Shown here one piece after another: positions 1 to 64,000 of a stretch of DNA of 64,000 nucleotides (positions within the stretch are counted from its first letter, which is position 1; the number at the start of each line of letters is the position of its first letter). The stretch comes from Chlorobiota bacterium (GTDB lineage: Bacteria; Bacteroidota; Ignavibacteria; Kapaibacteriales; UBA2268). The notes beneath the pieces were generated by a model, which worked only from the letters and a program-made list of their open reading frames with translations, had not been told where the DNA came from and did no database searches. The stretch covers positions 82,945 to 146,944 of the forward strand of contig JBFHIJ010000003.1 in assembly GCA_041596515.1 (NCBI GenBank). The letters run 5' to 3'. Position numbers and translations under genes: made by a program.

Positions 1-1
1 T

Positions 2-295
2 AATATGCATCTCTGCAATTATGAGCTTTTATATACTCAATGCACCAATGAAAACGAAATTATAGTTGATTTACTAACAGCTTTCAATAAAAATGGTAAA
101 AAAGAGCAGTATCACTTACTCCAAAAATATTCTATAGATGGGGTTTTGTTAGGTGAAAAAGAATTCCCTCAAAATGGAGCAAAAGGTAATCTACAAAGAA
201 TAGCATATTCGAATGAAAGAGATGAATTCGTATTCCTAATTTTTGAAAATGACAGTTGGCATCTCTACTATGCTTCGCAGGAGGATGTATGGTAA
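2..295 (+). CDS. hypothetical protein, C-terminal fragment (ORF open to window start)
   Basis: Reading frame has no stop between nt 2 and TAA at 293-295, so the gene probably starts upstream of the window. No motif recognised. Overlaps the next start by 7 nt. Confidence 0.3.
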   Translation, partial: NMHLCNYELLYTQCTNENEIIVDLLTAFNKNGKKEQYHLLQKYSIDGVLLGEKEFPQNGAKGNLQRIAYSNERDEFVFLIFENDSWHLYYASQEDVW

Positions 296-738
296 AGAAA
301 ATATTTGATATTGCAATACTGATTATAGTTTTAGGACTAATCTTTGGTTTAGTCGTTTCAGCATTTTCTAAGAATAGTTCGGCTGCATCCAAATACCTTA
401 ATCTAAATAAAGAGAAATCAGCGTTGATATTTTTAAAATCAAACGAATGCCTTGGTTGTAATATTACCATGCTTCGGTGCTTCGAATATCTAAATGACAA
501 TCAAAATATCGAGGCAGTTGCAGCAGTCAAAGCGCGAAGAGCAAAAGAACTTGAAAAATTTAAAAAGTTATATAAGTGGAAAGGAAAAATGATTTTAAAC
601 AAAGGTGAAATACTCACAGATTTAGGTTTAAAATCAGATTGTTTTGTTTCAATATATGATAATGCCGGAGCACTGCTATTAGAAGTTTCTAGGGGCGACT
701 CTAAGGCATATAATAAAATCAAAAATGTTTTGAAGTAA
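289..738 (+). CDS. hypothetical membrane-anchored protein with single CxxC
   Basis: ATG at 289 is preceded by AGGAGG (278-283). N-terminal hydrophobic helix IFDIAILIIVLGLIFGLVV. One CLGC motif. No family recognised. The ORF-track start at 256 is less likely. Confidence 0.45.
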   Translation: MVKKIFDIAILIIVLGLIFGLVVSAFSKNSSAASKYLNLNKEKSALIFLKSNECLGCNITMLRCFEYLNDNQNIEAVAAVKARRAKELEKFKKLYKWKGKMILNKGEILTDLGLKSDCFVSIYDNAGALLLEVSRGDSKAYNKIKNVLK

Positions 739-782
739 AATTATTATTCATAAATAATATCAAATATAAATTGACAGTCCAA

Positions 783-821
783 AAGGTAGCTCAAAATAAA
801 AGAGTTGCCTTTTCTATTTTT
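783..821 (+). terminator. rho-independent terminator candidate
   Basis: AAGGTAGCTC / GAGTTGCCTT stem (two G:U pairs) followed by TTTCTATTTTT, 45 nt after the stop at 738. Confidence 0.5.
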
Positions 822-1091
822 ATACACTCTTGACATACCAAGCCACAAGTTATAGAGTTAGGCTTGTGCCTGATAAAATACTAATACAGTTATTATATTC
901 TGTAACATAGAAGCAGTACTCATCTTAATCCAATAATTTATACGGCTAGATTAATATCTATTTGCTTATAAAAATACCATATCTATAAGATTGAGTATTT
1001 TTGTTTTCTCTATAGAATTATAATTATTATTTTAGGAGATTGCAAAAACGATATAAAATTTGGTGATTTCATAACAATGTATTGGATGGGT

Positions 1092-1769
1092 ATGAAAAAG
1101 ATTCTATTAACCCTTGTAGCAGTTATAACTTTAGCTATTGCTGCTAATGCTCAAAATCTTCAAGTGCATTACGATTTTGGTGAAGATCGTGAGTATTATA
1201 CTACCACTTTTGAGATGTTCAAAACTGATGAGTATGGTAGTACTTTTACTTTTACTGATTTGGACTACGGTTCAGGTGGCAGTGTTTCAGGTGCTTATAT
1301 GGAGATAGCAAGAGGTCTCAAATTCTGGGATGATCCTATTGAAATTCATATTGAATATAATGGTGGTAACAGTGGTGGTTTTGCATTTAATAACGCATGG
1401 CTGCTTGGCGCTCACTACACTTTCGCCTCTCGCGACTTTTCCCGTATTTTTACATTTCAGGCTATGTATAAACATATAGAACATGCTGACTATGCTTCTT
1501 TTCAGTTGACAGGAGTATGGGCTCTACAATTCATGGATAATATGTTTACTTTCGCAGGCTTTGCTGATTTCTGGAAAGAAGAAACACCGGTATTTGATGG
1601 TGATGGCAATGAAGATGTGTCAGATTATATATTTCTTGCTGAGCCTCAAATATGGTACAATGTTTCTAAAAAGCTTTCTGTTGGTACTGAAATAGAGATA
1701 AGCAATAACTTTGCTGCAAATAAAGGAATGATGGTCAATCCGACTTTAGCTGTAAAATGGTCTTTTTAA
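1092..1769 (+). CDS. small outer-membrane beta-barrel, DUF5020/Tsx-like (putative nucleoside/nucleobase channel)
   Basis: Signal peptide MKKILLTLVAVITLAIAANA|Q. N-terminal NLQVHYDFG motif and alternating aromatic strands ending ...AVKWSF. Recalled as typical of Bacteroidota DUF5020 proteins. The stop is 33 nt upstream of a purine permease. Confidence 0.6.
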   Translation: MKKILLTLVAVITLAIAANAQNLQVHYDFGEDREYYTTTFEMFKTDEYGSTFTFTDLDYGSGGSVSGAYMEIARGLKFWDDPIEIHIEYNGGNSGGFAFNNAWLLGAHYTFASRDFSRIFTFQAMYKHIEHADYASFQLTGVWALQFMDNMFTFAGFADFWKEETPVFDGDGNEDVSDYIFLAEPQIWYNVSKKLSVGTEIEISNNFAANKGMMVNPTLAVKWSF

Positions 1770-1802
1770 TTTGAGTTTTGTAAATTATACAGATAAACTA
1801 TT

Positions 1803-3098
1803 ATGTTAGAAAAATTCTTTCAACTTTCGGAAAACAAGACTACAGTTAAGACGGAAGTCATAGCAGGGATTACTACCTTCATGACGATGGCATATATCTT
1901 AGCTGTAAATCCTGATATCTTATCAGCTACAGGAATGGATAAAGGAGCAGTCTTTTCTGCTACAGCAATTGCATCTATAGTTGCAACATTAGTAATGGCT
2001 TTGGTTGCAAAGTTGCCATTTGCCTTGGCACCCGGCATGGGATTAAATGCATTTTTTGCATTTACTGTTTGTCTTGGCATGGGATATTCATGGCAGTTTG
2101 CATTGACTGCTGTTTTTCTGGAAGGTATTATCTTTCTCCTACTGACATTATTTAACATCAGGGAGCTGATAATAAATGCTATACCAATAAATATGAAGCA
2201 TGCCATATCCGCAGGGATAGGACTCTTTATTGCATTTATAGGTATGCAAAATGCAGGTCTTATTATAAATAATGATGCAGTATTGGTAGGGTTAGGCAAC
2301 ATACATGATAAAAATGTTCTGATAATGCTCTTTGGTCTGATACTTAGTGGCGTGTTACTTGCTAAAAATGTAAAAGGTGCACTTCTTATCGGAATATTTG
2401 CGACTACCTTGTTAGGTATTCCATTTGGAGTAACTAACTTACCTGATCATAGTCTTATTTCTGCTCCGCCGAGTATCGCTCCTATTGCATTCCAATTTGA
2501 TTTTTCTCAAGTCTTTACTAAAGATATGTTGGTAGTGCTATTTACATTTTTGTTTGTAGATATGTTTGATACTGTTGGAACATTAGTCGGTGTAGCTTCA
2601 AAAGCCAATATGATAGACAAAGATGGCAAATTGCCTAGGGTAAAGCAAGCTTTGTTTGCTGATTCAATTGGAACAACTGTAGGTGCTATGTTAGGTACTT
2701 CTACAGTTACAACTTATGTCGAATCCGCATCCGGGGTTTCCGAAGGTGGTAGGACCGGCTTGACAGCTCTGACGACTGCTGGTATGTTCTTCTTTGCGTT
2801 ATTTTTAGCACCTTTATTTTTGATGGTTCCAACTGCTGCTACTGCACCGGCATTAATCCTTGTAGGTGCTTTTATGCTTTCACCAATATTGAAAGTAAGC
2901 TTTGACGACATCACAGAAACAATACCTGTGTTTTTGACAGTAATAATGATGCCATTGGCATATAGTATCGCAGAAGGTGTGGTTTTTGGTATGCTGTCGT
3001 ACGTAGTACTTAAAGTACTATCAGGCAAATTCAAAGATGTATCTTGGATTACAGTGGTCCTCGCGTCCTTATTTATCTTAAAATTTATTTTTGAATAA
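1803..3098 (+). CDS. NCS2/AzgA-family purine (adenine/guanine/hypoxanthine) permease
   Basis: 431 aa, about 12 hydrophobic segments. N-terminus FFQLSENKTTVKTEVIAGITTFMTMAYILAVNP is characteristic of AzgA/PbuG-type permeases. Confidence 0.85.
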   Translation: MLEKFFQLSENKTTVKTEVIAGITTFMTMAYILAVNPDILSATGMDKGAVFSATAIASIVATLVMALVAKLPFALAPGMGLNAFFAFTVCLGMGYSWQFALTAVFLEGIIFLLLTLFNIRELIINAIPINMKHAISAGIGLFIAFIGMQNAGLIINNDAVLVGLGNIHDKNVLIMLFGLILSGVLLAKNVKGALLIGIFATTLLGIPFGVTNLPDHSLISAPPSIAPIAFQFDFSQVFTKDMLVVLFTFLFVDMFDTVGTLVGVASKANMIDKDGKLPRVKQALFADSIGTTVGAMLGTSTVTTYVESASGVSEGGRTGLTALTTAGMFFFALFLAPLFLMVPTAATAPALILVGAFMLSPILKVSFDDITETIPVFLTVIMMPLAYSIAEGVVFGMLSYVVLKVLSGKFKDVSWITVVLASLFILKFIFE

Positions 3099-3121
3099 TC
3101 TTGTATTGCTTTGTAGATTTT

Positions 3122-3276
3122 AACCAGAGATTGGCATTAGTAAAGATTGGAAAGCATTAAAGTTGTTAACTGGCAATGGGTGTAAAACCCCTTGTTCCAA
3201 TAAGTAAATACCTAAGATTTGCTTACAGTGCAAGTGAGCATGCTCCTCGCTTCTTTTTTGCTACAATCTCTGGGTT
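3122..3276 (-). repeat. dispersed ~175-nt repeat family, diverged copy in reverse orientation
   Basis: Contains GGTGTAAAACCCCTTGTTCCAATAAG and AGTGAGCATGCTCCT, which are reverse complements of the family core TTGAACAAGGGGTTTCAA and AAGGAGCATGCTTACT. Lies between the permease stop and a bidirectional terminator. Confidence 0.7.
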
Positions 3277-3317
3277 TATAATAAGGATTCGAGTTAATTC
3301 CCTTATTGTAGCAAAAT

Positions 3318-3350
3318 AAAAGCTACCTCTTTTGTAAAGAAGTAGCTTTT
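3318..3350. terminator. bidirectional rho-independent terminator (permease / metG convergent pair)
   Basis: AAAAGCTAC ... GTAGCTTTT stem with A- and T-runs on both sides, 27 nt from the metG stop. Confidence 0.6.
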
Positions 3351-3376
3351 ATTACACATAATGATATTTATACTTA

Positions 3377-5572
3377 CTACCTTACTTCTGCTCCACCACC
3401 TATTTCAGCTTTCTCAGGAGAAATGAAGGATAGTTTGCCATCCTCTGTATTTGCAGCTAATATCATGCCTTGAGATTCAATTCCCATAATCTTAACAGGT
3501 TTTAGATTGGCTACCATTACTACTGTTTTGCCAACTAAGTATTCGGGGGCGTAGTGCTCTGCTATCCCTGCAACAACCTGCCTTTGCTCATCACCAAGTT
3601 TTACTTGCAATTTTAATAGCTTTTTAGATTTTTTCACTTTTTCTGCTTCTACGATGGTAGCAGTTCTGAGCTTTACTTTCATAAAGTCATCAAACTCTAT
3701 TACTTGCGACAGTTCTTCGGCTTTTGCCTTTTTAGCAGCAATTTTAGCAGCCGCTACTTTTAGTGATTCTACTTCTTTTTCTACGAATTCATCTTCAATT
3801 TTTGTAAAAATCAAATCCGGCTTCCTAAATGTATGTCCTTCTTCCACAGTTGGGTAAGCTGCGAGATACCATATATCTCTAAGCTCCTTGCCATTGTTTG
3901 CTTCGCCTGTATACGACTGCACTTCCAATATCTGACTGATTCGCTTAGACGCGAAAGGGACTATCGGAGCAAAAATGATAGATAGAGTATGTACAAGCTG
4001 GACACAGAAGTAAAGTGATTTGGCTGCTCTGTCAGCATCGTCTTTTACTGCTTTCCATGGTTCCTCATCATTGAAATATTTGTTTGCCGCACGAGCTACA
4101 TTCATTGTTTCCATTATTGCATCGCGGAAACGGAATCGCTCGTAGCAACTTGATATTTTATTTAAGCCCGAGTGTACTGCTTTTATAACTACCAAATCAT
4201 TATCTGACAGCTCTAAATAGTCGTCTCTGTTGATTTCTTTATCAGGATTTTCATTCATAAAATCAATTAGATTATTCCATTTTGCAGGAACCCTTGCGTA
4301 TTTCTCAGGTAGAGAAGGCACTTTAGCATCAAAGTTTTTATGTGTAAACTGCAGAGAGCGATTTACAAAATTGCCGAAGATAGCTGCCAGTTCGTTATTG
4401 TTTTTACTTTGAAAATCTTTCCAGGTAAAGTCAGCATCTTTTGTTTCCGGAAAATTGGTTGCCAAGGTATATCTTAGTGCATCTATGTAATATGTACCAC
4501 TGTGGTTTGAAATAAAGTCACGAAGGTCAATGCTCCAGTTCTTAGATTTGGAGAATTTTTCGCCTTCAAGATTTAAAAACTCATGAGCGGGTACGTTATC
4601 CGGCAAGATATATCCACTGCGAGCATGAAGCATAGCTGGAAAGATAAGTGTATGGAAGACTATATTGTCTTTACCGATGAAAGCAAGATATCTTGTCTCA
4701 TCGTCCTGCCACCATTTTTTCCAATCGTTCGGTCTGTCATGTTGTTTCATAAATTCTTTAGTAGCAGTAATGTATCCTAAAACTGCATCGAACCACACAT
4801 AGAGGACTTTACCTTCTGCTTTCTTTTTATCTACACCGGGGATTTCTTTAATTTTGACACCCCAGTCTAAATCTCGCGTTATAGCTCGCTCAGCTAATCC
4901 CTGTTTTAGCCAACTACGAGTTTGTTGGATTACGTTATCTTTCCAGTATTTTGATTTTTCTTCAATATATTTCTCTAAGAACTCCTGGAACATATCGAAC
5001 CTAAAGTACCAATGAGTAGTTTTTTTAACCTCAGGAGTACCCCCAGAAACAGTCGAAATTGGATTTTTCAGTTCTATCTGATTATAGTAAGCACCACATT
5101 TGTCACACTGGTCACCTCTGGCTCCATCCTCGCCGCAATTAGGGCAAGTGCCTTCCACATATCTGTCCGGCAAAAACATTTTTGCTTTCGGATCATAAAA
5201 CTGCTCTTCTTCTTTATCAATCAAATATCCTTTTTCCAGGAAGTCACCAAAAAACTCTTTAGCAGTTTCATGGTGTGATTCGATAGAAGTTCTGGAATAA
5301 TTATCAAAACTCATCCCGAAAGCTTCAAAAGCTGCTTTATTTGCAGAGTGGTATTTATCTATAATATGCTTAGGAGTAACTTTTTCTTTTTCTGCAGAAA
5401 TGGTAATAGCCACGCCATGCTCGTCAGAACCGCAAACGTACAGGATGTCCTCTCCCTTCAATCTGGAGTAGCGGGCATAAATGTCAGCAGGCAAGTAAGC
5501 TCCTGCAGCATGCCCAAGATGGATATACCCATTAGCATAAGGCAAAGCCGAAGTAATCAGAGTTCTTTTCAT
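3377..5572 (-). CDS. metG: methionine--tRNA ligase
   Basis: HIGH-type HLGH, KMSKS-type KFSKS, Zn knuckle CPNCG...CDKCG. C-terminal EMAPII/Trbp111-like tRNA-binding domain (KVKLRTATIVEAEKV...GMILAA). An alternative upstream ATG lies at 5584. Confidence 0.95.
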   Translation of the reverse strand: MKRTLITSALPYANGYIHLGHAAGAYLPADIYARYSRLKGEDILYVCGSDEHGVAITISAEKEKVTPKHIIDKYHSANKAAFEAFGMSFDNYSRTSIESHHETAKEFFGDFLEKGYLIDKEEEQFYDPKAKMFLPDRYVEGTCPNCGEDGARGDQCDKCGAYYNQIELKNPISTVSGGTPEVKKTTHWYFRFDMFQEFLEKYIEEKSKYWKDNVIQQTRSWLKQGLAERAITRDLDWGVKIKEIPGVDKKKAEGKVLYVWFDAVLGYITATKEFMKQHDRPNDWKKWWQDDETRYLAFIGKDNIVFHTLIFPAMLHARSGYILPDNVPAHEFLNLEGEKFSKSKNWSIDLRDFISNHSGTYYIDALRYTLATNFPETKDADFTWKDFQSKNNNELAAIFGNFVNRSLQFTHKNFDAKVPSLPEKYARVPAKWNNLIDFMNENPDKEINRDDYLELSDNDLVVIKAVHSGLNKISSCYERFRFRDAIMETMNVARAANKYFNDEEPWKAVKDDADRAAKSLYFCVQLVHTLSIIFAPIVPFASKRISQILEVQSYTGEANNGKELRDIWYLAAYPTVEEGHTFRKPDLIFTKIEDEFVEKEVESLKVAAAKIAAKKAKAEELSQVIEFDDFMKVKLRTATIVEAEKVKKSKKLLKLQVKLGDEQRQVVAGIAEHYAPEYLVGKTVVMVANLKPVKIMGIESQGMILAANTEDGKLSFISPEKAEIGGGAEVR

Positions 5573-5680
5573 ATCATTTTCCAAAATTCGATTTCAAATA
5601 ATCTAATATAGCAAATATAATAATATTTGCTGAAGTATAGTCAAATGTAATGGTAAAGCTCTTATATGTTTTGTGTAGAT

Positions 5681-5719
5681 AAAAAAAAACAGCCGGATAT
5701 CTTATTGTATATCCGGCTG
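5681..5719 (-). terminator. rho-independent terminator of the PGM/PMM gene
   Basis: CAGCCGGATAT / ATATCCGGCTG 11-bp stem. On the minus strand it is followed by a T9 run (A-run 5681-5689 on plus). Confidence 0.8.
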
Positions 5720-5826
5720 AAAAAGCAAATTAGATGTATTCACAAGATCCTTTTGCCCATAAAAAACCTTACAAACAGGCTTTAGAATTGTTTGTAAGAT
5801 TTATAATTATAATTATAGTAGTTCAT

Positions 5827-7215
5827 TTATAAATGCAAACCTGCATCCAATAATTTATTTACCATATCTATGGATTTAGCTTCAGAGTAGAAACGGAGCA
5901 GTGGTTCCGTGCCTGAAGCTCTGATTAGAAGCCATCCACCATCTACTATAAATTTGAAGCCGTCCTTTGTGTTAATATCTTTTACTTCAAAACCGGCTAG
6001 AGTCTTAGGTGCATTTTTAGCTGCAGTAAGCACTCTGTCTTTAACTTCCTGTGTTACTTTTACGTCACGGCGAGCATAGCGGTGAACTCCAAAGTCTTTA
6101 TCTAACTCTTCGCATAATTCTTTTAATGTCATATTTCGCTTAGCCATCACTTCTAATAGCAGTAGACCATTGAAGATCCCATCTCTTTCCGGGATATGAA
6201 GTTTCGTACCAAGACCGCCTGACTCTTCGCCCCCGATAAGGACTTTGCCTTGTGCCATAAGCTCTGCAGTATATTTAAAGCCGACCGGTGTTTCGTGTAA
6301 AGTTATTCCTTTTTCTTCGCAGTACATATTTACCATATTCGTAAGCGAAACGGTTTTTACCACTTCACCACGTAGACCTTTTTGCTCGTACAGATATCTC
6401 ATAAGTATCATAAACACTCTGTGAGAATCAACAAAATTGCCATCTTCATCTATAGTTCCAAGCCTGTCAGCATCGCCATCAGTTGCGAAACCAATAGTAT
6501 ATGGCCCTTCTTTGACTTTTTTCATTGTATCGCCAAGGCATTCGCCAATTGGCTCAGGATGATCTACATCACCAAACCCCGGATTCAAATCTGCATTAAC
6601 TTGGTCTATATCAGGCAATATTTCATTCAATACTCCTATGCCGGCACCGTGCATCGGGTCGAAAAGAATTTTGAAACTACCTTTTCGTATAGCATCCAAA
6701 TCTATGTTTGCTTTTACGTGCTCTAAGTAAGAGCTCTGCACATCAAGTATTTTTATTTTACCTGCGTCCACGTATTCCTGGAACGGCTTAAGACATATTT
6801 CAGGTTTTTCTTCAAGTATTGGTTTTAATTCTACTTCTAACTCTTTTACCTGCTCAGGAGTAGCCGGGCCACCGAAAGCTGCTTTCAGTTTATATCCGTT
6901 GTATACAGCAGGATTGTGGCTTGCAGTGATTACAACACCTAAATCGCATTCCATTTTCAGTGTTTGGAAAGAAAGCTGCGGAGTAGCTGCAAATTTTTCG
7001 CTCATAAGCACATTTATTCCGTTTTCAGCCAAGACCATCGCCGTTTCAGCAGTAAACTCTTTGCCTAGGAAACGGGTGTCGTAACCTATCATTAGCTTTT
7101 TCATGTTGTTTTTTTGCATATAGCGGGCAGTCGCAAGTGCCACAAAGCGGATATTTTCAAAAGTGAAATCGCGAGCAATCAAGCCTCGCCATCCGTCTGT
7201 ACCAAATTTAATCAT
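5827..7215 (-). CDS. phosphoglucomutase/phosphomannomutase family (alpha-D-phosphohexomutase)
   Basis: FGTDGWRG N-terminus, phosphoserine loop TASHNP, Mg site DGDADR, sugar loop GEESGG. Confidence 0.9.
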   Translation of the reverse strand: MIKFGTDGWRGLIARDFTFENIRFVALATARYMQKNNMKKLMIGYDTRFLGKEFTAETAMVLAENGINVLMSEKFAATPQLSFQTLKMECDLGVVITASHNPAVYNGYKLKAAFGGPATPEQVKELEVELKPILEEKPEICLKPFQEYVDAGKIKILDVQSSYLEHVKANIDLDAIRKGSFKILFDPMHGAGIGVLNEILPDIDQVNADLNPGFGDVDHPEPIGECLGDTMKKVKEGPYTIGFATDGDADRLGTIDEDGNFVDSHRVFMILMRYLYEQKGLRGEVVKTVSLTNMVNMYCEEKGITLHETPVGFKYTAELMAQGKVLIGGEESGGLGTKLHIPERDGIFNGLLLLEVMAKRNMTLKELCEELDKDFGVHRYARRDVKVTQEVKDRVLTAAKNAPKTLAGFEVKDINTKDGFKFIVDGGWLLIRASGTEPLLRFYSEAKSIDMVNKLLDAGLHL

Positions 7216-7605
7216 AATAATTTACTCTTATTTATGTTTAGCGATTCTGTTATATTTATTCTATTAGTAGATATTACAAAGAAGAAGTACTTTGGGTTTA
7301 ATTGTATTTGAAAAATACAAGAAAATATGATAGACTGAAGGCTGTTTGCCTTAAGGTTTCTAAATACAAACTTACAAAATGCCATTAGAGAATGCAACTA
7401 CACAAGTGTACTGATTTGATTTGATTCGAAGCGAAAGTTAGTTCGTTTTGTTTGTATGGATGTATAACAAAACAGGAATAATGATTAAAGGGTAGTTGTC
7501 GCATTTAAATAACTGTATATTTAAATATGTTATTTATCTGACTGTTCTAATGCAAATTCCAGATTATTATAGTATTTATTTGATATAAACAAATGGCTTT
7601 TTCCC

Positions 7606-8355
7606 CTACCCACGTAAACTTTTACTTAGTTTATCATATAGGCTGTCCGGCAGACATCTGATAAGATTGGAAATTAATCTCATTTGCCAAGGGAAATAGA
7701 TATGTTTTTTGTTCTTTAGGATATTTGTAGCAATTATCTTTGCTGCTCTTTCGGTTTCCATCAGAAACGGCATCTTGAATTTGTTCTTATCTGTAATGGA
7801 AGACTTTACAAACCCCGGGCGTATAGTTGACACTGTAATCCCAAGTGGTGCAAGTTCCGCTCTTGCAGATTCCATTGCGAGGCTTAGAGCTGCCTTGCTT
7901 GCTCCGTATGGTGCTGAGTTTTCAAATCCTCGAACATCTGCCATAGAACTAACAACTGATATATGTCCCTGTCCTTGATTTATCATCAGTGGAACAAGGT
8001 ATTCCATGCAGTGCAAAACGCTATAGAAATTAGTATCCATTACATTCCTAAAGTCAGACTCAACGGGCTGCTTGAAAAAGTACTTTCCACCAACTCCACT
8101 GTTAAGCACAGCAATATCAACACTACCCATTGAATTATTAGCGTTTTTTACTGCATGCTCAATATCTGATTTGATAGTTACATCGCATTTTGAAAAATAG
8201 ATCGAATTAGGACTGTGCCGATTAATATCTTTACTTATAGCCTCAAGCTTTTCAGTATTCCTTGAAGCGAGAAACAGTTTATGCCCTCTTTTTGATAAGT
8301 CATAAGCTAAAGCTTTACCTATGCCTGAGCTTGCTCCTGTAATAAAAATATTCAT
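7606..8355 (-). CDS. SDR-family oxidoreductase
   Basis: TGASSGIGKA cofactor motif directly after MNIFI. Catalytic YGASKAAL (YxxxK). The ORF-track start at 8394 adds 13 implausible residues. Confidence 0.85.
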   Translation of the reverse strand: MNIFITGASSGIGKALAYDLSKRGHKLFLASRNTEKLEAISKDINRHSPNSIYFSKCDVTIKSDIEHAVKNANNSMGSVDIAVLNSGVGGKYFFKQPVESDFRNVMDTNFYSVLHCMEYLVPLMINQGQGHISVVSSMADVRGFENSAPYGASKAALSLAMESARAELAPLGITVSTIRPGFVKSSITDKNKFKMPFLMETERAAKIIATNILKNKKHIYFPWQMRLISNLIRCLPDSLYDKLSKSLRG

Positions 8356-8417
8356 ATTTGTGTATTCATTGATAAGAAGACTATATATTATCAATATAAG
8401 CCTATCGGACTAATCTG

Positions 8418-8459
8418 CAAAAAGAAAAGTCGCTCAGAGTTATGGTGCACTGAGCGACT
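8418..8459 (-). terminator. rho-independent terminator
   Basis: AGTCGCTCAG / CTGAGCGACT 10-bp stem. The minus strand continues TTTTCTTTTT. It lies 24 nt downstream of the stop at 8483. Confidence 0.75.
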
Positions 8460-8482
8460 ATAAATATTATAAAATGCTATAA

Positions 8483-9802
8483 TTATTTAGCAAATTTTTG
8501 TCTAAGCAAATCGCCTATTTTTGGAGAGCTAATTTCTGTAAGTTCATAGCTAACTCTTGCACTTGGTCTTTCAATCTTGATAAAGCGATTTAAGTTAATC
8601 GGTGTGCCGATAACTACAGAATCACAATACGTATTATTGATAGTTGTTTCCAAATCTTTCATTTGGTCAATACCATATCCCATAGCCGGAAGTAAAATTC
8701 CTATTTCAGGATATTTATCAAATGTTTCTGTGATTTTGCCAACAGTGTATGGACGAGGGTCAACAAGTGCAATCGCACCATATCTGCGAGCGGCAACGAT
8801 TCCTGCTCCGAGATCCATTTCGCCATGAGTTAATGTAGGTCCATCTTCGACCACAAGCACTTTTTTACCTCTGATTAGCTCAGGCTTGTCCACAACTATA
8901 GAAGACGCAGCCATAATCACTTCTGCTGTTGGGTTATATTCTCTAATATTATCAAGTACATGATCAATATCTTCCGGATAAGCTGAATCTATTTTATTTA
9001 CAACAACAATATCAGCCATTCTAAGATTTACTTCACCAGGATAGTATGCTATTTCATGGCCCGGACGCAATGGGTCAACAACCACGATGTTTAAATCAGG
9101 CTTGTAGAAACTCATATCATTATTGCCACCATCCCACACGATAACATCAGCTTCTTTTTCAGCTTCTCGAAGAATTGCTTCATAGTCCACACCAGAGTAA
9201 ATCACACTACCCATAGCGATATGTGGCTCGTATTCTTCCATTTCTTCTATAGTACATTTGTGTTTAACTAAGTCCTCGATTTTAGCATAACGTTGTACTT
9301 TTTGAGCTTCTAAGTCACCATAAGGCATAGGGTGACGAATAGAAACTACCTTTTTACCCATTGCTATAAGTTGGCGGACTACTTCACGAGTAGTTTGAGA
9401 CTTACCACAACCTGTACGAACAGCACAAACAGAAACAACCGGTTTTGTGGATTGAATCATAGTAGGGCAAGAGCCCATCATAGAAAATTTGGCACCTGCT
9501 GCCATTACGCGAGAGCCAATGTGCATTACTGTATCGTAAGGTAAATCGGAGTACGAGAGAACACATTCGTGTACTTTATGTTCTTTGATGATTTTTTCCA
9601 ATTCTGATTCTGCCAAAATAGGAATCCCATCCGGATAAAGCTCCCCTGCAAGAGATGCGGGGTATTTTCTACCATCAATATCAGGAATTTGAGCAGCAGT
9701 AAAAGCCACTACTTCGTTAGTTTCATCATTTCTGTACATAGTGTTGAAGTTGTGAAAATCACGCCCTGCAGCACCAATAATAACAACACGATTCTTGTCC
9801 AT
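8483..9802 (-). CDS. P-loop GTPase-like protein, cyclic 2,3-diphosphoglycerate synthetase-like family (COG2403-type)
   Basis: Start MDKNRVVIIGAAGRDFHNF is preceded by GGGAGA. P-loop-like RTGCGKSQT and Walker-B-like VIVWDGGNND. Family assignment is from memory of cPGS-like proteins. Confidence 0.6.
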   Translation of the reverse strand: MDKNRVVIIGAAGRDFHNFNTMYRNDETNEVVAFTAAQIPDIDGRKYPASLAGELYPDGIPILAESELEKIIKEHKVHECVLSYSDLPYDTVMHIGSRVMAAGAKFSMMGSCPTMIQSTKPVVSVCAVRTGCGKSQTTREVVRQLIAMGKKVVSIRHPMPYGDLEAQKVQRYAKIEDLVKHKCTIEEMEEYEPHIAMGSVIYSGVDYEAILREAEKEADVIVWDGGNNDMSFYKPDLNIVVVDPLRPGHEIAYYPGEVNLRMADIVVVNKIDSAYPEDIDHVLDNIREYNPTAEVIMAASSIVVDKPELIRGKKVLVVEDGPTLTHGEMDLGAGIVAARRYGAIALVDPRPYTVGKITETFDKYPEIGILLPAMGYGIDQMKDLETTINNTYCDSVVIGTPINLNRFIKIERPSARVSYELTEISSPKIGDLLRQKFAK

Positions 9803-10087
9803 ATAATTCTCCCTAAAACTTATTATATAAAATCGAGTGATATAAAGCCTAAAACAGATTAAACATATTGCATGGAAACACATATTTATACAATATTGTT
9901 TATCTATTTTAATATTAGAATTATAATAGCTAAAATTTTAGTAATAAACAAGATATTATTTACAATATTACAATTTTCATCAATTAATACTTCATATTTC
10001 TACATAGTTATATTGATGTTATTTAAATTATAAACATTATTTAGGCACATATCGGTTAATATGCGGGGCGGTAAGGAATGATTTTAG

Positions 10088-10265
10088 TTCGGTGATGTCA
10101 TTAGATGCCATAAATAATGCTGTAAATGACCGTAGTATCAGGGCATATGCTTGTTTCTTCTGTAATACAATATTACGTAATGGCTTGTTGAACAAGGGGT
10201 TTCAACCCCCTTGCCATACAATGACTTTAGAGATTATTTATATTTTCAAATGACATTTTTAGGTT
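10088..10265 (+). repeat. dispersed ~175-nt repeat family copy
   Basis: GATGTCATTAG...GCTGTAAATGACCGTAG...ATTACGTAAT...TTGAACAAGGGGTTTCAACCCCC...CAAATGACATTTTTAGG aligns end to end with the other copies. Confidence 0.85.
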
Positions 10266-10410
10266 TAGTGAATTATGCTGATTTAGAATTGAGTTTAAGC
10301 TTATAAGTAGATTGAGTATTGAGATGAAAAAAATAAAAGACCGAATTTATCAAGGGTGTGTTTTTTCAAATGGTATGCGTAAAAACTAAATTCGGTCTTT
10401 ATTTAAACGT

Positions 10411-10746
10411 TTAATTTCCGGATTTGACCTTTAGCATCTTGGTGGCTCCTGAGTCAAATTCTATATATGCCGAGAGAAGACTTTCCTTGTCAGCTTCAAT
10501 TTTAATTTCTATAGAGTCAAGCTTTGTAGGAGCATCAAATCTTTGAGCTTTAATCAAGTTACCTTGATTATCAAAAAGCATAACAGAATTTGCTTTCTGC
10601 TCTTTGGCATTTTCAAAAACTACTTTTTCTGCATTCTTTGCTCTAGCGTATAATTCAACTTGAATTTTGCTATCTGTGGCTTCGCTTGCAAAAGTCAATA
10701 CTGCAGACAAGAAGAATGTCACAATCAATGATATATATACTTTCAT
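10411..10746 (-). CDS. hypothetical secreted protein
   Basis: Signal peptide MKVYISLIVTFFLSAVLTFA|SE. No motif recognised. A long-loop hairpin (AAAGACCGAATTT/AAATTCGGTCTTT, 10335-10400) plus a T-run lies downstream on the minus strand. Confidence 0.5.
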   Translation of the reverse strand: MKVYISLIVTFFLSAVLTFASEATDSKIQVELYARAKNAEKVVFENAKEQKANSVMLFDNQGNLIKAQRFDAPTKLDSIEIKIEADKESLLSAYIEFDSGATKMLKVKSGN

Positions 10747-11086
10747 AGCTCTTTTACAAATTTGATTTTAAATTTCAAAACAAATATATAAAGCTTTTTA
10801 TAATAAACCAATTTCTAAATGTTCTAACCGCATTATTGCAAAAGCACTTAACATTATCTTAACACAAGTTTTCTTAACAATTGGCGATTACGGTAATTAT
10901 TGGCATTATGCTAAAGATTTAGACAGAACCGCAGTCTAAATATAAATTTTCAACAAATTTTTATACTCTGCACAGCTTTGTTGTAAAACCACAATCAAAT
11001 TTCTTGCGAGACTTCTTTAATTTCATATTGACTTCTTTGCGGTGCAACTAAAAATATGAGTTAGTAAATTATAGTTTGATTCTACT

Positions 11087-11134
11087 AAAAAAGGAATGTA
11101 TTTTTGATGTTAAATACATTCCTTATTTCTATTT
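11087..11134. terminator. strong bidirectional hairpin terminator in a gene-less region
   Basis: 13-bp perfect stem AAGGAATGTATTT / AAATACATTCCTT with an 8-nt loop. A-run upstream and ATTTCTATTT downstream. Confidence 0.7.
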
Positions 11135-11189
11135 GCCTGGGTGTTATGCTTGTTCTTTAAATCCCCCACACACACATTGTGTGCTATAG

Positions 11190-11276
11190 TTATAGGTGGG
11201 TAACTACTTGAGTTACTACTAGGGCAATCAGCCCCATACCTATTAGTATTTTTACTTTTAATCTGTGCAATGTCAT
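11190..11276 (-). CDS. candidate small hydrophobic peptide (28 aa)
   Basis: AGGAG lies 8 nt upstream of the ATG (11274-11276). It encodes MTLHRLKVKILIGMGLIALVVTQVVTHL (one TM-like helix). The hairpin terminator at 11087-11134 lies downstream. The ORF is below the ORF-track size cutoff. Confidence 0.25.
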   Translation of the reverse strand: MTLHRLKVKILIGMGLIALVVTQVVTHL

Positions 11277-11642
11277 ATAAAATACTCCTAAGAATCTCTG
11301 ACATGTACAAAAAATGGATTTCCTTTACGCTCTTATATTAATATACTCGCTTTCGTTGAATTTGTTGCAAAATATAATCCAAAATAATTATATACTATTA
11401 CTTGACTAATTATGGACTAATAACTATTATCAATAAAAGCCAACGCAGGTTTCAATTATCATAAAAGATTAAGATATTTCAAATAATATAGAATTATATG
11501 CAGTGTAATTCTACTATTTTAATAGAAATTGCAGTGTTTTGCAGTTAGTTTTGCAACTATAATATTCTTGTTACGTTTTAAGTAAATGCCCAATTATTGC
11601 TTATCTTAATGATGATTGTTTTTGTTCACATTTATTTGTATA

Positions 11643-12554
11643 ATGATAATGTATAATCTTACTGCTATAAATATAAAAGACCTGAAGACTGAAATGCTTC
11701 ATAACTTAAAATATCCCAATACAGAGGAAGGATTTAATCAATACAGATTAGATTCGTTAGACTCTCTGTGGGTAAAGTATCAGGAACGACTTAGCAACTG
11801 CAGAAAGGAGTCGTCTGAGGGTAATGTACATAAATTTAGAATCAGTAATCGCAGGTTTTTAGCTTCAGTTGACATGATTAGTACTATTTATACATCTAAG
11901 TATTTGGAAGAATTACGAAAATTGTTAAAACTGCAACTTAAAATATTTTCTAATCTTCGAGACACTCAGGTGATGATTAACTCTATAACTAAGATTAGAA
12001 AAAACTATTCAGTTTTTGATTTTTTCTATTATGAGCTACTTGCTTGGGAGCAATCTTATATAAAAAAAATAGAAAAGAAGATAAAAAGAGTGAGTAAAAA
12101 AGAGATAGAAGCTCTTATCTTCTTTATAAGAATGGATTTAGATGCTACTTTTACTAAAGATAGTGCTACTTTTGAAGAAGCCATTCAAGTAATAAGTGAT
12201 GTGTTTGCTGACTTACAGATAAAATTGCAATCTGTGGATAGTGCAATCCCACAAACAATTCATGATGTTCGATTGCAGTTTAAAAAATTTAGATATATGG
12301 TAGAAGCATTTGTGGTAGCCAATGATTTGCCTGAAGATTATATTAAATCTTTAGCTGACTACCAGTCCTTAATGGGCGAAGTGCAAGATGCGGAAGTCCT
12401 CATTAGTCGCTTCAGGGAGTATGTTTATGCTCAGGATAATCCGGGAGACATTGTTTGGATCAATGCAATTAAAGTACTGGAAGAGCGACTAACTGAAAAA
12501 ATTCGTAATTTTATGGAACACAAAGATAGATTAAATACTTTTTGGAATCTATAA
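11643..12554 (+). CDS. CHAD domain-containing protein
   Basis: All-helical composition with two CHAD-like histidine/basic motifs, VHKFRISNRRF and IHDVRLQFKKFRY. Start is uncertain (TTG 11616, ATG 11643 or 11649). Confidence 0.6.
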   Translation: MIMYNLTAINIKDLKTEMLHNLKYPNTEEGFNQYRLDSLDSLWVKYQERLSNCRKESSEGNVHKFRISNRRFLASVDMISTIYTSKYLEELRKLLKLQLKIFSNLRDTQVMINSITKIRKNYSVFDFFYYELLAWEQSYIKKIEKKIKRVSKKEIEALIFFIRMDLDATFTKDSATFEEAIQVISDVFADLQIKLQSVDSAIPQTIHDVRLQFKKFRYMVEAFVVANDLPEDYIKSLADYQSLMGEVQDAEVLISRFREYVYAQDNPGDIVWINAIKVLEERLTEKIRNFMEHKDRLNTFWNL

Positions 12555-12555
12555 A

Positions 12556-14337
12556 TTGCTACCCTTTTTTGATATTAAAAAAACCGAAACTATAAAACGA
12601 TGGTTAGATCGCTTTCTGATTTTCCTAAGTTTGTTAGCCATTATTTCGCTATTGCTTATTCTGGGTTATCGACTTTCAGCGTTTTGGTTTGATTTAATTG
12701 TTTATGCAACAGATGCCATTGTGGTTCTATTTGCTGCACAGGAGATATTCCGTTGGTTTTTAGTAAAAGCCCATAAGAAGTATTTGCGAGAGCGGTGGAT
12801 AGAGAACTTCTTTACTTTACTAATTATATTGGGTACTGTATTTCCTCAAGAGATATTCTTTTTTTTGGAATTCCTTTTTCCTGATTTTGACCCAAAGAAG
12901 ATTACTATACTCTATTTAGCCACATTTGAGCTAAGTGTAATTTTAGTCTCTATTCTAAAAGTGCTACGCTACAATCACCTTGTATCGCGTTTAAAACTCC
13001 ATCCAGGGTCGCTATTTGCACTTAGTTTTCTTATAGTTATTGTGATGGGAACTATATTATTGTTACTTCCTAAAGCAACATTGCCGGGGCATTCTTTAAA
13101 TTTTACTGATGCACTATTTACGTCTACCAGTGCGGTTTGCGTTACAGGTCTTTCTACGATTGTAGTCCCCGATACTCTTTCTACATTTGGCAAAGGTATA
13201 CTTTTCTTCTTGATTCAGGTTGGTGGGTTAGGCGTGATGACTTTGACCACATTTTTTGCTGCATTATTTGCCGGCGGACTTTCTTTTCGTTTTAGAGTAA
13301 TGATGCGTGATATGCTTAGCCAGGAGAACATAAGTCAAGTATGGTCTATCTTATCAAAAATTATCATATTCACTGCCATATTTGAAATTGCAGGAGCTTT
13401 GTTTTTATATTGGTCGCTGGGTGGCACATTTGCCGAATTTGATAGAACTATATTCTATGATTGTGTGTTCCATAGCGTTTCAGCTTTTTGTAATGCGGGC
13501 TTTTCTCTTTATCCATCGGGTTTGATGCAGGGAAATGTTGCCAATAACTATTCTTATTTAAGCACTATCATGATATTGATTGTTGCCGGAGGATTGGGAT
13601 TCGGTGTATTTGCAAATTTTGTAATGCAAAAACCATGGATTCGTCGCACAAAAAGGAATGGGCTAAGGTTCTCAATGCAAACAAGAATAGTAATTGTTAC
13701 TACAATTATTCTGATTGTTATAGGTATGATTTTGATATACCTTTCTGATAGTATGGGGTCTTTAAAGAATTTATCTGAGTTAGAGAAGATTTTTCAGGCA
13801 TTGTTTTGGTCGGTTACAGCAAGGACTGCCGGCTTTAATGCTATGGATACTTCCACTATCGCTCCAGCAGCAATGATGATAATAATTATTCTTATGTGGA
13901 TTGGTGCATCTCCGGGCTCTACAGGGGGTGGTATTAAGACCACAACCCTTGCGATAACTTTTTTAGCATTGATTAATCAAATTCGTGGGAATGAAAAAAT
14001 CAGAGTTTTTAAAAGAGAAGTTGCTCCGGAGAGTATAAAGCGTGCATTTTTGGTTATTATTTCTTCGTTGCTGGCTTTAGGGATTGGTTCTACTGCTTTA
14101 GTGTGGGCAGAGTCAGGCAAGGATACGATGGCTTTAATCTTTGAAGCTACATCTGCGATTAGCACAGTAGGTCTAAGTAGAGGAGTGACTCCGGATTTAT
14201 CTTTTACAGGAAAATATATTATTATTATGCTTATGTTTATAGGTAGAATTGGTGTGCTGGCATTTCTATTATCATTTCACAATCCCGGCGAATCGCCTAA
14301 ATATAATCTTCCAACAGAAAATATAATTGTAGGATAA
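12556..14337 (+). CDS. TrkH/KtrB-family K+ transporter with extra N-terminal TM region
   Basis: Four pore-loop-like segments TSAVCVTGLS, SAFCNAGFS, ARTAGFN, ISTVGLS (the MPM repeats of TrkH/KtrB). TTG start lies immediately after the CHAD gene stop. About 110 aa longer than the trkH at 43043. Confidence 0.8.
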   Translation: MLPFFDIKKTETIKRWLDRFLIFLSLLAIISLLLILGYRLSAFWFDLIVYATDAIVVLFAAQEIFRWFLVKAHKKYLRERWIENFFTLLIILGTVFPQEIFFFLEFLFPDFDPKKITILYLATFELSVILVSILKVLRYNHLVSRLKLHPGSLFALSFLIVIVMGTILLLLPKATLPGHSLNFTDALFTSTSAVCVTGLSTIVVPDTLSTFGKGILFFLIQVGGLGVMTLTTFFAALFAGGLSFRFRVMMRDMLSQENISQVWSILSKIIIFTAIFEIAGALFLYWSLGGTFAEFDRTIFYDCVFHSVSAFCNAGFSLYPSGLMQGNVANNYSYLSTIMILIVAGGLGFGVFANFVMQKPWIRRTKRNGLRFSMQTRIVIVTTIILIVIGMILIYLSDSMGSLKNLSELEKIFQALFWSVTARTAGFNAMDTSTIAPAAMMIIIILMWIGASPGSTGGGIKTTTLAITFLALINQIRGNEKIRVFKREVAPESIKRAFLVIISSLLALGIGSTALVWAESGKDTMALIFEATSAISTVGLSRGVTPDLSFTGKYIIIMLMFIGRIGVLAFLLSFHNPGESPKYNLPTENIIVG

Positions 14338-14341
14338 AAAT

Positions 14342-15028
14342 ATGTCTGTTAAAAAATTCTGTATTATTGGACTTGGATACTTTGGTGCTAATTTAGCTTT
14401 AGACCTTACTGACGAAGGTGCTGAAGTAATCGCGATAGATATAGATGTAGATAAAGTGGCACCCCTGAAAGATAAGGTTACTATGGCGGTGCAAGCGGAT
14501 GCGATGGACGTAAAAGCCTTGACCAGCTTGGGCATTGAAGATATGGATGCCGTAATAGTTGCGATTGGTGAAGGATTTGAAAGTAGCATTACTACCACTG
14601 CAGTATTGCAGGAGATAGGAGTTAAAAAGATAATAAATCGTGTCATTTCTCCTGTACATGAACGCTTACTTAAGCTGATGGGTATCAAAGAGCTGATAGT
14701 GCCGGAAGCTTACGCTGCCAGCAAAATGGCAGAACGCCTCATGATACCTGGGCTCATCGAATCTTTTGAGATTACTAAAGAGTATGGAATATTTGAAGTG
14801 GAAGTTCCTAACTTTCTGATTGGAAAGTCCTTAACCGAAGTCGAGCTAAGGCAAAAATATGACCTAAACCTTGTAACCGTAAAAAGAAAAGCAATATCAA
14901 AAGGTATATTTTCTTCAAAGGAAGAATATATTGTTACTGGCGTACCGGAGCCAACTCTTATATTTGCAGACAATGATATATTAGTTCTCTTCGGAAAAGA
15001 AAAGAATTTTATTAAATTGCTTGATTAG
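14342..15028 (+). CDS. TrkA/KtrA-type RCK subunit (NAD-binding N domain + TrkA_C)
   Basis: IIGLGYFGANLA Rossmann motif. 228-aa KtrA-like length. Starts 4 nt after the transporter stop. Confidence 0.85.
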   Translation: MSVKKFCIIGLGYFGANLALDLTDEGAEVIAIDIDVDKVAPLKDKVTMAVQADAMDVKALTSLGIEDMDAVIVAIGEGFESSITTTAVLQEIGVKKIINRVISPVHERLLKLMGIKELIVPEAYAASKMAERLMIPGLIESFEITKEYGIFEVEVPNFLIGKSLTEVELRQKYDLNLVTVKRKAISKGIFSSKEEYIVTGVPEPTLIFADNDILVLFGKEKNFIKLLD

Positions 15029-15138
15029 GATTTCAACATAATACTATTGCTTAAATAGATTATAAATCTAAGTAATGTTTTAAGTAGAACTTAGTGCTAA
15101 TTTATCATTTTATTCAACGTTAAACATGCAAAAATGCT

Positions 15139-16932
15139 ATGAAGCTTATAGTTATATATATTAGTCTCTGCTTATCTATTATATCTACTACACTTGCTAA
15201 TCAGTGGTCAGTGCTGAGAAATATTACCGAACTGAATTCTGGAAGTGCCGAGTTGGCTCCTGCATTTAATATATACGAGAATAAGCTTTACTTCAATTCT
15301 GACAGGCTTAAAACTTCTTATTACTATATTTCAGACTTATTACAGGATTCCACTTTCAGTAAGCCGGACTTGCTTGATGGAGATATTAACCAAAAAAGAG
15401 ATAACAGAGCTTATATTTCGTTTTATGCAATGGACGAAGCTTACGTATCAGTTTTTAAACAAACGGCTACCTATCCTGTAATGAATATACATAAGGCTCT
15501 GAAACGTAAGCAACAATGGCAAAAACCCTACCTTTTGGATAGCCTTCAGTCAGATGTATTTACTGCTCAGGCGACTGTTTCGCCGGATAAATCTTTTCTG
15601 ATTTTTGTTAGTAATAGATTATCTAATTACTCTGATACTGATTTGTGGATTGCATTCCGTCAGTCAAATGATACTTGGGGAAATGCTATGCCACTTGAAG
15701 AACTTAACTCTTCGGGTAACGAAATTACACCATTTCTTGCATCTTCTGACACTTTATATTTTGCATCTAATGGTCAGGCAGGGCAGGGAGGTTATGACCT
15801 GTTTATATCTTTGAGATATGACGCAAAATGGTCTGTTCCTCGCCCGCTTAATGGTTTAAATACTGAGTTTGACGAATCGGACTTTACTATTTTACCCAAT
15901 GATCTTGCTATGTTTGCTTCCAATAGACCTGGCGCCATCGGCAATTTAGATTTATTTCTGGCAGGTAAGATATCAGAAAGTTCTATAAATGGAGAAACAA
16001 ATGTAGAGTACCAAATATCTGCATTAGTAGCTGATATAGAAATATTTAGAAAAGAAGAATACTCAATCTGCTCGTTTTCTTCGAGTTTCACAAAGGAATA
16101 TCTTACAGGTAAGAGTAAAAATAAATTTCAGACGGAATACTGCGACCAAACTTTCAAAATCATTCTTTCGGAAATAAGGCTGTCCGGTTCCGAAGTAGAA
16201 ATACGATGTAGTAAAGACTTTGATGTTCAGTCACTTATCTCAATGATTGAATCCAAACTAAGCTCAAGCATATCTGCAAAAGTAGTATATACTGATGCAG
16301 ATTACATTTCAATAAGCGTATCAAAACAGCAGAATTATTCTCATGTAGAAATTGTAAACAGTAAAACTACTGCAGACCCTCCTATTTTAGAGCTGTTTCT
16401 CAATGCGCGCCCGGAAGACGAGGTGAAGCATTGGAAAGTAGTTGCAACTATTGGTGAGGAGCACGAAACAATATACAACAGTGATAAATATGCCCGCAAA
16501 TTATCATATAATTTAGGCACACAGTTAGATGCCCTATGGGAAGTAGACTCACTAAATATTAAGTTAATTGGATTAGACACTAAGCAACTCCAAGGAAATA
16601 GTGACTATTCCTTTATCCTCAATAAGAAAAAGCTCAGGAATAGAACCTCTATAGAATACCTTGGAAAAATGCACGAAGAATATTTTTTAGATTTGTCAGA
16701 TGTAAACAGCTCATCTAATAAAGAAGTAATTGCCATGATGTTACAAAATTCTTTTCTGACGAAAAGGCTACAAATTATATTTCCTAATGGCAGAGATGTG
16801 GAAGCTGCAAAATTAAAAGGCATTTTGATATCAGAGTTCGGTTTCAAAAAGAAAGACATTTCGATGCAAGAAGGCGACAATAAGCTTGGATTAAACTTCT
16901 TAACCAGAATCCTCGCAGAAAAGAATTTTTAG
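15139..16932 (+). CDS. secreted protein with TolB-like (PD40) beta-propeller repeats, C-terminal half unknown
   Basis: Signal peptide. Repeated ...FVSNR....D(L)W/...LYFASNG..GGYDLF/...FASNRPG..GNLDLF motifs typical of PD40 repeats. Confidence 0.5.
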   Translation: MKLIVIYISLCLSIISTTLANQWSVLRNITELNSGSAELAPAFNIYENKLYFNSDRLKTSYYYISDLLQDSTFSKPDLLDGDINQKRDNRAYISFYAMDEAYVSVFKQTATYPVMNIHKALKRKQQWQKPYLLDSLQSDVFTAQATVSPDKSFLIFVSNRLSNYSDTDLWIAFRQSNDTWGNAMPLEELNSSGNEITPFLASSDTLYFASNGQAGQGGYDLFISLRYDAKWSVPRPLNGLNTEFDESDFTILPNDLAMFASNRPGAIGNLDLFLAGKISESSINGETNVEYQISALVADIEIFRKEEYSICSFSSSFTKEYLTGKSKNKFQTEYCDQTFKIILSEIRLSGSEVEIRCSKDFDVQSLISMIESKLSSSISAKVVYTDADYISISVSKQQNYSHVEIVNSKTTADPPILELFLNARPEDEVKHWKVVATIGEEHETIYNSDKYARKLSYNLGTQLDALWEVDSLNIKLIGLDTKQLQGNSDYSFILNKKKLRNRTSIEYLGKMHEEYFLDLSDVNSSSNKEVIAMMLQNSFLTKRLQIIFPNGRDVEAAKLKGILISEFGFKKKDISMQEGDNKLGLNFLTRILAEKNF

Positions 16933-17170
16933 ATGCCGAACTATGTTTTGAACTTGGATGTTTTTAACTCAGGAACATAAAGCTAACCACAAATAATATA
17001 TGTTTATACTAAATACCTGCTGTAATCTTGGTACAATTGACTATATTTGTAATTCTATTTTTGACGAGATAAAAATAATTTATCCCCAAAAATATGGAAA
17101 AAGTTTTGCAGAATCATTATATCTACTTATATTTGTTTTCTCTATAAAATAGTATTTTGGAGTTAAGGCA

Positions 17171-17350
17171 ATGGCTAAGAAAGATCAGAGAATCCAAGTT
17201 ACGTTGGAATGCACAGAAGCCAAAAAAAATGGCGTTCCTGCATCTAGATATACTACTATGAAAAATAAGCAAAATACTCCGGAACGTATTGAATTAAAAA
17301 AATACAATCCATTTTTGCGTAAGCACACAGTGCATAAAGAAATCAAGTAG
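17171..17350 (+). CDS. rpmG: 50S ribosomal protein L33
   Basis: My own translation gives [59 protein letters not shown]. This closely matches recalled L33 sequences (...TKNKKNTPERLELKKYNP...HKEIK). At 59 aa it is absent from the ORF track. Confidence 0.9.
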
Positions 17351-17377
17351 TTACGGTTTCTCAAAAAAGATTTAAAG

Positions 17378-17415
17378 AGGCAAGCAGATTTTAAAATTCG
17401 CTTGCCTTTTATCAT
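17378..17415 (+). terminator. rho-independent terminator of rpmG
   Basis: AGGCAAGC / GCTTGCCT stem followed by TTTATCATTT. Confidence 0.7.
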
Positions 17416-17531
17416 TTCTATTTGCTTCTCTCGGGTATGACGGCAATGGCTGAAACAAATAATCTGATATAAGATATTTTTTCCTTACATTGCATATCCT
17501 GAATATTTATAACTTAAATGATAAGACATAC

Positions 17532-18794
17532 ATGGATAAATTAGTTATAGAAGGTGGTCATAGACTATCCGGCAGAATAAAAGTTTCAGGTGCAAAAAAT
17601 GGCTCTTTGGCTCTAATGCCTGCAGCTTTACTTGCACCCGGCATATACCATTTGAAAAATACACCTAACTTACGCGATGTGTGGACGATGTCCCGCTTAT
17701 TAGGTTCTTTAGGTGCATTCGCAGAGCTTAACGACGACGAACTCTTTTTGGATACAAGCAAAATAAACAGTGTAGAAGCTCCTTATGAGCATGTAAAGAA
17801 AATGCGTGCTTCGTTTTATGTGTTAGGTCCTTTAGTGGCTCGCTACGGAGAAGCAAGAGTTTCTCTGCCCGGCGGTTGTGCGTGGGGGCCACGTCCTGTG
17901 GATCTGCACTTAAAAGGTTTAGAAAAATTAGGTGCAGAAGTTTCGCTCGAAAAAGGCTATGTGATTGCTAAAGCTAAAAAACTTAAAGGTGCAAAGTTTC
18001 ACTTTGATGTATCAAGTGTAGGAGCTACCGGCAATGTGCTTATGGCGGCAACACTTGCCAGCGGTACAACTGTCCTCTCAAACGCTGCTGCTGAACCTGA
18101 AATAACAGCTTTAGCAAGAATGCTTGTCAAAATGGGAGCAAAAATAGAAGGCATTGGTACAACTGAGCTTATAATCGAAGGTGTAGACGAACTAAGACCG
18201 GTAGATGAAACTACAATCCCGGATAGAATAGAAGCTGCGACTTATCTAATGGCAGCTGCTATGACTGGTGGAAATATCGAGTTAGAAAATGTAAATCCGT
18301 ATCACCTGTCTGCAGTTATTGCGAAACTGGAAGAGTCAGGTTGCGAAATAGATGTAAATAGTGATACAATCAGACTTCAGGCTGGAAAAGAGATTATACC
18401 TGTAGACATTACAACTTCGGTCTATCCTGGCATCCCTACCGATATTCAAGCCCAGTGGACTGCTTATATGCTTATGGCAAAAGGGACTTCCAGAGTTACA
18501 GACACTGTTTATTTTGACCGATTTAAGCATGTACCGGAACTTACTCGCTTAGGTGCCGACATTGAAGTAGTGGATAATACAGCTTTAGTCAAAGGCGGCA
18601 ATAAATTAGAAGGCGCTACAGTTATGTCTTCAGATTTGAGAGCAAGTGCTTCCTTAATCTTAGCCGCTCTTGCTGCTAAAGGTTCTACAGAGGTACTCAG
18701 AGTTTATCACCTTGACAGAGGATATGAGAAGCTAGAAGAGAAGTTGAATTCTGTAGGTGCAAAAATCAGAAGAATACGTACAGAACTTATCTAA
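17532..18794 (+). CDS. murA: UDP-N-acetylglucosamine 1-carboxyvinyltransferase
   Basis: MDKLVIEGGHRLSGRIKVSGAKN N-terminus. Active-site loop LPGGCAWGPRPVDLH. 420 aa counted from ATG 17532. Confidence 0.95.
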   Translation: MDKLVIEGGHRLSGRIKVSGAKNGSLALMPAALLAPGIYHLKNTPNLRDVWTMSRLLGSLGAFAELNDDELFLDTSKINSVEAPYEHVKKMRASFYVLGPLVARYGEARVSLPGGCAWGPRPVDLHLKGLEKLGAEVSLEKGYVIAKAKKLKGAKFHFDVSSVGATGNVLMAATLASGTTVLSNAAAEPEITALARMLVKMGAKIEGIGTTELIIEGVDELRPVDETTIPDRIEAATYLMAAAMTGGNIELENVNPYHLSAVIAKLEESGCEIDVNSDTIRLQAGKEIIPVDITTSVYPGIPTDIQAQWTAYMLMAKGTSRVTDTVYFDRFKHVPELTRLGADIEVVDNTALVKGGNKLEGATVMSSDLRASASLILAALAAKGSTEVLRVYHLDRGYEKLEEKLNSVGAKIRRIRTELI

Positions 18795-18824
18795 CTAGCT
18801 TTTATAAAGCCTATACTTTTAAAA

Positions 18825-18860
18825 AAGAAGATATACCTGAAAATGGTATGTCTTCTTTTC
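18825..18860 (+). terminator. rho-independent terminator of murA
   Basis: AAGAAGATATACC / GGTATGTCTTCTT stem followed by TTC. Confidence 0.7.
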
Positions 18861-18867
18861 GATTTAT

Positions 18868-18957
18868 CCCGGAATTTGTCATTAGAAAACAAGCTTGCTC
18901 CTTGGTTCTACGAGCATTTACAGCATCTAACTGCAAGGCCATGTTAAGGGATTTGGG
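18868..18957 (-). repeat. dispersed repeat family, short rearranged/internally deleted copy
   Basis: Starts CCCGGAATTTGTCATTAG (TIR). Continues CAAGCTTGCTCCTTGGTTCTACGAGCATTTACAGCA, the reverse complement of the family core TGCTGTAAATG..CGTAGAACCAAGGAGCA.GCTT. About half the normal length. Confidence 0.6.
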
Positions 18958-19040
18958 TTTATTGTAATCGGTGTATGGGATTACTTGTAGAAACTGAGTA
19001 TATTTGCAAGAGATATATTAACTTTGGTTAGAGAATATTT

Positions 19041-19925
19041 ATGTTTTATATGATTATTTCATTTTTGCTTTTCTTGGCTATATTGTACGGAACATTTATT
19101 TTGGCATTTAGCAAATCAAAACGTAAAAAAGGGACTATGATGCAGGCAGAGCACAAAACGTTTCTGCAAAATAATGTTGTTTTTTATAACTCTCTTACTG
19201 ACACCGAAAAATTATCTTTTGAATCGCGTGTACAGGATTTTTTAGCAAACTGTAAAGTGACAGGCATAAGCTGTGATATAGATGATACAGATAGGCTTTT
19301 AGTTGCATCCAGTGCGATAATACCTGTCTTTTATTTCCCTGAGTGGCGATATTACAACTTAGAGGAAGTGTTGGTTTATCCAGATAGATTTAATGATAAA
19401 TATGGAGTTGGAGCTGCGGATAGCAACATACTTGGCATGGTTGGAACAGGTGTGATGAACGGCAAAATGATTATTTCAAAAAAATCGCTTCAAGAGGGGT
19501 TCTCTATAGAAAATGACAAAAAAAATACTGCTATACATGAATTTGTCCATCTGATAGACAAGACTGACGGAGCTGTAGACGGGGTGCCAAAAGCACTTCT
19601 ACAAAAGCAATATACAATCCCGTGGTTAGACCTCATTAATCGCAAAATTGAAGAAATATCAACTCATAACTCAGATATTAATCCATACGGTGGTACAAAC
19701 AATGCAGAGTTTTTTTCCGTAGCGTCTGAGTACTTTTTTGAGAGACCTCGCCTGCTCAAAGAAAAACACCCAGAGCTATATACAATGTTAGAAAAAATAT
19801 TTTCAAGCGAAATGAGCAAAAAAGAACTTAAGACCTATCATATAAAGTCTATAGGTAGAAATGACTCATGCCCATGCGGTTCAGGCAAGAAGTATAAAAA
19901 ATGTTGTGGCATCAGGAAAGCATAA
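19041..19925 (+). CDS. M90 (MtfA-like) zinc metallopeptidase with N-terminal TM helix and C-terminal SEC-C motif
   Basis: HEFVHLID (HExxH) in an MtfA-like context (NAEFFSVASEYFFERP). C-terminal CPCGSGKKYKKCCG. Confidence 0.7.
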   Translation: MFYMIISFLLFLAILYGTFILAFSKSKRKKGTMMQAEHKTFLQNNVVFYNSLTDTEKLSFESRVQDFLANCKVTGISCDIDDTDRLLVASSAIIPVFYFPEWRYYNLEEVLVYPDRFNDKYGVGAADSNILGMVGTGVMNGKMIISKKSLQEGFSIENDKKNTAIHEFVHLIDKTDGAVDGVPKALLQKQYTIPWLDLINRKIEEISTHNSDINPYGGTNNAEFFSVASEYFFERPRLLKEKHPELYTMLEKIFSSEMSKKELKTYHIKSIGRNDSCPCGSGKKYKKCCGIRKA

Positions 19926-20425
19926 CTAAAACATAAAATACGAATTGTGTTAAAGTGGAGTTCGCACAAAACACATAAATCTAAAGAAGGTGAGTAAACT
20001 TGTATTTTGAAAAGAAGAATAAAGATAATAAATGATTACGTTAACGCTTATATTCCTTTGATTATTTATAATCCCCAAAAGCCTATGAGCTATAAGACAT
20101 TATAAATAAAAACTACCTATTATGGTTGACAAATGCTACTTTTCGCACACCTTAACTTCCAGCTTTGTTCCTCGAATGAAAATATAGTATATTGATAAAC
20201 TTGCAATATTGAGCGATATTGCATATATTAAAACATGAAATGTAATCATGCATTTTTATCATAAAAAGACCTCTATTAGAAGTATTACTTCAATATTTTA
20301 CTTTCCCATTGTCCCTAAAAAGATTGCGTATCATCTTCAGTAGGGTGAAATGGGTTAAATATTCTGTGTCTTTGTATATTCCTCAACTTGATATATTTTT
20401 TTATACAATACAAAAAGGTGGAGAA

Positions 20426-20935
20426 ATGGCCAGAAAAGAAAAAAGCATCGAATTATTAAACAAAGCGATTTCTGATGAGCTTACAGCAGTGCATCAGTAT
20501 ATGTACTTTCATTTTCATTGCGATGACCAAAGTTATGACTTATTAGCTCAGCTTTTCAAAATGACTGCTATTCAAGAAATGATGCATATTGAGATGTTAG
20601 CTGAAAGAGTTCTATTCCTGAAAGGGGAAGTAGAGATGACGACTTCTGAACCAGTTAAAAAAATTCACAATATAAGAGAAATGTTAGAAATTGCAGTTAA
20701 AATGGAAGAAGATAGTGCTACTGATTATAACTTGTGGGCTAATGAGTGCTCTGCAAATGCAGATTCCGTATCTAAAAAACTTTTTGAGTCTTTAGTTGAA
20801 GATGAAGAAAAGCACGGAGATCAATTTGATGTAGAATTAGAAAACTTAAGTAAATTTGGGGATAACTATCTTGCATTGCAATCTATTGAAAGAAGTAAAA
20901 CTATTTCAATGGCCGGAATGCCTCCAAAAGCGTAA
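20426..20935 (+). CDS. bfr: bacterioferritin / ferritin-like di-iron protein
   Basis: GGTGGAG RBS before ATG 20426. Four-helix ferritin ligand pattern (DELTAVHQY, IQEMMHIE, EEDSATDY, EDEEKHGD). Confidence 0.8.
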   Translation: MARKEKSIELLNKAISDELTAVHQYMYFHFHCDDQSYDLLAQLFKMTAIQEMMHIEMLAERVLFLKGEVEMTTSEPVKKIHNIREMLEIAVKMEEDSATDYNLWANECSANADSVSKKLFESLVEDEEKHGDQFDVELENLSKFGDNYLALQSIERSKTISMAGMPPKA

Positions 20936-20975
20936 TATTTTTTATTAGTATTGTTTGATAGACGCTAAAATCTAC

Positions 20976-21010
20976 AGAGGCACAATGTTTATTGTGTCTC
21001 TTATTTTTTT
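20976..21010 (+). terminator. rho-independent terminator of bfr
   Basis: AGAGGCACAAT / ATTGTGTCTCT stem followed by TATTTTTTT. Confidence 0.7.
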
Positions 21011-21041
21011 GCTTTCGTAGTACTTGCTTTGTAATATCTTT

Positions 21042-21914
21042 CTATTTCTCTCTTAGCACTTTCATTTGTATGAGTGAGAAGACTATTAATATCATAAATA
21101 GAGTGTAAGCAATAGCTGAGGCGTATCCCATCAAATCAGACTCTTTAAAGGCATTTTCGTACACTTGGTATACTAATGTGGTCGTAGAGTGTAAAGGCCC
21201 TCCCTTGGTCATTACAAACACTTCTACAAAGACCTGAAAAGACTTGATGCTATTGATAATTAACACAAACATTAGAGTTGGCCGCAGTAGAGGGAAAGTT
21301 ATTTCCCAGAATTGCCTCATGGGAGATGCACCGCTTAGCTCAGCGGCTTCATATAAATCATTTGAAATAGTTTGCATGCCGGCAAGAAAAAGTACCATAT
21401 AGTAACCCGATGCCATCCAGATATCCATTGCCATGATAGACATGAGCGAGGTAGAAGGTTCTGCCAGCCACCCCCTTTCCGTTCCGCTAAAGCCAAGCAT
21501 CTGCACAAGTGAATTTACATAACCATCTATTGAGTAAAGATTAGTAAAAATCAGTGCAATCACGACCAAAGCGGTTACCGATGGCATAAAATAAGCTGCA
21601 CGAAAAAAATCTTTCAGTCTAATAAACTTCTTATTCAGCACATTAGCCATAAATATTGCTAAAGCAGTAGTTATAGGCACGCTACCAAGAGTAAAGATGC
21701 TGGTATTAGTAAGTGCTTTCCAAAACAACTCATCGCTAAGCATATTTTTATAATTATCTAAACCTACCCAAAAAGCTTCCCCGGTTAAAGTATTATACTC
21801 AGTCATGCTCATATAAGCAGAGTACAAAAGCGGATAAAACCAAAAGACTAGAAAAGTAAGAAGCCATGGCAAGAGCATAATTAAGGTATTGAGCTTAGAT
21901 TTTGCATTGTTCAT
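21042..21914 (-). CDS. carbohydrate-type ABC transporter permease (MalF/UgpA-like), orphan
   Basis: Six hydrophobic segments. EAA loop EAAELSGASPMRQFWEITFPLLRP. No partner permease, binding protein or ATPase nearby. Confidence 0.8.
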   Translation of the reverse strand: MNNAKSKLNTLIMLLPWLLTFLVFWFYPLLYSAYMSMTEYNTLTGEAFWVGLDNYKNMLSDELFWKALTNTSIFTLGSVPITTALAIFMANVLNKKFIRLKDFFRAAYFMPSVTALVVIALIFTNLYSIDGYVNSLVQMLGFSGTERGWLAEPSTSLMSIMAMDIWMASGYYMVLFLAGMQTISNDLYEAAELSGASPMRQFWEITFPLLRPTLMFVLIINSIKSFQVFVEVFVMTKGGPLHSTTTLVYQVYENAFKESDLMGYASAIAYTLFMILIVFSLIQMKVLREK

Positions 21915-22513
21915 CAGGCAAAGTGCTCCATCAGCATTTTATATAACAGTTGCAAAGGGAGACCTACTATGTTATAGTAGCACCCTTCTATTCTATTTAC
22001 AAACACAGCTCCAAAGTCATCCTGGATGCCATAAGCGCCGGCTTTGTCCATTGGTGAGCCTGTAGCGACATAAGCATCTATCTCACTATCGCATAACTCA
22101 CGAAAACTTACTTCGGTAGCTTCATAACTTACATTGCCCTTATCCGCAAAGCTGTCATAAATGGCAACTCCTGTAAAAACAGTATGCGTGTTATCACTAA
22201 GAGTTCTCAGCATTTTTTTAGCATCGTTCTCATCTAAAGGCTTTTCGAGAACGAATTCGCCTAATACGACGATGGTGTCCGATCCAATAAAAACAGCATT
22301 AGAATTACTCATATCAGCCGCAGCCTTAGCCTTCTTTGAGGCAAGCTGCATAACATACTCTGCCGGTGGCAGACAGTCCGAATTAACTTCCTCAATGCTG
22401 GCAGGCATTATAGAAAATTCCAGCCCCAACATCTCCAAGAGGAACTTGCGTCTGGGAGATTGGGAGGCAAGAATGATAGGCTTGTTTATATCAATAATCT
22501 GATTAATATTCAT
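21914..22513 (-). CDS. maf: Maf-family nucleoside triphosphate pyrophosphatase
   Basis: ILASQSPRRKFLLE and GAYGIQD motifs. Its stop overlaps the permease ATG by 1 nt (TGATG). Confidence 0.85.
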   Translation of the reverse strand: MNINQIIDINKPIILASQSPRRKFLLEMLGLEFSIMPASIEEVNSDCLPPAEYVMQLASKKAKAAADMSNSNAVFIGSDTIVVLGEFVLEKPLDENDAKKMLRTLSDNTHTVFTGVAIYDSFADKGNVSYEATEVSFRELCDSEIDAYVATGSPMDKAGAYGIQDDFGAVFVNRIEGCYYNIVGLPLQLLYKMLMEHFA

Positions 22514-22932
22514 TGCTAAAACTTGAATTATTCGGACAAAAGGAATAAAACAAAGATAGCAAATATATCTTAAACCTGTGAGGCTCTATTTGCAAAATAG
22601 GCAATAGTAATGCTCGCAGGCAATTTATATTAAAACAGCACTTTTATTTGCACACCATATTTTTGATATATCACATCTTTTGTGTTTATAACACCCGCGA
22701 AGGCTTCGAAAGTGTTATTTATCAATAGCGACATAACTTGACACGCAAGTGCCTATATTTAACAGCTATTATATCAAACAGATTGCAATTTTATACGTAT
22801 ATATAAATATAAATTATTTTTAGAATACATAAAAGAAAATCCGGTTTATTACAATTGTTTTATTTATATTATGCAATAATATTATATTCAATGCAAATAT
22901 TTTATTTGCTTTTTTGCTATTAGGAGTACATC

Positions 22933-23538
22933 ATGGGAAACGAAAACGTTTATAGATATTTTCTTTGGGCACTTGCTAGAGAATACTGGCAAGCACAGGG
23001 GAATAATGAAGAATTAGGTTCTCCTGGTACAATTGAACGATTTAATACAATCAATGACTTAAGTATTCTTAAGGTTATTAAGTTGAATTTTTTGGCTGTA
23101 GCAATGTCTCTACAGCCTGAAAATGAAGAACACAGCATATATAATAACTACTTCCGTAGTTTCAGAGCATTACAATATGGCCCCGTAGAAATGAATTTCT
23201 GGGATTTCCTTCAAGAAACAACCCCAGATGATACTATCTACTGTGATTTTGATTCTACACAAATTAATTTAAATGATCAAAGTTTTTTAGCAGTAGAAGA
23301 GGAATTGAGGAATAATTGTGAAGAAGAAGCGTCAGGTTTATCCACACGTATTGATAGAATTATCGAAATTATGAGACAAGAACATAGAGTGCTTTTTACT
23401 AAGAATGCGAACACATTAGTTGATATTACACATAAATGGGATACTTGGAAAATTCCGTTCAGAAAAGCAAAATTTTATCAAAAGAAATCATATCCAATAG
23501 AACTTAATGATTTTCAGCATTCTCCTGTTTGGAGCTAA
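22933..23538 (+). CDS. hypothetical protein (ORFan, 201 aa)
   Basis: AGGAG lies 7 nt upstream of the ATG. No signal peptide, TM helix or known motif. First gene of an AT-rich two-gene cassette. Confidence 0.5.
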   Translation: MGNENVYRYFLWALAREYWQAQGNNEELGSPGTIERFNTINDLSILKVIKLNFLAVAMSLQPENEEHSIYNNYFRSFRALQYGPVEMNFWDFLQETTPDDTIYCDFDSTQINLNDQSFLAVEEELRNNCEEEASGLSTRIDRIIEIMRQEHRVLFTKNANTLVDITHKWDTWKIPFRKAKFYQKKSYPIELNDFQHSPVWS

Positions 23539-23541
23539 AGA

Positions 23542-25770
23542 ATGATTGAAGAAGTTAATAATCAGTTTAATGGCTTATTAGCATTAGCTACATTAGATTC
23601 AAACTTTGATTTAGAAAGCCTTGATTCAGATCAAATGTACAATTCAGAATTTGTAACTAAGTTGTCTAATTTTCTGGAAAACTATAATGAAATGCTTCTG
23701 GGTAATTCTTATTATAAATTTGATCAAGTCATTCCAAAACTAGAGACAATACATAAAAAATTAGATGCGAAGTTATCAAGCTTTAAAACTTCTACTGATA
23801 ATGAAGAAGGTGCTTTAGAGTTAATACTTGAAGACATTGAAAAATTTGAGACAAAATATCGAAATGTACATGATTGTCTTAAATCAATTATTGATTTAGA
23901 GCTAAGCAAGTCAGAAACAAAAGTAGATTATCAAAATATTGTTAAAATATTGAAAAGTAAAAGGGATAATTTTGAACAAGTTCAATTAACTGAAGATGAA
24001 TACAGCTTAAAACAAATATTCAATTATATGGATGAGATTATTAGTTTAATTCCTAATAGAAATCTTGATGATCATATTCCAAACAAGACAAATGTTAATA
24101 TTTTGATAAATGAAATATTATCTATTGCAATGAATGAATCTCTTGCTCAATTACAACTACTGAGTATAATAATGCCTTTCTTGATCCAATATGCTGTTAT
24201 GCATAACAAGCGAGAAGAGCAAGAAAAGATAATCATTAATGTAAAAAATCAAGTTGTTTACTATAGAAAGTTTTTGGATATCATTAATATTATACTCAAA
24301 GATACAATTTCTGTATTAAAAAGAACCAGTGTCAAATATGATGGGAAAGTAAACCCTATTTGGAATATTCTAACTGCTTCAAAAATTATTAACATGAATG
24401 ACGAAATTATTGAATTAGATGAATATAAGATATTTGAGGACATATACAATTTTCAAACACTCATATCTCTCAATCTTCTCAATATTTCAATTGACCATAA
24501 CTTTTTCTTATATAAATTTGCTTTTGACGATAATATAGAATTGCTTAAAACTATACAGAAACAATTCGGAACTTCGAAATTTGTTTCAACCAATTTAGTT
24601 ATAAATAAGTATAAATTTTTATTGTCTAAAATCATCCAGGAATTTCAATCAAATAATGAAGAGACTGATTATATAGTTTTTGATAAAGAGAATAACTATT
24701 CAAGAATATCAGATTATAGTAATCTGAATGTAAAATTTGTACCTCCTAATAATACACAAACCTTAGATTTTAATAATCTTGATTTTCATTTGCTTAAAAG
24801 CAAAATTGATTATTATAAAAACACACTTAACCATAAAGCCTTAGAAGGAATAAGGGATAAGTTCAAGTTCTCTTTAAATAATAAAAAGTCAGAATGCATT
24901 TATAACCAATATTGTTATCAGGTAGATTTAGTTTATATATGCAACAACTTGTTTGGTAGTTTAGTAAATGAAGCTAAAGAAAAGCCAAATATTCTAATCA
25001 AAGATATTCATAAAGCCTATAAAGAATTGACAGATATCAATAAAGAATGTAATGTCAACAACTATTATATGGAGCGTAAATATTTAGAATTTTTACTAGA
25101 TGAAAGACTTGTAAATGTACAAAATGATTTTGAGTTTAAAAAGTATTATGATTTCGCAAATGACTTATTAGAAAAATTTGAGTCTAACTTAAAATGGTGT
25201 AAAGATATCAGATTTTTACCTTTTCAAATTCCCTACGAACAAACTCTATATCATGAAGAAAGTAATTCTGCAAATGTATTATCTTTAGCATCGGGTAATT
25301 CTGACCCAATAGACTATCAAAAAGAAGCAAATTTTTTGTCTAAATTTAAAAATCAAATGCAATCATTAGTTTCAATCAGAAATAATAACAAATCATTTCA
25401 AGAACTATCCACTCTTAAAGAGAAAATAAAAGACTCAGAAAAGAATTCTATCCAAATATTGAGTATCTTTTCTGCTATCGTTGTTTTTTCTGCAGGAGCG
25501 GTAGAGGTAAGTGTAGGTCTTATTAAAGGTTTGAAGGATTCAAATGCATTTTTAAATAACTTCTTGGGTATATTTTTAGGTTTTGGTGGAGCTTTATCTA
25601 TATTTGCAATGGTTATAAGTTTTGTTTTCTATAAAAGTCATAAACCAACAAAATTTGAAGTCATTAGATTATCTATCTTTACAATAATTTTATCCTTTGT
25701 TTTACTTTCTCTGATATCGTTGCATAGTGGTAAGAGTATCGCTGAATTGTTTTGTATGTTATGGAAATAA
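23542..25770 (+). CDS. hypothetical protein (ORFan, 742 aa): long helical N/K/I-rich region + 3 C-terminal TM helices
   Basis: GGAG RBS. Starts 3 nt after the upstream stop. C-terminal hydrophobic segments ILSIFSAIVVFSAGAVEVSVGLI, FLGIFLGFGGALSIFAMVISFVF, LSIFTIILSFVLLSLISL. No catalytic motif recognised. Confidence 0.55.
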   Translation: MIEEVNNQFNGLLALATLDSNFDLESLDSDQMYNSEFVTKLSNFLENYNEMLLGNSYYKFDQVIPKLETIHKKLDAKLSSFKTSTDNEEGALELILEDIEKFETKYRNVHDCLKSIIDLELSKSETKVDYQNIVKILKSKRDNFEQVQLTEDEYSLKQIFNYMDEIISLIPNRNLDDHIPNKTNVNILINEILSIAMNESLAQLQLLSIIMPFLIQYAVMHNKREEQEKIIINVKNQVVYYRKFLDIINIILKDTISVLKRTSVKYDGKVNPIWNILTASKIINMNDEIIELDEYKIFEDIYNFQTLISLNLLNISIDHNFFLYKFAFDDNIELLKTIQKQFGTSKFVSTNLVINKYKFLLSKIIQEFQSNNEETDYIVFDKENNYSRISDYSNLNVKFVPPNNTQTLDFNNLDFHLLKSKIDYYKNTLNHKALEGIRDKFKFSLNNKKSECIYNQYCYQVDLVYICNNLFGSLVNEAKEKPNILIKDIHKAYKELTDINKECNVNNYYMERKYLEFLLDERLVNVQNDFEFKKYYDFANDLLEKFESNLKWCKDIRFLPFQIPYEQTLYHEESNSANVLSLASGNSDPIDYQKEANFLSKFKNQMQSLVSIRNNNKSFQELSTLKEKIKDSEKNSIQILSIFSAIVVFSAGAVEVSVGLIKGLKDSNAFLNNFLGIFLGFGGALSIFAMVISFVFYKSHKPTKFEVIRLSIFTIILSFVLLSLISLHSGKSIAELFCMLWK

Positions 25771-26022
25771 ACATTCTTCCCCCCACCCAAAAAAAATCCC
25801 TACCAAAAATAAAATAATTTGTATTAACAGAAGTTTCTTTATATTAGAGGATTATACTGTTTATATAGTTAGGGGTAGTTATATAAATGGTTATTTCAAA
25901 AAACAGGCGGTGACTTTCCTTTTTGGTTTGCCTTGACTTTTGCGTTTTGGCTAATCCCTCAGGCTGTGGCACTCGCACATTTATAATCGACATTCACACA
26001 TATTCTTATGGAGGCGATTTTT

Positions 26023-27180
26023 ATGTATAAGTTGCTTTTATTGCTATTTATTTTATCTATGCAGTTGACTGCCTTTGCAGCTAAGCCGGTGATAGATATT
26101 GCTCCCCTTCCGAGCGACGAACGTCTGGAAATTTGGGAAGAATCTGAAGAAATCTTTACCGAAAAGGTAATGGAATACTACCATAAGGCTACTTTGCTTT
26201 ATATGCAGGCGAAACTCTCCGGCTTCGAAACCAATGAGCTGATACTTCCGCCTAGCTTTGAGCAGCTTTCCGATATGGAAATTCAAACTATTAAAGATTA
26301 CCACGCTTTGGCGATGAAATATTTCGCTATTCTCGAATCTTTGCCTGAGATTGGTAACCGTGAGCAAATCGACAAACTTCGCAAAGAACTGTTTGTGCAG
26401 ATGAATGCTAACAACGAAATGGAAAAACGTCAATACGAGCTGGCGTTGCAGCATAATGATCTGGAGTTTTATAAAAAGAACTGGAAGGCTGCTCGCGAAG
26501 AGGCTGCAAAGCTAAATCGAAAGTTAGACTCTGCCACGGCGGCTATGGATAAATATCTTATCCAGCGCGAAGGTGAAATCAGAGCCTCATACGAGCGCAA
26601 TGTTCGTAGGTTTACTCCTGTATTTTCTATTGGTGGCACTGCTAATAAGTACTATTTCCGAGAAGACGGAATTAACGATAAAATTGCTTTTGGTGGACAG
26701 ATTACTTTCAATCCTGAACCTGTATTTGGTTTTGGAAGATATTTAGAGATTTTTGGTGAGTATATTGTGCCAAGATTTGTAACTGACCAAATCACTCAGG
26801 GTGTTAAGCTTAGTGACAAATGGAACTCTCAACTGTATACTATCGGCCTAAATCTTAAATTTGATAATGTAATAGACCTAAAGGACTTTACCGGGGGCAT
26901 AAAAATAGGTGCCGGACATTTCTGGGGCAGTGGCAATTTAGATAATGTAGATTATGGAGCTGCCACTTTCGAGGGAGAAATGATAAGATTTGAGATGTTT
27001 GTAAGAAATGCAGATATATCACTTCCTTTAGAGTTGTTTGTAGCGTATAACAGCTATTTTGCATCGGAGTTCGTTTTTGATTCCCGCTTGCAATACCTAA
27101 ATTTTGGTGAGCCTCAATTTAACGTACTTACAATGGGTGTTAGACTTGCTTTATGGAAAACTCCTGTATATGATAATTAA
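26023..27180 (+). CDS. hypothetical secreted protein: helical/coiled-coil N-half + putative beta-barrel C-half
   Basis: GGAGG lies 8 nt upstream of ATG 26023. Signal peptide MYKLLLLLFILSMQLTAFA|AK. The C-terminal half shows an alternating hydrophobic beta-strand pattern. Confidence 0.55.
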   Translation: MYKLLLLLFILSMQLTAFAAKPVIDIAPLPSDERLEIWEESEEIFTEKVMEYYHKATLLYMQAKLSGFETNELILPPSFEQLSDMEIQTIKDYHALAMKYFAILESLPEIGNREQIDKLRKELFVQMNANNEMEKRQYELALQHNDLEFYKKNWKAAREEAAKLNRKLDSATAAMDKYLIQREGEIRASYERNVRRFTPVFSIGGTANKYYFREDGINDKIAFGGQITFNPEPVFGFGRYLEIFGEYIVPRFVTDQITQGVKLSDKWNSQLYTIGLNLKFDNVIDLKDFTGGIKIGAGHFWGSGNLDNVDYGAATFEGEMIRFEMFVRNADISLPLELFVAYNSYFASEFVFDSRLQYLNFGEPQFNVLTMGVRLALWKTPVYDN

Positions 27181-27192
27181 TCGGGAGATAAA

Positions 27193-28137
27193 ATGAGATA
27201 TATAATATTTACAATATTGCTTACTGTATGCCTCACAGCTCAGGATATGGAGCAGGCTATGCGTTGGATTAAACTTGGCAACACATACCGCATAAGCCAA
27301 AACTATCCTAAAGCAGGTGAATATCTTAAGAAGGGCTTAGTAGAAATACAAAACTGTGACGACTACACCGCAAGATACTGGGAAGCAGTTGCCAATGAAT
27401 ATTACGCTTACCTGTATGAAGATATAAAAATGTACAACGAAGCAAAACAGCACTTTGACAAAGCTCTTTCTATTTACGAAACAGTGATAACGCAAAAGGA
27501 TGGAAGTCCTTATGCTTTGGCGCAGGTGATTAGGCAGCGAAAATTAAGGATTGATTCTCTAATTCAAGCAGAGAGTGGACTTTTTCTGCAAGTTGTAAAA
27601 GAAGAGCCTGCCGAGCAAATTGATGAAAAGGCAAGCGCCGGAGATGATATCCAGATACCGGATACAGTGTTTTTAGAAGCAGATAGCAAATCCCTCACTT
27701 TTGATAATCAGAAGCTGAAAAGCTTTAACTTCATTATTCCTGAGAGAACAGAAACTATCTCTGCAAGGAGTAACCGCATCAAAGAGATATCACCAATGAT
27801 TACCCGTTTGCCAAATCTAAAATCACTTGATTTGGAAGATAATCGCATAAAAGATATTTCAGCGACTGTGGCGGATATGGATAAATTAGAATATCTGAAT
27901 CTATCTCGAAATAAAATCAAAGATTTGCCGGATGCAATAGGAGACATGAAAAGCCTTAAGTATCTTGATTTATCAGACAATCGTTTGAAAGAGTTGCCGG
28001 CGAACCTAAACAATCTAAAAAATCTGAAGGTTTTGGATTTGAGTAAAAACAAGATTCCATTCACCTCAGTAGAAAATCTGATAAAACAGCTCCCAAATAC
28101 TAACATAATACACGACGAATACTCGCTCGCTAAATAA
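27193..28137 (+). CDS. secreted TPR-like + leucine-rich-repeat (LRR) protein
   Basis: Signal peptide. At least 6 consecutive LRRs (LPNLKSLDLEDNRIKDI / LEYLNLSRNKIKDLP / LKYLDLSDNRLKELP / LKVLDLSKNKI). GGGAGA RBS. Confidence 0.7.
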   Translation: MRYIIFTILLTVCLTAQDMEQAMRWIKLGNTYRISQNYPKAGEYLKKGLVEIQNCDDYTARYWEAVANEYYAYLYEDIKMYNEAKQHFDKALSIYETVITQKDGSPYALAQVIRQRKLRIDSLIQAESGLFLQVVKEEPAEQIDEKASAGDDIQIPDTVFLEADSKSLTFDNQKLKSFNFIIPERTETISARSNRIKEISPMITRLPNLKSLDLEDNRIKDISATVADMDKLEYLNLSRNKIKDLPDAIGDMKSLKYLDLSDNRLKELPANLNNLKNLKVLDLSKNKIPFTSVENLIKQLPNTNIIHDEYSLAK

Positions 28138-28142
28138 AAAAC

Positions 28143-28179
28143 AGCTCGTCTTATCGCTAGAGGCGGGCTTTTATTTTTC
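28143..28179 (+). terminator. rho-independent terminator
   Basis: AGCTCGTCT / AGAGGCGGGCT stem (G:U pairs) followed by TTTATTTTT, 6 nt after the stop. Confidence 0.75.
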
Positions 28180-28344
28180 ACTCTCATGACGCACTAACAT
28201 TTCCCCGCCAGTCCTTCTCGTGATAAATGGGATGGGAGTATTTCGATTATGAGGCGTTGCTCTACTGCTTTTGAGGCTTTCAGCCTTGAAAGATCATATT
28301 ATTTCTAATAGTTGTTATCAAAAACAATTTGAGATATATGATAA

Positions 28345-28519
28345 ACCCGGATTTGTCATTAGGTGCCATTATAATTGCTGTAAATAACCGCAGAACCAAG
28401 GAGCATGCTTGCTTCCTCTATAAGAAATATTACGTAATTGCTTATTGAACAGGGTTTCGGTCCCTTGCCTTTTAATGACTTTAGAGCTTTTTTGTTTTTT
28501 CTAATGACATTTTTGGGAT
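28345..28519 (+). repeat. dispersed ~175-nt repeat family copy
   Basis: CCCGGATTTGTCATTAGG ... CTAATGACATTTTTGGGAT. In this copy the two ends are complementary over 9 nt (TGTCATTAG/CTAATGACA). Confidence 0.85.
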
Positions 28520-28586
28520 TATACCGTTCATCATCTTTCAAATGGCAAAATATGGTGGAAAGTAAGTATTGAAAAGTTTAAACTAC

Positions 28587-28615
28587 AAAAAAAGGCACAC
28601 ATTTCTGCGTGCCTT
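28587..28615 (-). terminator. rho-independent terminator of S9 peptidase gene
   Basis: AAGGCAC / GTGCCTT stem. The minus strand continues with T7. Confidence 0.7.
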
Positions 28616-28642
28616 AATAATATAACTATATTTGATATTAGT

Positions 28643-30646
28643 TTACTTATCTTTGAGCATTGTCTTAAGGAAAAGAGCTACTGATTGGGAGTAGTAGTCT
28701 CTATTGCCTTTTTTACGGAAACCGTGGCCTTCGTCCATAGCAAGTAAGTACCACACATCGCCTTTGTTTTCTCTGATTTTAGTTACCATCTGTTCAGCTT
28801 CAGAAGCCGGCACTCGAGGGTCGTTATATCCTTGTATTATAAACATAGGTTTTGTAATTTTTTGAGCGTTATTCAAAGGAGCAATTTTTTCCTGGAATTC
28901 ACGCATTTTTTCGTCTCTTTCGTCGCCGTATTCAGCTCTACGAAGATCTCTGCGGTAGTCCTTAGTGTTTTTAAGGAAAGTAACAAAGTTAGAAATACCA
29001 ACTATGTCAACGCCTGCAGCTAAGCGGTCATTGTAGTTAGTCATCATAGCAAGAGACATATAGCCACCATAAGAGCCACCAAATACACAGATTTTTTCTG
29101 CATTTAGTTCAGGCTGAGTAGCAATCCAGTCAAGCAATGCTCCACCATCTTTTACAGAGTTTTCTCTGTCAAATCCGTTGTCAAGTTTCAAATATGTTTT
29201 GCCATAACCCGCACTACCTCTTACGTTAGGAGCAATAACAGCTATGCCAAGTTCGTTCAACCAGAACTGGTAAGTAGAAGCAAATCCCGGACGGAACTGT
29301 GATTCAGGACCGCCGTGGAAGCTAACTACTACAGGGAAAGGGCCTTCGCCTTTAGGTTTGTAGTAATAAGCAGGAATCATGCGAGGTGAGCCATCTACTT
29401 CATCGAAAGTCGGATAATGAATAAGTTGTGGTTCTACAAATTCATCTGTATTTAAACCACCAATTTCACTAAATGTCCAGCGAGTAGTTTTGTCTGCAGC
29501 CAAGTCAATTACATAAACATCACCCGGGGAGTCTTTAGTGCTGATAGTCATAGCAAGCTTTTTGCTGTCGCCGGAGAATTCGTAACCGGAAACAGTGCCT
29601 GTAGGAATAGATTTCGGCACAAATAGTTTATTAGTTTTTGTGTCAAGCATATAGAATTTTGACATACCGTCTTCGTTCACAGAAAGAGCAAGCAATTTGC
29701 CATCTGGAGACGGAACCATATTTTCTATATCCCACTCTATTTCATGCGCTACAGGAGTCGACTCTTTAGTAGCAAAATCATAAAAGTATAATTTCAAAAA
29801 TTCATTGCCAAGGTCAGAGAGGTAGTAAATACCTTTGCCATTGCGGGCAAAAGCAGCAACACCGGCACCCATTGCAAACTCTTCTTCCGAAGTAACAAGA
29901 GGGGTAAGCTCTTTAGTGTTAATATCTAAAATTTGTACGGAGTTATTAGTTATTGCCTTATAGTTATAAACCAATAGCTTGCTGTCATCCATTGACCAGT
30001 CTATAGGTCCCCAGTGTCCGTCTGATTCGAATATCAGCTTAGCATCAGCAGGGTTGTCTATGCTTGCTACATAGATATCCATGTCCTTGCCGTTGCGTTT
30101 ATTCGACGTATAAACAAATTTATCTCCTTTATGACTCCAAGCTGCACCGCCGTGGCGAGATTTACCGTCAGTCAGTAACTGAGTTGAGCCATCTTTAATA
30201 TCATATTTATAAATTTGATATGCTTCGTTGCCACCAATGTCTTTAGTCAATAGAAACATTTCTTTTGACTTGTCGGGGCAAACAGATACTCCGCCTACGG
30301 GTTCTGAATAAAATGTGAGCTGCTTACGAGCACCGCCTGCCATGTCCACTAAGTGTACTTGGCTTGTTTCAGCAAAGCGGGTATTAATAAAAATACCGTC
30401 TCCAAATATGTTCCAACCGGAAAAACTTGCACCTCTGATATTAGAATACTGAAGATACTTGTCTGAAATATCCTGTGGAATTTCAGGAATGTCTTCAATG
30501 ACCAACTGCCCTACCTGGCGTCTTCCTTCATAGTCAGAAGTAACCGCGCTGTTTTCAGCTTTCGGAGCTTCGTCTTTGGGCTGGCAAGAGATAACAAATG
30601 CTATAGACATAGCAAAAAGTAGAAAAAGTGAGTTGAATTTCTTCAT
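28643..30646 (-). CDS. S9-family serine peptidase (prolyl oligopeptidase/DPP-like) with N-terminal beta-propeller
   Basis: Lipoprotein-like signal (FVISC). Nucleophile elbow GGSYGGYM. Asp/His regions GYNDPRV and DEGHGF. Confidence 0.85.
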   Translation of the reverse strand: MKKFNSLFLLFAMSIAFVISCQPKDEAPKAENSAVTSDYEGRRQVGQLVIEDIPEIPQDISDKYLQYSNIRGASFSGWNIFGDGIFINTRFAETSQVHLVDMAGGARKQLTFYSEPVGGVSVCPDKSKEMFLLTKDIGGNEAYQIYKYDIKDGSTQLLTDGKSRHGGAAWSHKGDKFVYTSNKRNGKDMDIYVASIDNPADAKLIFESDGHWGPIDWSMDDSKLLVYNYKAITNNSVQILDINTKELTPLVTSEEEFAMGAGVAAFARNGKGIYYLSDLGNEFLKLYFYDFATKESTPVAHEIEWDIENMVPSPDGKLLALSVNEDGMSKFYMLDTKTNKLFVPKSIPTGTVSGYEFSGDSKKLAMTISTKDSPGDVYVIDLAADKTTRWTFSEIGGLNTDEFVEPQLIHYPTFDEVDGSPRMIPAYYYKPKGEGPFPVVVSFHGGPESQFRPGFASTYQFWLNELGIAVIAPNVRGSAGYGKTYLKLDNGFDRENSVKDGGALLDWIATQPELNAEKICVFGGSYGGYMSLAMMTNYNDRLAAGVDIVGISNFVTFLKNTKDYRRDLRRAEYGDERDEKMREFQEKIAPLNNAQKITKPMFIIQGYNDPRVPASEAEQMVTKIRENKGDVWYLLAMDEGHGFRKKGNRDYYSQSVALFLKTMLKDK

Positions 30647-31085
30647 TTGGCTCTCTTTAAATTATTAAAACAAATAATAGTTTTAGGCAAGATAATCTCA
30701 TTGCATACTTAATGCAAATTTATTTTTGTGTCGATAAGATACAATATCTGATTTGAAATCGTAGGAATAGATATTTTACAATATATCCACGGTAGAGAGG
30801 AATTATTACACAAATGACTACAAACACTGCTCAACTATAACTTAATATTACTATTTAAAGTTAGCTATATATTATTCGCCGACTATTTTATCCCACATCC
30901 CTGATACAAACACTGGATTTGTAGCGTGGATGAATATGAATGACAAACCGATAAAAAACAAGCATTAACATGGATATAGGTACTATTTCTATACTTACTC
31001 CAAAAAATAATCGCATTTATCAAACTATTGTAGTATTTTTAAAAGTTTAAATAAACGACATTTAAGTATATTTAGGAATGACTAA

Positions 31086-33119
31086 ATGAAATATTACAGT
31101 TGGCTTATCGCAATACTATTTATAATACCAATATCTCTGTTTTCTGAAAAGATGGATGAAGATATTCTATTTACTTTAAATCGACTTTCTTCTTATTCTC
31201 TATCTCCTGATGGAAAAGAGCTTTTGGTGCAGGTAAGTGTGCCTGATGTTGCAGAAAATAGCACAAAAACTCAGCTGTTTTTGATGTCTGCTAAAGGTGG
31301 GGAACTTAGGCAGATTACAAGTGAGGATTCTCATAATTTTGGTGCTACTTGGTCTCCAGGTAGTGATAAAATTCTTTTTGTTTCTACTCGTTCCGGTAAA
31401 TCTCAGGCTTATGTGATGGATATTAAAAACGGGGGAGAAGCATACAAAATAACCGATATGGAAAACGGTATTGCAAATCCTATCTGGTCGCCTGACGGCA
31501 AAAAAATCCTATTTACTTCAGATGTGAAGTTAGAAAAAACTATCAAAGATAATTATCCTCAATTTGATAAAATCAATGCAATGATTTATGACGATTTGCC
31601 GGTAAGACACTGGGATCATTGGTTAGATGAAAAGTATTCACATCTTTTTGTTATGGATTTGCAAACTAAAGAAGTTAAAGACCTGATGGAAGGCGAAAAG
31701 TATGAAACTCCGCTTCCTCCTTTTGGTGGTGCTTCTCAGCTAGCATGGTCTAATGATAGTAAGTTTATCGCTTATACGTGCAAAAAAGTAGAAAATTTTG
31801 AGTCTTCAACAAACTCGTCAATATATATTGTAGATATTACAACCGGCAAAACTGAAAATATTACTCCGGATTTACCGGGTTATGATATGGATCCACTATT
31901 CTCTCCGGATGGTAAGAGCATTGCATTTAGCTCTATGGAAAGAGCAGGCTTTGAGTCTGACAGACATAGATTGATGTTATATGATATCGCCTCTAAAAAA
32001 ACTAAAGAGTTGTCAAAAGATTTAGACCAAAATGTAGAACAATCTGTTTGGGCGCCTGATAGTAAATCTCTATACTTCCATGCAGGTCACAATGACGGCA
32101 CAGAGCAAATCTATAGAATTGATGCAAAAACAGGCAAATATGAAGTACTTACAGAAGGTCAGCATAACTTTGGAGATAGAGGGATAGAAGTAACGCCGGA
32201 CGGTAAAGCTTTAATCTTCAACAGAAGAGATTATAATACTCCAAGTGAACTTTACTTCATGGATTTGGCAGCGAAAGAAGCCAAACAATTATCACATCTC
32301 AATGACGATATCCTAAATAATATTGATAAAGTCAAAATCGAAGCAAAATGGTTTACAGCAAAGGACGGCAAAAAATTCCACTCATGGGTTATTTATCCTC
32401 CTGATTTTGATAAAGCTAAAGCTTACCCACTAATTACATATTGCCAAGGTGGCCCGCAGCAGTCAGTAAATCAATTTTTCAGTTATGGCTGGAATTTCCT
32501 TACAATGGCATCTAAAGGATATGTAATCGTAGCTCCAAACAGGAGAGGATGCCCGGGGTTTGGTCAGGACTGGACTGATGCTATGAGCAAAGACTATGGT
32601 GGAATGCCGATGCAGGACATATTGGTAGCCACAGATGAAATGGCAAAAGAAGACTTTATCGACAAAGACAGAATGTCTGCTATAGGTGCTTCCGCAGGTG
32701 GCTATACTGTATTTTGGTTAGCCGGTAACCACGAAGGAAGATTCTCTGCTTTAGTTTCTCACTGTGGTATGTATAATATGGAAAGTAAATACGGCTCTAC
32801 GGAAGAACTATTTTTCCCAAATTGGGATAATGGTGGGCCGTACTGGGGATCTAAAAAATTAAAAGAATACTATGCCAAAGTGTCGCCCCATAGCTATGCA
32901 CAAAATTGGGACACTCCAATAATGATAATCACAGGTGAGCTTGACTACAGAGTGCCTTACACTCAATCATTAGAGGCATTTACTGCCGCAAGAGCTCAAA
33001 ATGTGCCGGCAAAACTAATAGTATATCCGGAAGAAAACCACTGGGTGTTAAAACCACAAGAAAAATTATTCTGGTACAAAGAAGTTTTCAAGTTTTTAAA
33101 TCAATACACAAAAAAATAA
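31086..33119 (+). CDS. S9-family serine peptidase (acylaminoacyl-peptidase-like), paralog 1
   Basis: Signal peptide. PD40-type repeats (WSPDGKKILF). GASAGGY nucleophile motif, ELDYRVP, ENHWV. Confidence 0.85.
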   Translation: MKYYSWLIAILFIIPISLFSEKMDEDILFTLNRLSSYSLSPDGKELLVQVSVPDVAENSTKTQLFLMSAKGGELRQITSEDSHNFGATWSPGSDKILFVSTRSGKSQAYVMDIKNGGEAYKITDMENGIANPIWSPDGKKILFTSDVKLEKTIKDNYPQFDKINAMIYDDLPVRHWDHWLDEKYSHLFVMDLQTKEVKDLMEGEKYETPLPPFGGASQLAWSNDSKFIAYTCKKVENFESSTNSSIYIVDITTGKTENITPDLPGYDMDPLFSPDGKSIAFSSMERAGFESDRHRLMLYDIASKKTKELSKDLDQNVEQSVWAPDSKSLYFHAGHNDGTEQIYRIDAKTGKYEVLTEGQHNFGDRGIEVTPDGKALIFNRRDYNTPSELYFMDLAAKEAKQLSHLNDDILNNIDKVKIEAKWFTAKDGKKFHSWVIYPPDFDKAKAYPLITYCQGGPQQSVNQFFSYGWNFLTMASKGYVIVAPNRRGCPGFGQDWTDAMSKDYGGMPMQDILVATDEMAKEDFIDKDRMSAIGASAGGYTVFWLAGNHEGRFSALVSHCGMYNMESKYGSTEELFFPNWDNGGPYWGSKKLKEYYAKVSPHSYAQNWDTPIMIITGELDYRVPYTQSLEAFTAARAQNVPAKLIVYPEENHWVLKPQEKLFWYKEVFKFLNQYTKK

Positions 33120-33153
33120 TAATTTATATATTTTACAACATCAAAGGTTTACA

Positions 33154-35181
33154 ATGAAAAACTTTTTTAGTTTAATCCTTTTGGCTCTATTTTGCTTTGC
33201 TTCGTACACTTCAGTAGAAGCTGCAAAAGACTTTACAGCTAAAGATTTAATGTCATTGCATCGCATTTCCGACGGACAAGTTTCTCCTGATGGTCAGTGG
33301 GTACTTTATAATTTAAAAACTCCTGCAGTTGGCGAAAACAAGTTTTATACAGACTTATATGCAGTAAAAATTGATGGTTCTGAAACCATGCAAATTACTA
33401 CTGATAAAGCTGCGGACTTTAACGGCAGATGGTCTCCTGACGGTAAAAAAATTGCATTTCTTTCAACAAGAAACGGCGCTCCTCAGATATTTGTGAAAGA
33501 TTTTCCAAATGGAAGCGTAAAACAAATAACAGACATAGAAGCAGGCGTTGCTAATATGGACTGGTCTCCTAAAGGTAACTTTTTCTCTTTTACTTCCGAA
33601 GTAAAATTGGATAAAACACCTCAAGAGAAATATCCTGAATATAGCAAAGCAAAAGTACGTATATATGATGATCTTCCTATCAGACACTGGTCTGTATGGA
33701 TAGATGAAAATTATAGCCATTTGTTTGTTATACCATCTAATGGCGGCACTGCTAAAGATTTAACAAAAGACTTGAGATACGACACTCCACTTCAGCCGTT
33801 TGATGACGCTGAAGACATCTCATGGTCTCCGGACGAGAGCGAATTATGCTATACGATGAAAATTGTACCTCAGTTCGAAATATCTACTGACTCACAGTTA
33901 TACATAGTAAGCAGAGAAGGTGGCGAAGCAAAAAATATTACTCCAAATATGCCCGGGTATGATAAAGTTCCTTTATATTCTCCTGACGGAAAATGGATTG
34001 CATTCCACAGTCAGGAAAGAGCAGGCTTTGAGTCAGACAGAGTAAGATTAATGCTTTACAATAGAGAGTCTGGTAAAATCACGGAACTATCAAAAACATT
34101 AGATCAGTGGGTAGGCACTACAATATGGTCACCGGATAGTAAATCTCTTTATTTCGACTGCCCGACTGAAGGCACAAAAAGAGTTTATACTATGAACCTT
34201 GCAGGCAAATGGAAAATATTGACTAAAGGCTGGTATAACTACGGTGGAACTCTTAGCATCACTCCAGACGGCAAAACTTTGGTACTTGGAAGGGAATCTA
34301 TGCAAGAGCCAAACAATTTGATTACAATGCCTGCAAACGGCGGCGAAGTAAAACAAATCACTGATGTCAACAAAGAAATGAAGGCTCAATTCAACAAAGT
34401 CAAAATTGAAGAAAAATGGTTTGTAGCCAAAGACGGCAAAAAAATACATACATGGGTAGTATACCCTCCAAACTTTGATCCAAATAAAACATACCCTATG
34501 ATCACTTATTTGCAAGGTGGCCCGCAATCTATGCTTAGCCAACAGTTCCATTATCGTTGGAACTGGTACCTGATGGCTTCTCATGGTTATATAATCAATG
34601 TTGCAAACCGCAGAGGCGTACCGGGATTTGGTCAGGATTGGAACGACGCAATAAGTAAAGACTGGGGCGGAATGCCAATGCAGGATTACTTGACAGTAAC
34701 AGACGAAATGAATAAACTTCCTTATGTAGACAAGGATAGAGTTTGTGCAATAGGAGCTTCAGCAGGTGGTTATGCCGCATACTGGATGGCAGGCAATCAC
34801 GAAGGACGTTTCAAAGCTTTATTAGCACATTGTGGTGTATTTAATTTAGAATCTATGTATGGCGCAACTGAAGAAATCTTCTTTCCTAACTGGGAAAATG
34901 GCGGACCTTATTGGGATAAAAAACATAAAGACTTTTATGAGAAAAATTCACCACATAAATTTGCCGATAACTGGGATACCCCTATAATTATTTCTACAGG
35001 TGAATATGATTTCCGCGTGCCTTATACGCAGTCATTGGAAGCCTTCACAGTAGCTCAGCTAAAAGGGATTCCTTCTGAAATATTGATTTATCCTGAAGAA
35101 ACACACTTCATAGCAAAACCACAGGAATACATTATCTGGGATGCAGAAGTATATAAATTCTTAGATAGATTCTGTAAATAA
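33154..35181 (+). CDS. S9-family serine peptidase, paralog 2 (tandem duplicate)
   Basis: Collinear with the upstream gene over its full length (roughly half of positions identical by eye). GASAGGY, EYDFRVP, ETHF. Confidence 0.85.
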   Translation: MKNFFSLILLALFCFASYTSVEAAKDFTAKDLMSLHRISDGQVSPDGQWVLYNLKTPAVGENKFYTDLYAVKIDGSETMQITTDKAADFNGRWSPDGKKIAFLSTRNGAPQIFVKDFPNGSVKQITDIEAGVANMDWSPKGNFFSFTSEVKLDKTPQEKYPEYSKAKVRIYDDLPIRHWSVWIDENYSHLFVIPSNGGTAKDLTKDLRYDTPLQPFDDAEDISWSPDESELCYTMKIVPQFEISTDSQLYIVSREGGEAKNITPNMPGYDKVPLYSPDGKWIAFHSQERAGFESDRVRLMLYNRESGKITELSKTLDQWVGTTIWSPDSKSLYFDCPTEGTKRVYTMNLAGKWKILTKGWYNYGGTLSITPDGKTLVLGRESMQEPNNLITMPANGGEVKQITDVNKEMKAQFNKVKIEEKWFVAKDGKKIHTWVVYPPNFDPNKTYPMITYLQGGPQSMLSQQFHYRWNWYLMASHGYIINVANRRGVPGFGQDWNDAISKDWGGMPMQDYLTVTDEMNKLPYVDKDRVCAIGASAGGYAAYWMAGNHEGRFKALLAHCGVFNLESMYGATEEIFFPNWENGGPYWDKKHKDFYEKNSPHKFADNWDTPIIISTGEYDFRVPYTQSLEAFTVAQLKGIPSEILIYPEETHFIAKPQEYIIWDAEVYKFLDRFCK

Positions 35182-35207
35182 TATATTTATAGATAAACTT
35201 ATTTTTC

Positions 35208-35242
35208 AGCTCGATACTCTAAAAAGTGTCGAGCTTTTTTTT
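35208..35242 (+). terminator. rho-independent terminator
   Basis: AGCTCGATACT / AGTGTCGAGCT stem followed by T8. Confidence 0.8.
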
Positions 35243-35269
35243 AGTGTGCCCACAATGGGTATCAATTAT

Positions 35270-35443
35270 CCCGGGTTTGTCGTTAGGATGTCATCATAGT
35301 GCTGTAAATGACCGTAGAATCAAGGAGCATGCTTACTTCTTCTGTAAGAATATGTTACGTAATTGCATATTGAACAAGGGGTTTCAACCTGCTTTTTAAT
35401 AGCTTTAGAGCTTTTCCATCTTTTCTATTGGCAACTCTCGGCT
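35270..35443 (+). repeat. dispersed ~175-nt repeat family copy (diverged right end)
   Basis: CCCGGGTTTGTCGTTAGG...ATTGAACAAGGGGTTTCAACC...TCTATTGGCAACTCTCGGCT. Substitutions at the two ends still allow pairing through G:U. Confidence 0.8.
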
Positions 35444-35500
35444 AATCCAATGTTAGTATTTCTTTCACGAGTATAAACCCAAAAAGCAGTTGGTGCCAAT

Positions 35501-35539
35501 AAAAAAAATCCGCATTAAAAAATGTATTTCTAATGCGGA
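35501..35539 (-). terminator. rho-independent terminator of RND operon
   Basis: TCCGCATTA / TAATGCGGA stem. The minus strand continues with T8. Confidence 0.8.
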
Positions 35540-35559
35540 CAGTAATAATATCTTAAGCT

Positions 35560-38500
35560 TTATTCTTGAACTTCTTTTTTCTGCCTGTTCTCTAACCATT
35601 CGTAAATAGTCGGTAACACCAGCAATGTTAATAGTGTGGCAGTTATCAAACCACCAATCACTACGGAAGCCAACGGACGCTGTACCTCTGAGCCGGGGCC
35701 GGTGTTAAATGCCATCGGAATGAAACCAAATCCTGCTACCATTGCCGTCATTAGTACCGGGCGAAGTCTGTCCGCTGCACCTTGGATTACGGCATCACGA
35801 ACACTAAATCCTCTTTTCCTCAGCACGTTAATATGTTCTACCAAAACTATACCATTAAGCACCGCTACACCAAATAAGGCAACAAAGCCAATACTTGCCG
35901 ATACGGATAAATACAAGCCTCTAAAGAAGAGTATATAAATCCCACCGGAAAGAGCAAATGGTAGATTTAAGAATATTAGGAACGAATATCTTAGATTGCC
36001 AAACATCAGATACAGCAAACCAAGTATTATAAATAGAGACAACGGCACGACTATTAACAAGTGATTCATAGCTCTTTGCTGATTTTCAAAAGCACCGCCA
36101 TACTCAAGGAAATAGCCTGAAGGTATATCCAAATCGCTTTTCACAGCTTTTTGAAGATTAGCTACATAAGAGCCAATATCAATATCTTTCAAATTGATAC
36201 TTACTACCACTCGTCGCCAACCGTTTTCTCTTACTATTTCTCTCGGTCCCTCTTCTGGTATAACTTCTGCTACGTCTTTTAGAGCAATAAAGCCACCGGA
36301 AGGCAGTGCAACAGGCGCATTTTTAATTTTTTCAAATTGATCTCTGATATGCTCAGGGAATCTAAGGACTATATCAAATCGCTTTTGCCCTTCGAATACC
36401 TGACCACCGGCATAGCCACCTATGCCTAATTCAATTACTCTCTGCACATCATCAACATTAATCCCAAATTTTGCCACCGCATTTCTATCTATTTTTATAT
36501 TTAGATAAGGCTGACCAATAGGTTGCTCAAGGTAAGAATTATCTGTTCCCTGCAAGTTTTGAGCAACTGAAAGTATAGAAGCCCCTATTGAATTTAGTTG
36601 TTCCAGATCTTCACCATAGATTTTAACTGCTACATCAGATTTTACACCGGATGTAAGTTCATCTACACGCATAGCAATCGGCTGAGTAAAGTTATAAGCC
36701 AAACCCGGTTCGTGCCCTAAGTATGGTTTCATTTCTTCAACCAAGTCTTCTTTAGTCAAACCCGGACGCCATTTATCCATATTTTTCAGCAACACCCATA
36801 CATCTGTCTGATGCACTCCCATCCAGTCATTTGCCAAATCTGAGCGACCTGTCTTAGGAACAACAGCCTGCACCTCAGGGATATTTGCTTTGATACTGTC
36901 TGCTATTTTATTTGCATTGCGAACTGACTCTTCCAGAGTAACGGATGGCATCCTTACCTGTTCGATTAGTATAGATCCTTCATCTAATTCAGGAAGAAAT
37001 TCCGTGCCCAAATAAGGAATAAGCATAAGTGAAAGAGTTAGAAGTGTTATAGCAACTGTAATAACTACGCCTTTTTTGTTTATTATTTTAGTCAGGAATT
37101 TTTCGTAAAGAGGCTTTACTTTATCCATTACAATATTTTTTCTAAGCTTTATCCCTTTTCTAAAGAATATAGCGGACATAGCCGGTACAAATACAAGTGC
37201 GAGGATAAGCGAACCGAACACAGCGGTCATAACAGTAATAGCCATTGGTCTAAATAAAATACCTTCCATGCCGCTAAAAGTCATAATAGGTACGTAAACC
37301 ATAAGGATTATCATTACCCCAAAAAATATAGGCCGAGAGACTTCTTTAGCTGCACTGAGCATTATTTCAGTCTTGTTTCGCCCATCTTTGTTTTGTAGTT
37401 TATGGACAATATTCTCAACCATCACAACTGAGCCATCGACGACCATCCCAAAGTCAATCGCTCCCAGACTCATCAGATTAGCAGCTAAACCAAATTCTTT
37501 CATACCAATAAAGGCGAAAAGCATTGAGAACGGAATAACAGTGGCTACGATTATTGCACCCTTTATTTCACCCAGCATAAGCAAAAGCACTACCATAACA
37601 AAGAAACCACCTTCCAATAAGTTTGTTTTCAAAGTATCAGTAGTTCGTTTGATTAAATCAGACTGGTCGTAGAATTTTTCAATCTTCACCCCTTCCGGCA
37701 GTCCTGCATTTATAGTTTCTATTTTGTCTACAATGCTGTTAATTACCTTCTGACTATTACCACCTCTAAGCATCATTACTATGCCTGTAACAATTTCACC
37801 TTTGCCGTTCATTGTCACAGCACCTTGCCTGAGTTGCTTCCCGATATTAACATCTGCAACATCTGCCACGTAGATAGGGCGACCATTTAGATTTTTTACT
37901 ATAATATCTTCTATGTCTTGTGTGTCGGAGATTTGGCCGAAGCCTCTGATAATGTACTGCTCGCGGTTATGCTCTAAGTAATTACCACCCGAAACGCTGT
38001 TGTTAGACTCAATGGCAACTAATATTTCTTCCAGGGAAATATCTAAGTTCTTCATCCGCCCGGGCATTATCGTTACATCATACTGCTTGACAAAACCACC
38101 AAAAGCCGTAATTTCAGTAACACCTTTTATAGTTTTAAGCTGGGGGGCTATCATCCAGTCTTGTATCGTTCTTAGCTCCGTAAGCGAATATCCATCTCCC
38201 CTTACTACATATTGGAAAATTTCACCCAGTGCAGTTGATATAGGTCCTAACTGAGGTGAAGACACACCGGCTGGCAACTCGTCAACGACAGACTGCAAGC
38301 GTTGGCTAACCATCTGCCGAGCAAAATATGTATCTGTATCTTCTTCAAATTCAATAGTAACTGCAGACAAACCAAACTGCGAAATAGAGCGAACTTCTTT
38401 CACTTCCGGAAGGCCGTTCATTGCATTTTCTATTGGATAACTAACCAGTTTCTCTACATCATAAGGAGAGTATCTGCCTGCTTTGGTTATCACGAGCACC

Positions 38501-38640
38501 TGAATAGGAGTAACGTCCGGCAAAGAGTTGAGTGGGATTTCATTAAAAGCAAAAACACCACCAATGCCCATAAGCAAAACAAGCGAAAGAGCAACTGCTT
38601 TCTGCCTGAAACTAAAATCTATAAGTTTATCTAAAATCAA
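35560..38640 (-). CDS. CzcA/CusA-family heavy-metal efflux RND transporter
   Basis: 1026 aa, 12-TM RND layout. GAIDFGMVVDGSVVMVEN motif typical of the HME-RND family. Confidence 0.9.
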   Translation of the reverse strand: MILDKLIDFSFRQKAVALSLVLLMGIGGVFAFNEIPLNSLPDVTPIQVLVITKAGRYSPYDVEKLVSYPIENAMNGLPEVKEVRSISQFGLSAVTIEFEEDTDTYFARQMVSQRLQSVVDELPAGVSSPQLGPISTALGEIFQYVVRGDGYSLTELRTIQDWMIAPQLKTIKGVTEITAFGGFVKQYDVTIMPGRMKNLDISLEEILVAIESNNSVSGGNYLEHNREQYIIRGFGQISDTQDIEDIIVKNLNGRPIYVADVADVNIGKQLRQGAVTMNGKGEIVTGIVMMLRGGNSQKVINSIVDKIETINAGLPEGVKIEKFYDQSDLIKRTTDTLKTNLLEGGFFVMVVLLLMLGEIKGAIIVATVIPFSMLFAFIGMKEFGLAANLMSLGAIDFGMVVDGSVVMVENIVHKLQNKDGRNKTEIMLSAAKEVSRPIFFGVMIILMVYVPIMTFSGMEGILFRPMAITVMTAVFGSLILALVFVPAMSAIFFRKGIKLRKNIVMDKVKPLYEKFLTKIINKKGVVITVAITLLTLSLMLIPYLGTEFLPELDEGSILIEQVRMPSVTLEESVRNANKIADSIKANIPEVQAVVPKTGRSDLANDWMGVHQTDVWVLLKNMDKWRPGLTKEDLVEEMKPYLGHEPGLAYNFTQPIAMRVDELTSGVKSDVAVKIYGEDLEQLNSIGASILSVAQNLQGTDNSYLEQPIGQPYLNIKIDRNAVAKFGINVDDVQRVIELGIGGYAGGQVFEGQKRFDIVLRFPEHIRDQFEKIKNAPVALPSGGFIALKDVAEVIPEEGPREIVRENGWRRVVVSINLKDIDIGSYVANLQKAVKSDLDIPSGYFLEYGGAFENQQRAMNHLLIVVPLSLFIILGLLYLMFGNLRYSFLIFLNLPFALSGGIYILFFRGLYLSVSASIGFVALFGVAVLNGIVLVEHINVLRKRGFSVRDAVIQGAADRLRPVLMTAMVAGFGFIPMAFNTGPGSEVQRPLASVVIGGLITATLLTLLVLPTIYEWLENRQKKEVQE

Positions 38641-38655
38641 TGTTCTTTCCTCCTA

Positions 38656-39816
38656 TTACTCTGAAAATTGTTCGTATCTGCTCAATGCTTTCAGAGTAAA
38701 GAGCTCATTTATTGCCACTTTCTCGCCTTCCATAACGCCCGTTACAATAGCTTTTTCGTCATCAGACTTTATAACTATTATGTATCGTTTTTCGTACTGA
38801 GTTGTTGACTTTTGTATAAATATAGCAGCGTTTTTGCCATCATATATGATAGCATTTGCCGGAATTGTAATAACATTACTTTGTGTCCTTGATTGAAAAC
38901 TAAGCGTTACTGACTGACCCGGCATAGGGCAACCATCTTTAGTTTTAACAATTACATTGGCTATTATGGATTTTTTATCTTGGTCCAGTGCCGGATTAAT
39001 AGATTTAACGATAGAAGATATACCGCCTTTATCGTCGAACTTTCTGTTTTTTATAAAGACAGAGTCTCCTACATAAACTCCATTCCCTTCATTCGGAGAA
39101 AGGTAACCTTTAATCATCACTTCGTCGGTACTAATTACAGTAAGCAGTTTTTCGTAAGTTTCTACTGCTTGCCCCATATCTATTAAGTGCTCATTTAAAA
39201 AACCAGTGATAGGCGATAGCACTGTTATCACAGGTTCCGGCGTATTACCATCCTGCCAAGTATCCAACTGTTTTTGAGTAACACCAACCGCCAGCAATCT
39301 AGAGTGAGCTGCACTAAGCAAGGCTTTAATTCTACCTAAGTCTGATTTAGCCTTCTCAAATTCACTTTTGGAACTAATTTTCTTTTCTAATAATTGTTCT
39401 AATCTACGAACTTGGCTAGCGGAATAATCTAATTCTGCTTTATATTGCAGGTATTCTGCAATCATATTTGCATATTCGAGGCTTTCTATTTCTAAAAGTG
39501 GTTTCCCAGCAGCTATTTTGTCACCTTCATGTACGTATATTTTTTTAATTCTTCCGCTTAGAGGTGCTGCAACTATAGCAATTTTATCCGGTGACGGAAA
39601 TACCTGCCCCGGTGCAACAATATTCATTTCTGCTTGCCCATTTACAGCTTCCCCAACTTGGATTGTAATTTCAGAAGCCTGTTTTGAGTTTAGCTCGATT
39701 AATGTGAGCTCTCCATTTGGTTCTTTTTCTTCAGTAGCAGCATTTGATTCAGTATTTTCTTGTTTGCTGCACGAAATCAGTGCCAGAAAAAGCGTAATAA
39801 AAACAAGATGTTTCAT
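38656..39816 (-). CDS. efflux RND periplasmic adaptor (CzcB/CusB, HlyD family)
   Basis: Lipoprotein signal (LALISC). Lipoyl/beta-barrel hallmarks (VHEGDKIAAGKPLLEIES). Positioned between the OMF and RND genes. Confidence 0.85.
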   Translation of the reverse strand: MKHLVFITLFLALISCSKQENTESNAATEEKEPNGELTLIELNSKQASEITIQVGEAVNGQAEMNIVAPGQVFPSPDKIAIVAAPLSGRIKKIYVHEGDKIAAGKPLLEIESLEYANMIAEYLQYKAELDYSASQVRRLEQLLEKKISSKSEFEKAKSDLGRIKALLSAAHSRLLAVGVTQKQLDTWQDGNTPEPVITVLSPITGFLNEHLIDMGQAVETYEKLLTVISTDEVMIKGYLSPNEGNGVYVGDSVFIKNRKFDDKGGISSIVKSINPALDQDKKSIIANVIVKTKDGCPMPGQSVTLSFQSRTQSNVITIPANAIIYDGKNAAIFIQKSTTQYEKRYIIVIKSDDEKAIVTGVMEGEKVAINELFTLKALSRYEQFSE

Positions 39817-39828
39817 TTTTTTTAACTC

Positions 39829-41097
39829 CTATTTAGAGGTAAAAACAAAGTCTTTACCGATATATTTTTCAAGTTCAATAATATGCAAATAATAATCTCT
39901 AAGCTCTTGGTAAAATTTTATCTCATTGGATAAATACATTTTTTCCGAATCGAGTAGCTCAAGCAAACTAATTTGTCCTTCTTTGTATGCTTCCAAGGTC
40001 AAGGTCAAAAGTAAACCTGCTTTTTCACGGATGAGTGTATTGTATCTGGCTATTTTTTGATTGCTTTCATGGTATCCGTGCCAAGCAAATTCTATATTCC
40101 GTTTAAATTCTAAAATTGTCTGTTCCATATTATTCTTTGTTCGTTCTGCATTCATTTCATATACTTCGTTTTGCCTGGATTCTTTGAACGGATACCAAAG
40201 CGGAACGGAAATTCCTATTTCATATCCATATTGATTATAACCAGTACCCAAATCCTGTTTGTACCAGCTTAGATTTAAATCAGGGAATATCTTACCACGA
40301 ACTGACTTTATCTTTTCTATTTCTGACTGGTAATTGAACTGCTGAGCTTGCACTGCGGGATGTTCTTTTAATGCGGATAAAGCGTCATTTTGCTGAATAT
40401 CTAACTCAATATAATTCAAAGTATCAGGAAAACTAATTCTATAGCTCTGTTCATCCGGGTTAAGTCCGATAATAGTAAAGAGTGCATAGCGACTTACGTG
40501 ATATTCCTTTTTGATGTCATTGAGTTCGTTAAGCGATTCCTGATAGAATATCTCTGACTTTAGGGTCTCTAATTCTGTAGCTACTCCTGCTTCCGCACGA
40601 TAATTGACTACTTGCCTTAAAGAGTCCGCCAGAGCAGTCTGCATGCTTCTTAATTCAATCATTTTCAGATTGTAAGACAAATTTGCATAAGCTCTTTTTA
40701 CATTAGATTTTACATCTAATTTTAAATTTTCATACGCCATTTTTTCTGCTTCTACTTTTTTAGAAACAGCATTTTTGCCATAAATCCAAGTTATTGGGGA
40801 TGTAATTGTTTGACTAAGGCGTATATTCTGCTCTGTAAAATTTCCGGCATCTATTCCTTCTTTCATAATGCTAAGAGAAGGAGACGCAAGAGGGAAATAT
40901 TCATAAGCCGAAGCCTCAGTAGATTTAATGTTTGCTTTAAGTGCCAGTAATTCATGATTTTTTGAATACGCAATTGATAAAGCAGAGTCCAACGGGAGAT
41001 TGTCTCCTGTGGGCTTTCCACCACCAGCATAAACAATATTGCTGCTTAGTAATATTGCGAATAGGATGTAAAAAAGTCTTTTGATATAATTTTTCAT
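39829..41097 (-). CDS. TolC-family outer membrane efflux protein (CzcC-like)
   Basis: Signal peptide. Two-repeat helical/beta pattern. First gene of the three-gene efflux operon. Confidence 0.8.
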   Translation of the reverse strand: MKNYIKRLFYILFAILLSSNIVYAGGGKPTGDNLPLDSALSIAYSKNHELLALKANIKSTEASAYEYFPLASPSLSIMKEGIDAGNFTEQNIRLSQTITSPITWIYGKNAVSKKVEAEKMAYENLKLDVKSNVKRAYANLSYNLKMIELRSMQTALADSLRQVVNYRAEAGVATELETLKSEIFYQESLNELNDIKKEYHVSRYALFTIIGLNPDEQSYRISFPDTLNYIELDIQQNDALSALKEHPAVQAQQFNYQSEIEKIKSVRGKIFPDLNLSWYKQDLGTGYNQYGYEIGISVPLWYPFKESRQNEVYEMNAERTKNNMEQTILEFKRNIEFAWHGYHESNQKIARYNTLIREKAGLLLTLTLEAYKEGQISLLELLDSEKMYLSNEIKFYQELRDYYLHIIELEKYIGKDFVFTSK

Positions 41098-41279
41098 AAT
41101 TTAAATATCACTAAATGTTATTGAAAAGAGAGAATAAGTATAAGACTGATTAATCGAGCCAATATTGAAGTTGAATTATATTTTGCAATTTATTAAATTA
41201 TAGATAGAATAGGTAGCCCTATTGAAAGAACAAACTTGTATATTACACATTTACTCATCAAAAGAGTGCAAAAGCACTA

Positions 41280-42446
41280 TTATTTCCAATCTATTTCAAC
41301 TAATTCCTGATTGGTACATTTTGCACTTGTAGGGTTAGATTTTGATTTTCTTGCAAAGGTAAGTGCTTCTTTTTTGCATGAGTCGATACAATCACCGCAT
41401 GCCATACATTCTGTATTATCAATGGTAGAGATTTTGTTTTCGCGAGTAATCGCATTGATATCGCACGATTTGTTGCAACTTACGCACGAATTGCAATTAT
41501 CTTTTTTTGCTGCTATAACCGAGGCACCGGGTATCATCTGTACCCAGCCTAACACAAGACCAATAGGGCAGACAGTCTTGCAGAATGGTCTATACATAAA
41601 TAATGAGCTTATAAGTAGTAGACCAAGTAAAATCCATGTAATATTATAAAATGCCAACAAGTTAAAGGCTGCTTTAAATGGATCTATAGCGCAGAACCAA
41701 TTGGTATGTGTTATAGCTAATTGGGTAATCAATGCTAAAAGTAGCACTATTCTAATCCAGCGCATCACTTTTTGGGATTTGGCTGACTTAAGTATCTCAA
41801 ATTTGTTTGATTTATAAAGGAATTCCTGAAAAGCACCGAGATGGCAGACCCAGCCGCACCATGTTTTCCCGAATATGTATGTCAACGGTATTAAACCAAG
41901 AAACCATATTAAATTTTGCCATGGAATATTTACCCCAAACCCTAAAAGAAATATTTCCTGAAAGGAAGAAATAGGACAGGGGCATCCGCCATTATAGAAA
42001 CCAAAAAATATAAGAGTGCTTAGTAGGAATAGTATTCTTGTTTTACGAAGGGGGCGAAAGCGTACAAACACACCGGCAACAGCTGTCAGCAAAAGAGCAA
42101 ATAAAGCCCAGTTTAATCGACTCTGTAAGTGTTCTGCTTCCTTGAGACTTGCAGAATTTTCATCATCTTCTTGATCAAAAGAAGTAAACTCCTCTTGACT
42201 AAAATCCTCAAATTCATCTACTTCGGAAGCCACTGCTCGTAGCTCTTCTGTTTCATCGAAGTCCTCAAATTCATCATCAGATGAGTTGTTTTCTGTTAAA
42301 TGGGAACTGTCCTTATCTATTTCTTCAGTCACCGTAGCTGCCTCCTTTGGAAAAGCAGCACATCCGGCGCAAGTGTTACAGTTCTCTGCATACGTAGCTT
42401 GGTAAATAAGTATTGCAAATAAAAAAGCAAGGACAGTTCTCATCAT
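41280..42446 (-). CDS. membrane-bound polyferredoxin (NapH/YccM-like 4Fe-4S binding protein) with acidic N-terminal region
   Basis: Signal peptide, then an acidic repeat region (DDEFEDFDE...VDEFEDFSQEEF...DQEDDE). TM helices carry GGCPCP, WCGWVCHLG, RPFCKTVCPIG. C-terminal 2x[4Fe-4S] motifs CNSCVSCNKSC and CMACGDCIDSC. Confidence 0.7.
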   Translation of the reverse strand: MMRTVLAFLFAILIYQATYAENCNTCAGCAAFPKEAATVTEEIDKDSSHLTENNSSDDEFEDFDETEELRAVASEVDEFEDFSQEEFTSFDQEDDENSASLKEAEHLQSRLNWALFALLLTAVAGVFVRFRPLRKTRILFLLSTLIFFGFYNGGCPCPISSFQEIFLLGFGVNIPWQNLIWFLGLIPLTYIFGKTWCGWVCHLGAFQEFLYKSNKFEILKSAKSQKVMRWIRIVLLLALITQLAITHTNWFCAIDPFKAAFNLLAFYNITWILLGLLLISSLFMYRPFCKTVCPIGLVLGWVQMIPGASVIAAKKDNCNSCVSCNKSCDINAITRENKISTIDNTECMACGDCIDSCKKEALTFARKSKSNPTSAKCTNQELVEIDWK

Positions 42447-42454
42447 TAAAAACC

Positions 42455-42835
42455 TTATTTAGTAGTAACTTCAAAAGTACCTAATCCACCCTCTTTATCA
42501 CATTTTCGCACTGCTTTTAGCACAGCTTTACCTTTGCCTGATTTAGTTACTTTGATTTTAAGTTTTCTCTCAAACTGACCGGATGAAGTTTCTCGCCATT
42601 TAGTACCTTGAACTATTTCAAAGCCATTGGGTTGAAATTTTGTAGTTTTGATACCTTCTGGGCAACTTTTATGAGTAAAAAAGACTTCTACTTTTACGAT
42701 TAAAATATCGCCTTTTGAGTAAGTTGATTTTTCGCCTTTAAGCACTTTGAAGTCAATTTCACACGCAAGTGCAGAAACTGTAAAAATTACAAAGGCTAAG
42801 GAGCTGACAATTAACACTTTCAAAAATCTATTCAT
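42455..42835 (-). CDS. hypothetical small secreted Cys-containing beta-rich protein
   Basis: Signal peptide ...VSALA|CEIDF. Four Cys including HKSCPEG and RKCDKEGG. Lies 8 nt upstream of the polyferredoxin gene, a likely operon. Confidence 0.5.
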   Translation of the reverse strand: MNRFLKVLIVSSLAFVIFTVSALACEIDFKVLKGEKSTYSKGDILIVKVEVFFTHKSCPEGIKTTKFQPNGFEIVQGTKWRETSSGQFERKLKIKVTKSGKGKAVLKAVRKCDKEGGLGTFEVTTK

Positions 42836-43042
42836 CTATGTACCTCTAACGAATATGTTGTTCAATATTTCAACTATCCCAATTCTTGTGCCAATTTGTA
42901 ATGAAGAGTAGTCCAGGGAGTGTTATTTACTTTAAATATGGGAGTATAGCGAACTTGAGATATTGTTTGCAATTGAAAAGATTTCGACATAAGCGACGAA
43001 AAAGGTACATATTTGTCGAAATAAAAGTACCATATTTCCTCT

Positions 43043-44485
43043 TTATTTCTGCCAAAAAGAAGGTGCAAGTAAAATCACGACAGTATAAACTTCTAACCTT
43101 CCTAATAGCATCAGTCCGGATAAAACCCATTTGACTTCTCCGGATAGGAATGCATAATTATCAGTTGGTCCTACCAGCTCTAAGCCCGGGCCAATATTAT
43201 TTAAAGTAGCGGCAACCGCACCAATAGCCGTAACTATGTCCAATCCTTGGAATGTTAAAAACAGGGAAGAAAATGCAGCTATAAGCATATATAATACGAA
43301 AAAGCCCAGTATATTCATCATCACATCTCTGCTTACACTAATATTCCCCATTCTAATCGGAACTATTGCCTGAGGATGTACCAATCGAACTATCTCTGCA
43401 TATACAAATTTAAAAAGGAGATAGATTCTCATTACTTTCATACCACCGCCTGTAGAGCCTGCCATGCCACCTACAAACATTATCAGAAACAGTATTAACT
43501 GCGAACTTATTGACCATTGTTCGTAATCTGCGGTGCCAAATCCGGTGGTAGTTATAATTGACACAACTTGGAAAAGTGTATACCTAAGAGTTTCGAGTAT
43601 AGAAGAGTAATTATTGATATAAGTATCTATACCGATGCCCAAAGTAGCAAAAGCAATTATGGCAAAGTAAAACTGCAACTCTCTATTAACAAAGACTTCT
43701 TTGATGTTGCCTTTTAATATCCTATAGTGTAGCGAGAAATTCATGCCGGCGATAATCATAAAGATAATTATAATATAATCTATATATGCCGAATTAAAAC
43801 CGCCAACGCTTTTGTTTAAAGTCGAATAACCACCGGTAGCCATTGTTCCAAATGTATGGCAAAGTGCCTCATGCAAATTCATACCGGCAAGCATAAGCAA
43901 TATAGTTTCTATCACAGAAAGCAATACGTAAACACCCCACAGTATTTTCGCTGTCTCTGTTACTCGGGGGGTAAGCTTGTCAGCTATTGGTCCCGGCACC
44001 TCAGCTTTAAAGAGCTGCATACCACCAACTCCCAACAGTGGCAAAATAGCTATGCCGAGTACTATAATCCCCATGCCACCAACCCAATGCGTAAAGCTTC
44101 TCCACAACAATATACCTTCCGGCAACACCTCTATATCTGTCAAGATGGTTGCCCCTGTGGTAGTAAAGCCTGACATGGTTTCAAAAAATGCATCGGTAAA
44201 TGAAGGAATATAATTGCCTATTATATAGGGTAATGACCCAAAAGCAGAAAATACAATCCACCCCAGTGCTACTATCATAAAGCCCTCTTTGGGGCGAACT
44301 TCTTGCTTAGTCCTAAAAAGAAAAAATGCCAATGCTCCAACTAACATTGTTATCCCGGAGCTTACACTTATCGAAAAAGTATCACCACCTCCGTAATACA
44401 AAGAAAACGGAAGAGCAAAGAGCATAGACGCTCCTAAAAACATGGTTATAAAACCTAATACTCTTATTACTATTTTATATCTCAT
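43043..44485 (-). CDS. trkH: Trk system K+ uptake protein TrkH
   Basis: 480 aa, multi-TM. Pore-loop motifs FTTTGATI, MATGGYS, ITTTGFG, GSTGGGMK. Confidence 0.9.
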   Translation of the reverse strand: MRYKIVIRVLGFITMFLGASMLFALPFSLYYGGGDTFSISVSSGITMLVGALAFFLFRTKQEVRPKEGFMIVALGWIVFSAFGSLPYIIGNYIPSFTDAFFETMSGFTTTGATILTDIEVLPEGILLWRSFTHWVGGMGIIVLGIAILPLLGVGGMQLFKAEVPGPIADKLTPRVTETAKILWGVYVLLSVIETILLMLAGMNLHEALCHTFGTMATGGYSTLNKSVGGFNSAYIDYIIIIFMIIAGMNFSLHYRILKGNIKEVFVNRELQFYFAIIAFATLGIGIDTYINNYSSILETLRYTLFQVVSIITTTGFGTADYEQWSISSQLILFLIMFVGGMAGSTGGGMKVMRIYLLFKFVYAEIVRLVHPQAIVPIRMGNISVSRDVMMNILGFFVLYMLIAAFSSLFLTFQGLDIVTAIGAVAATLNNIGPGLELVGPTDNYAFLSGEVKWVLSGLMLLGRLEVYTVVILLAPSFWQK

Positions 44486-44494
44486 ATGCCTCTA

Positions 44495-45835
44495 TCAAAA
44501 CATCTTTTCTACATTTTTTACAGCTCCGGGCAAAGCGAATACTACTACTCTATCGCCGGATTCTACTTGCGTATGTCCGGTAGGAATTACAAGCTGTTCC
44601 CCATTTTTCAATACAGCTGCTACCAGACTGTTCTGAGGGAATTTTAGTTCCATCAGAGGCTTTTTGCATATAGTGGATTTTCCTTTCGCTTCAAACTCAA
44701 TTATTTCCGCATCCATCCCCGGCAACTCAGCATACTGAGTTACTTGCCTGCTACGAATAAATTTTTGGATTGCATTTACTGTGATTAGCTGTTTACTGAC
44801 AACAGCATCCATGCCAATGGAGGGAGTTAGAGGCATATACTCATTTTTCTTGATTAGTGTCACAGTTCTCGGCACTTTCAAGTGGCGCGAGATTAAGCTG
44901 GTTATAATATTTGTTTCGTCGTCTCCGGTCACAGCTATAAACTCGTCCATCTCATTTAGATTTTCAAAAGTAAGCAAATCTAAATCAGAACCATCACCAT
45001 TAATAACAAGAGTTTTCTTTAAATCATAAGCAAGCTTTTCTGCTTTTTTTCTATTTTTTTCGATTATTTTAATTTTCATTTCGGTTTCGAGAGCCCTGGC
45101 AATAAATCTGCCGACCTGCCCACCGCCGATTATCATAATATCTTCTATAATTTTTTTAGTCTTTCCGAAATATTCTAAGGCTTTTGACATATAGTCAGGT
45201 GCACAAATGATAAACAACTGGTCACCTTCTAAAAGTCTGTCTTCACCTCTCGGCACTATTGTAAATTGCTTACGTTTTAATGCTACAATTCTCAAAGGTG
45301 GATTGCCATGAGTTTCACCTAAATCTTTGAGGGGAGTTTGCAATACAGGGCAACCTTGGTCTAACCTGATGCCTAAAAATTGGATTTTACCTTCGTCAAA
45401 TTCTACAATATCAGTAGCATTTGACTGCTTGATTAGTCGAATTATAGCATCTGCCGTTTCTTTTTCAGGATGGATAATATAATCTGCACCCAGTTCCTCT
45501 TTTGATAACATAAAAGAAGGAGAAGCATAATCAGGATTTTTCACACGGGCTATAGTAGTCTGCACACCAAACTTTTTTGCCATTTTGCAAGTAAGCAAAT
45601 TCACTTCATCATTGGTAGTCATAGCCGCAAATACATGAGTATTTTGAATATCTGCAGCTTTTAATATATCTACACTTGTAGCATTACCTTCCACTACCAT
45701 AGCATCTAAATGCTCATGAGCATATTTTACTTTAGAGCTAGCTTTTTCAATAATGGTTATATTATGCTTATCAAGGGACAGCCGATGAGTTAAACGAACA
45801 CCGACGCTCCCGGCACCAACGATAAGAAGATTCAT
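44495..45835 (-). CDS. trkA: Trk system K+ uptake protein TrkA (two RCK N/C pairs)
   Basis: IVGAGSVGVRL and IIGGGQVGRFIA Rossmann motifs. 446 aa. Immediately upstream of trkH. Confidence 0.9.
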   Translation of the reverse strand: MNLLIVGAGSVGVRLTHRLSLDKHNITIIEKASSKVKYAHEHLDAMVVEGNATSVDILKAADIQNTHVFAAMTTNDEVNLLTCKMAKKFGVQTTIARVKNPDYASPSFMLSKEELGADYIIHPEKETADAIIRLIKQSNATDIVEFDEGKIQFLGIRLDQGCPVLQTPLKDLGETHGNPPLRIVALKRKQFTIVPRGEDRLLEGDQLFIICAPDYMSKALEYFGKTKKIIEDIMIIGGGQVGRFIARALETEMKIKIIEKNRKKAEKLAYDLKKTLVINGDGSDLDLLTFENLNEMDEFIAVTGDDETNIITSLISRHLKVPRTVTLIKKNEYMPLTPSIGMDAVVSKQLITVNAIQKFIRSRQVTQYAELPGMDAEIIEFEAKGKSTICKKPLMELKFPQNSLVAAVLKNGEQLVIPTGHTQVESGDRVVVFALPGAVKNVEKMF

Positions 45836-46018
45836 ATCCCAATCCGATTTTCAAAAGTCAAATTTTGTACGAATACAAATAAAGCAAAAAAGAATCAAAT
45901 ATTTTAGTTATTTAAAATTTTAGGGATAATAAAACATACAATAGCCTTAATCCTCACTATAAATATGATTCTTCTGGTATAATAATATTCGAGAGCAGGA
46001 AAAAATAGAAGGGAGCAT

Positions 46019-46195
46019 CCCGGATTTGTCATTAGGATGTCGTCATAGTGCTGTAGATCATTGTAGAACCAAGGAGCATACTTACTTTCTCTGCAAGAAA
46101 ACATTACGTAATTGCTTATTGAACAAGGAGTTTCAACCCCCTCGCATTCAATGACTATAGAGCTGTTTCCATCTTTTTAAATGACATTATTGGAT
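46019..46195 (+). repeat. dispersed ~175-nt repeat family copy
   Basis: CCCGGATTTGTCATTAGG...ACATTACGTAATTGCTTATTGAACAAGGAGTTTCAACCCCC...TAAATGACATTATTGGATT. Confidence 0.85.
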
Positions 46196-46264
46196 TCATA
46201 TATTTTTGTCTAATATTAAGCAGTTTCTAAATGCAGCTACTTCGTTGTGGGATGAAATAAAAGC

Positions 46265-46300
46265 AAAAAAAAAGAGACTCCGAGGGTAGGGGGAGTCTCT
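46265..46300 (-). terminator. rho-independent terminator of hsp20 array
   Basis: AGAGACTCC / GGAGTCTCT stem. The minus strand continues with T9. A T-run is also present on the plus strand. Confidence 0.8.
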
Positions 46301-46384
46301 TATATTTTTCCGAACACTTATTTGTGTACGACTTTTCCTTATAAATACCTATTCCATTGCGTGCATAGCTAAGGTGTCGGAAAA

Positions 46385-46834
46385 TTAGTCTATAGTTATT
46401 TCTAATTCGTTGGGCTTTTCCGGTTCAGTTTTCAATATTTCCAAGTTCAACACTCCGTTTTCATATTTAGCTCTAATGCTTTCTTTATCAACATTTTCAG
46501 GCAAAATAAATGAACGTGTAAAACTTCCATAAGTTCTTTCTGAGCGAATCAGTCGTTTGTCATCTTCTTCCTTTTCTTCAAACACACTTCTTTTTTCACC
46601 TGAGATGATAAGCATATTATCGTCATTTACCTTAACTTTTACGTCTTCTTTTGCTATACCTGGTAATTCCGCAGAAACCCAAAATCTATCATCTTCTTCC
46701 TGTACGTCTATTTTTGGCATCCAAGCAGATGTATTAAACACCATACTTCTTCTGTTAAATCCATCCATCCATCTGTCCATTCTGCGGATTACACTGTCTA
46801 CTCCGGTAAAAGGATCATATTTTACTAAAGTCAT
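46385..46834 (-). CDS. Hsp20/alpha-crystallin small heat-shock protein (copy 3)
   Basis: Alpha-crystallin domain AELPGIAKEDVKVKV...GEK...SFILPENV...NGVLNLEILK. GGAGGTG RBS. Confidence 0.9.
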   Translation of the reverse strand: MTLVKYDPFTGVDSVIRRMDRWMDGFNRRSMVFNTSAWMPKIDVQEEDDRFWVSAELPGIAKEDVKVKVNDDNMLIISGEKRSVFEEKEEDDKRLIRSERTYGSFTRSFILPENVDKESIRAKYENGVLNLEILKTEPEKPNELEITID

Positions 46835-46952
46835 AATACACCTCCGTAGGGCAATTCAACAAAACTATTTGGTCAATTATTTAGGGAAAAGCTAAAATTT
46901 AATTATTCCAATCTTTATGTTCAAATCCGAACAAAACACAATCAATATGAAA

Positions 46953-47402
46953 CTAATCTATATTTACTTCTACTTCTTTCGGCTTAACCGGCTCTTTTTT
47001 ACTTAGAGTAATATGCAAGACGCCGTTGTCATGTTTAGCACTGATCGAGGCAGTATCTATATTTTCCGGTAGTTGGAAAGAGCGGGAAAACTCACCAAAA
47101 CTTCTTTCAGCTCGTATATATGATTTTTCCTTGCATTCATCTGTTTCTTCCTCGCATCTTTTCTTTTCGCCTTTTACCATAAGTACTTTATCTTCGTTTA
47201 CGGTAATTTTAACCTGCTCTTTCGGAATACCGGGAAGTTCAGCAAAGAGCCTCAATGTTTTTTCGTCTTCTATTATGTCAATCGTAGGGGCAAAAGAGCC
47301 ATATTCTACTCTATATCCTTTTTCCATATCGTCTACAATTTGTCCCATTCTTTTATTCATCTTTTCGAATCCTCTAAAAGGATCAAATCTTACAGTTCCC
47401 AT
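46953..47402 (-). CDS. Hsp20/alpha-crystallin small heat-shock protein (copy 2)
   Basis: AELPGIPKEQVKITV...SFQLPENI...NGVLHITLSK. AGGAGA RBS. Confidence 0.9.
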   Translation of the reverse strand: MGTVRFDPFRGFEKMNKRMGQIVDDMEKGYRVEYGSFAPTIDIIEDEKTLRLFAELPGIPKEQVKITVNEDKVLMVKGEKKRCEEETDECKEKSYIRAERSFGEFSRSFQLPENIDTASISAKHDNGVLHITLSKKEPVKPKEVEVNID

Positions 47403-47576
47403 TATTCTATCTCCTATATTTAATTATTTAATTTCTTTGATTCTATTTTCTAAAGAAGAGTCCGATGCTTTTTCACTGCTATTCTGTTCATTTAATAATT
47501 GGTGTTATGAAAACTTATTGAGAAGTCTTATGCCTAATGCTATGGTATTCGTTTCACACCGGACTCTGTCCTTAAT

Positions 47577-48014
47577 TTAATCTATCGTTATATTAATCTC
47601 TTTTGGTTCTTCAGGCTCTTTTTTGTTTAGTGAAAGCTCTAACAAGCCATTTTTGAAAGAAGCTTTGATATTTTCTAAGTCAATATCTTCAGGGAGAACA
47701 AAAGATCTAGTAAATTCACCAAAAGAGCGTTCAATGCGAATTTGTGATTCGCCTTCATTAATCACAGGTTTTTTCTTTTCACCTTTGATAGTCAAAATCC
47801 TTTCTTCATTTACCGATACTTTTACATCTTCTTTAGCTAAACCGGGCACTTCTGCAGATACCACTACTTTGTTGTCATATTCTGTTATATCTACTCGTGG
47901 ATTAAAACCACCTTTTTCGAATACAAATCCTTTTTCAACTTCGCCTGCAATATTTTGCATCTTGCGAGTCATGTTTTCAAAATGTCTAACCGGATCGAAT
48001 TTAATCATTGTCAT
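47577..48014 (-). CDS. Hsp20/alpha-crystallin small heat-shock protein (copy 1)
   Basis: AEVPGLAKEDVKVSV...SFVLPEDI...NGLLELSLNK. AGGAGA RBS. Confidence 0.9.
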   Translation of the reverse strand: MTMIKFDPVRHFENMTRKMQNIAGEVEKGFVFEKGGFNPRVDITEYDNKVVVSAEVPGLAKEDVKVSVNEERILTIKGEKKKPVINEGESQIRIERSFGEFTRSFVLPEDIDLENIKASFKNGLLELSLNKKEPEEPKEINITID

Positions 48015-48237
48015 CTCTAAATCTCCTATTTATGTATTTGCTTTGTTGATTTCAATTTCGCTTACATGATAGAGTATTAGCAAAACCGTGCCAAAAACAA
48101 AACAATGCCACAATGGCAGCAATAAAGGACAAGATGACAGTCGGTACAGTCATTTTGGCAATTATCAGCAATATTAAAGACAATATGTCAGGTGCATGTC
48201 TGCCATATTTGCATTGTTCTGTGATTTTTAAAATAAC

Positions 48238-48412
48238 CCCAGATTTCTCATTAGATGTCATCATAGTGCTGTAAATGACCGCATAGCCAAGGAGCATGCT
48301 TACTTCCTCTGTAAGAAAATATTACGTAATTGCCTATTGAACAAGGGGTTTCAACCCTTGCCATTTACTGACTCTAGAGCATTTTCATCTTTTCAAATGA
48401 CATTTTTGGGAT
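48238..48412 (+). repeat. dispersed ~175-nt repeat family copy (near-consensus)
   Basis: CCCAGATTTCTCATTAGATGTCATCATAGTGCTGTAAATGACCGCATAGCCAAGGAGCATGCTTACTTCCTCTGTAAGAAAATATTACGTAATTGCCTATTGAACAAGGGGTTTCAACCCTTGCC...CAAATGACATTTTTGGGAT. Confidence 0.9.
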
Positions 48413-48633
48413 AAAGTCAAGTGTATGTTAGCCTTCGCTACTATAATTATTGGCAATTATTATTTAGTCCAATATTTTAAAAGTCTCTTACGTATCATAT
48501 TAGAGTATCTAATTTGCATCTTGACTTACCAAACAATACTGAATAATATATACCTGAATTTCTTTTTTGACTTGTATAAACTACATGAATTTAGTATTCT
48601 TGCTATTATAAAATGTGATGTATCGAGAACACA

Positions 48634-49980
48634 ATGAAACAGATTCGACAAAGCTCGGAGGAGCAACTTCAAAAACTCGTTTCACGCTTGAATGAGGAGA
48701 AGGAAGCTCTCTCTGCTAAAATCCAAAAGCAGAATCAGGAACTTTCGGAGTTGCTTATATATTCTGAGATGGTGGTTATTGAATCTACCCAGGATATGAA
48801 AATTCTAAATATTTTGGGAGATATAGAATATGTTTTCGAAAATGTTGCTACTCAGGTGGAGCGTGGTTCTGATCTGACTATGCTGGTGGCAAAAGCTACT
48901 CAGGCGACTCAAAACAGAACTGAAGACTCTGAGGCTGAAGATATTGTTGATATCGTTACCAAATTTGTACAAAGTCCTCGCTCGGAAAAGAAAATAGAAA
49001 TACTTGGAGTAAAAGAAGAAAGTGGCGAGCTGTTTTTGCTCGATTGGAAGATGCTAAAAGCCGGAAAATTGATTAAATCCTACTTTAAGATTACTCCTAC
49101 TAATAATATCATCAAACAGACTACTGATAAATATGAATTCGCACTAGTCGAAAAAGATAAATTTTATGGCCAAGTATTTGAATACTCTCACCGGGGGGTT
49201 ACTATAATCAATCCCGACGGAAAAATCATATACATCAATACTTCGGCAAAGGATATGTTTATTTCAAAAGATAACAAGTTGATTAAAACAGAATCCTTAA
49301 TTGGCAGAACTTTCTTCGAGATTTTCCTGAATGATGATGCTGATGTAAATAAAGAAAGGCAAGTCAAGAATAATCAGGCATATATAACAAAATCATCTGT
49401 TACTTACGTTTCGCAAACTCACGAGGGCGACATAAAGTACGAGATACACCCGATATTTAACTCTAAACGTGCAGTTGTTTCTTTAGCAATTTTTAGCACT
49501 TTACTTAACTCGAGTGTATCAGGAGCCTTAGATAATAAAAAGTTGATGTCAACTCTTAAAACGCTGTATTCAGAAAAATCTATACTTACAGAAAGAATAA
49601 AGGAATTAGAGTACAACCATAAGTGGCTTATGAAAAACAGTCGCGATGTAGATATACAAAGGAAAAAATTATTCTATTATCTAAATAATTTGCCAATTCC
49701 TATTTCTGTTATTGATTTAAAAACAAAAAAATACGATTTTGTAAATAAAGAGTTTGAACAAAATATCAAAAAGAAAAGAGATGAAATAATCGGGCATAGA
49801 GATGTGCAGGTTTTTACTCAAATGGAAGCTGATTTTTTGGATGAAATATTGCTAAAAGGAGTAGAATGCAAACAGACTATTCCAATAAAAGGACTCGTCT
49901 TCGAAGGTATGCAGGCTATTGTAAAAAGTCAGCAAGATACCCCTTTGTATGCGATAAGAGTTTTTACTAAAATAAAATAG
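48634..49980 (+). CDS. hypothetical protein with N-terminal coiled coil and PAS-like repeats, no output domain
   Basis: [29 protein letters not shown] coiled coil. PAS-like segment [24 protein letters not shown]. No kinase, GGDEF or HTH motif seen. No obvious SD. Confidence 0.5.
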
Positions 49981-49991
49981 GAACCAGCATA

Positions 49992-50498
49992 ATGAATAAA
50001 CCTTTAGTGGGTATTATCATGGGCAGCGATTCGGATCTGACTACTATGCAGCCGGCTGCAGATATATGCAAAGAATTTGGAGTTGAATTTGAAATGAGAG
50101 TAGTCTCTGCTCACCGAACACCGATGGATATGGCTGATTATGGAAGAACTGCTCACGAAAGAGGAATCAAAGTTATCATCGCCGGAGCAGGCGGAGCCGC
50201 TCACTTACCTGGCATGACAGCAGCTTTTTCTCCATTGCCGGTAATCGGCGTGCCCGTTAAGTCAAGCACCCTAAGTGGTGTAGATTCGCTTCACTCTGTT
50301 GTACAAATGCCTCCGGGAGTGCCTGTTGCAACTGTAGCGATAGGTGGTGGCAAAAATGCAGGCTTGCTGGCTATGCAAATACTTGGAGTAGAAAATCCTG
50401 AGATACTTAAAAAAATGATTGAATATAAACTTCAAATGGCGGATGAATCACGAGCTAAAAACAACAACCCTGCTTTTACTCAAACATCTTTAAAATAG
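49992..50498 (+). CDS. purE: 5-(carboxyamino)imidazole ribonucleotide mutase
   Basis: [16 protein letters not shown] and AGGAAHLPG motifs. Confidence 0.95.
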
Positions 50499-50504
50499 TT
50501 TTAA

Positions 50505-50696
50505 CCCGTATATGTCATTAGATGTCATCATAGTGCTGTAAATGACCGTAGAACCAATGGAGAATGCTTACTTCCTCTTTAAGAAAAAATTACTTTGTGC
50601 AACGGGCTATACTTCGACTCGCTTGGCTCGCTCAGTCATCTTCCACCGTTGCACTGATTTAAGAATAGACTATCGCCTAACGATAAATCTGGGATT
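50505..50696 (+). repeat. dispersed repeat family, variant copy (canonical 5' half, different 3' half)
   Basis: The first ~90 nt are canonical (CCCGTATATGTCATTAGATGTCATCATAGTGCTGTAAATGACCGTAGAACCAATGGAGAATGCTTACTTCCTCTTTAAGAAAAAATTAC). It then diverges into a GTGCAACGG...CCGTTGCAC hairpin and ends AAATCTGGGATT. Confidence 0.65.
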
Positions 50697-50730
50697 ATCA
50701 CAATATCTGAATATAAACTTGCATTACACA

Positions 50731-50769
50731 CAAAAAGAGCCACACAGCATAGTACGTCTGTGTGGCTCT
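50731..50769 (-). terminator. rho-independent terminator of aconitase gene
   Basis: AGAGCCACACAG / CTGTGTGGCTCT 12-bp stem. The minus strand continues TTTTTG. Confidence 0.75.
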
Positions 50770-50794
50770 TTAAATTTCAATTATATTCGCGCAA

Positions 50795-53056
50795 TTATGC
50801 GTTTAGCTTTTTGATTAGATTTAGAGCAGAACCAGCTTTAAACCAAGCAATTTGAGACTCGTTGTAAGTATGATTAGTCATAATTTCTTCTTTGCTTCCG
50901 TCTGCGTGGTGCAAGATTACTTTAATCTGCTGACCGGGTGCGAAATCACTAATCATCACGTCTATTGTATCATCTTCCAAAATCTTGTTGTAATCTTCTT
51001 TATTGTCAAAAGTGAGACCCAACATACCTTGTTTTTTAAGGTTAGTTTCGTGGATGCGGGCAAATGATTTAGTAAGCACAACTCTTACGCCTAAGTGGCG
51101 TGGTTCCATAGCTGCATGCTCACGAGATGAACCTTCTCCGTAGTTTTCATCACCAACTACAATAGAATCTATACCTTTAGCTTTATATGTTCTTTGCACT
51201 TTAGGTACTTCGTCATAGCTGCCGTCAAGCTGATTTTTAACGCTGTTAGTTTCTTCGTTATAGAAGTTCACTGCACCTGTTAGTATATTGTCAGAAATAT
51301 TATCCAAGTGCCCTCTGAACCTTAGCCAAGGTCCAGCCATAGAAATATGGTCAGTGGTGCATTTACCTTTAGCTTTGATGAGCAATTTAAGACCTTTAAG
51401 GTCTTTGCCATCCCAAGCAGCAAAAGGTTCTAAAAGTTGCAAACGTTTAGAGTCAGGAGCGACCATTACAGATACCTTGGAGCCATCTTTTGCAGGAGCT
51501 TGATAGCCCGCATCTTCTACATCGAATCCTTTTTTAGGAAGTTCATCACCGGTAGGTGCATCAAGCATAACCTCTTTGCCATCTTCGTTGATAAGTTTAT
51601 CTGTCAAAGGATTAAAGCTCATGCTTCCGGCTATGGCAAGTGCAGTAACGATTTCTGGTGAAGCAACAAAGCCATGTGTGTTAGGGTTGCCGTCATTTCT
51701 TTTTGCAAAGTTTCTGTTGAAAGAAGTAATAATAGAATTTTTCTCTTTCTTGTCTGCACCATGACGAGCCCACTGACCGATACAAGGTCCGCAAGCATTC
51801 GCAAGCACTACACCGCCGATCTTTTCAAAATCATCGATAAAACCATCTCGTTCGATAGTATATCTAACAAGCTCAGATCCGGGTGTAATAGTATATTCTG
51901 ATTTTACTTTTAAGTTTTTATCTACGGCTTGCTGAGCTAGTGAAGCGGCTCTGGAAATATCCTCATAAGAAGAGTTAGTGCAAGAACCAATCAGACCTAC
52001 TTCTAATTTTTCAGGCCAGTCATTTGCTTTAACTGCTTCTGCCATTTTACTGATAGGAGTTGCCAAATCAGGAGTGAAAGGGCCATTTATATGAGGCTCT
52101 AATTCAGACAAATTGATTTCAATAACCTGATCGAAATACTTTTCAGGGTTTGCATATACTTCTTTGTCACCTGTTAGATATTCAGCATTTTCTTTTGCCA
52201 TATCTGCTACTTCTTTTCTGCCTGTAGCCGCAAGGTAATCATACATTTTTTGATCATAACCGAAAGTAGAAGTAGTAGCTCCAATTTCAGCACCCATATT
52301 ACAGATAGTACCTTTGCCGGTGCAAGAAAGAGACTGAGCACCTTCGCCGAAATACTCAACAATCGCTCCTGTTCCGCCTTTGACAGTAAGGATACCTGCT
52401 ACTTTGAGGATAACGTCTTTCGCTGCAGTCCAGCCGCTCATTTTGCCTGTCAGTTTCACACCAATAAGCTTAGGATATTTAAGCTCCCATGGCATACCCG
52501 CCATCACATCTACTGCATCAGCACCGCCTACACCAATCGCAACCATACCCAAACCACCAGCATTAGGTGTATGAGAATCAGTTCCTATCATCATGCCACC
52601 GGGGAATGCGTAGTTTTCTAAAACTACCTGGTGAATGATACCACCACCCGGTTTCCAGAAACCGATACCATATTTATTAGAAACAGAAGCAAGGAAGTCA
52701 TATACTTCTTTGTTAGTATCTATTGCAACTTCCAAATCTTTATCAGCACCAACTTTTGCCTGTATAAGGTGGTCACAGTGCACTGTAGATGGAACTGCTG
52801 TAGTATCTTTACCTGCTTGCATAAACTGAAGCAATGCCATCTGGGCAGTTGCATCTTGCATAGCAACTCTGTCAGGGCTGAAGTTAACATAATCTTCGCC
52901 TCGTTTGAAATCTTTTAATTCATTTTGCTCGTAGAGGTGAGCTAAAAGTATTTTTTCCGCCAGAGATAGAGGTCTGCCTGTTACTTCTTTAGCTTTATCA
53001 ACCTTAGTTGCAAAAGAAGCATAATGCTTTTTAAGCATGTCAAGATCAAAAATCAT
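50795..53056 (-). CDS. aconitate hydratase (753-aa, mitochondrial-type)
   Basis: Fe-S ligand regions [26 protein letters not shown]. Swivel domain at the C-terminus. Confidence 0.95.
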
Positions 53057-53230
53057 TACGTTGCACCTATATTTTATAGAAAGAATTACATTACGAATTA
53101 CTGCTTATATGCCATACGTATTAAACCTTATTCAAAGTATAAGATTTACACCAGATTCGCATATACTTAACACTAAAAGAGTAATTTTACTATCGAAATC
53201 TGTACTTGTTCCATCCTTTTCGGAAAAATC

Positions 53231-55687
53231 ATGCTTAGACTCCGTCTTAATCTATTTAGCAAAGTGTTTGGCTTTGCGGCTCTTTTAGAACTTATTATGG
53301 TCGTTATTGTCCTTTTTTCAGTATTTGCTTTCAATACTCAAAAAGAGAGAGACGACTTCCGAAAGATTCAATCTTTGATGTTAGAAGCTAATCATCAAAG
53401 AAGTGACTTCTCAAAATACAGAGATTCTAGTTCTGTAGCACAATTCAATAATAAGCTTAATACAATTGACAATATATTATTGAATTATAGAGACGACAAT
53501 ACCATATCTTCATTTCTATTAAAGAAGAAAGATTACAAAAAAACATTTGAATCCTATGAGTCTATGATGTCAAAACGTGGTCTGGATGAGGAATCCGGTG
53601 TAGAAGGTCAATTTAGAAAATCTGTACATGAGTTAGAATCAAAAATTAAAGAAATTGACTCAAAAGATATGTTAATCTATATGCTCCAAGCTCGAAGAAG
53701 CGAAAAAGACTATCTAATGAGGGGCAAAGATAAATATGTAAAAAAAGTAAATGCCGCGATTACTTCTTTACTTAAAAGTGCTGATTCGGACACTATAGAT
53801 GACGCAGATTATACTTCAATAAAAGAGTTAGCAAAAAACTATTTAGTTGCTTTTTCTTCAACTGTTGATATTTTTGAAAAATTGGGAGAGCTTGAAGCAA
53901 AAATTATAGAAGACGAGGCCGAAATAATCGCAATCGTAAAAGACATTTGCTTAGCTAAAACAGATAAAGCAGAAATGATGAAGAATGTGCAGTACATTGC
54001 GGCAGGTTTGTCTATATTACTTGGATTGTTTTTTTCATTAATCATTGCCAGAGGGATTACAAATCCGGTCAACAATTTGCAACGGTTGGCTAAGCAGATT
54101 GGTGATGGTGACTTTTCTGTACCCGATAAAGTCAAAGCCAACGATGAAATTGGCGAACTTTACAATTCGTTTACTGACATGACTGCCATTCTTTCCAGCC
54201 TGATTAAAGATATAAATTATCTCACTCACGCCGCAGCTGAAGGTAAACTTAGCGTGAGGGGCAATTCTGAAAAATATCACGGTGGTTTCAAAGAAATTAT
54301 AGATGGTCTAAATCATACGATGGATAATCTACTTATTCCGACTAATATTACTGCCGAATATATAGACAGAATCTCAAAAGGTGATATCCCTCCTAAAATA
54401 GAAAAAGAATTTATGGGTGACTTCAAAGAACTTAAAAATAACATGAATACATGCATTGATGCTATCAATATGTTGATAAAAGATACGGATATGTTAGCAA
54501 ATGCAGCTCAGTCAGGGAACCTAAGTACAAGAGCTGACTATACTCTACACAAAGGCAATTTTAAAAGAATAGTATTGGGAGTCAATCAGGCACTAGATGC
54601 GATTGTTGATCCAATTACCGAAGCTCAAGAGATCCTAAAAGATATCGCAAATGGCGACTTAACTGTCCAGATGACGGGGACATATCAAGGTCGAATGGAT
54701 ATGCTCAAACTCAATATTAATAGCCTTGCCAATACATTTAGAGCTTTGATTAAACAAGTATCTAATTCTGTTACTACTGCTGTTGCCGGATCTCACCAAA
54801 TCAGAATGTCTACTGATGAATTTATGGTAGCTTCCAAAGAAACGGAAATGCAGACTAACTTAGTTGCAAACTCTATCGACGAAATGAGCAGAACGCTTTC
54901 CGATAATGCTCAAAGCACACATCATGCTACTGACATGGCAGAAACTAACAGAGAAATCGCTACTGCCGGATTTGAAATCGTGGGTAAAACTGTCAATAAA
55001 ATGAGAGATATTGCAGGATTAGTAAGAACATCAGCAGAAGAGATAGAGAAACTTGGTGATTCTTCGAAAAAAATAGGAGAAATTATATCTGTAATCGATG
55101 AAATAGCGGATCAGACAAACTTACTCGCTCTTAATGCAGCTATAGAAGCCGCCAGAGCAGGCGAACAAGGTAGAGGTTTTGCTGTGGTTGCTGATGAGGT
55201 AAGAAAACTAGCGGAACGAACAACTGATGCTACCAAAAGCATTACTACAATGATACAAGGTATACAACAGGAAACTCAAAAGGCTGTAAATGAAATGGTG
55301 CGTGGTACATCCGAAGTTGCTATCGGCATTGAGCTTGCCGACCAGGCAGGAGATTCATTAAGCAAAGTTGTGAGCAGCTCTGAGGAAGTTCTGGATATGA
55401 TTAATCAAATATCTGCTTCAAACGTAGAGCTGTCTGCTACAGGAGATGACATAGCCAAGCATGTTACTCTAATTTCTCAAATGGCTAAAGACTCAGTTAA
55501 AAGCTTAGAGGAAATTTCTGATTCAGCAAATAATTTGGATAAACTAAACAGCAAAACCAGCAAGTTTATGCAAAACTTCAAAATAACCACACACAATGGT
55601 ATAATGCAAAATGTAGACATGTTTGAAGAAAATAACTACTATAATGAAAAGCACAACTTAATAGCACTGAGCGATGGCAAGAATTAA
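53231..55687 (+). CDS. methyl-accepting chemotaxis protein with TM/HAMP repeats
   Basis: Signalling hairpin [42 protein letters not shown]-terminal TM, a second TM ([18 protein letters not shown]), then HAMP-like repeats. Confidence 0.85.
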
Positions 55688-55725
55688 CACTTAAAAAGTA
55701 TCAAATGGCATTCAAAATACTAGGG

Positions 55726-55755
55726 CTGTCTCTCGAAAGAGGCAGTCTTTTTTTT
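55726..55755 (+). terminator. rho-independent terminator of MCP gene
   Basis: CTGTCTCT / AGAGGCAG stem followed by TCTTTTTTTT. Confidence 0.8.
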
Positions 55756-55793
55756 GGACTCTAATGATTCGCCTTAATAAACTCTTAATTAAA

Positions 55794-55968
55794 CCTGGAT
55801 TTATCATTAGATGTAATCATAGTGCTGTAAATGACCGCAGAACCAAGGAGCATGTTTACTTCCTCTTTAAGAAAATATTACGTAATTACTTATTGAACAA
55901 GGGGTTTCAATTCCTTGCCATACAATACACTAGAGCATTTCCATCTTTTCAAATGACATTTTTGGGAT
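55794..55968 (+). repeat. dispersed ~175-nt repeat family copy
   Basis: CCTGGATTTATCATTAGATGTAATCATAGTGCTGTAAATGACCGCAGAACCAAGGAGCATG...ATTACGTAAT...TTGAACAAGGGGTTTCAA...CAAATGACATTTTTGGGAT. Confidence 0.9.
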
Positions 55969-56046
55969 TAAGTATAGATTGCCCCAACTACTAATAAAAA
56001 ATCCTTATAACTTTATCAGCTATAAGGATTTACAATTTTCTTTCTG

Positions 56047-56119
<73 letters not shown>

Positions 56120-56181
56120 TATTGCTTGAAATAGAATACAAATATATATTGATTTCAGATTTTTTGCAAATATTTTTAAAT

Positions 56182-56892
56182 TTATTTAGATTTTTCTTTA
56201 TTCAGATTTTCTTCTATCACCGCATGAACCTTTTTCATCAGCATATTTTCAGCTATTCTGTCTAATTTTCCTTTGTTTTCTATTGGTTGGTCGATTATGA
56301 GTTTTACTTTTGTTCGTATGATTTTCTTTGTTTCCGGGTTATATACCTTCCATGCATCTACTAAAGTAATAGGTACTATTGGTCGCTCAGCCTTAGATGC
56401 AAGCATAAAAGCTCCTCGCTTAAAGTCACCGAGTTCGCCGTTATTAGAGCGTGTCCCCTCAGGAAATATTACAATAGAACTTCCGCTATTTATTTCATGA
56501 ACAGCAGTTTCTATTGATTGCATAGCTTTTCTTGGGTCTTCGCGAACAATAGGAATAAAGGGAGATTTTTTTAGGGCAAATCCGAAAATTGGAATTTTTT
56601 CCAGTTCTTGCTTATATATCATCCTAATATCATCACCAAGCCCATAAATCAATAGAGGAATATCAAACACGCTTGTGTGATTACTAATAAAGATATAGGA
56701 TTCATTTGGATCTAATTTGTCCAGACCAACAATTTCAAGGTCTATTTTACTATTTTTGATTATGTGCCTTGCCCATCTTTTAGATAGGAGATTGAAAGAC
56801 CTTTTTCCTAAAAGCAACATCCCTACTGCTACAAGAGCAGAATCAAAAATTGTGAAAAAACTAATAAGAGATATACGGAAATAGGATGCCAT
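56182..56892 (-). CDS. plsC: 1-acyl-sn-glycerol-3-phosphate acyltransferase
   Basis: HX4D motif NHTSVFD and FPEGTRS block. N-terminal TM. Confidence 0.85.
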   Translation of the reverse strand: MASYFRISLISFFTIFDSALVAVGMLLLGKRSFNLLSKRWARHIIKNSKIDLEIVGLDKLDPNESYIFISNHTSVFDIPLLIYGLGDDIRMIYKQELEKIPIFGFALKKSPFIPIVREDPRKAMQSIETAVHEINSGSSIVIFPEGTRSNNGELGDFKRGAFMLASKAERPIVPITLVDAWKVYNPETKKIIRTKVKLIIDQPIENKGKLDRIAENMLMKKVHAVIEENLNKEKSK

Positions 56893-56894
56893 GA

Positions 56895-57227
56895 TTAGTC
56901 CTTTGCAGCTTCAAGGCAGTTTGCATCTTCAGATGAGCAAAGTATAGTGCATATACTTTTTACTGTCTGATCTTTTACTGAATAGTACCTTTGCAAGCCT
57001 TGTGCTCTACATTCTAAAATATTGTTTGTAAGAAATAATTTCAACTGCTTTGAAACATTTGCCTGAAGCAAGCCTGTTTCTTCTATTATTTCAGTAACGC
57101 ATTTCTCGCCACCAAATAATGTCCGCAATATTCTTAATCGGGATGGCTCTGAAAGTATTTTAAACTTTGTTGCCAAAATATCAAGCTCTTCATCCGTAAA
57201 TATTTTCTTTTTGGAAGAATCCACCAC
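56895..57227 (-). CDS. ArsR/SmtB-family transcriptional regulator
   Basis: LSEPSRLRILRTL...CVTEIIEETGLLQANVSKQLKLF winged-HTH signature. C-terminal Cys cluster ICTILCSSEDANC. Confidence 0.8.
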   Translation of the reverse strand: MVDSSKKKIFTDEELDILATKFKILSEPSRLRILRTLFGGEKCVTEIIEETGLLQANVSKQLKLFLTNNILECRAQGLQRYYSVKDQTVKSICTILCSSEDANCLEAAKD

Positions 57228-57412
57228 AAACCCCCTTTGAAGTATCAGGTTGATTGATATTTAGTTATATTGTCGCTTTTATATTAATAGCAACATCAAG
57301 CATAGTAAAGTATAATATATGCATAATAAGCTATAAATAAAGATATTCTAAATATTTATAAAAAACAAATAGTCCTTAGACATTTTCAAGATTTCTTGTA
57401 ACGGATAAATAT

Positions 57413-57447
57413 CTAACAATATAGATGAATATATTTCGTATTGTTAG
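57413..57447. promoter_or_regulatory. inverted-repeat operator candidate (CTAACAATA-N17-TATTGTTAG)
   Basis: Perfect 9-bp inverted repeat in the ArsR / Cys-rich ORF divergent intergenic region, ending 45 nt upstream of ATG 57492. Confidence 0.4.
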
Positions 57448-57491
57448 GCACACCTAATAATATATTTGTATCAAATAAAAGATTAAATAAT

Positions 57492-57686
57492 ATGGCATTG
57501 CATACATACACTTGCACTAAATGTGGCAGAGAAAAACAAGTTGATTTGGAACCGGGGCAAAGCATTGATGATGTTAAATCTTCTTGTGGCTGTGGCAGTA
57601 AATCAAAAAGCAAAAATAGTCTTGATTTGCTGAATAACAACGATTCAGGTTGTGGATGTGGCGGCAATAGTTGCGGTTGTAACTAA
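57492..57686 (+). CDS. small Cys/Gly-rich protein (64 aa): zinc-ribbon-like N-terminus, CGCG-repeat tail
   Basis: MALHTYTCTKCGREKQV...SSCGCGSKSKSK...DSGCGCGGNSCGCN has 10 Cys in 64 aa. The N-terminus resembles FmdB-type YxCxxCG ribbons. Divergent from the ArsR gene. No obvious SD. Confidence 0.45.
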   Translation: MALHTYTCTKCGREKQVDLEPGQSIDDVKSSCGCGSKSKSKNSLDLLNNNDSGCGCGGNSCGCN

Positions 57687-57716
57687 TAAAAATATTTGAA
57701 TCCCAATTCAAAAAAA

Positions 57717-57757
57717 AAGAAGAAGAGGTCTGAAGTGTTTGTCAGGCTTCTTCTTCT
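57717..57757. terminator. bidirectional terminator between Cys-rich ORF and dsrC-like gene
   Basis: 16-bp stem AGAAGAAGAGGTCTGA / TCAGGCTTCTTCTTCT (two G:U pairs). An A9 run upstream gives a T-run on the minus strand. Confidence 0.7.
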
Positions 57758-57796
57758 ATATTAAAATGATTTGCCTTTGATATGCAAATATAATAC

Positions 57797-58120
57797 TTAA
57801 ACGCATCCAGTCGGTTTTGACAAACCGGCAACCTTGCAAGCACCTTTTGCTGGGCCTGACGGAAAAAGCTGATAGATTTGTTTCAGAGGAAACCCCGTAT
57901 CTCTGCAGAGTTTTCTTATCATTGGAGCAATTCCATTTTTTTGGTAGTATTCTCTTAAGTAGTGAATTATCTTCCAATGATCATTTGTTAGCTCTGTTAT
58001 CTCTTCGGTTGAAGCCAAAGCCAAAGCAATTTCTTCTGTCCACAATTCAGGTTGCTCCATAAATCCTGCTTCATCAACTTCAATCTTAATTTCTTTGTAC
58101 TCAAAAGTCGGCATAAGCAT
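57797..58120 (-). CDS. DsrC/TusE-family sulfur-relay protein (DsrC-type Cx10C tail)
   Basis: C-terminal ...ACKVAGLSKPTGCV has a penultimate Cys plus a second Cys 11 residues upstream. HWKIIHYLREYY helix typical of the family. Confidence 0.85.
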   Translation of the reverse strand: MLMPTFEYKEIKIEVDEAGFMEQPELWTEEIALALASTEEITELTNDHWKIIHYLREYYQKNGIAPMIRKLCRDTGFPLKQIYQLFPSGPAKGACKVAGLSKPTGCV

Positions 58121-58302
58121 CCTCCTTGGATGGTATTCGGTAATTTAAATTTTAAGCTAAATATATAACATAAAATTCAAAAAATAAAGAGAAAATTATA
58201 CGATATTGATAATATTATTTATATAATATCATATCTTAGACCGTTAATGGTGTAATAAATATAATTTAATAGTCTTATTTTGCGTCCTGAGTATACTATT
58301 GC

Positions 58303-59430
58303 TTATTCTCTAATTGGTATTTTTATATAGAAAGTAGTGCCTTCAGGCTCTTTACTTTCAAAATGAACTTTGCCCCCAAGGTATTTTTCAGTTAATAGTT
58401 TGATACTATAAGTGCCCAAACCTCTGCCGGATCCTTTGGTAGAAAAAGATTTTTTAAATACTTGTTCTTTTACATGAATAGGCATTACCGTTGGATTATG
58501 GACAGTAAAACATATCGTATTGGGTAAGGTTCGATTGCAGGAAATAGTAATCTTGCCTCCCATGTATTCAGCTTCATAAGCGTTTTTCATAAGATTAGTA
58601 AGTACTCGCGAAAGTATAGCTTTATCTGTTTTAAACTCAATTTTTTCGAGGTCATCACTTAAAACTATCTGTTCTTTCTGCACATTATATAGCATAGCAA
58701 GGTTAGCAGTAGTGCTTACTATATCGCAGCTTATTGTCGTTTGCAAATCTATATTTAAACTTCCGTTTTCAGCTGCCAACATTTGCTTTTGTGATTGAAT
58801 TTCATCTATCAGCTTAGTGGAAAAATCACCGGCAAGTTGTTTATATCGCAAGTATTTATCTGGGAGTTTTATATTTAGTAGATATGAAAGTGTAGAAATT
58901 CCGGTTGCTGTATTCATTATGTCATGGAAAAATAGTTTTTCTAACACTTCTTTGCGTTTTGTATCGCTAATATCAGAAAGTGTAAACACTACAAAATTAT
59001 TATCTTCGATAGTAAAATGAGAAGAGAACACTCTCATCTGATAAGCATCAATGTTGTCTTTAGTGATTATAACGCACTCGTTTTCATTGTCACTGCCTGC
59101 GAGACCTTTTTTTATAGACATCACAGCACCGCAAAATTTACAAGAGGGAGAATCGCCACATCCTGACTGCACATCGTCGGAATGCATACATTCAAATATC
59201 TCACCGGGGCGTTTACCGTAAATATCATTTATATCATTAAGTCCCAAGATAGATTGTGTTTTTTTATTGGCAAAAACTACTTCACGCTTGTCATTAAGTA
59301 TAAGAATCAATTCCGGAACCTTATCAAACAGGGAATGATATGAGGTGTCGGAGTTGAAATAACTAATCTGTTTGGATAATTCTTCAGGAGAAGATCTGTC
59401 TAACGAACTGTAATAGTCTATTCTATTCAT
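58303..59430 (-). CDS. sensor histidine kinase (PAS-like sensor with Cys cluster + HisKA/HATPase), cytoplasmic, orphan
   Basis: H-box FFHDIMNTATG, N-box LTNLMKNAYEA, G-box GSGRGLGTYS. The sensor region carries ECMHSDDVQSGCGDSPSCKFCG. Start taken at MNRIDYY (59430); an alternative is 59490. Confidence 0.8.
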   Translation of the reverse strand: MNRIDYYSSLDRSSPEELSKQISYFNSDTSYHSLFDKVPELILILNDKREVVFANKKTQSILGLNDINDIYGKRPGEIFECMHSDDVQSGCGDSPSCKFCGAVMSIKKGLAGSDNENECVIITKDNIDAYQMRVFSSHFTIEDNNFVVFTLSDISDTKRKEVLEKLFFHDIMNTATGISTLSYLLNIKLPDKYLRYKQLAGDFSTKLIDEIQSQKQMLAAENGSLNIDLQTTISCDIVSTTANLAMLYNVQKEQIVLSDDLEKIEFKTDKAILSRVLTNLMKNAYEAEYMGGKITISCNRTLPNTICFTVHNPTVMPIHVKEQVFKKSFSTKGSGRGLGTYSIKLLTEKYLGGKVHFESKEPEGTTFYIKIPIRE

Positions 59431-59690
59431 TGTGTTTTCCCTGTAAATATAGCTAACTAAATGAGAAAATGTATAGTTTTTAAAACGCATTAGAAGTTAA
59501 TATATCGTAACTAATAAAGCAAATATAATATTTATTTGTGATTTATATCGTAAAAAAAAGTAGTTATGAAATAAAGCATATTCATTTTACTTAATTGTTA
59601 TATGTTCTCTTATCTTCTTATATTACTGTAGGATATGATATAAATATCATAATATAGTTTATTTCAGATTATAGAGAGAAAAAAAATACC

Positions 59691-61199
59691 ATGTCGCAAA
59701 AGGCTATCAAAATATTTCTGAATGGGGTGGAAAAGGTAGGTAATATGCTACCGCACCCGGCTACACTCTTTGGATTATTTGCAGTAAGTATACTAATTTT
59801 ATCTGCTGTTTTTGCATCTTTCGGATTAGAAGCTATTGATCCTGTAACAGGTGAACTATACAAAGCAATTAACCTTCTTACAAAAGATGGTGTGCATGAC
59901 ATTTTGTTAAAGATGGTAACTAACTTTACTGATTTTGCTCCACTTGGTATAGTTATCGTTGCTATGTTAGGTATTGGGCTCGCTGACGATTCCGGTCTGA
60001 TTGGAGTTCTTATCAGGGGGCTTGTTATATATTCTCCGACTAAAATGCTTACATTCATCATAGTTTTTGCAGGGATCATGTCTAATCTTGCTTCCAGTGT
60101 AGGCTATGTATTATTAGTTCCCTTGGCAGGTACTATCTTTATGGCTGTCGGAAGGCATCCCATTGCGGGAATGGCTGCAGGATTTGCCGGAGTTTCCGGT
60201 GGTTATTCTGCCAATTTGATTCTCGGCACTATTGATCCACTACTGGCAGGGCTATCCCAAGAAGCTGCCAGAATAGTTGATCCTGCTTATGTGGTAAACC
60301 CTACTTCAAATTATTTCTTTATGGTTGCCTCAACAGTATTAGTAGCAGTGCTGGGCACATGGGTGACAGAAAAAATTGTAGTGCCAAGACTCGGCAAATT
60401 TAATGCTTCTGAATATGAGCAAGAAAAGATAGAACATCTCAGTGCGAAGGAGAAAAAAGGACTGCTCCGCTGTACAATTATGTTTGCGGGTTTTGTTATT
60501 CTAATTGCAATAGGCTTAGTGCCGGAAGATGGATTACTTCGTGGCATGGATGGCGGTCTGCTGACTTCTCCTTTACTTAAAGGTGTTGTTGCAGTGCTAT
60601 TTATAGTTGCAGGGCTCATGGGTGTACTTTATGGTTTCAGCGTTGGAAAATATAAAAATGACAGCGATGTGATGAAAGGAATGACTCAATCTATGAAATC
60701 ACTTGGAGCATATTTAGTGCTTGTCTTTTTCGCTGCACAGTTTGTTCAATATTTTAACTGGAGTAATCTGGGCATCATTTTAGCCATAAACGGTGCGAAC
60801 TTTATCCAAAGTTTGGAGCTTGGACTATTCCCACTTGTCATAATGTTTTTAATTTTTGCTGCAATGATAAATCTTGTGATGGGTAGTGCTTCTGCTAAAT
60901 GGGCGTTATTAGCTCCAATATTTGTCCCGATGTTTATGTATTTAGGCTACACACCTGAACTTACTCAGGTAGTTTATAGAATTGGAGATAGTACAACCAA
61001 TATCATAAGCCCAATGATGAGCTTTTTTGCTCTTATTATAGTATACTTCCAAAAATATGAAAAGGATGCCGGCATTGGAACACTGGTAGCAACAATGCTT
61101 CCATATACAATTGTGTTCTTCATAGGCTGGGCAATATTTCTATTGCTGTGGCTGTGGCTTGGCATTCCGTTAGGGCCGGGAGCCGGAGTGCATTTGTAA
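59691..61199 (+). CDS. AbgT-family transporter (p-aminobenzoyl-glutamate / antimetabolite efflux family)
   Basis: 502 aa multi-TM. N-terminus LNGVEKVGNMLPHPATLF and overall layout typical of AbgT/MtrF. Confidence 0.85.
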   Translation: MSQKAIKIFLNGVEKVGNMLPHPATLFGLFAVSILILSAVFASFGLEAIDPVTGELYKAINLLTKDGVHDILLKMVTNFTDFAPLGIVIVAMLGIGLADDSGLIGVLIRGLVIYSPTKMLTFIIVFAGIMSNLASSVGYVLLVPLAGTIFMAVGRHPIAGMAAGFAGVSGGYSANLILGTIDPLLAGLSQEAARIVDPAYVVNPTSNYFFMVASTVLVAVLGTWVTEKIVVPRLGKFNASEYEQEKIEHLSAKEKKGLLRCTIMFAGFVILIAIGLVPEDGLLRGMDGGLLTSPLLKGVVAVLFIVAGLMGVLYGFSVGKYKNDSDVMKGMTQSMKSLGAYLVLVFFAAQFVQYFNWSNLGIILAINGANFIQSLELGLFPLVIMFLIFAAMINLVMGSASAKWALLAPIFVPMFMYLGYTPELTQVVYRIGDSTTNIISPMMSFFALIIVYFQKYEKDAGIGTLVATMLPYTIVFFIGWAIFLLLWLWLGIPLGPGAGVHL

Positions 61200-61212
61200 A
61201 TGTCTATAGTTT

Positions 61213-61262
61213 ACCCCATAAGAGTTATCATAAATATAGCTCTTATGGGGTGGCTGTTTTCT
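61213..61262 (+). terminator. rho-independent terminator of abgT-like gene
   Basis: ACCCCATAAGAG / CTCTTATGGGGT 12-bp stem followed by GGCTGTTTTCTT. Confidence 0.6.
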
Positions 61263-61467
61263 TCCTGTACCACTTATAAATTGCGTCCCTCTAACCTTTT
61301 TCACTAAAAACTACAGGCTTTCATGCCACTATTTTATATCGATCTTCGGTGTTAGTATAACAATTTCTAATATCTCATTTCTTAGCGTTTCTTATAACTG
61401 TCCAATTTATTATATATAGAATATTTTATAATCTCTATGATTAATATTGAACTATATATTCTTTTAA

Positions 61468-61644
61468 CCTGGATTTGTCATTAGATACCATAATAGTGCC
61501 GTAAATGACCGTAGAACCAAGTAGTATGCTCACTTCCTCTGTAAGAAAATGTTACGTAATTGCTTATTGAACAAGGGGTTTCAATCCCTTGCCATTCAAT
61601 GACTTTAAAGCTATTTCATCTTTTTAAATGACATTTATGGGTTT
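61468..61644 (+). repeat. dispersed ~175-nt repeat family copy
   Basis: CCTGGATTTGTCATTAGATACCATAATAGTGCCGTAAATGACCGTAGAACCAAGTAGTATGCTCACTTCC...GTTACGTAATTGCTTATTGAACAAGGGGTTTCAATCCC...TAAATGACATTTATGGGTT. Confidence 0.9.
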
Positions 61645-61856
61645 AATAGAAACGAATACTACCAACTACATAAATTAGTTACTGAAAAAATTGAGGTTAG
61701 ATAAATGCAAAATTAGAGAATATTGGGGAGAAGGCAAAATAAGGATAGGTACTAAGAATAATTTTGAACTAAATATTATTCTTTTTCGTATATTATAATA
61801 AGTCGACTTTGCTATCTGAATAGGTATGTTGAGCCGCAAAAATCAAAAAAATTGTA

Positions 61857-61886
61857 CCTCGGTTTAAAACCGGGGTTTTTTATTTT
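61857..61886. terminator. GC-rich hairpin terminator abutting DUF3800 gene stop
   Basis: CCTCGG / CCGGGG stem with a 7-nt loop. TTTTTTATTTT follows on the plus strand and an A-run lies upstream (a T-run on the minus strand). Confidence 0.55.
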
Positions 61887-62632
61887 CTAACTATACCTAA
61901 TGTGTCTTGAGAACTTGCCTCTTTAAGTAGTATGGGTTCCAAATTCAAAAACAGCTTTTCGATATTATATTTTTTTAAACTTCCCTTTGGGTACTCTCTT
62001 CTATAAAGTAAGTGTACAATTGTATCTACAGATTGAATAAAATATGAGTGATTAGAATTTCTCATAAAAACATCTTCAATTATGTTATTTGTAGGTATAT
62101 CTCTATAATTTGCATAAAAGGATGGAACCGGATTATACACTCTCATTTTACGCAAAAGAGATCGAATTAGCGGTTCATTGGTATCATCTGATATTATAAT
62201 GCCTTTCTGGTCTCCTACAGATTTTTTTAGAAAAGTATCATATCTTTGTATTATTCTAGACCAAGCCAGAGTTTGATACTCTTCATACGTGTTCAAGTCT
62301 TCTTTATTCAAAGAAATATTTATCACTTTAGAATTACAGAAAATAAGTGGTAACTCTAGAGATGCAAGTTTTAAAATTTCAATTCTATCTTTCTTGTTTA
62401 TCTTTTTATATGCATCAATTTTATTGATTCGTATTAATTCGGCTGCATGTATTTCAGTCTTCAATAAAAAATTATATTTTTCTTTTAGAAGAGTACGGAA
62501 TTTTTTAAGCCTATGTAAGCATTCTGACCAATCATCAAAAGCAACGATAATACCACTAAGCATAAAGTGCTTAGAACTAAATTCTGTATATTTTCCTGGG
62601 TCACCACTTTCATCTACATAAAGTATATACAT
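61880..62632 (-). CDS. DUF3800 domain-containing protein
   Basis: The N-terminal MYILYVDESGD hallmark is recalled as the DUF3800 signature. 250 aa. AT-rich. Confidence 0.7.
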   Translation of the reverse strand: MYILYVDESGDPGKYTEFSSKHFMLSGIIVAFDDWSECLHRLKKFRTLLKEKYNFLLKTEIHAAELIRINKIDAYKKINKKDRIEILKLASLELPLIFCNSKVINISLNKEDLNTYEEYQTLAWSRIIQRYDTFLKKSVGDQKGIIISDDTNEPLIRSLLRKMRVYNPVPSFYANYRDIPTNNIIEDVFMRNSNHSYFIQSVDTIVHLLYRREYPKGSLKKYNIEKLFLNLEPILLKEASSQDTLGIVRK

Positions 62633-62658
62633 GCAAATAGTTCCATAATATTTTAAAA

Positions 62659-64000
62659 TTAAGTATCTAGATTATCTGTATTCTCATCTCTAAATTTCTC
62701 TAGCTTATCTATTATCTCTTCAAGTTTTTTACTCAAAACATTAAGGTTATATATTTTGATTTTGTCAGTAATGCCCTCGTGGTTATCAATTTCTGCCTTA
62801 AAGTTTTTTAGACTTTGGATATCTTCAATCTGAGTATGTGATATGATTGTGTTCTGATCGTTGGATTCAGTGGGATATATAGTATTAAGGATTTGAACAA
62901 AAGAAAAGATAGTTTTATTCTTCAAGAATTTTACATGATTTGCAAAAACTTCACCATCAATATATTTAAATATTGGAATTTTGACTTCACCATAAATACC
63001 AGTAATTTCATATAATTTATTGTAAAATGTTCCTCTATCTAATTCATCATTTATACTGAAAATCAAGTTGCTAACTGAAGTTTCTTCTTCTTTCTTTTCA
63101 TAATTTCTCAGCTCAGTTATTGAATGAGCTATTAACTTGTCGAGAATTACATTATCTGCATCATCAAAATATTTTTCAATATCATAAAACCTATTTTTTT
63201 TATATATATAATATCGATCCTTTTTAGGAATATTTTTAACTCTCAAATTAATCAGTTCTTTTGCTCGTTTAACAATATCATCTTTTGTTTGTTCAATTAG
63301 TTGTTTTTGAATTAAGCTTAATAAAATTCCTGTTATTTGAAAGATTGTTCGAAGTCCAAAGTCTTTATCATTAAAGAATTTTTTAATGACCTCATCTTTT
63401 GTTTTTTTAAAATCTTTTTCTTCTAAATTAAACCATCTCCACAACTTTCCCCAGGGTTGAAGAGTATAAGAAGAGAAAAAACCATTTTGCTTTAGTTCAG
63501 ACTCCAGTATGTCTTTATCTAAAACACCTGTTTTAAAATAGCTACACAAATAGGCTGATGGATAAGCTGAATCATAATATTTAACAACGAATATATTTTT
63601 CGAAGTTATATATTTATTTTCAATATTTTGCATTGTGTTTCTAAAATTATCGTTCTGAATATTCTCATATTCTAACTCGCTACCATCAAAATATTTTTGG
63701 TTGCCAGAATGAAATTCCATATAAACTAGAACAAATAAGAAAATAAAGTTATCTAAAAAGTCCTTATAGTTTTTATGTTTAACATACTGATTATCAATAT
63801 GCTTAATAAATCTCGCTAAATCTTTCAGACAGTGTCTTAGTAAACGTAAATTATTAGTTTGAGAGGCTTCAAATACTCTTATTATCAAATCTTTACGAGC
63901 ATAGAGATCCGTCCGTATTTTAATACTGTCTTCTGACTTATCTCCGATTTCTTCAATAAACTCTTGAATCGCACTTTCTACATCACATTGAATCTCTAAC
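62659..64000 (-). CDS. hypothetical large protein, C-terminal part (ORF continues past window end)
   Basis: My own translation of 63889-63999 shows no in-frame stop upstream of the ORF-track TTG start (...LEIQCDVESAIQEFIEEIGDKSEDSIKIRTDLYARKDL-IIRVFEAS...). The real start is therefore beyond nt 64000. Very AT-rich, helical, no motif recognised with confidence. Confidence 0.6.
   Translation of the reverse strand, partial: LEIQCDVESAIQEFIEEIGDKSEDSIKIRTDLYARKDLIIRVFEASQTNNLRLLRHCLKDLARFIKHIDNQYVKHKNYKDFLDNFIFLFVLVYMEFHSGNQKYFDGSELEYENIQNDNFRNTMQNIENKYITSKNIFVVKYYDSAYPSAYLCSYFKTGVLDKDILESELKQNGFFSSYTLQPWGKLWRWFNLEEKDFKKTKDEVIKKFFNDKDFGLRTIFQITGILLSLIQKQLIEQTKDDIVKRAKELINLRVKNIPKKDRYYIYKKNRFYDIEKYFDDADNVILDKLIAHSITELRNYEKKEEETSVSNLIFSINDELDRGTFYNKLYEITGIYGEVKIPIFKYIDGEVFANHVKFLKNKTIFSFVQILNTIYPTESNDQNTIISHTQIEDIQSLKNFKAEIDNHEGITDKIKIYNLNVLSKKLEEIIDKLEKFRDENTDNLDT

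Follow-up and report, generated by a model that had tools for sequence, protein, structure and literature searches.

What is the short repeat that recurs in the intergenic regions of this 64-kb stretch of DNA (the window) from an uncultured Kapaibacterium-like bacterium, and how did it come to be there?

Copies of the repeat in the window and beyond

A first-pass annotation had listed ten copies of the repeat, and we searched the window with an nhmmer profile built on the full copies. Exactly ten significant copies were recovered and no further matches, with the coordinates, strands (8 plus, 2 minus) and end sequences that had been given for them; the ten repeats are real. Seven are full-length at ~175 nt and matched the profile on the plus strand at 10082-10271, 28339-28525, 35263-35451, 46012-46202, 48232-48419, 55788-55974 and 61461-61648, with E-values from 1e-52 to 1e-61. 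The other three of the ten are variants that matched in part: 50498-50593 on the plus strand (left half only, E 1e-24), and 3117-3254 (E 1e-21) and 18884-18945 (E 2e-8) on the minus strand. In addition, a 30-nt core pattern matched six times in the window and never in 100 shuffles. An eleventh copy, decayed and absent from the annotation, was found at ~7373-7558, with the left end ACAAAATGCCATTAG and the right end CTAATGCAAATTCCAG (Table 1).

Table 1. Members of the repeat family in the window, with the features that characterise each.
Position	Strand	Form	Feature
3117..3276	-	variant copy	nhmmer E 1e-21; first ~50 nt of left half replaced
7373..7558	+	decayed eleventh copy	blastn to L009 element end, alignments
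10088..10263	+	full copy	perfect 5-bp duplication TTTAG; absent at sister-MAG orthologous site
18869..18956	-	internally deleted 88-nt copy	perfect 5-bp duplication ATAAA
28346..28517	+	full copy between convergent genes	173 nt from colinearity block end
35270..35441	+	full copy, type-B right end CTATTGGCAACTCTCGG	56 nt from colinearity block end
46019..46193	+	full copy	46 nt from colinearity block end
48238..48410	+	full copy, divergent intergenic region	flanks ATAA/ATAA
50505..50693	+	chimeric copy	family-A left half 50505-50593 joined to different right module 50594-50693
55794..55966	+	full copy	5-bp duplication ATTAA, 1-nt offset
61468..61641	+	full copy	perfect 5-bp duplication TTTAA

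Six of the ten copies lie between convergent ORFs, in agreement with the placement described earlier. The copy at 35270 is flanked by the terminators of the S9 peptidase and AcrB genes, which converge on it, and the copy at 55794 adjoins a tRNA gene and sits between convergent terminator-like hairpins (55722-55749 on the plus strand, 56031-55999 on the minus strand). Two copies closely follow a stop codon: that at 3117-3276 begins 19 nt past the stop of a permease ORF (1803-3098), and the chimeric copy begins 7 nt past the stop of ORF 49992-50498. The 8:2 count behind the suggestion that the copies share one orientation holds, but it is no significant departure from parity (two-sided binomial P = 0.11). 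No consistent ORF runs through the copies, as had been proposed, and a small peptide was rejected: in the alignment, a 14-codon ORF starting at AAGGAGCATG lacks its start codon in 4 of 15 copies and carries frameshifts in others, and a 32-codon ORF through the chimeric copy is unique to it.

Beyond the window, related loci hold ~14 further family-A copies (full, truncated or decayed) together with family-B elements. Of 185,579 species genomes, a single one contained the family core, and the family-A core had no match among JGI metagenome contigs. Short-read contigs of the same organism begin and stop within copies, and the element accounts for short-read assemblies of this organism breaking every few kilobases. 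It is a repeat for annotators of Kapaibacteria MAGs to mask.

Ends, target-site duplications and swapped modules

The copies are bounded by imperfect 17-nt terminal inverted repeats (TIRs) with the consensus CCCGGATTTGTCATTAG, and CCCGGATTTGTCATTAG / CTAATGACAAATCYSGG are present at both copy ends. The type-B right end is a near-perfect inverted repeat of the left end, and the copy at 3117-3276 carries the TIR variant CCAGAGATTG at both of its ends. The perfect terminal complementarity over 9 nt noted previously for the copy at 28345 was also observed. Furthermore, 5-bp AT-rich direct repeats flank the copies. They are perfect in 8 of 19 copies, compared with 6.7% in a control in which the left and right flanks were drawn from different copies (binomial P = 1.6e-5), and variant duplications co-vary on the two sides (TTTAG/TTTAG, TTTAT/TTTAT and ATAAT/ATAAT). 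The flanks of the copy at 3117-3276 (ATAAA/TTAAA) match at four of five positions. The other 11 of the 19 copies have no perfect duplication, which is expected because the copies, sharing 65-85% identity with one another, are old. A duplication of 3 or 4 bp was considered and dropped in favour of 5 bp, since the match extends to the fifth base in each of the six copies whose duplications are perfect with no offset.

Comparison of the elements revealed three interchangeable end modules, A-left, A-right and B-right (the last at 50594-50693 in the window and in L009), that have only the TIR in common. The right half of the copy annotated at 50505-50696 had been described as a variant 3' half; it does differ, but as a different end module, one that shares 78% identity with the right half of an L009 element, which comes from another species. 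End modules have thus been swapped between elements. The copy at 18868-18957, previously called rearranged, is instead internally deleted and retains its perfect ATAAA duplication. Non-autonomous elements with AT-rich insertion sites, 5-6 bp duplications and mosaics arising through combined ends are described in PMC4133298, and the window family resembles them in being non-autonomous and in its AT-rich targets, duplications and mosaic ends.

The TIRs, the 5-bp target-site duplications and a copy absent at the orthologous site of a sister genome (below) support the earlier interpretation of the repeats as MITEs, and we describe them as a previously undescribed family of transposase-less MITEs in this uncultured bacterium. 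Very probably, they are a family of non-autonomous DNA transposons of a Kapaibacterium-like member of the Bacteroidota whose movement relies on a DDE-type transposase acting in trans. Each ~175-nt element, which encodes nothing, would be recognised at its TIRs by a transposase supplied in trans; the enzyme would cut the two strands of A/T-rich targets (TTTAA, ATTAA, ATAAA and similar sequences) with a 5-bp stagger, and this stagger would leave the 5-bp duplication behind. Copies would survive where they are least harmful, mostly between convergent gene ends, and they coincide with breakpoints of genome rearrangement.

Known bacterial MITEs (Correia/NEMIS of Neisseria, RUP of Streptococcus pneumoniae and Nezha of cyanobacteria) are non-coding multi-copy elements of 100-300 nt with TIRs and target-site duplications; they are mostly intergenic, often in 3' regions, and are mobilised in trans. 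The window family is likewise short, non-coding, multi-copy, bounded by TIRs and flanked by target-site duplications. However, its sequence is unrelated to those of Correia/NEMIS, RUP and Nezha, its duplication is 5 bp and A/T-rich whereas that of Correia and RUP is TA, its host belongs to an uncultured Bacteroidota lineage, and no parent IS was found for it in the window or the related loci. A MITE family is an ordinary kind of finding and opens no new class of biology; this one points to a transposase, probably active now or until recently, in a little-known lineage of the Bacteroidota.

Insertions and breakpoints relative to the sister genome

For the comparison of insertion sites we used a sister genome, a MAG of 'Candidatus Kapaibacterium sp.' that is syntenic with the window at ~90% nucleotide identity. 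The copy at 10088 is missing from this MAG: L015 2749-2774 corresponds to window 10063-10314, within kilobase-long flanks that are 90% identical. This empty site is not clean, as the window carries ~45 extra nt beside the element. In contrast, the copy at 18868 is shared, nearly identical and at the same site in the sister MAG; thus, its insertion predates the species split. The decayed copy at 7373-7558 is also orthologous to a recognisable sister-MAG copy (L015 104-284, nhmmer E 2.6e-26 in L015), and sister-MAG copies in L005 and L018 have no counterpart in the window. A standard copy, oppositely oriented, occupies the point downstream of the sister-MAG aconitase terminator where the window carries the chimeric copy. 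At the PGM site, a MAG copy is matched in position by a terminator hairpin of the window, so this locus does not count as a simple empty site. Downstream of the genes for MCP, aconitase and AcrB we also looked for clean empty sites and found none, the intergenic regions being either not alignable or occupied by other insertions. Taken together, the shared copies and the presence or absence of copies at orthologous sites indicate that the family was active both before and after the species split, and insertion polymorphisms of this kind are strain and species markers.

The strict core pattern occurred at six places in the whole sister MAG, yet it matched none of the five copies found there independently, so the pattern misses copies. 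The ends of the colinearity blocks shared by the two genomes fall close to the repeat: 8 of 10 lie within 175 nt of a copy, and the one near the copy at 28346 corresponds to an inversion relative to the sister MAG.

The conserved centre and alternative readings

The centre of the element consists of a 10-bp palindrome, ATTACGTAAT, followed by TGCTTATTGAACAAGG, and raises the question of whether the repeats, being MITEs by origin, include copies or a centre that may have been exapted to bind a protein or to serve as a terminator or promoter. The palindrome ATTACGTAAT is perfect and lies at the element midpoint, the MAG has a copy at the position of a window terminator, and the central 25 columns show 10% pairwise difference compared with 23% overall (permutation P = 0.047). 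The core is thus better conserved than the remainder, as had been claimed, but only weakly rather than highly so: the excess is marginal, with P = 0.21 for a 10-column window and little power in nine copies. Moreover, the centre is missing from the chimeric (50505) and deleted (18868) copies and unaligned in the L009 element, and these three still have TIRs, two of them with perfect duplications. We therefore regard exaptation as improbable.

Less probable still is that the repeats are REP/BIME-like palindromes that a RAYT (IS200/IS605-type, HUH) transposase would have spread by acting on hairpin DNA. The copies are intergenic, imperfectly palindromic and abundant, and at one site a sister-genome copy replaces a window hairpin. 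However, REPs are palindromes of 20-40 nt without target duplication and with a RAYT partner, whereas the family elements measure ~175 nt and have 17-nt TIRs and 5-bp duplications, and the single-strand fold of the element is not unusually stable.

An equally slight chance attaches to the reading as structured non-coding RNAs or cis-regulatory elements of the 3' UTR, in which G:U pairs would keep a terminal RNA stem; this reading is largely refuted. Some copies start 7-19 nt past a stop codon and are probably co-transcribed, the copy ends are able to pair with G:U in RNA, and conservation is somewhat higher over the central 25 nt than elsewhere. Against this, the G:U compensation between copy ends that the first-pass annotation had perceived is no greater than in shuffles, and the covariation measures for the terminal stem and the internal hairpin are all at the mean of the shuffles. 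Single-copy folds are no better than shuffles (z -1.3 and -1.0), and RNAalifold gave -0.44 kcal/mol with no compensatory pair. As the annotation had supposed, the repeat is unknown to Rfam: no family matched the copies, a tRNA alone reached the gathering score, and over 46000-50720 nothing relevant appeared at E<=1. In addition, copies occur in both orientations relative to adjacent genes, and an RNA gene does not explain the 5-bp duplications or the swapped end modules.

A candidate transposase family

To return to the reading as MITEs moved in trans, we scanned the window and ~200 kb of related loci for the TIRs. Neither a transposase gene nor any longer element bounded by them was detected, and there were no solo or distant pairs and no autonomous partner sharing the family TIRs. 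The window itself holds neither a transposase, as had been stated, nor a solo TIR. The autonomous partner may exist elsewhere or be extinct. An ISAs1-like transposase in L016, the only transposase seen, was rejected as the parent, its ends being unrelated. A metagenome scan with the B-module pattern gave two matches, which lack TIRs and were attributed to chance, and a TIR scan of viral contigs gave none.

The ends point to a candidate. IS1380-family elements are characterised in ISfinder by ends starting with CC and by 4-5 bp duplications, and ISEcp1 of this family generates 5-bp duplications. The window family has ends beginning CCC/CCT and A/T-rich duplications of 5 bp, and 11 of 17 positions agree between CCTGGATTTGTCATTAG and the ISEcp1 left end (IRL; CCTAGATTCTACGTCAG, taken from a plasmid record). 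Unlike ISEcp1, which is ~1.6 kb long, the window elements are ~175 nt and have no transposase, and a full-length cognate IS was not found; they are thus putative derivatives of the family. We infer from the CC(C)...GGG termini, the A/T-rich duplications of 5 bp and the resemblance to the end of ISEcp1 that the transposase acting in trans probably belongs to the IS1380 family (DDE_Tnp_1_4), whose relatives in eukaryotes are the piggyBac elements. The ends of Tn3-family elements differ: they start with GGGG and span ~38 bp, whereas those of the window family are 17 nt and start with CCC.

IS1380 transposases serve as the prokaryotic outgroup of piggyBac elements, which have CCC...GGG termini and TTAA-like targets and duplications, including TTAG, TAAA and ATTA (PMC10813416). 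It is conceivable, though we consider it unlikely, that these observations combine into a first IS1380/piggyBac-type MITE superfamily in Bacteroidota with modular ends, in which copies may act as recombination substrates that scramble gene order between sister species and the central palindrome is a possible binding site for a host protein or the transposase. Within such a superfamily, the interchangeable end modules would mean that the 17-nt TIR alone suffices for mobilisation. Should the link to IS1380/piggyBac and the co-occurrence with synteny breakpoints be borne out across the genome, the family would provide a useful case of MITE-driven genome rearrangement.

Copies of the repeat and their distribution

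A profile HMM built from seven full copies of the ~175-nt intergenic repeat (family A) found ten places in the window, identical to those listed in the first-pass annotation, and the rest lay at noise level. Seven copies were full-length (E 1e-52 to 1e-61); the incomplete ones, named like all copies by their start, are listed in the table. In addition, a 30-nt core pattern (≤3 mismatches) gave 6 matches in the window and 0 in 100 shuffles, so the ten-copy family described earlier is borne out, as are the end sequences, strands and gene context, with 6 of the 10 copies between convergent ORFs. An eleventh copy was recognised only through the sister MAG ('Candidatus Kapaibacterium sp.' CAXXGR01), in which the orthologous site is occupied by a clear copy. 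No further dispersed repeat family was found in the window (G+C 35.7%). Its only other long direct repeats stem from a neighbouring pair of S9 peptidase paralogues (31086-35181, +); three HSP20 genes lie in tandem at 46385-48014 (-).

When one genome per species was searched with a 25-nt degenerate core pattern (185,579 species), a single assembly was matched, CAXXGR01, whose lineage is Bacteroidota. This MAG is closely related to the window organism: aconitase and MurA of the two are 97% and 99% identical in amino acids; nucleotide identity is 92% for the phosphoglucomutase gene and 89-95% over long syntenic stretches. Copy density is similar, with 10-11 copies in the 64-kb window and six in ~65 kb of window-homologous MAG sequence. 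The strict 25-nt pattern is matched by 6 of the 10 window copies and at 6 places in the whole MAG, which are pattern matches and not a copy total; none of five MAG copies found independently of the pattern and retaining the core region matches it. The family-A core is confined to one genus-level lineage in the collections searched, and the superfamily defined by the 17-nt terminal inverted repeat (TIR) reaches at least relatives with 93% aconitase identity (loci L009 and L012).

Features of the repeat family and its surroundings (window coordinates)
Feature	Position	Strand	Description
Copy 3117	3117-3254	-	Profile HMM match; right two thirds only
Copy 18868	18884-18945	-	Profile HMM match; short internal-deletion derivative
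Copy 50505	50498-50593		Profile HMM match; left half only
Eleventh copy	~7373-7558		Strongly decayed, absent from the first-pass list; recognisable by ends and orthology to sister MAG L015 104-284
Hairpins around copy 55794	55722-55749; 56031-55999		Copy lies between them
Intrinsic-terminator hairpin	5690-5718	-	CAGCCGGATAT-loop-ATATCCGGCTG then T9; downstream of phosphoglucomutase gene
Colinearity block ends	5711, 7455, 7605, 19911, 20193, 28172, 35499, 45973, 50710, 55695		Window versus sister MAG
Logan contig L001	50556-55845		Bounded by copies
Logan contig L017	~35300-46125		Bounded by copies

Ends, duplications and modules of a putative MITE

The repeat had been read as a MITE, a DNA transposon without a transposase. 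Four lines of evidence support this non-autonomous class: inverted ends, target-site duplications, modular structure and comparison of orthologous sites, the last three being new. The left end CCCGGATTTGTCATTAG reappears inverted at the right end of the copies. The type B right end CTAATGACAAATCYSGG, carried by copies 35270, 18868, 3117, 50505 and several MAG copies, is a nearly perfect inverse, and the type A right end AATGACATTTTTGGG is a derived form; copy 3117 has the TIR variant CCAGAGATTG at both ends. Directly outside the CCC...GGG termini, the flanks form a 5-bp A/T-rich direct repeat. Of 19 copies, 8 have it in perfect form (TTTAG, TTTAA twice, ATAAA, ATTAA twice, TTTAT and ATAAT), and three more match at 4 of 5 bp. 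When the left flank of one copy was paired with the right flank of another, a perfect 5-mer occurred in 6.7% (binomial P=1.6e-5). Furthermore, where the 5-mer varies, it does so in step on both sides, which is the signature of duplication and not of an element-borne motif.

The right half of copy 50505 is not family A and shares 78% identity with the corresponding half of a 187-nt element at L009, in a more distant species. The L009 element has an inverted family-A right end as its left end and a perfect TTTAA duplication. These compositions indicate three end modules combined pairwise, with the TIR alone common to all. In the sister MAG, a TIR-like TCCAGATTTGTCATGAG (L018 20457-20473) directly follows the AcrB terminator and is followed by sequence unrelated to family A; it may belong to a different family sharing this end, or be a solo remnant. 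Window copy 35270 lies ~60 nt further from the AcrB terminator.

Taken over its full length, the element is weakly palindromic, and at its exact midpoint lies a perfect 10-bp palindrome, ATTACGTAAT (consensus 88-97; e.g. 48321-48330). Earlier called highly conserved, the core is indeed the best conserved stretch, with a pairwise difference of 10% versus 23% for the 25 columns around ATTACGTAAT in copies not selected by pattern, but this excess is of marginal significance (P=0.047 over 25 columns and 0.21 over 10).

Orthologous sites, insertion context and breakpoints

Copy 10088 is absent from the sister MAG intergenic region, which is flanked by kilobases of sequence ~90% identical between the genomes; where the window reads TTTAG-element-TTTAG, the MAG reads a single CTTAG, and the window has ~45 extra nt beside the element. 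The MAG shares the short copy 18868 in almost identical form, and three MAG copies have no window counterpart (L005 15-195, L018 5988-6175 and L018 2018-2109). The same point downstream of the aconitase terminator is occupied in each genome, by elements of opposite orientation and different composition. These results collectively indicate that the family was active before and after the species split, which fits the 65-85% pairwise identity of the copies and their lack of species-specific clustering. The MAG also has a group II intron-type reverse transcriptase gene (RVT_1 + GIIM; L018 3322-4491, -), absent from the window.

Most copies lie between convergent gene ends and between terminator-like hairpins, the places at which an insertion does least harm. 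Two begin just past a stop codon, at 7 and 19 nt, and, judged by position, are probably co-transcribed. The shared orientation reported earlier holds as an 8:2 strand count, but the bias is not significant (P=0.11).

Eight of the 10 colinearity block ends, including one end of an inversion at ~20193-28172, are ≤175 nt from a copy in either genome (raw count), and the genes beyond differ. This proximity suggests that rearrangements use the copies as substrates, or that the same permissive sites receive both insertions and breakpoints. Exactly where the window has the terminator hairpin that follows the phosphoglucomutase gene, the MAG carries a full element (the L005 copy), and the flanks match on either side. 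GCCGGAT is common to this hairpin and the TIR; the hairpin could be a reduced element remnant, or the likeness could be coincidence. In addition, short-read Logan contigs from the window organism (SRR29257459) match the window at 99.98% identity and begin and end inside copies, so the repeat fragments short-read assemblies as a dispersed repeat does.

Alternative functions and transposase relationships

A peptide gene was rejected: in line with the earlier finding of no consistent ORF, just one ORF recurs (14 codons, beginning at AAGGAGCATG); its start is gone from 4 of 15 copies, and frameshifts or truncations disrupt it in others. A structured RNA fared no better. Single-copy folds did not surpass shuffles (z -1.3 and -1.0), and RNAalifold on 15 full copies gave -0.44 kcal/mol with no compensatory pair. 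For the terminal stem and a small GGGG/CCCC hairpin, all covariation measures lay at the mean of 500 shuffles; the G:U 'compensation' proposed between the ends is thus no evidence of selection for pairing. In Rfam, only a tRNA reached gathering score and no relevant match appeared at E≤1, in agreement with the earlier failure to recognise a known family.

As previously noted, no transposase was found in the window, and neither a solo TIR nor a TIR pair at IS-like distance occurred there or across some 200 kb of related loci. Matches to the family-A core in JGI metagenome contigs numbered 0, those to the alternative right end module of 50505 and L009 were two chance matches only, and the TIR was absent from viral contigs. 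The sole transposase encountered was an ISAs1-like gene (L016 5700-8250, GCA_942490685.1; DDE_Tnp_1_assoc + DDE_Tnp_1, split into two ORFs), the ends of which are unrelated to the family TIRs; it is surrounded by an array of ~150-nt repeats (TTGACAAAGGAGGTTTGGAGGATTTACCTGAGCC...) unrelated to family A. The element is a new example of a well-known kind, in a little-studied lineage, with its parent transposase still missing.

The IS1380 family is marked by CC(C)...GGG termini and 5-bp duplications in A/T-rich, TTAA-like targets, and the element resembles it in its CC(C)...GGG termini and 5-bp A/T-rich duplications. The left end of ISEcp1, CCTAGATTCTACGTCAG, read from plasmid NZ_LT985286.1, has 11 of 17 positions in common with the element's CCTGGATTTGTCATTAG. 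Judged by ends and duplications, a link to IS1380, as distinct from demonstrated membership, has about an even chance of being correct. IS1380 transposases are prokaryotic relatives of piggyBac, whose elements have CCC termini and TTAA, TTAG, TAAA or ATTA duplications (PMC10813416). Tn3-derived TIMEs share 5-6-bp A/T-rich duplications and a mosaic habit with the element (PMC4133298), but differ in their GGGG-type 38-bp ends.

Follow-up and report, generated by a model that had tools for sequence, protein, structure and literature searches.

Panacea toxins and antitoxins

PanA antitoxins pair with dozens of unrelated toxins, and the membrane PanTs that have been described are small. The Panacea/SocA domain family also includes SocA of the type VI toxin-antitoxin system SocAB of Caulobacter, where the toxin SocB binds DnaN and SocA acts as its adaptor to ClpXP. 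Among the PanT clusters, T4 is reported chiefly from Firmicutes and Epsilonproteobacteria and from phages of these groups (Kurata et al. 2022, PMC8832971). The T4 PanT of Helicobacter sp. 13S00482-2 combines a coiled-coil region at its N-terminus with transmembrane (TM) helices at its C-terminus, is neutralised by its own PanA, and depolarises E. coli without entry of SYTOX (PMC8832971). Further T4 pairs are phiNIH1.1 p52/p53 (DUF4065 + DUF334) and gp51/gp52 of Streptococcus phage P9; P9 gp52 is toxic, being scored as 'Toxic' and not as a verified pair, while the C. difficile member was non-toxic in E. coli (PMC8832971). Complexes typical of direct neutralisation are formed by the PanAT pairs tested so far, and clusters T5 and T8, with many Bacteroidetes members, are MazF-like, and the tested T1 members are described as mRNases (PMC8832971). 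In a pair from B. choladocola, PanA:PanT(D11), a stand-alone Panacea protein neutralises a TM toxin through contacts with the stretch immediately preceding its TM segment, and Panacea has been proposed to act as a sensor, beyond being a mere plug (Ernits et al. 2023, PMC10440598).

The two-gene cassette described here is, in our assessment, rather probably a toxin-antitoxin system of the PanA-PanT type, abortive-infection-like and with a membrane-depolarising module, a function that we infer from the comparisons below.

Gene pair and sequence context

The cassette lies within the 64,000-nt stretch of DNA that was analysed (the window), and all features given below are on the forward strand (+). 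The panA-like gene (22933..23538) codes for a 201-aa stand-alone Panacea (DUF4065/SocA-like) protein, a putative antitoxin or gatekeeper, and the large gene (23542..25770) for its 742-aa, membrane-anchored partner. The intergenic gap, read directly from the sequence, is 3 nt (TAA at 23536-23538, 'aga', then ATG at 23542). Upstream of the panA-like gene is AGGAG (22922-22926), 6 nt 5' of the ATG, and the large gene has GGAG (23531-23534), 7 nt 5' of its ATG, so that the coordinates and GGAG-type sites bear out the initial annotation of two same-strand reading frames, 3 nt apart and each preceded by a Shine-Dalgarno sequence. The two genes are probably co-translated. They follow maf (Pfam match, E 2e-62) after a spacer of 419 nt without genes, which had been put at 420 bp, and 3' of them are genes for secreted and LRR proteins, the first of which specifies 390 aa. 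The suggestion of an atypical, AT-rich composition was also correct: with a G+C of 0.275 (27.5 %) the cassette has the lowest value among all 2.8-kb segments of the 64 kb (mean 0.359, sd 0.026; that is, 35.9 ± 2.6 %). GC3 values of the two genes are 0.25 and 0.21, compared with 0.33-0.42 in most neighbouring genes and 0.28 in the ferritin gene.

Both products had been labelled ORFans without an assignable motif, a description that can no longer be kept. The small protein matches SocA_Panacea in three libraries (Pfam PF13274, E 0.0015, profile positions 24-113 of 113; NCBIfam SocA_antitoxin, E 0.0099; phrog_1281, E 2e-6), the Pfam match being under the gathering score (19.8 vs 25.7 bits). Its relatives match clearly: PF13274 is found in 10/10 of the aligned orthologues and partners of the large-protein family (best E 7.3e-8), and precomputed PF13274 matches exist for P0003 and P0004 and for the partners at loci L006 and L007. 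An hhalign comparison of the PanA profile with phage DUF4065 PanA proteins gave 95.7 % (E 8.6e-9, 133 columns), and the motifs LK..KL.F, PYG(P/H)VE and (S/T)H.W..W are conserved in the partner alignment, with LK..KL.F, YG.V and H.W..W invariant. By these sequence similarities, the small gene product is an antitoxin-type protein of the Panacea/DUF4065 (PanA) family; a complex with the large protein, and neutralisation of it, are putative. An AlphaFold model of PanA, built from three sequences, had a pLDDT of 47.7 and was set aside. Sequence searches of the PDB, using single proteins and profiles, returned no significant match for either protein.

The large protein and its family

Residues 1-230 of the large protein (23542..24231) form a helical, poorly conserved N-terminal extension with a pLDDT of 33-57, 5-20 % identity to two Kapaibacterium alleles and low occupancy in the family. 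The following conserved all-alpha cytoplasmic domain (residues ~231-591; 24232..25314) was delimited by phmmer coverage, alignment and AlphaFold; phmmer matches span query residues ~230/400-730, and the pLDDT is 75-98 over residues 410-590. Its motifs include DH..F, K..FL..K, Y..N...S, N..P..K, WC, FQ.P and S(G/S)..P..Y, with near-invariant columns at K356, K363, Y465, N468, S472, Q500, N507, P510, K513, W552, Q562, S584 and P589. A stalk helix (residues 592-635; 25315..25446) is modelled by AlphaFold as part of one unbroken helix, 592-663, that runs into TM1 (residues 636-660; 25447..25521). TM1 holds the most conserved motif of the family, SIQILSIFSAIVVF (family consensus IEILGIFSAIV.F), and this motif is common to phage PanT T4 proteins (ILGVFSSFVF). 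TM2 (residues 673-697; 25558..25632) and TM3 (residues 709-731; 25666..25734) correspond to AlphaFold helices 667-696 and 704-729, respectively, and TM2 lies within the hhalign match to T4. All three segments were located by hydropathy, and together with the AlphaFold model, which is all-helical and confident for residues 300-742, they uphold the earlier picture of a helical protein ending in three hydrophobic helices. Charge counts show the loop ahead of TM3 (KSHKPTKFEVI) to be positively charged, and from the positive-inside rule we therefore infer a topology with the N-terminus in and the C-terminus out.

Word-seeded protein searches, with the single sequence or a 3-sequence profile, matched the large protein to itself alone; an exhaustive HMMER search was needed because low-complexity words flooded the candidate list of the word-seeded method. 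It recovered 130 relatives at E <= 1e-3 (28 at <= 1e-10). The family, which is unnamed, comprises at least 130 clusters when grouped at 50 % identity, with members of ~580-800 aa, mostly ~600 aa. Members were found in Kapaibacterium and next to integrases with an Arm-DNA-bind_5 domain, and one is a Bacteroides protein. A metagenome scan yielded 6 loci, and a scan of genome contigs recovered only the L002 contig, already known. No member was detected in phage, plasmid and viral-contig collections by tblastn of one member and a viral-contig scan; tblastn of PanA against phages was likewise negative. The ~590-aa cytoplasmic part has no relative in Pfam, PDB sequences or Foldseek searches. Foldseek comparison of the large-protein model with PDB and BFVD returned generic helical-repeat (14-3-3/TPR-like) neighbours at insignificant values (best E 0.03-0.055, TM <= 0.3). 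As the family is without a Pfam or PADLOC model and without a solved or similar structure, it could add a sizeable group to the toxin-antitoxin/defence catalogue. One relative (P0057) has a DUF4468 domain at its C-terminus, beyond the TM helices, and another has a separate DUF4468 gene adjacent to it.

In 14/14 large-gene loci with upstream DNA, the gene immediately 5' of the large gene codes for a Panacea protein and has the same orientation; the gap between the genes ranges from an overlap to ~93 nt. For the window and nine other partners the Panacea assignment comes from scanning against Pfam, for the three most distant partners from weak precomputed Panacea matches, and for the partner at L010, which is split, through sequence similarity only. 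At this metagenome locus the large gene is intact, and the split, if real, would mean that the cell tolerates the large protein in the absence of a partner. Genes adjoining the relatives specify integrases, a relaxase, a primase, HigB and a HEPN protein.

Relationship to PanT cluster T4 and other membrane effectors

When aligned by hhalign to 8 phage T4 PanTs, the large-protein family gave 93.6 % (E 2.1e-7, score 61) over 62 columns covering TM1-TM2, while control scores were 16.5-16.9 for reversed profiles and at most 33 for 20 column shuffles of the TM region. Judged by this profile match, the TM1-TM2 module is related to the membrane module of PanT cluster T4. The resemblance to T4 PanAT pairs includes the gene order, with the antitoxin gene first, the toxin second and an overlap or a gap of a few nucleotides between them, and the nature of the first product, a stand-alone Panacea protein by the hhalign match described above. 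It also includes the layout of the second protein, in which a cytoplasmic, helical/coiled-coil part at the N-terminus leads to three TM helices at the C-terminus, and a TM1-TM2 module with the ILG(I/V)FS(A/S).V motif. The sizes are different, as the sampled T4 toxins have 269-319 aa and the window protein 742 aa. Typical type II toxins are far smaller than 600-800 aa. Beyond the 62-column membrane module hhalign aligned nothing with T4, the DUF334-type N-terminal region of those toxins included, and a tblastn search of phage genomes with T4 genes, using one family member as query, found no match. For the ~590 other residues no relative is known, and toxicity is thus an extrapolation from the small module that is shared. 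Placement of the family in cluster T4 proper was considered and rejected, since neither full-length homology nor similar size was found. The Bacteroides ilei member, WP_072531685.1, is absent among those Dataset S1 entries of Kurata et al. (2022) that were listed. Joining a T4-related membrane module to a very large conserved cytoplasmic domain, as seen here, would let a toxin sense directly.

The B. choladocola PanA:PanT(D11) pair shares the combination of a stand-alone Panacea protein with a TM-bearing toxin, and a predicted contact ahead of the TM region, but its toxin is small. Two conserved residues of the Panacea core required in that pair, the aromatic Y56 and the histidine H120, plausibly correspond to the invariant PYG.V and (S/T)H.W motifs here, a correspondence drawn without a residue-by-residue alignment. 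With SocAB, the cassette has in common a small protein of the Panacea/SocA domain family, whereas the partner here is a membrane protein. A cytoplasmic regulatory part combined with a few membrane-collapsing TM helices is also the plan of abortive-infection membrane effectors such as Pycsar PycTM, the TM effectors of CBASS and retrons, and RexB; the present pair has no cyclic-nucleotide-binding or other signalling domain, and synthase or partner genes of those systems are absent. PADLOC PycTM models were touched by 2-4/71 relatives (best E 3e-6). The abortive-infection or anti-phage layout proposed for the pair thus holds in kind, given the Panacea partner, the constant pairing and the T4-like module, but found no counterpart among PADLOC-DB v2.0.0 models, which matched neither window protein at E <= 1 and none of 10 PanA partners.

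A variable block with conserved edges

Three Kapaibacterium genomes (that of the window, L001 and L002) carry the pair at one and the same chromosomal position, and it is therefore not a one-off insertion. At this site all three have intact large-gene reading frames (645-794 aa) that share 26-30 % identity. In Candidatus Kapaibacterium L002, proteins flanking the pair are 95-98 % identical to those of the window, whereas identity is 36 % for PanA and 29 % for the large protein. BLASTn aligned the window with L002 from 20193 to 23097 (89.6 %) and from 25780 to 28172 (94.9 %), and between these lies a hypervariable block (23098..25779) consisting of panA from about codon 56 and the entire large gene. 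Inside it, the only DNA alignable to L002 is an 81-nt island at 25416-25496. Residues 626-660 of the large protein are 60-63 % identical between alleles, compared with ~5-30 % in most other segments and 44 % at most. Within PanA, residues 1-57 retain 72-84 % identity between alleles and the remainder 17-51 %. Replacement has affected the variable part of PanA together with the large gene, as a single unit, and the locus thereby shows which part of PanA, residues ~56-201, travels with its partner.

Both edges of the block are conserved even in L001, a distant genome with a backbone only ~75 % identical to the window. The upstream leader of the operon (22774..22932) has 78-100 % nucleotide identity to L001, and ~100 nt around the panA start codon are identical in the three genomes. 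The leader carries a perfect palindrome, GCAAATA-ttt-TATTTGC (22893-22909), and is probably a promoter/operator region; scans for sigma-70 promoters and terminators around the cassette gave results no better than chance. The right boundary (25780..25880) begins 10 nt after the stop codon, is almost identical in the three genomes, and is 90-97 % identical to L001, compared with 62-85 % further downstream. It may serve as a recombination anchor and/or in regulating the 390-aa gene downstream. The two boundaries have no direct or inverted repeat in common, no tRNA gene is near the cassette, and no Rfam match occurs in 22300-26100. Because the variable block is bounded by ultra-conserved edges of ~100-320 nt, the pattern is read as cassette replacement, of which this locus is a clean natural case with mapped breakpoints. 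For the horizontal acquisition proposed from base composition, the outcome is mixed: between backbones that are nearly identical, the DNA at the site has been replaced, but the site itself is shared by three Kapaibacterium genomes.

Possible functions of the gene pair

The cassette could instead be a dedicated anti-phage sensor-effector and not a growth-arresting addiction module; the cytoplasmic domain would recognise a phage component directly, and PanA would stay bound as a sensor or allosteric regulator instead of acting as a labile antidote. We regard this as unlikely, although several observations are in keeping with it. Panacea has been put forward as a sensor (PMC10440598), the cytoplasmic and N-terminal parts of the large protein evolve fastest (5-24 % identity between alleles), and alleles are swapped within a conserved backbone. 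Relatives adjoin defence or toxin-antitoxin genes (HEPN, HigB) and sit on integrative or mobilisable elements, and the split PanA beside an intact large gene at L010 would suit a protein that does no harm before it is triggered. The lack of PADLOC matches to the window proteins or PanA partners, and of a sensor fold recognisable by Foldseek, counts against it, and from sequence alone the two possibilities are indistinguishable.

The remaining alternatives appear weaker still. The 29 % identity of the large protein amid flanking proteins of 95-98 % is unlike housekeeping scaffolds, and this makes it improbable that the protein is a non-toxic envelope scaffold or signalling protein (EzrA/MapZ-like, or a DUF4468-type partner) with Panacea as its chaperone or regulator. 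Such a role would suit the all-helical cytoplasmic domain with its 14-3-3/TPR-like neighbours, the DUF4468 associations of P0057 and of one other relative, and the secreted and LRR protein genes next in the window; yet those Foldseek matches are insignificant, the distribution is patchy with links to mobile elements, and the family of its invariant partner is known, in other cases, for antitoxins. It is very improbable that PanA is a SocA-like proteolytic adaptor delivering its partner to a protease, ClpXP or a different one, instead of blocking it by binding, a role suggested by the weak match to NCBIfam SocA_antitoxin and by the naming of the Pfam family after SocA, for the SocA equivalog model of NCBIfam gives window PanA only 15.6 bits (cut-off 190), the large protein is unrelated to SocB, and tested PanAT pairs form complexes of the direct-neutralisation type (PMC8832971). 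Very low G+C, an N/K/I-rich composition and a word-seeded search that returned the large protein alone might be taken as signs of decaying or non-functional DNA with accidental long reading frames. The chance of this is negligible: the conserved reading frames at one site in three genomes and the motifs shared across 130 homologues refute it, and the structure prediction is confident over residues 300-742.

A more specific proposal, which we offer as speculative and doubtful, is that the family is a previously unrecognised, self-contained anti-phage sensor-effector, with a ~590-aa, fast-evolving cytoplasmic sensor for a phage cue, a stalk helix that opens the T4-type three-helix module and Panacea as a safety catch, and that in Kapaibacteria homologous recombination at the two edges shuffles alleles of the sensing core among lineages. 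If this were true, the edges (the promoter and first 55 panA codons at one end, ~100 nt after the stop codon at the other) would together make up a dedicated allele-exchange locus for immunity specificity.

Under the favoured PanA-PanT-type toxin-antitoxin explanation, the large protein would insert in the membrane with its N-terminus inside, and PanA would bind its cytoplasmic portion, which precedes the membrane module, and keep the protein inactive, as in the model for stand-alone Panacea antitoxins. A trigger, for which phage infection and loss of PanA are candidates, would lift the block; its sensor might be PanA or else the large cytoplasmic domain, which evolves fast. Once released, the large protein would oligomerise via its stalk and TM helices and dissipate the membrane potential, and this depolarisation would stop growth or kill the cell, as with the Helicobacter T4 PanT. 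In Kapaibacterium the module occupies a fixed chromosomal site between maf and the secreted-protein operon, and its variable core would be exchanged between lineages through recombination in the two ultra-conserved edges. The family resembles type II toxin-antitoxin systems in general in its patchy occurrence as an accessory module, its links with mobile elements and the fast co-divergence of its partners.

Gene organization and composition of the cassette

The cassette comprises two CDS on the forward strand, one specifying a protein of 201 aa (22933..23538) and the other a protein of 742 aa (23542..25770). The TAA stop codon of the small gene lies at 23536-23538, the large gene starts three bases further on, and both are preceded by ribosome binding sites on the same strand, AGGAG (22922-22926, 6 nt before the start codon) and GGAG (23531-23534, 7 nt before). 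On the upstream side, a 419-nt spacer separates the pair from maf (Pfam, E 2e-62), and the neighboring ABC permease is likewise supported by Pfam. Downstream are a gene whose 390-aa product begins with a signal-peptide-like segment and a gene for a TPR+LRR protein. The G+C content of the cassette (0.275) is the minimum among equally long windows across the 64 kb (mean 0.359, sd 0.026), and GC3 values are 0.25 (small gene) and 0.21 (large gene) against 0.33–0.42 for most neighboring genes (ferritin, 0.28). The pair is also clearly below the surrounding G+C in five of the eight loci of relatives with enough flanking sequence (L001, L002, L006, L007 and L009). The large protein is rich in L, N, I and K, and three stretches, near residues 636-660, 673-697 and 709-731, are hydrophobic by hydropathy analysis. 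The initial annotation, which described two ORFs 3 nt apart with SD sites, a gene-less spacer after maf, low G+C and three C-terminal hydrophobic helices, is borne out in each of these respects.

The small protein and its invariant partner

Alone, the small protein matches Pfam SocA_Panacea (PF13274) at E 0.0015 (19.8 bits, under the gathering score of 25.7), NCBIfam SocA_antitoxin at E 0.0099 and phrog_1281 at E 2e-6, so that weak matches in three independent libraries agree on one family. Two nearer relatives (54% and 36% identical) both carry precomputed PF13274 matches. Ten of the small-gene products found beside members of the large-protein family can be aligned well and keep the LK..KL.F, YG.V and H.W..W motifs without variation; all ten match PF13274 (best E 7.3e-8), and their profile matches one built from proteins annotated as DUF4065 in phages of Streptococcus, Listeria and Moraxella (95.7%, E 8.6e-9, 133 columns). 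Given the matches of the partners and of the profile, we treat the small protein as one of the Panacea (PanA) type, although by itself it falls below the Pfam threshold.

A small gene (176–201 aa) lies immediately 5' of the large gene, on the same strand, in all 14 loci having upstream DNA (the window, L001, L002, L004, L005, L006, L007, L009, L010, L011, L012, L023, L024 and L025), the two genes either overlapping or standing up to about 93 nt apart. These loci span the whole similarity range of the family; L007 is on the same contig as L013, and L026 repeats the gene neighborhood of L025. In the three most distant loci the partners have weak precomputed PF13274 matches only, and the partner in L010 was recognized through sequence alone. 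The Panacea gene and the gene for the large three-TM protein form an invariant, tightly linked pair in these loci, and the cassette is very probably a PanA-type pair. In L010 (3048-3583) the Panacea gene is present as two overlapping ORFs (86 and 99 aa), whether through a frameshift or through misassembly, and the 597-aa family member that follows it is intact.

The large-protein family and its predicted structure

No match to the large protein was found in Pfam, NCBIfam, PHROGs, PADLOC or PDB sequences, and a word-seeded protein search returned only the protein itself. When 1.84 billion cluster representatives were searched exhaustively with HMMER, 130 relatives emerged at E <= 1e-3, including 28 at E <= 1e-10. 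Neither gene can therefore still be called an ORFan, as first proposed, and the small protein, previously without an assignable motif, has its SocA_Panacea-family matches. The relatives are mostly 580–660 aa long and match query residues from about 400 to 730, in some cases from about 230. Near-invariant residues occur in the cytoplasmic domain (K356, K363, Y465, N468, S472, Q500, N507, P510, K513, W552, Q562, S584 and P589) and, in the family alignment, in the membrane helices (F643, F649 and F688).

A Pfam scan of ten relatives gave only noise, except for P0057 (L023, 4001-6286), in which a DUF4468 domain (TBP-like fold) is fused behind the TM helices. A separate DUF4468 gene is found just downstream of another relative, on the opposite strand (L007, 7014-7565; L008, 2107-2682), and these arrangements hint at a functional link with a secreted or periplasmic partner. 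PADLOC models of PycTM, a Pycsar membrane effector, match 2–4 of the 71 relatives in the family alignment (best E 3.1e-6), the window protein being unmatched.

An AlphaFold2 model built with the 71-sequence alignment (mean pLDDT 71, pTM 0.65) is uncertain over residues 1-230, confident over 300-742 and mostly above 90 over 410-640. The predicted fold is all-helical, as the initial annotation anticipated, and a continuous helix (592-663) joins the cytoplasmic domain to TM1, followed by TM2 (667-696) and TM3 (704-729). Of the loops, the one between TM2 and TM3 carries the most positive charge, which, by the positive-inside rule, fits an N-in, C-out topology. Foldseek searches of PDB and BFVD gave nothing significant (best E 0.03 and 0.055, TM-scores <= 0.3), the neighbors being generic 14-3-3/TPR-like helical matches; the cytoplasmic domain therefore has no relative recognizable by the tools used.

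Similarity to the T4 cluster of PanT toxins

Panacea antitoxins neutralize many unrelated toxins, several of them membrane-acting (Kurata et al., PMC8832971). In cluster T4, a PanT of Helicobacter sp. combines an N-terminal region resembling a coiled coil with TM helices at the C-terminus; in E. coli it causes depolarization but no SYTOX entry, and its own PanA neutralizes it (PMC8832971). That study also places Streptococcus phage P9 gp52 (toxic) and phiNIH1.1 p53 in T4, and describes one member as non-toxic in E. coli. Eight phage T4 proteins (269–319 aa) and their PanA neighbors were taken from annotated phage genomes, and a profile-profile comparison with the large-protein family gave a probability of 93.6% (E 2.1e-7, score 61) over 62 columns corresponding to TM1 and TM2, where both share the motif ILG(I/V)FS(A/S).V.F. 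Since membrane helices can match through composition alone, controls were run: reversed profiles scored 16.5–16.9, and shuffling the columns of the membrane region of T4 20 times gave at most 33 (E 1.7e-3). As these lie far below 61, the membrane module of the pair, which resembles that of this PanA-neutralized membrane-toxin cluster, is probably homologous to it. Beyond the 62-column module no alignment was found, and the T4 phage proteins are far shorter than the 742-aa window protein.

Among the Streptococcus and Listeria phages sampled (P9, Javan235, phiNIH1.1, LP019 and Javan179), the DUF4065 and T4 pair directly follows a lysin/cell-wall hydrolase gene, and in three of them a virulence-type gene comes next: streptodornase (P9), speL (phiNIH1.1) and phospholipase A2 (Javan179).

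Probable allele replacement at the maf site

The pair occupies the same site in two other Kapaibacterium genomes, L001 and L002. Flanking proteins of the window and L002 are 91–98% identical (Maf, 95.5%; permease, 97.9%; ferritin, 97.6%; 390-aa protein, 97.9%; LRR protein, 96.5%), whereas PanA is 36% and the large protein 29% identical. In the more distant L001, flanks are 71–83% identical and PanA 54%. Because PanA is closer to that of L001 than to that of the near-identical L002, the relationships among the cassette alleles differ from those among the genomes. DNA similarity to L002 covers maf, the spacer and the first 55 or so panA codons, breaks at 23097, and restarts at 25780, 10 nt past the large-gene stop codon; between these points the sole alignable DNA is an island of 81 nt that codes for the TM1 motif. 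Between alleles, PanA residues 1-57 are 72–84% identical and the remainder 17–51%, while the large protein reaches at least 60% identity only at residues 626-660. Against a backbone of about 75% nt identity to L001, the left edge (22874-23094) is mostly 82–100% identical and the right edge (25780-25880) 90–97%. At the start of the right edge, a C-rich tract leads into a run of A. The two edges have no repeat in common, and no tRNA, Rfam family or terminator-like site was found around the cassette. The simplest reading is that the variable core was replaced through homologous recombination in the conserved edges. The behavior of the pair is that of fast-evolving accessory DNA.

A perfect palindrome, GCAAATA-ttt-TATTTGC (22893-22909), lies 24–40 nt before the panA start, just 5' of the ribosome binding site and inside a stretch identical in the three genomes; it is possibly an operator or promoter element. 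Relative to L002, the block of ferritin, permease, maf, cassette, 390-aa and LRR genes (20193-28172) is inverted with respect to the M90-peptidase/SEC-C gene, and window 17000-19911 matches L002 15845-12935 in reverse.

Possible function

Genes of mobile-element or defence type adjoin relatives at other loci: those for tyrosine integrases with an Arm-DNA-bind_5 domain (L005, L007 and L010), a MobA/VirD2 relaxase (L009), primase/VapE, a HigB toxin and a HEPN protein (the last two in L010, the locus that also has an integrase gene) and a Schlafen-like ATPase (L025). PADLOC gave no match for either window protein or the ten PanA partners. By analogy with the neutralization model for a stand-alone Panacea and TM toxin (PMC10440598), PanA may restrain the large protein by binding to its cytoplasmic part in front of TM1; once active, the large protein would depolarize the membrane, with a role in abortive infection or defence, or in stabilization of mobile DNA. 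We consider this full mechanism moderately likely. Against it stand the small size of the module in common with T4, a large protein unusually big for a toxin, the lack of PADLOC matches, the non-toxic T4 member, and the split PanA next to an intact large gene in L010. The cassette is best filed as a large-format PanAT variant, neither an ORFan cassette nor a catalogued defence system. While the PanAT class itself is already known, the roughly 590-aa domain without a known relative, the size of the uncharacterized family and an allele replacement whose breakpoints map cleanly make the pair worth experimental follow-up.

Two other stretches of the window are low in G+C. One, at its end (61880-63888; 0.27–0.28), carries genes on the reverse strand for a DUF3800 protein (61880-62632) and a 409-aa ORF with no Pfam match (62659-63888), and may be another accessory island. 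The other (10000-12554; 0.29–0.31) is almost without ORFs from 10000 to 11600, where a 111-aa ORF with no Pfam match (10411-10746, reverse strand) is the only one to reach 90 aa; a gene for a CHAD-domain protein comes after this part (11616-12554).
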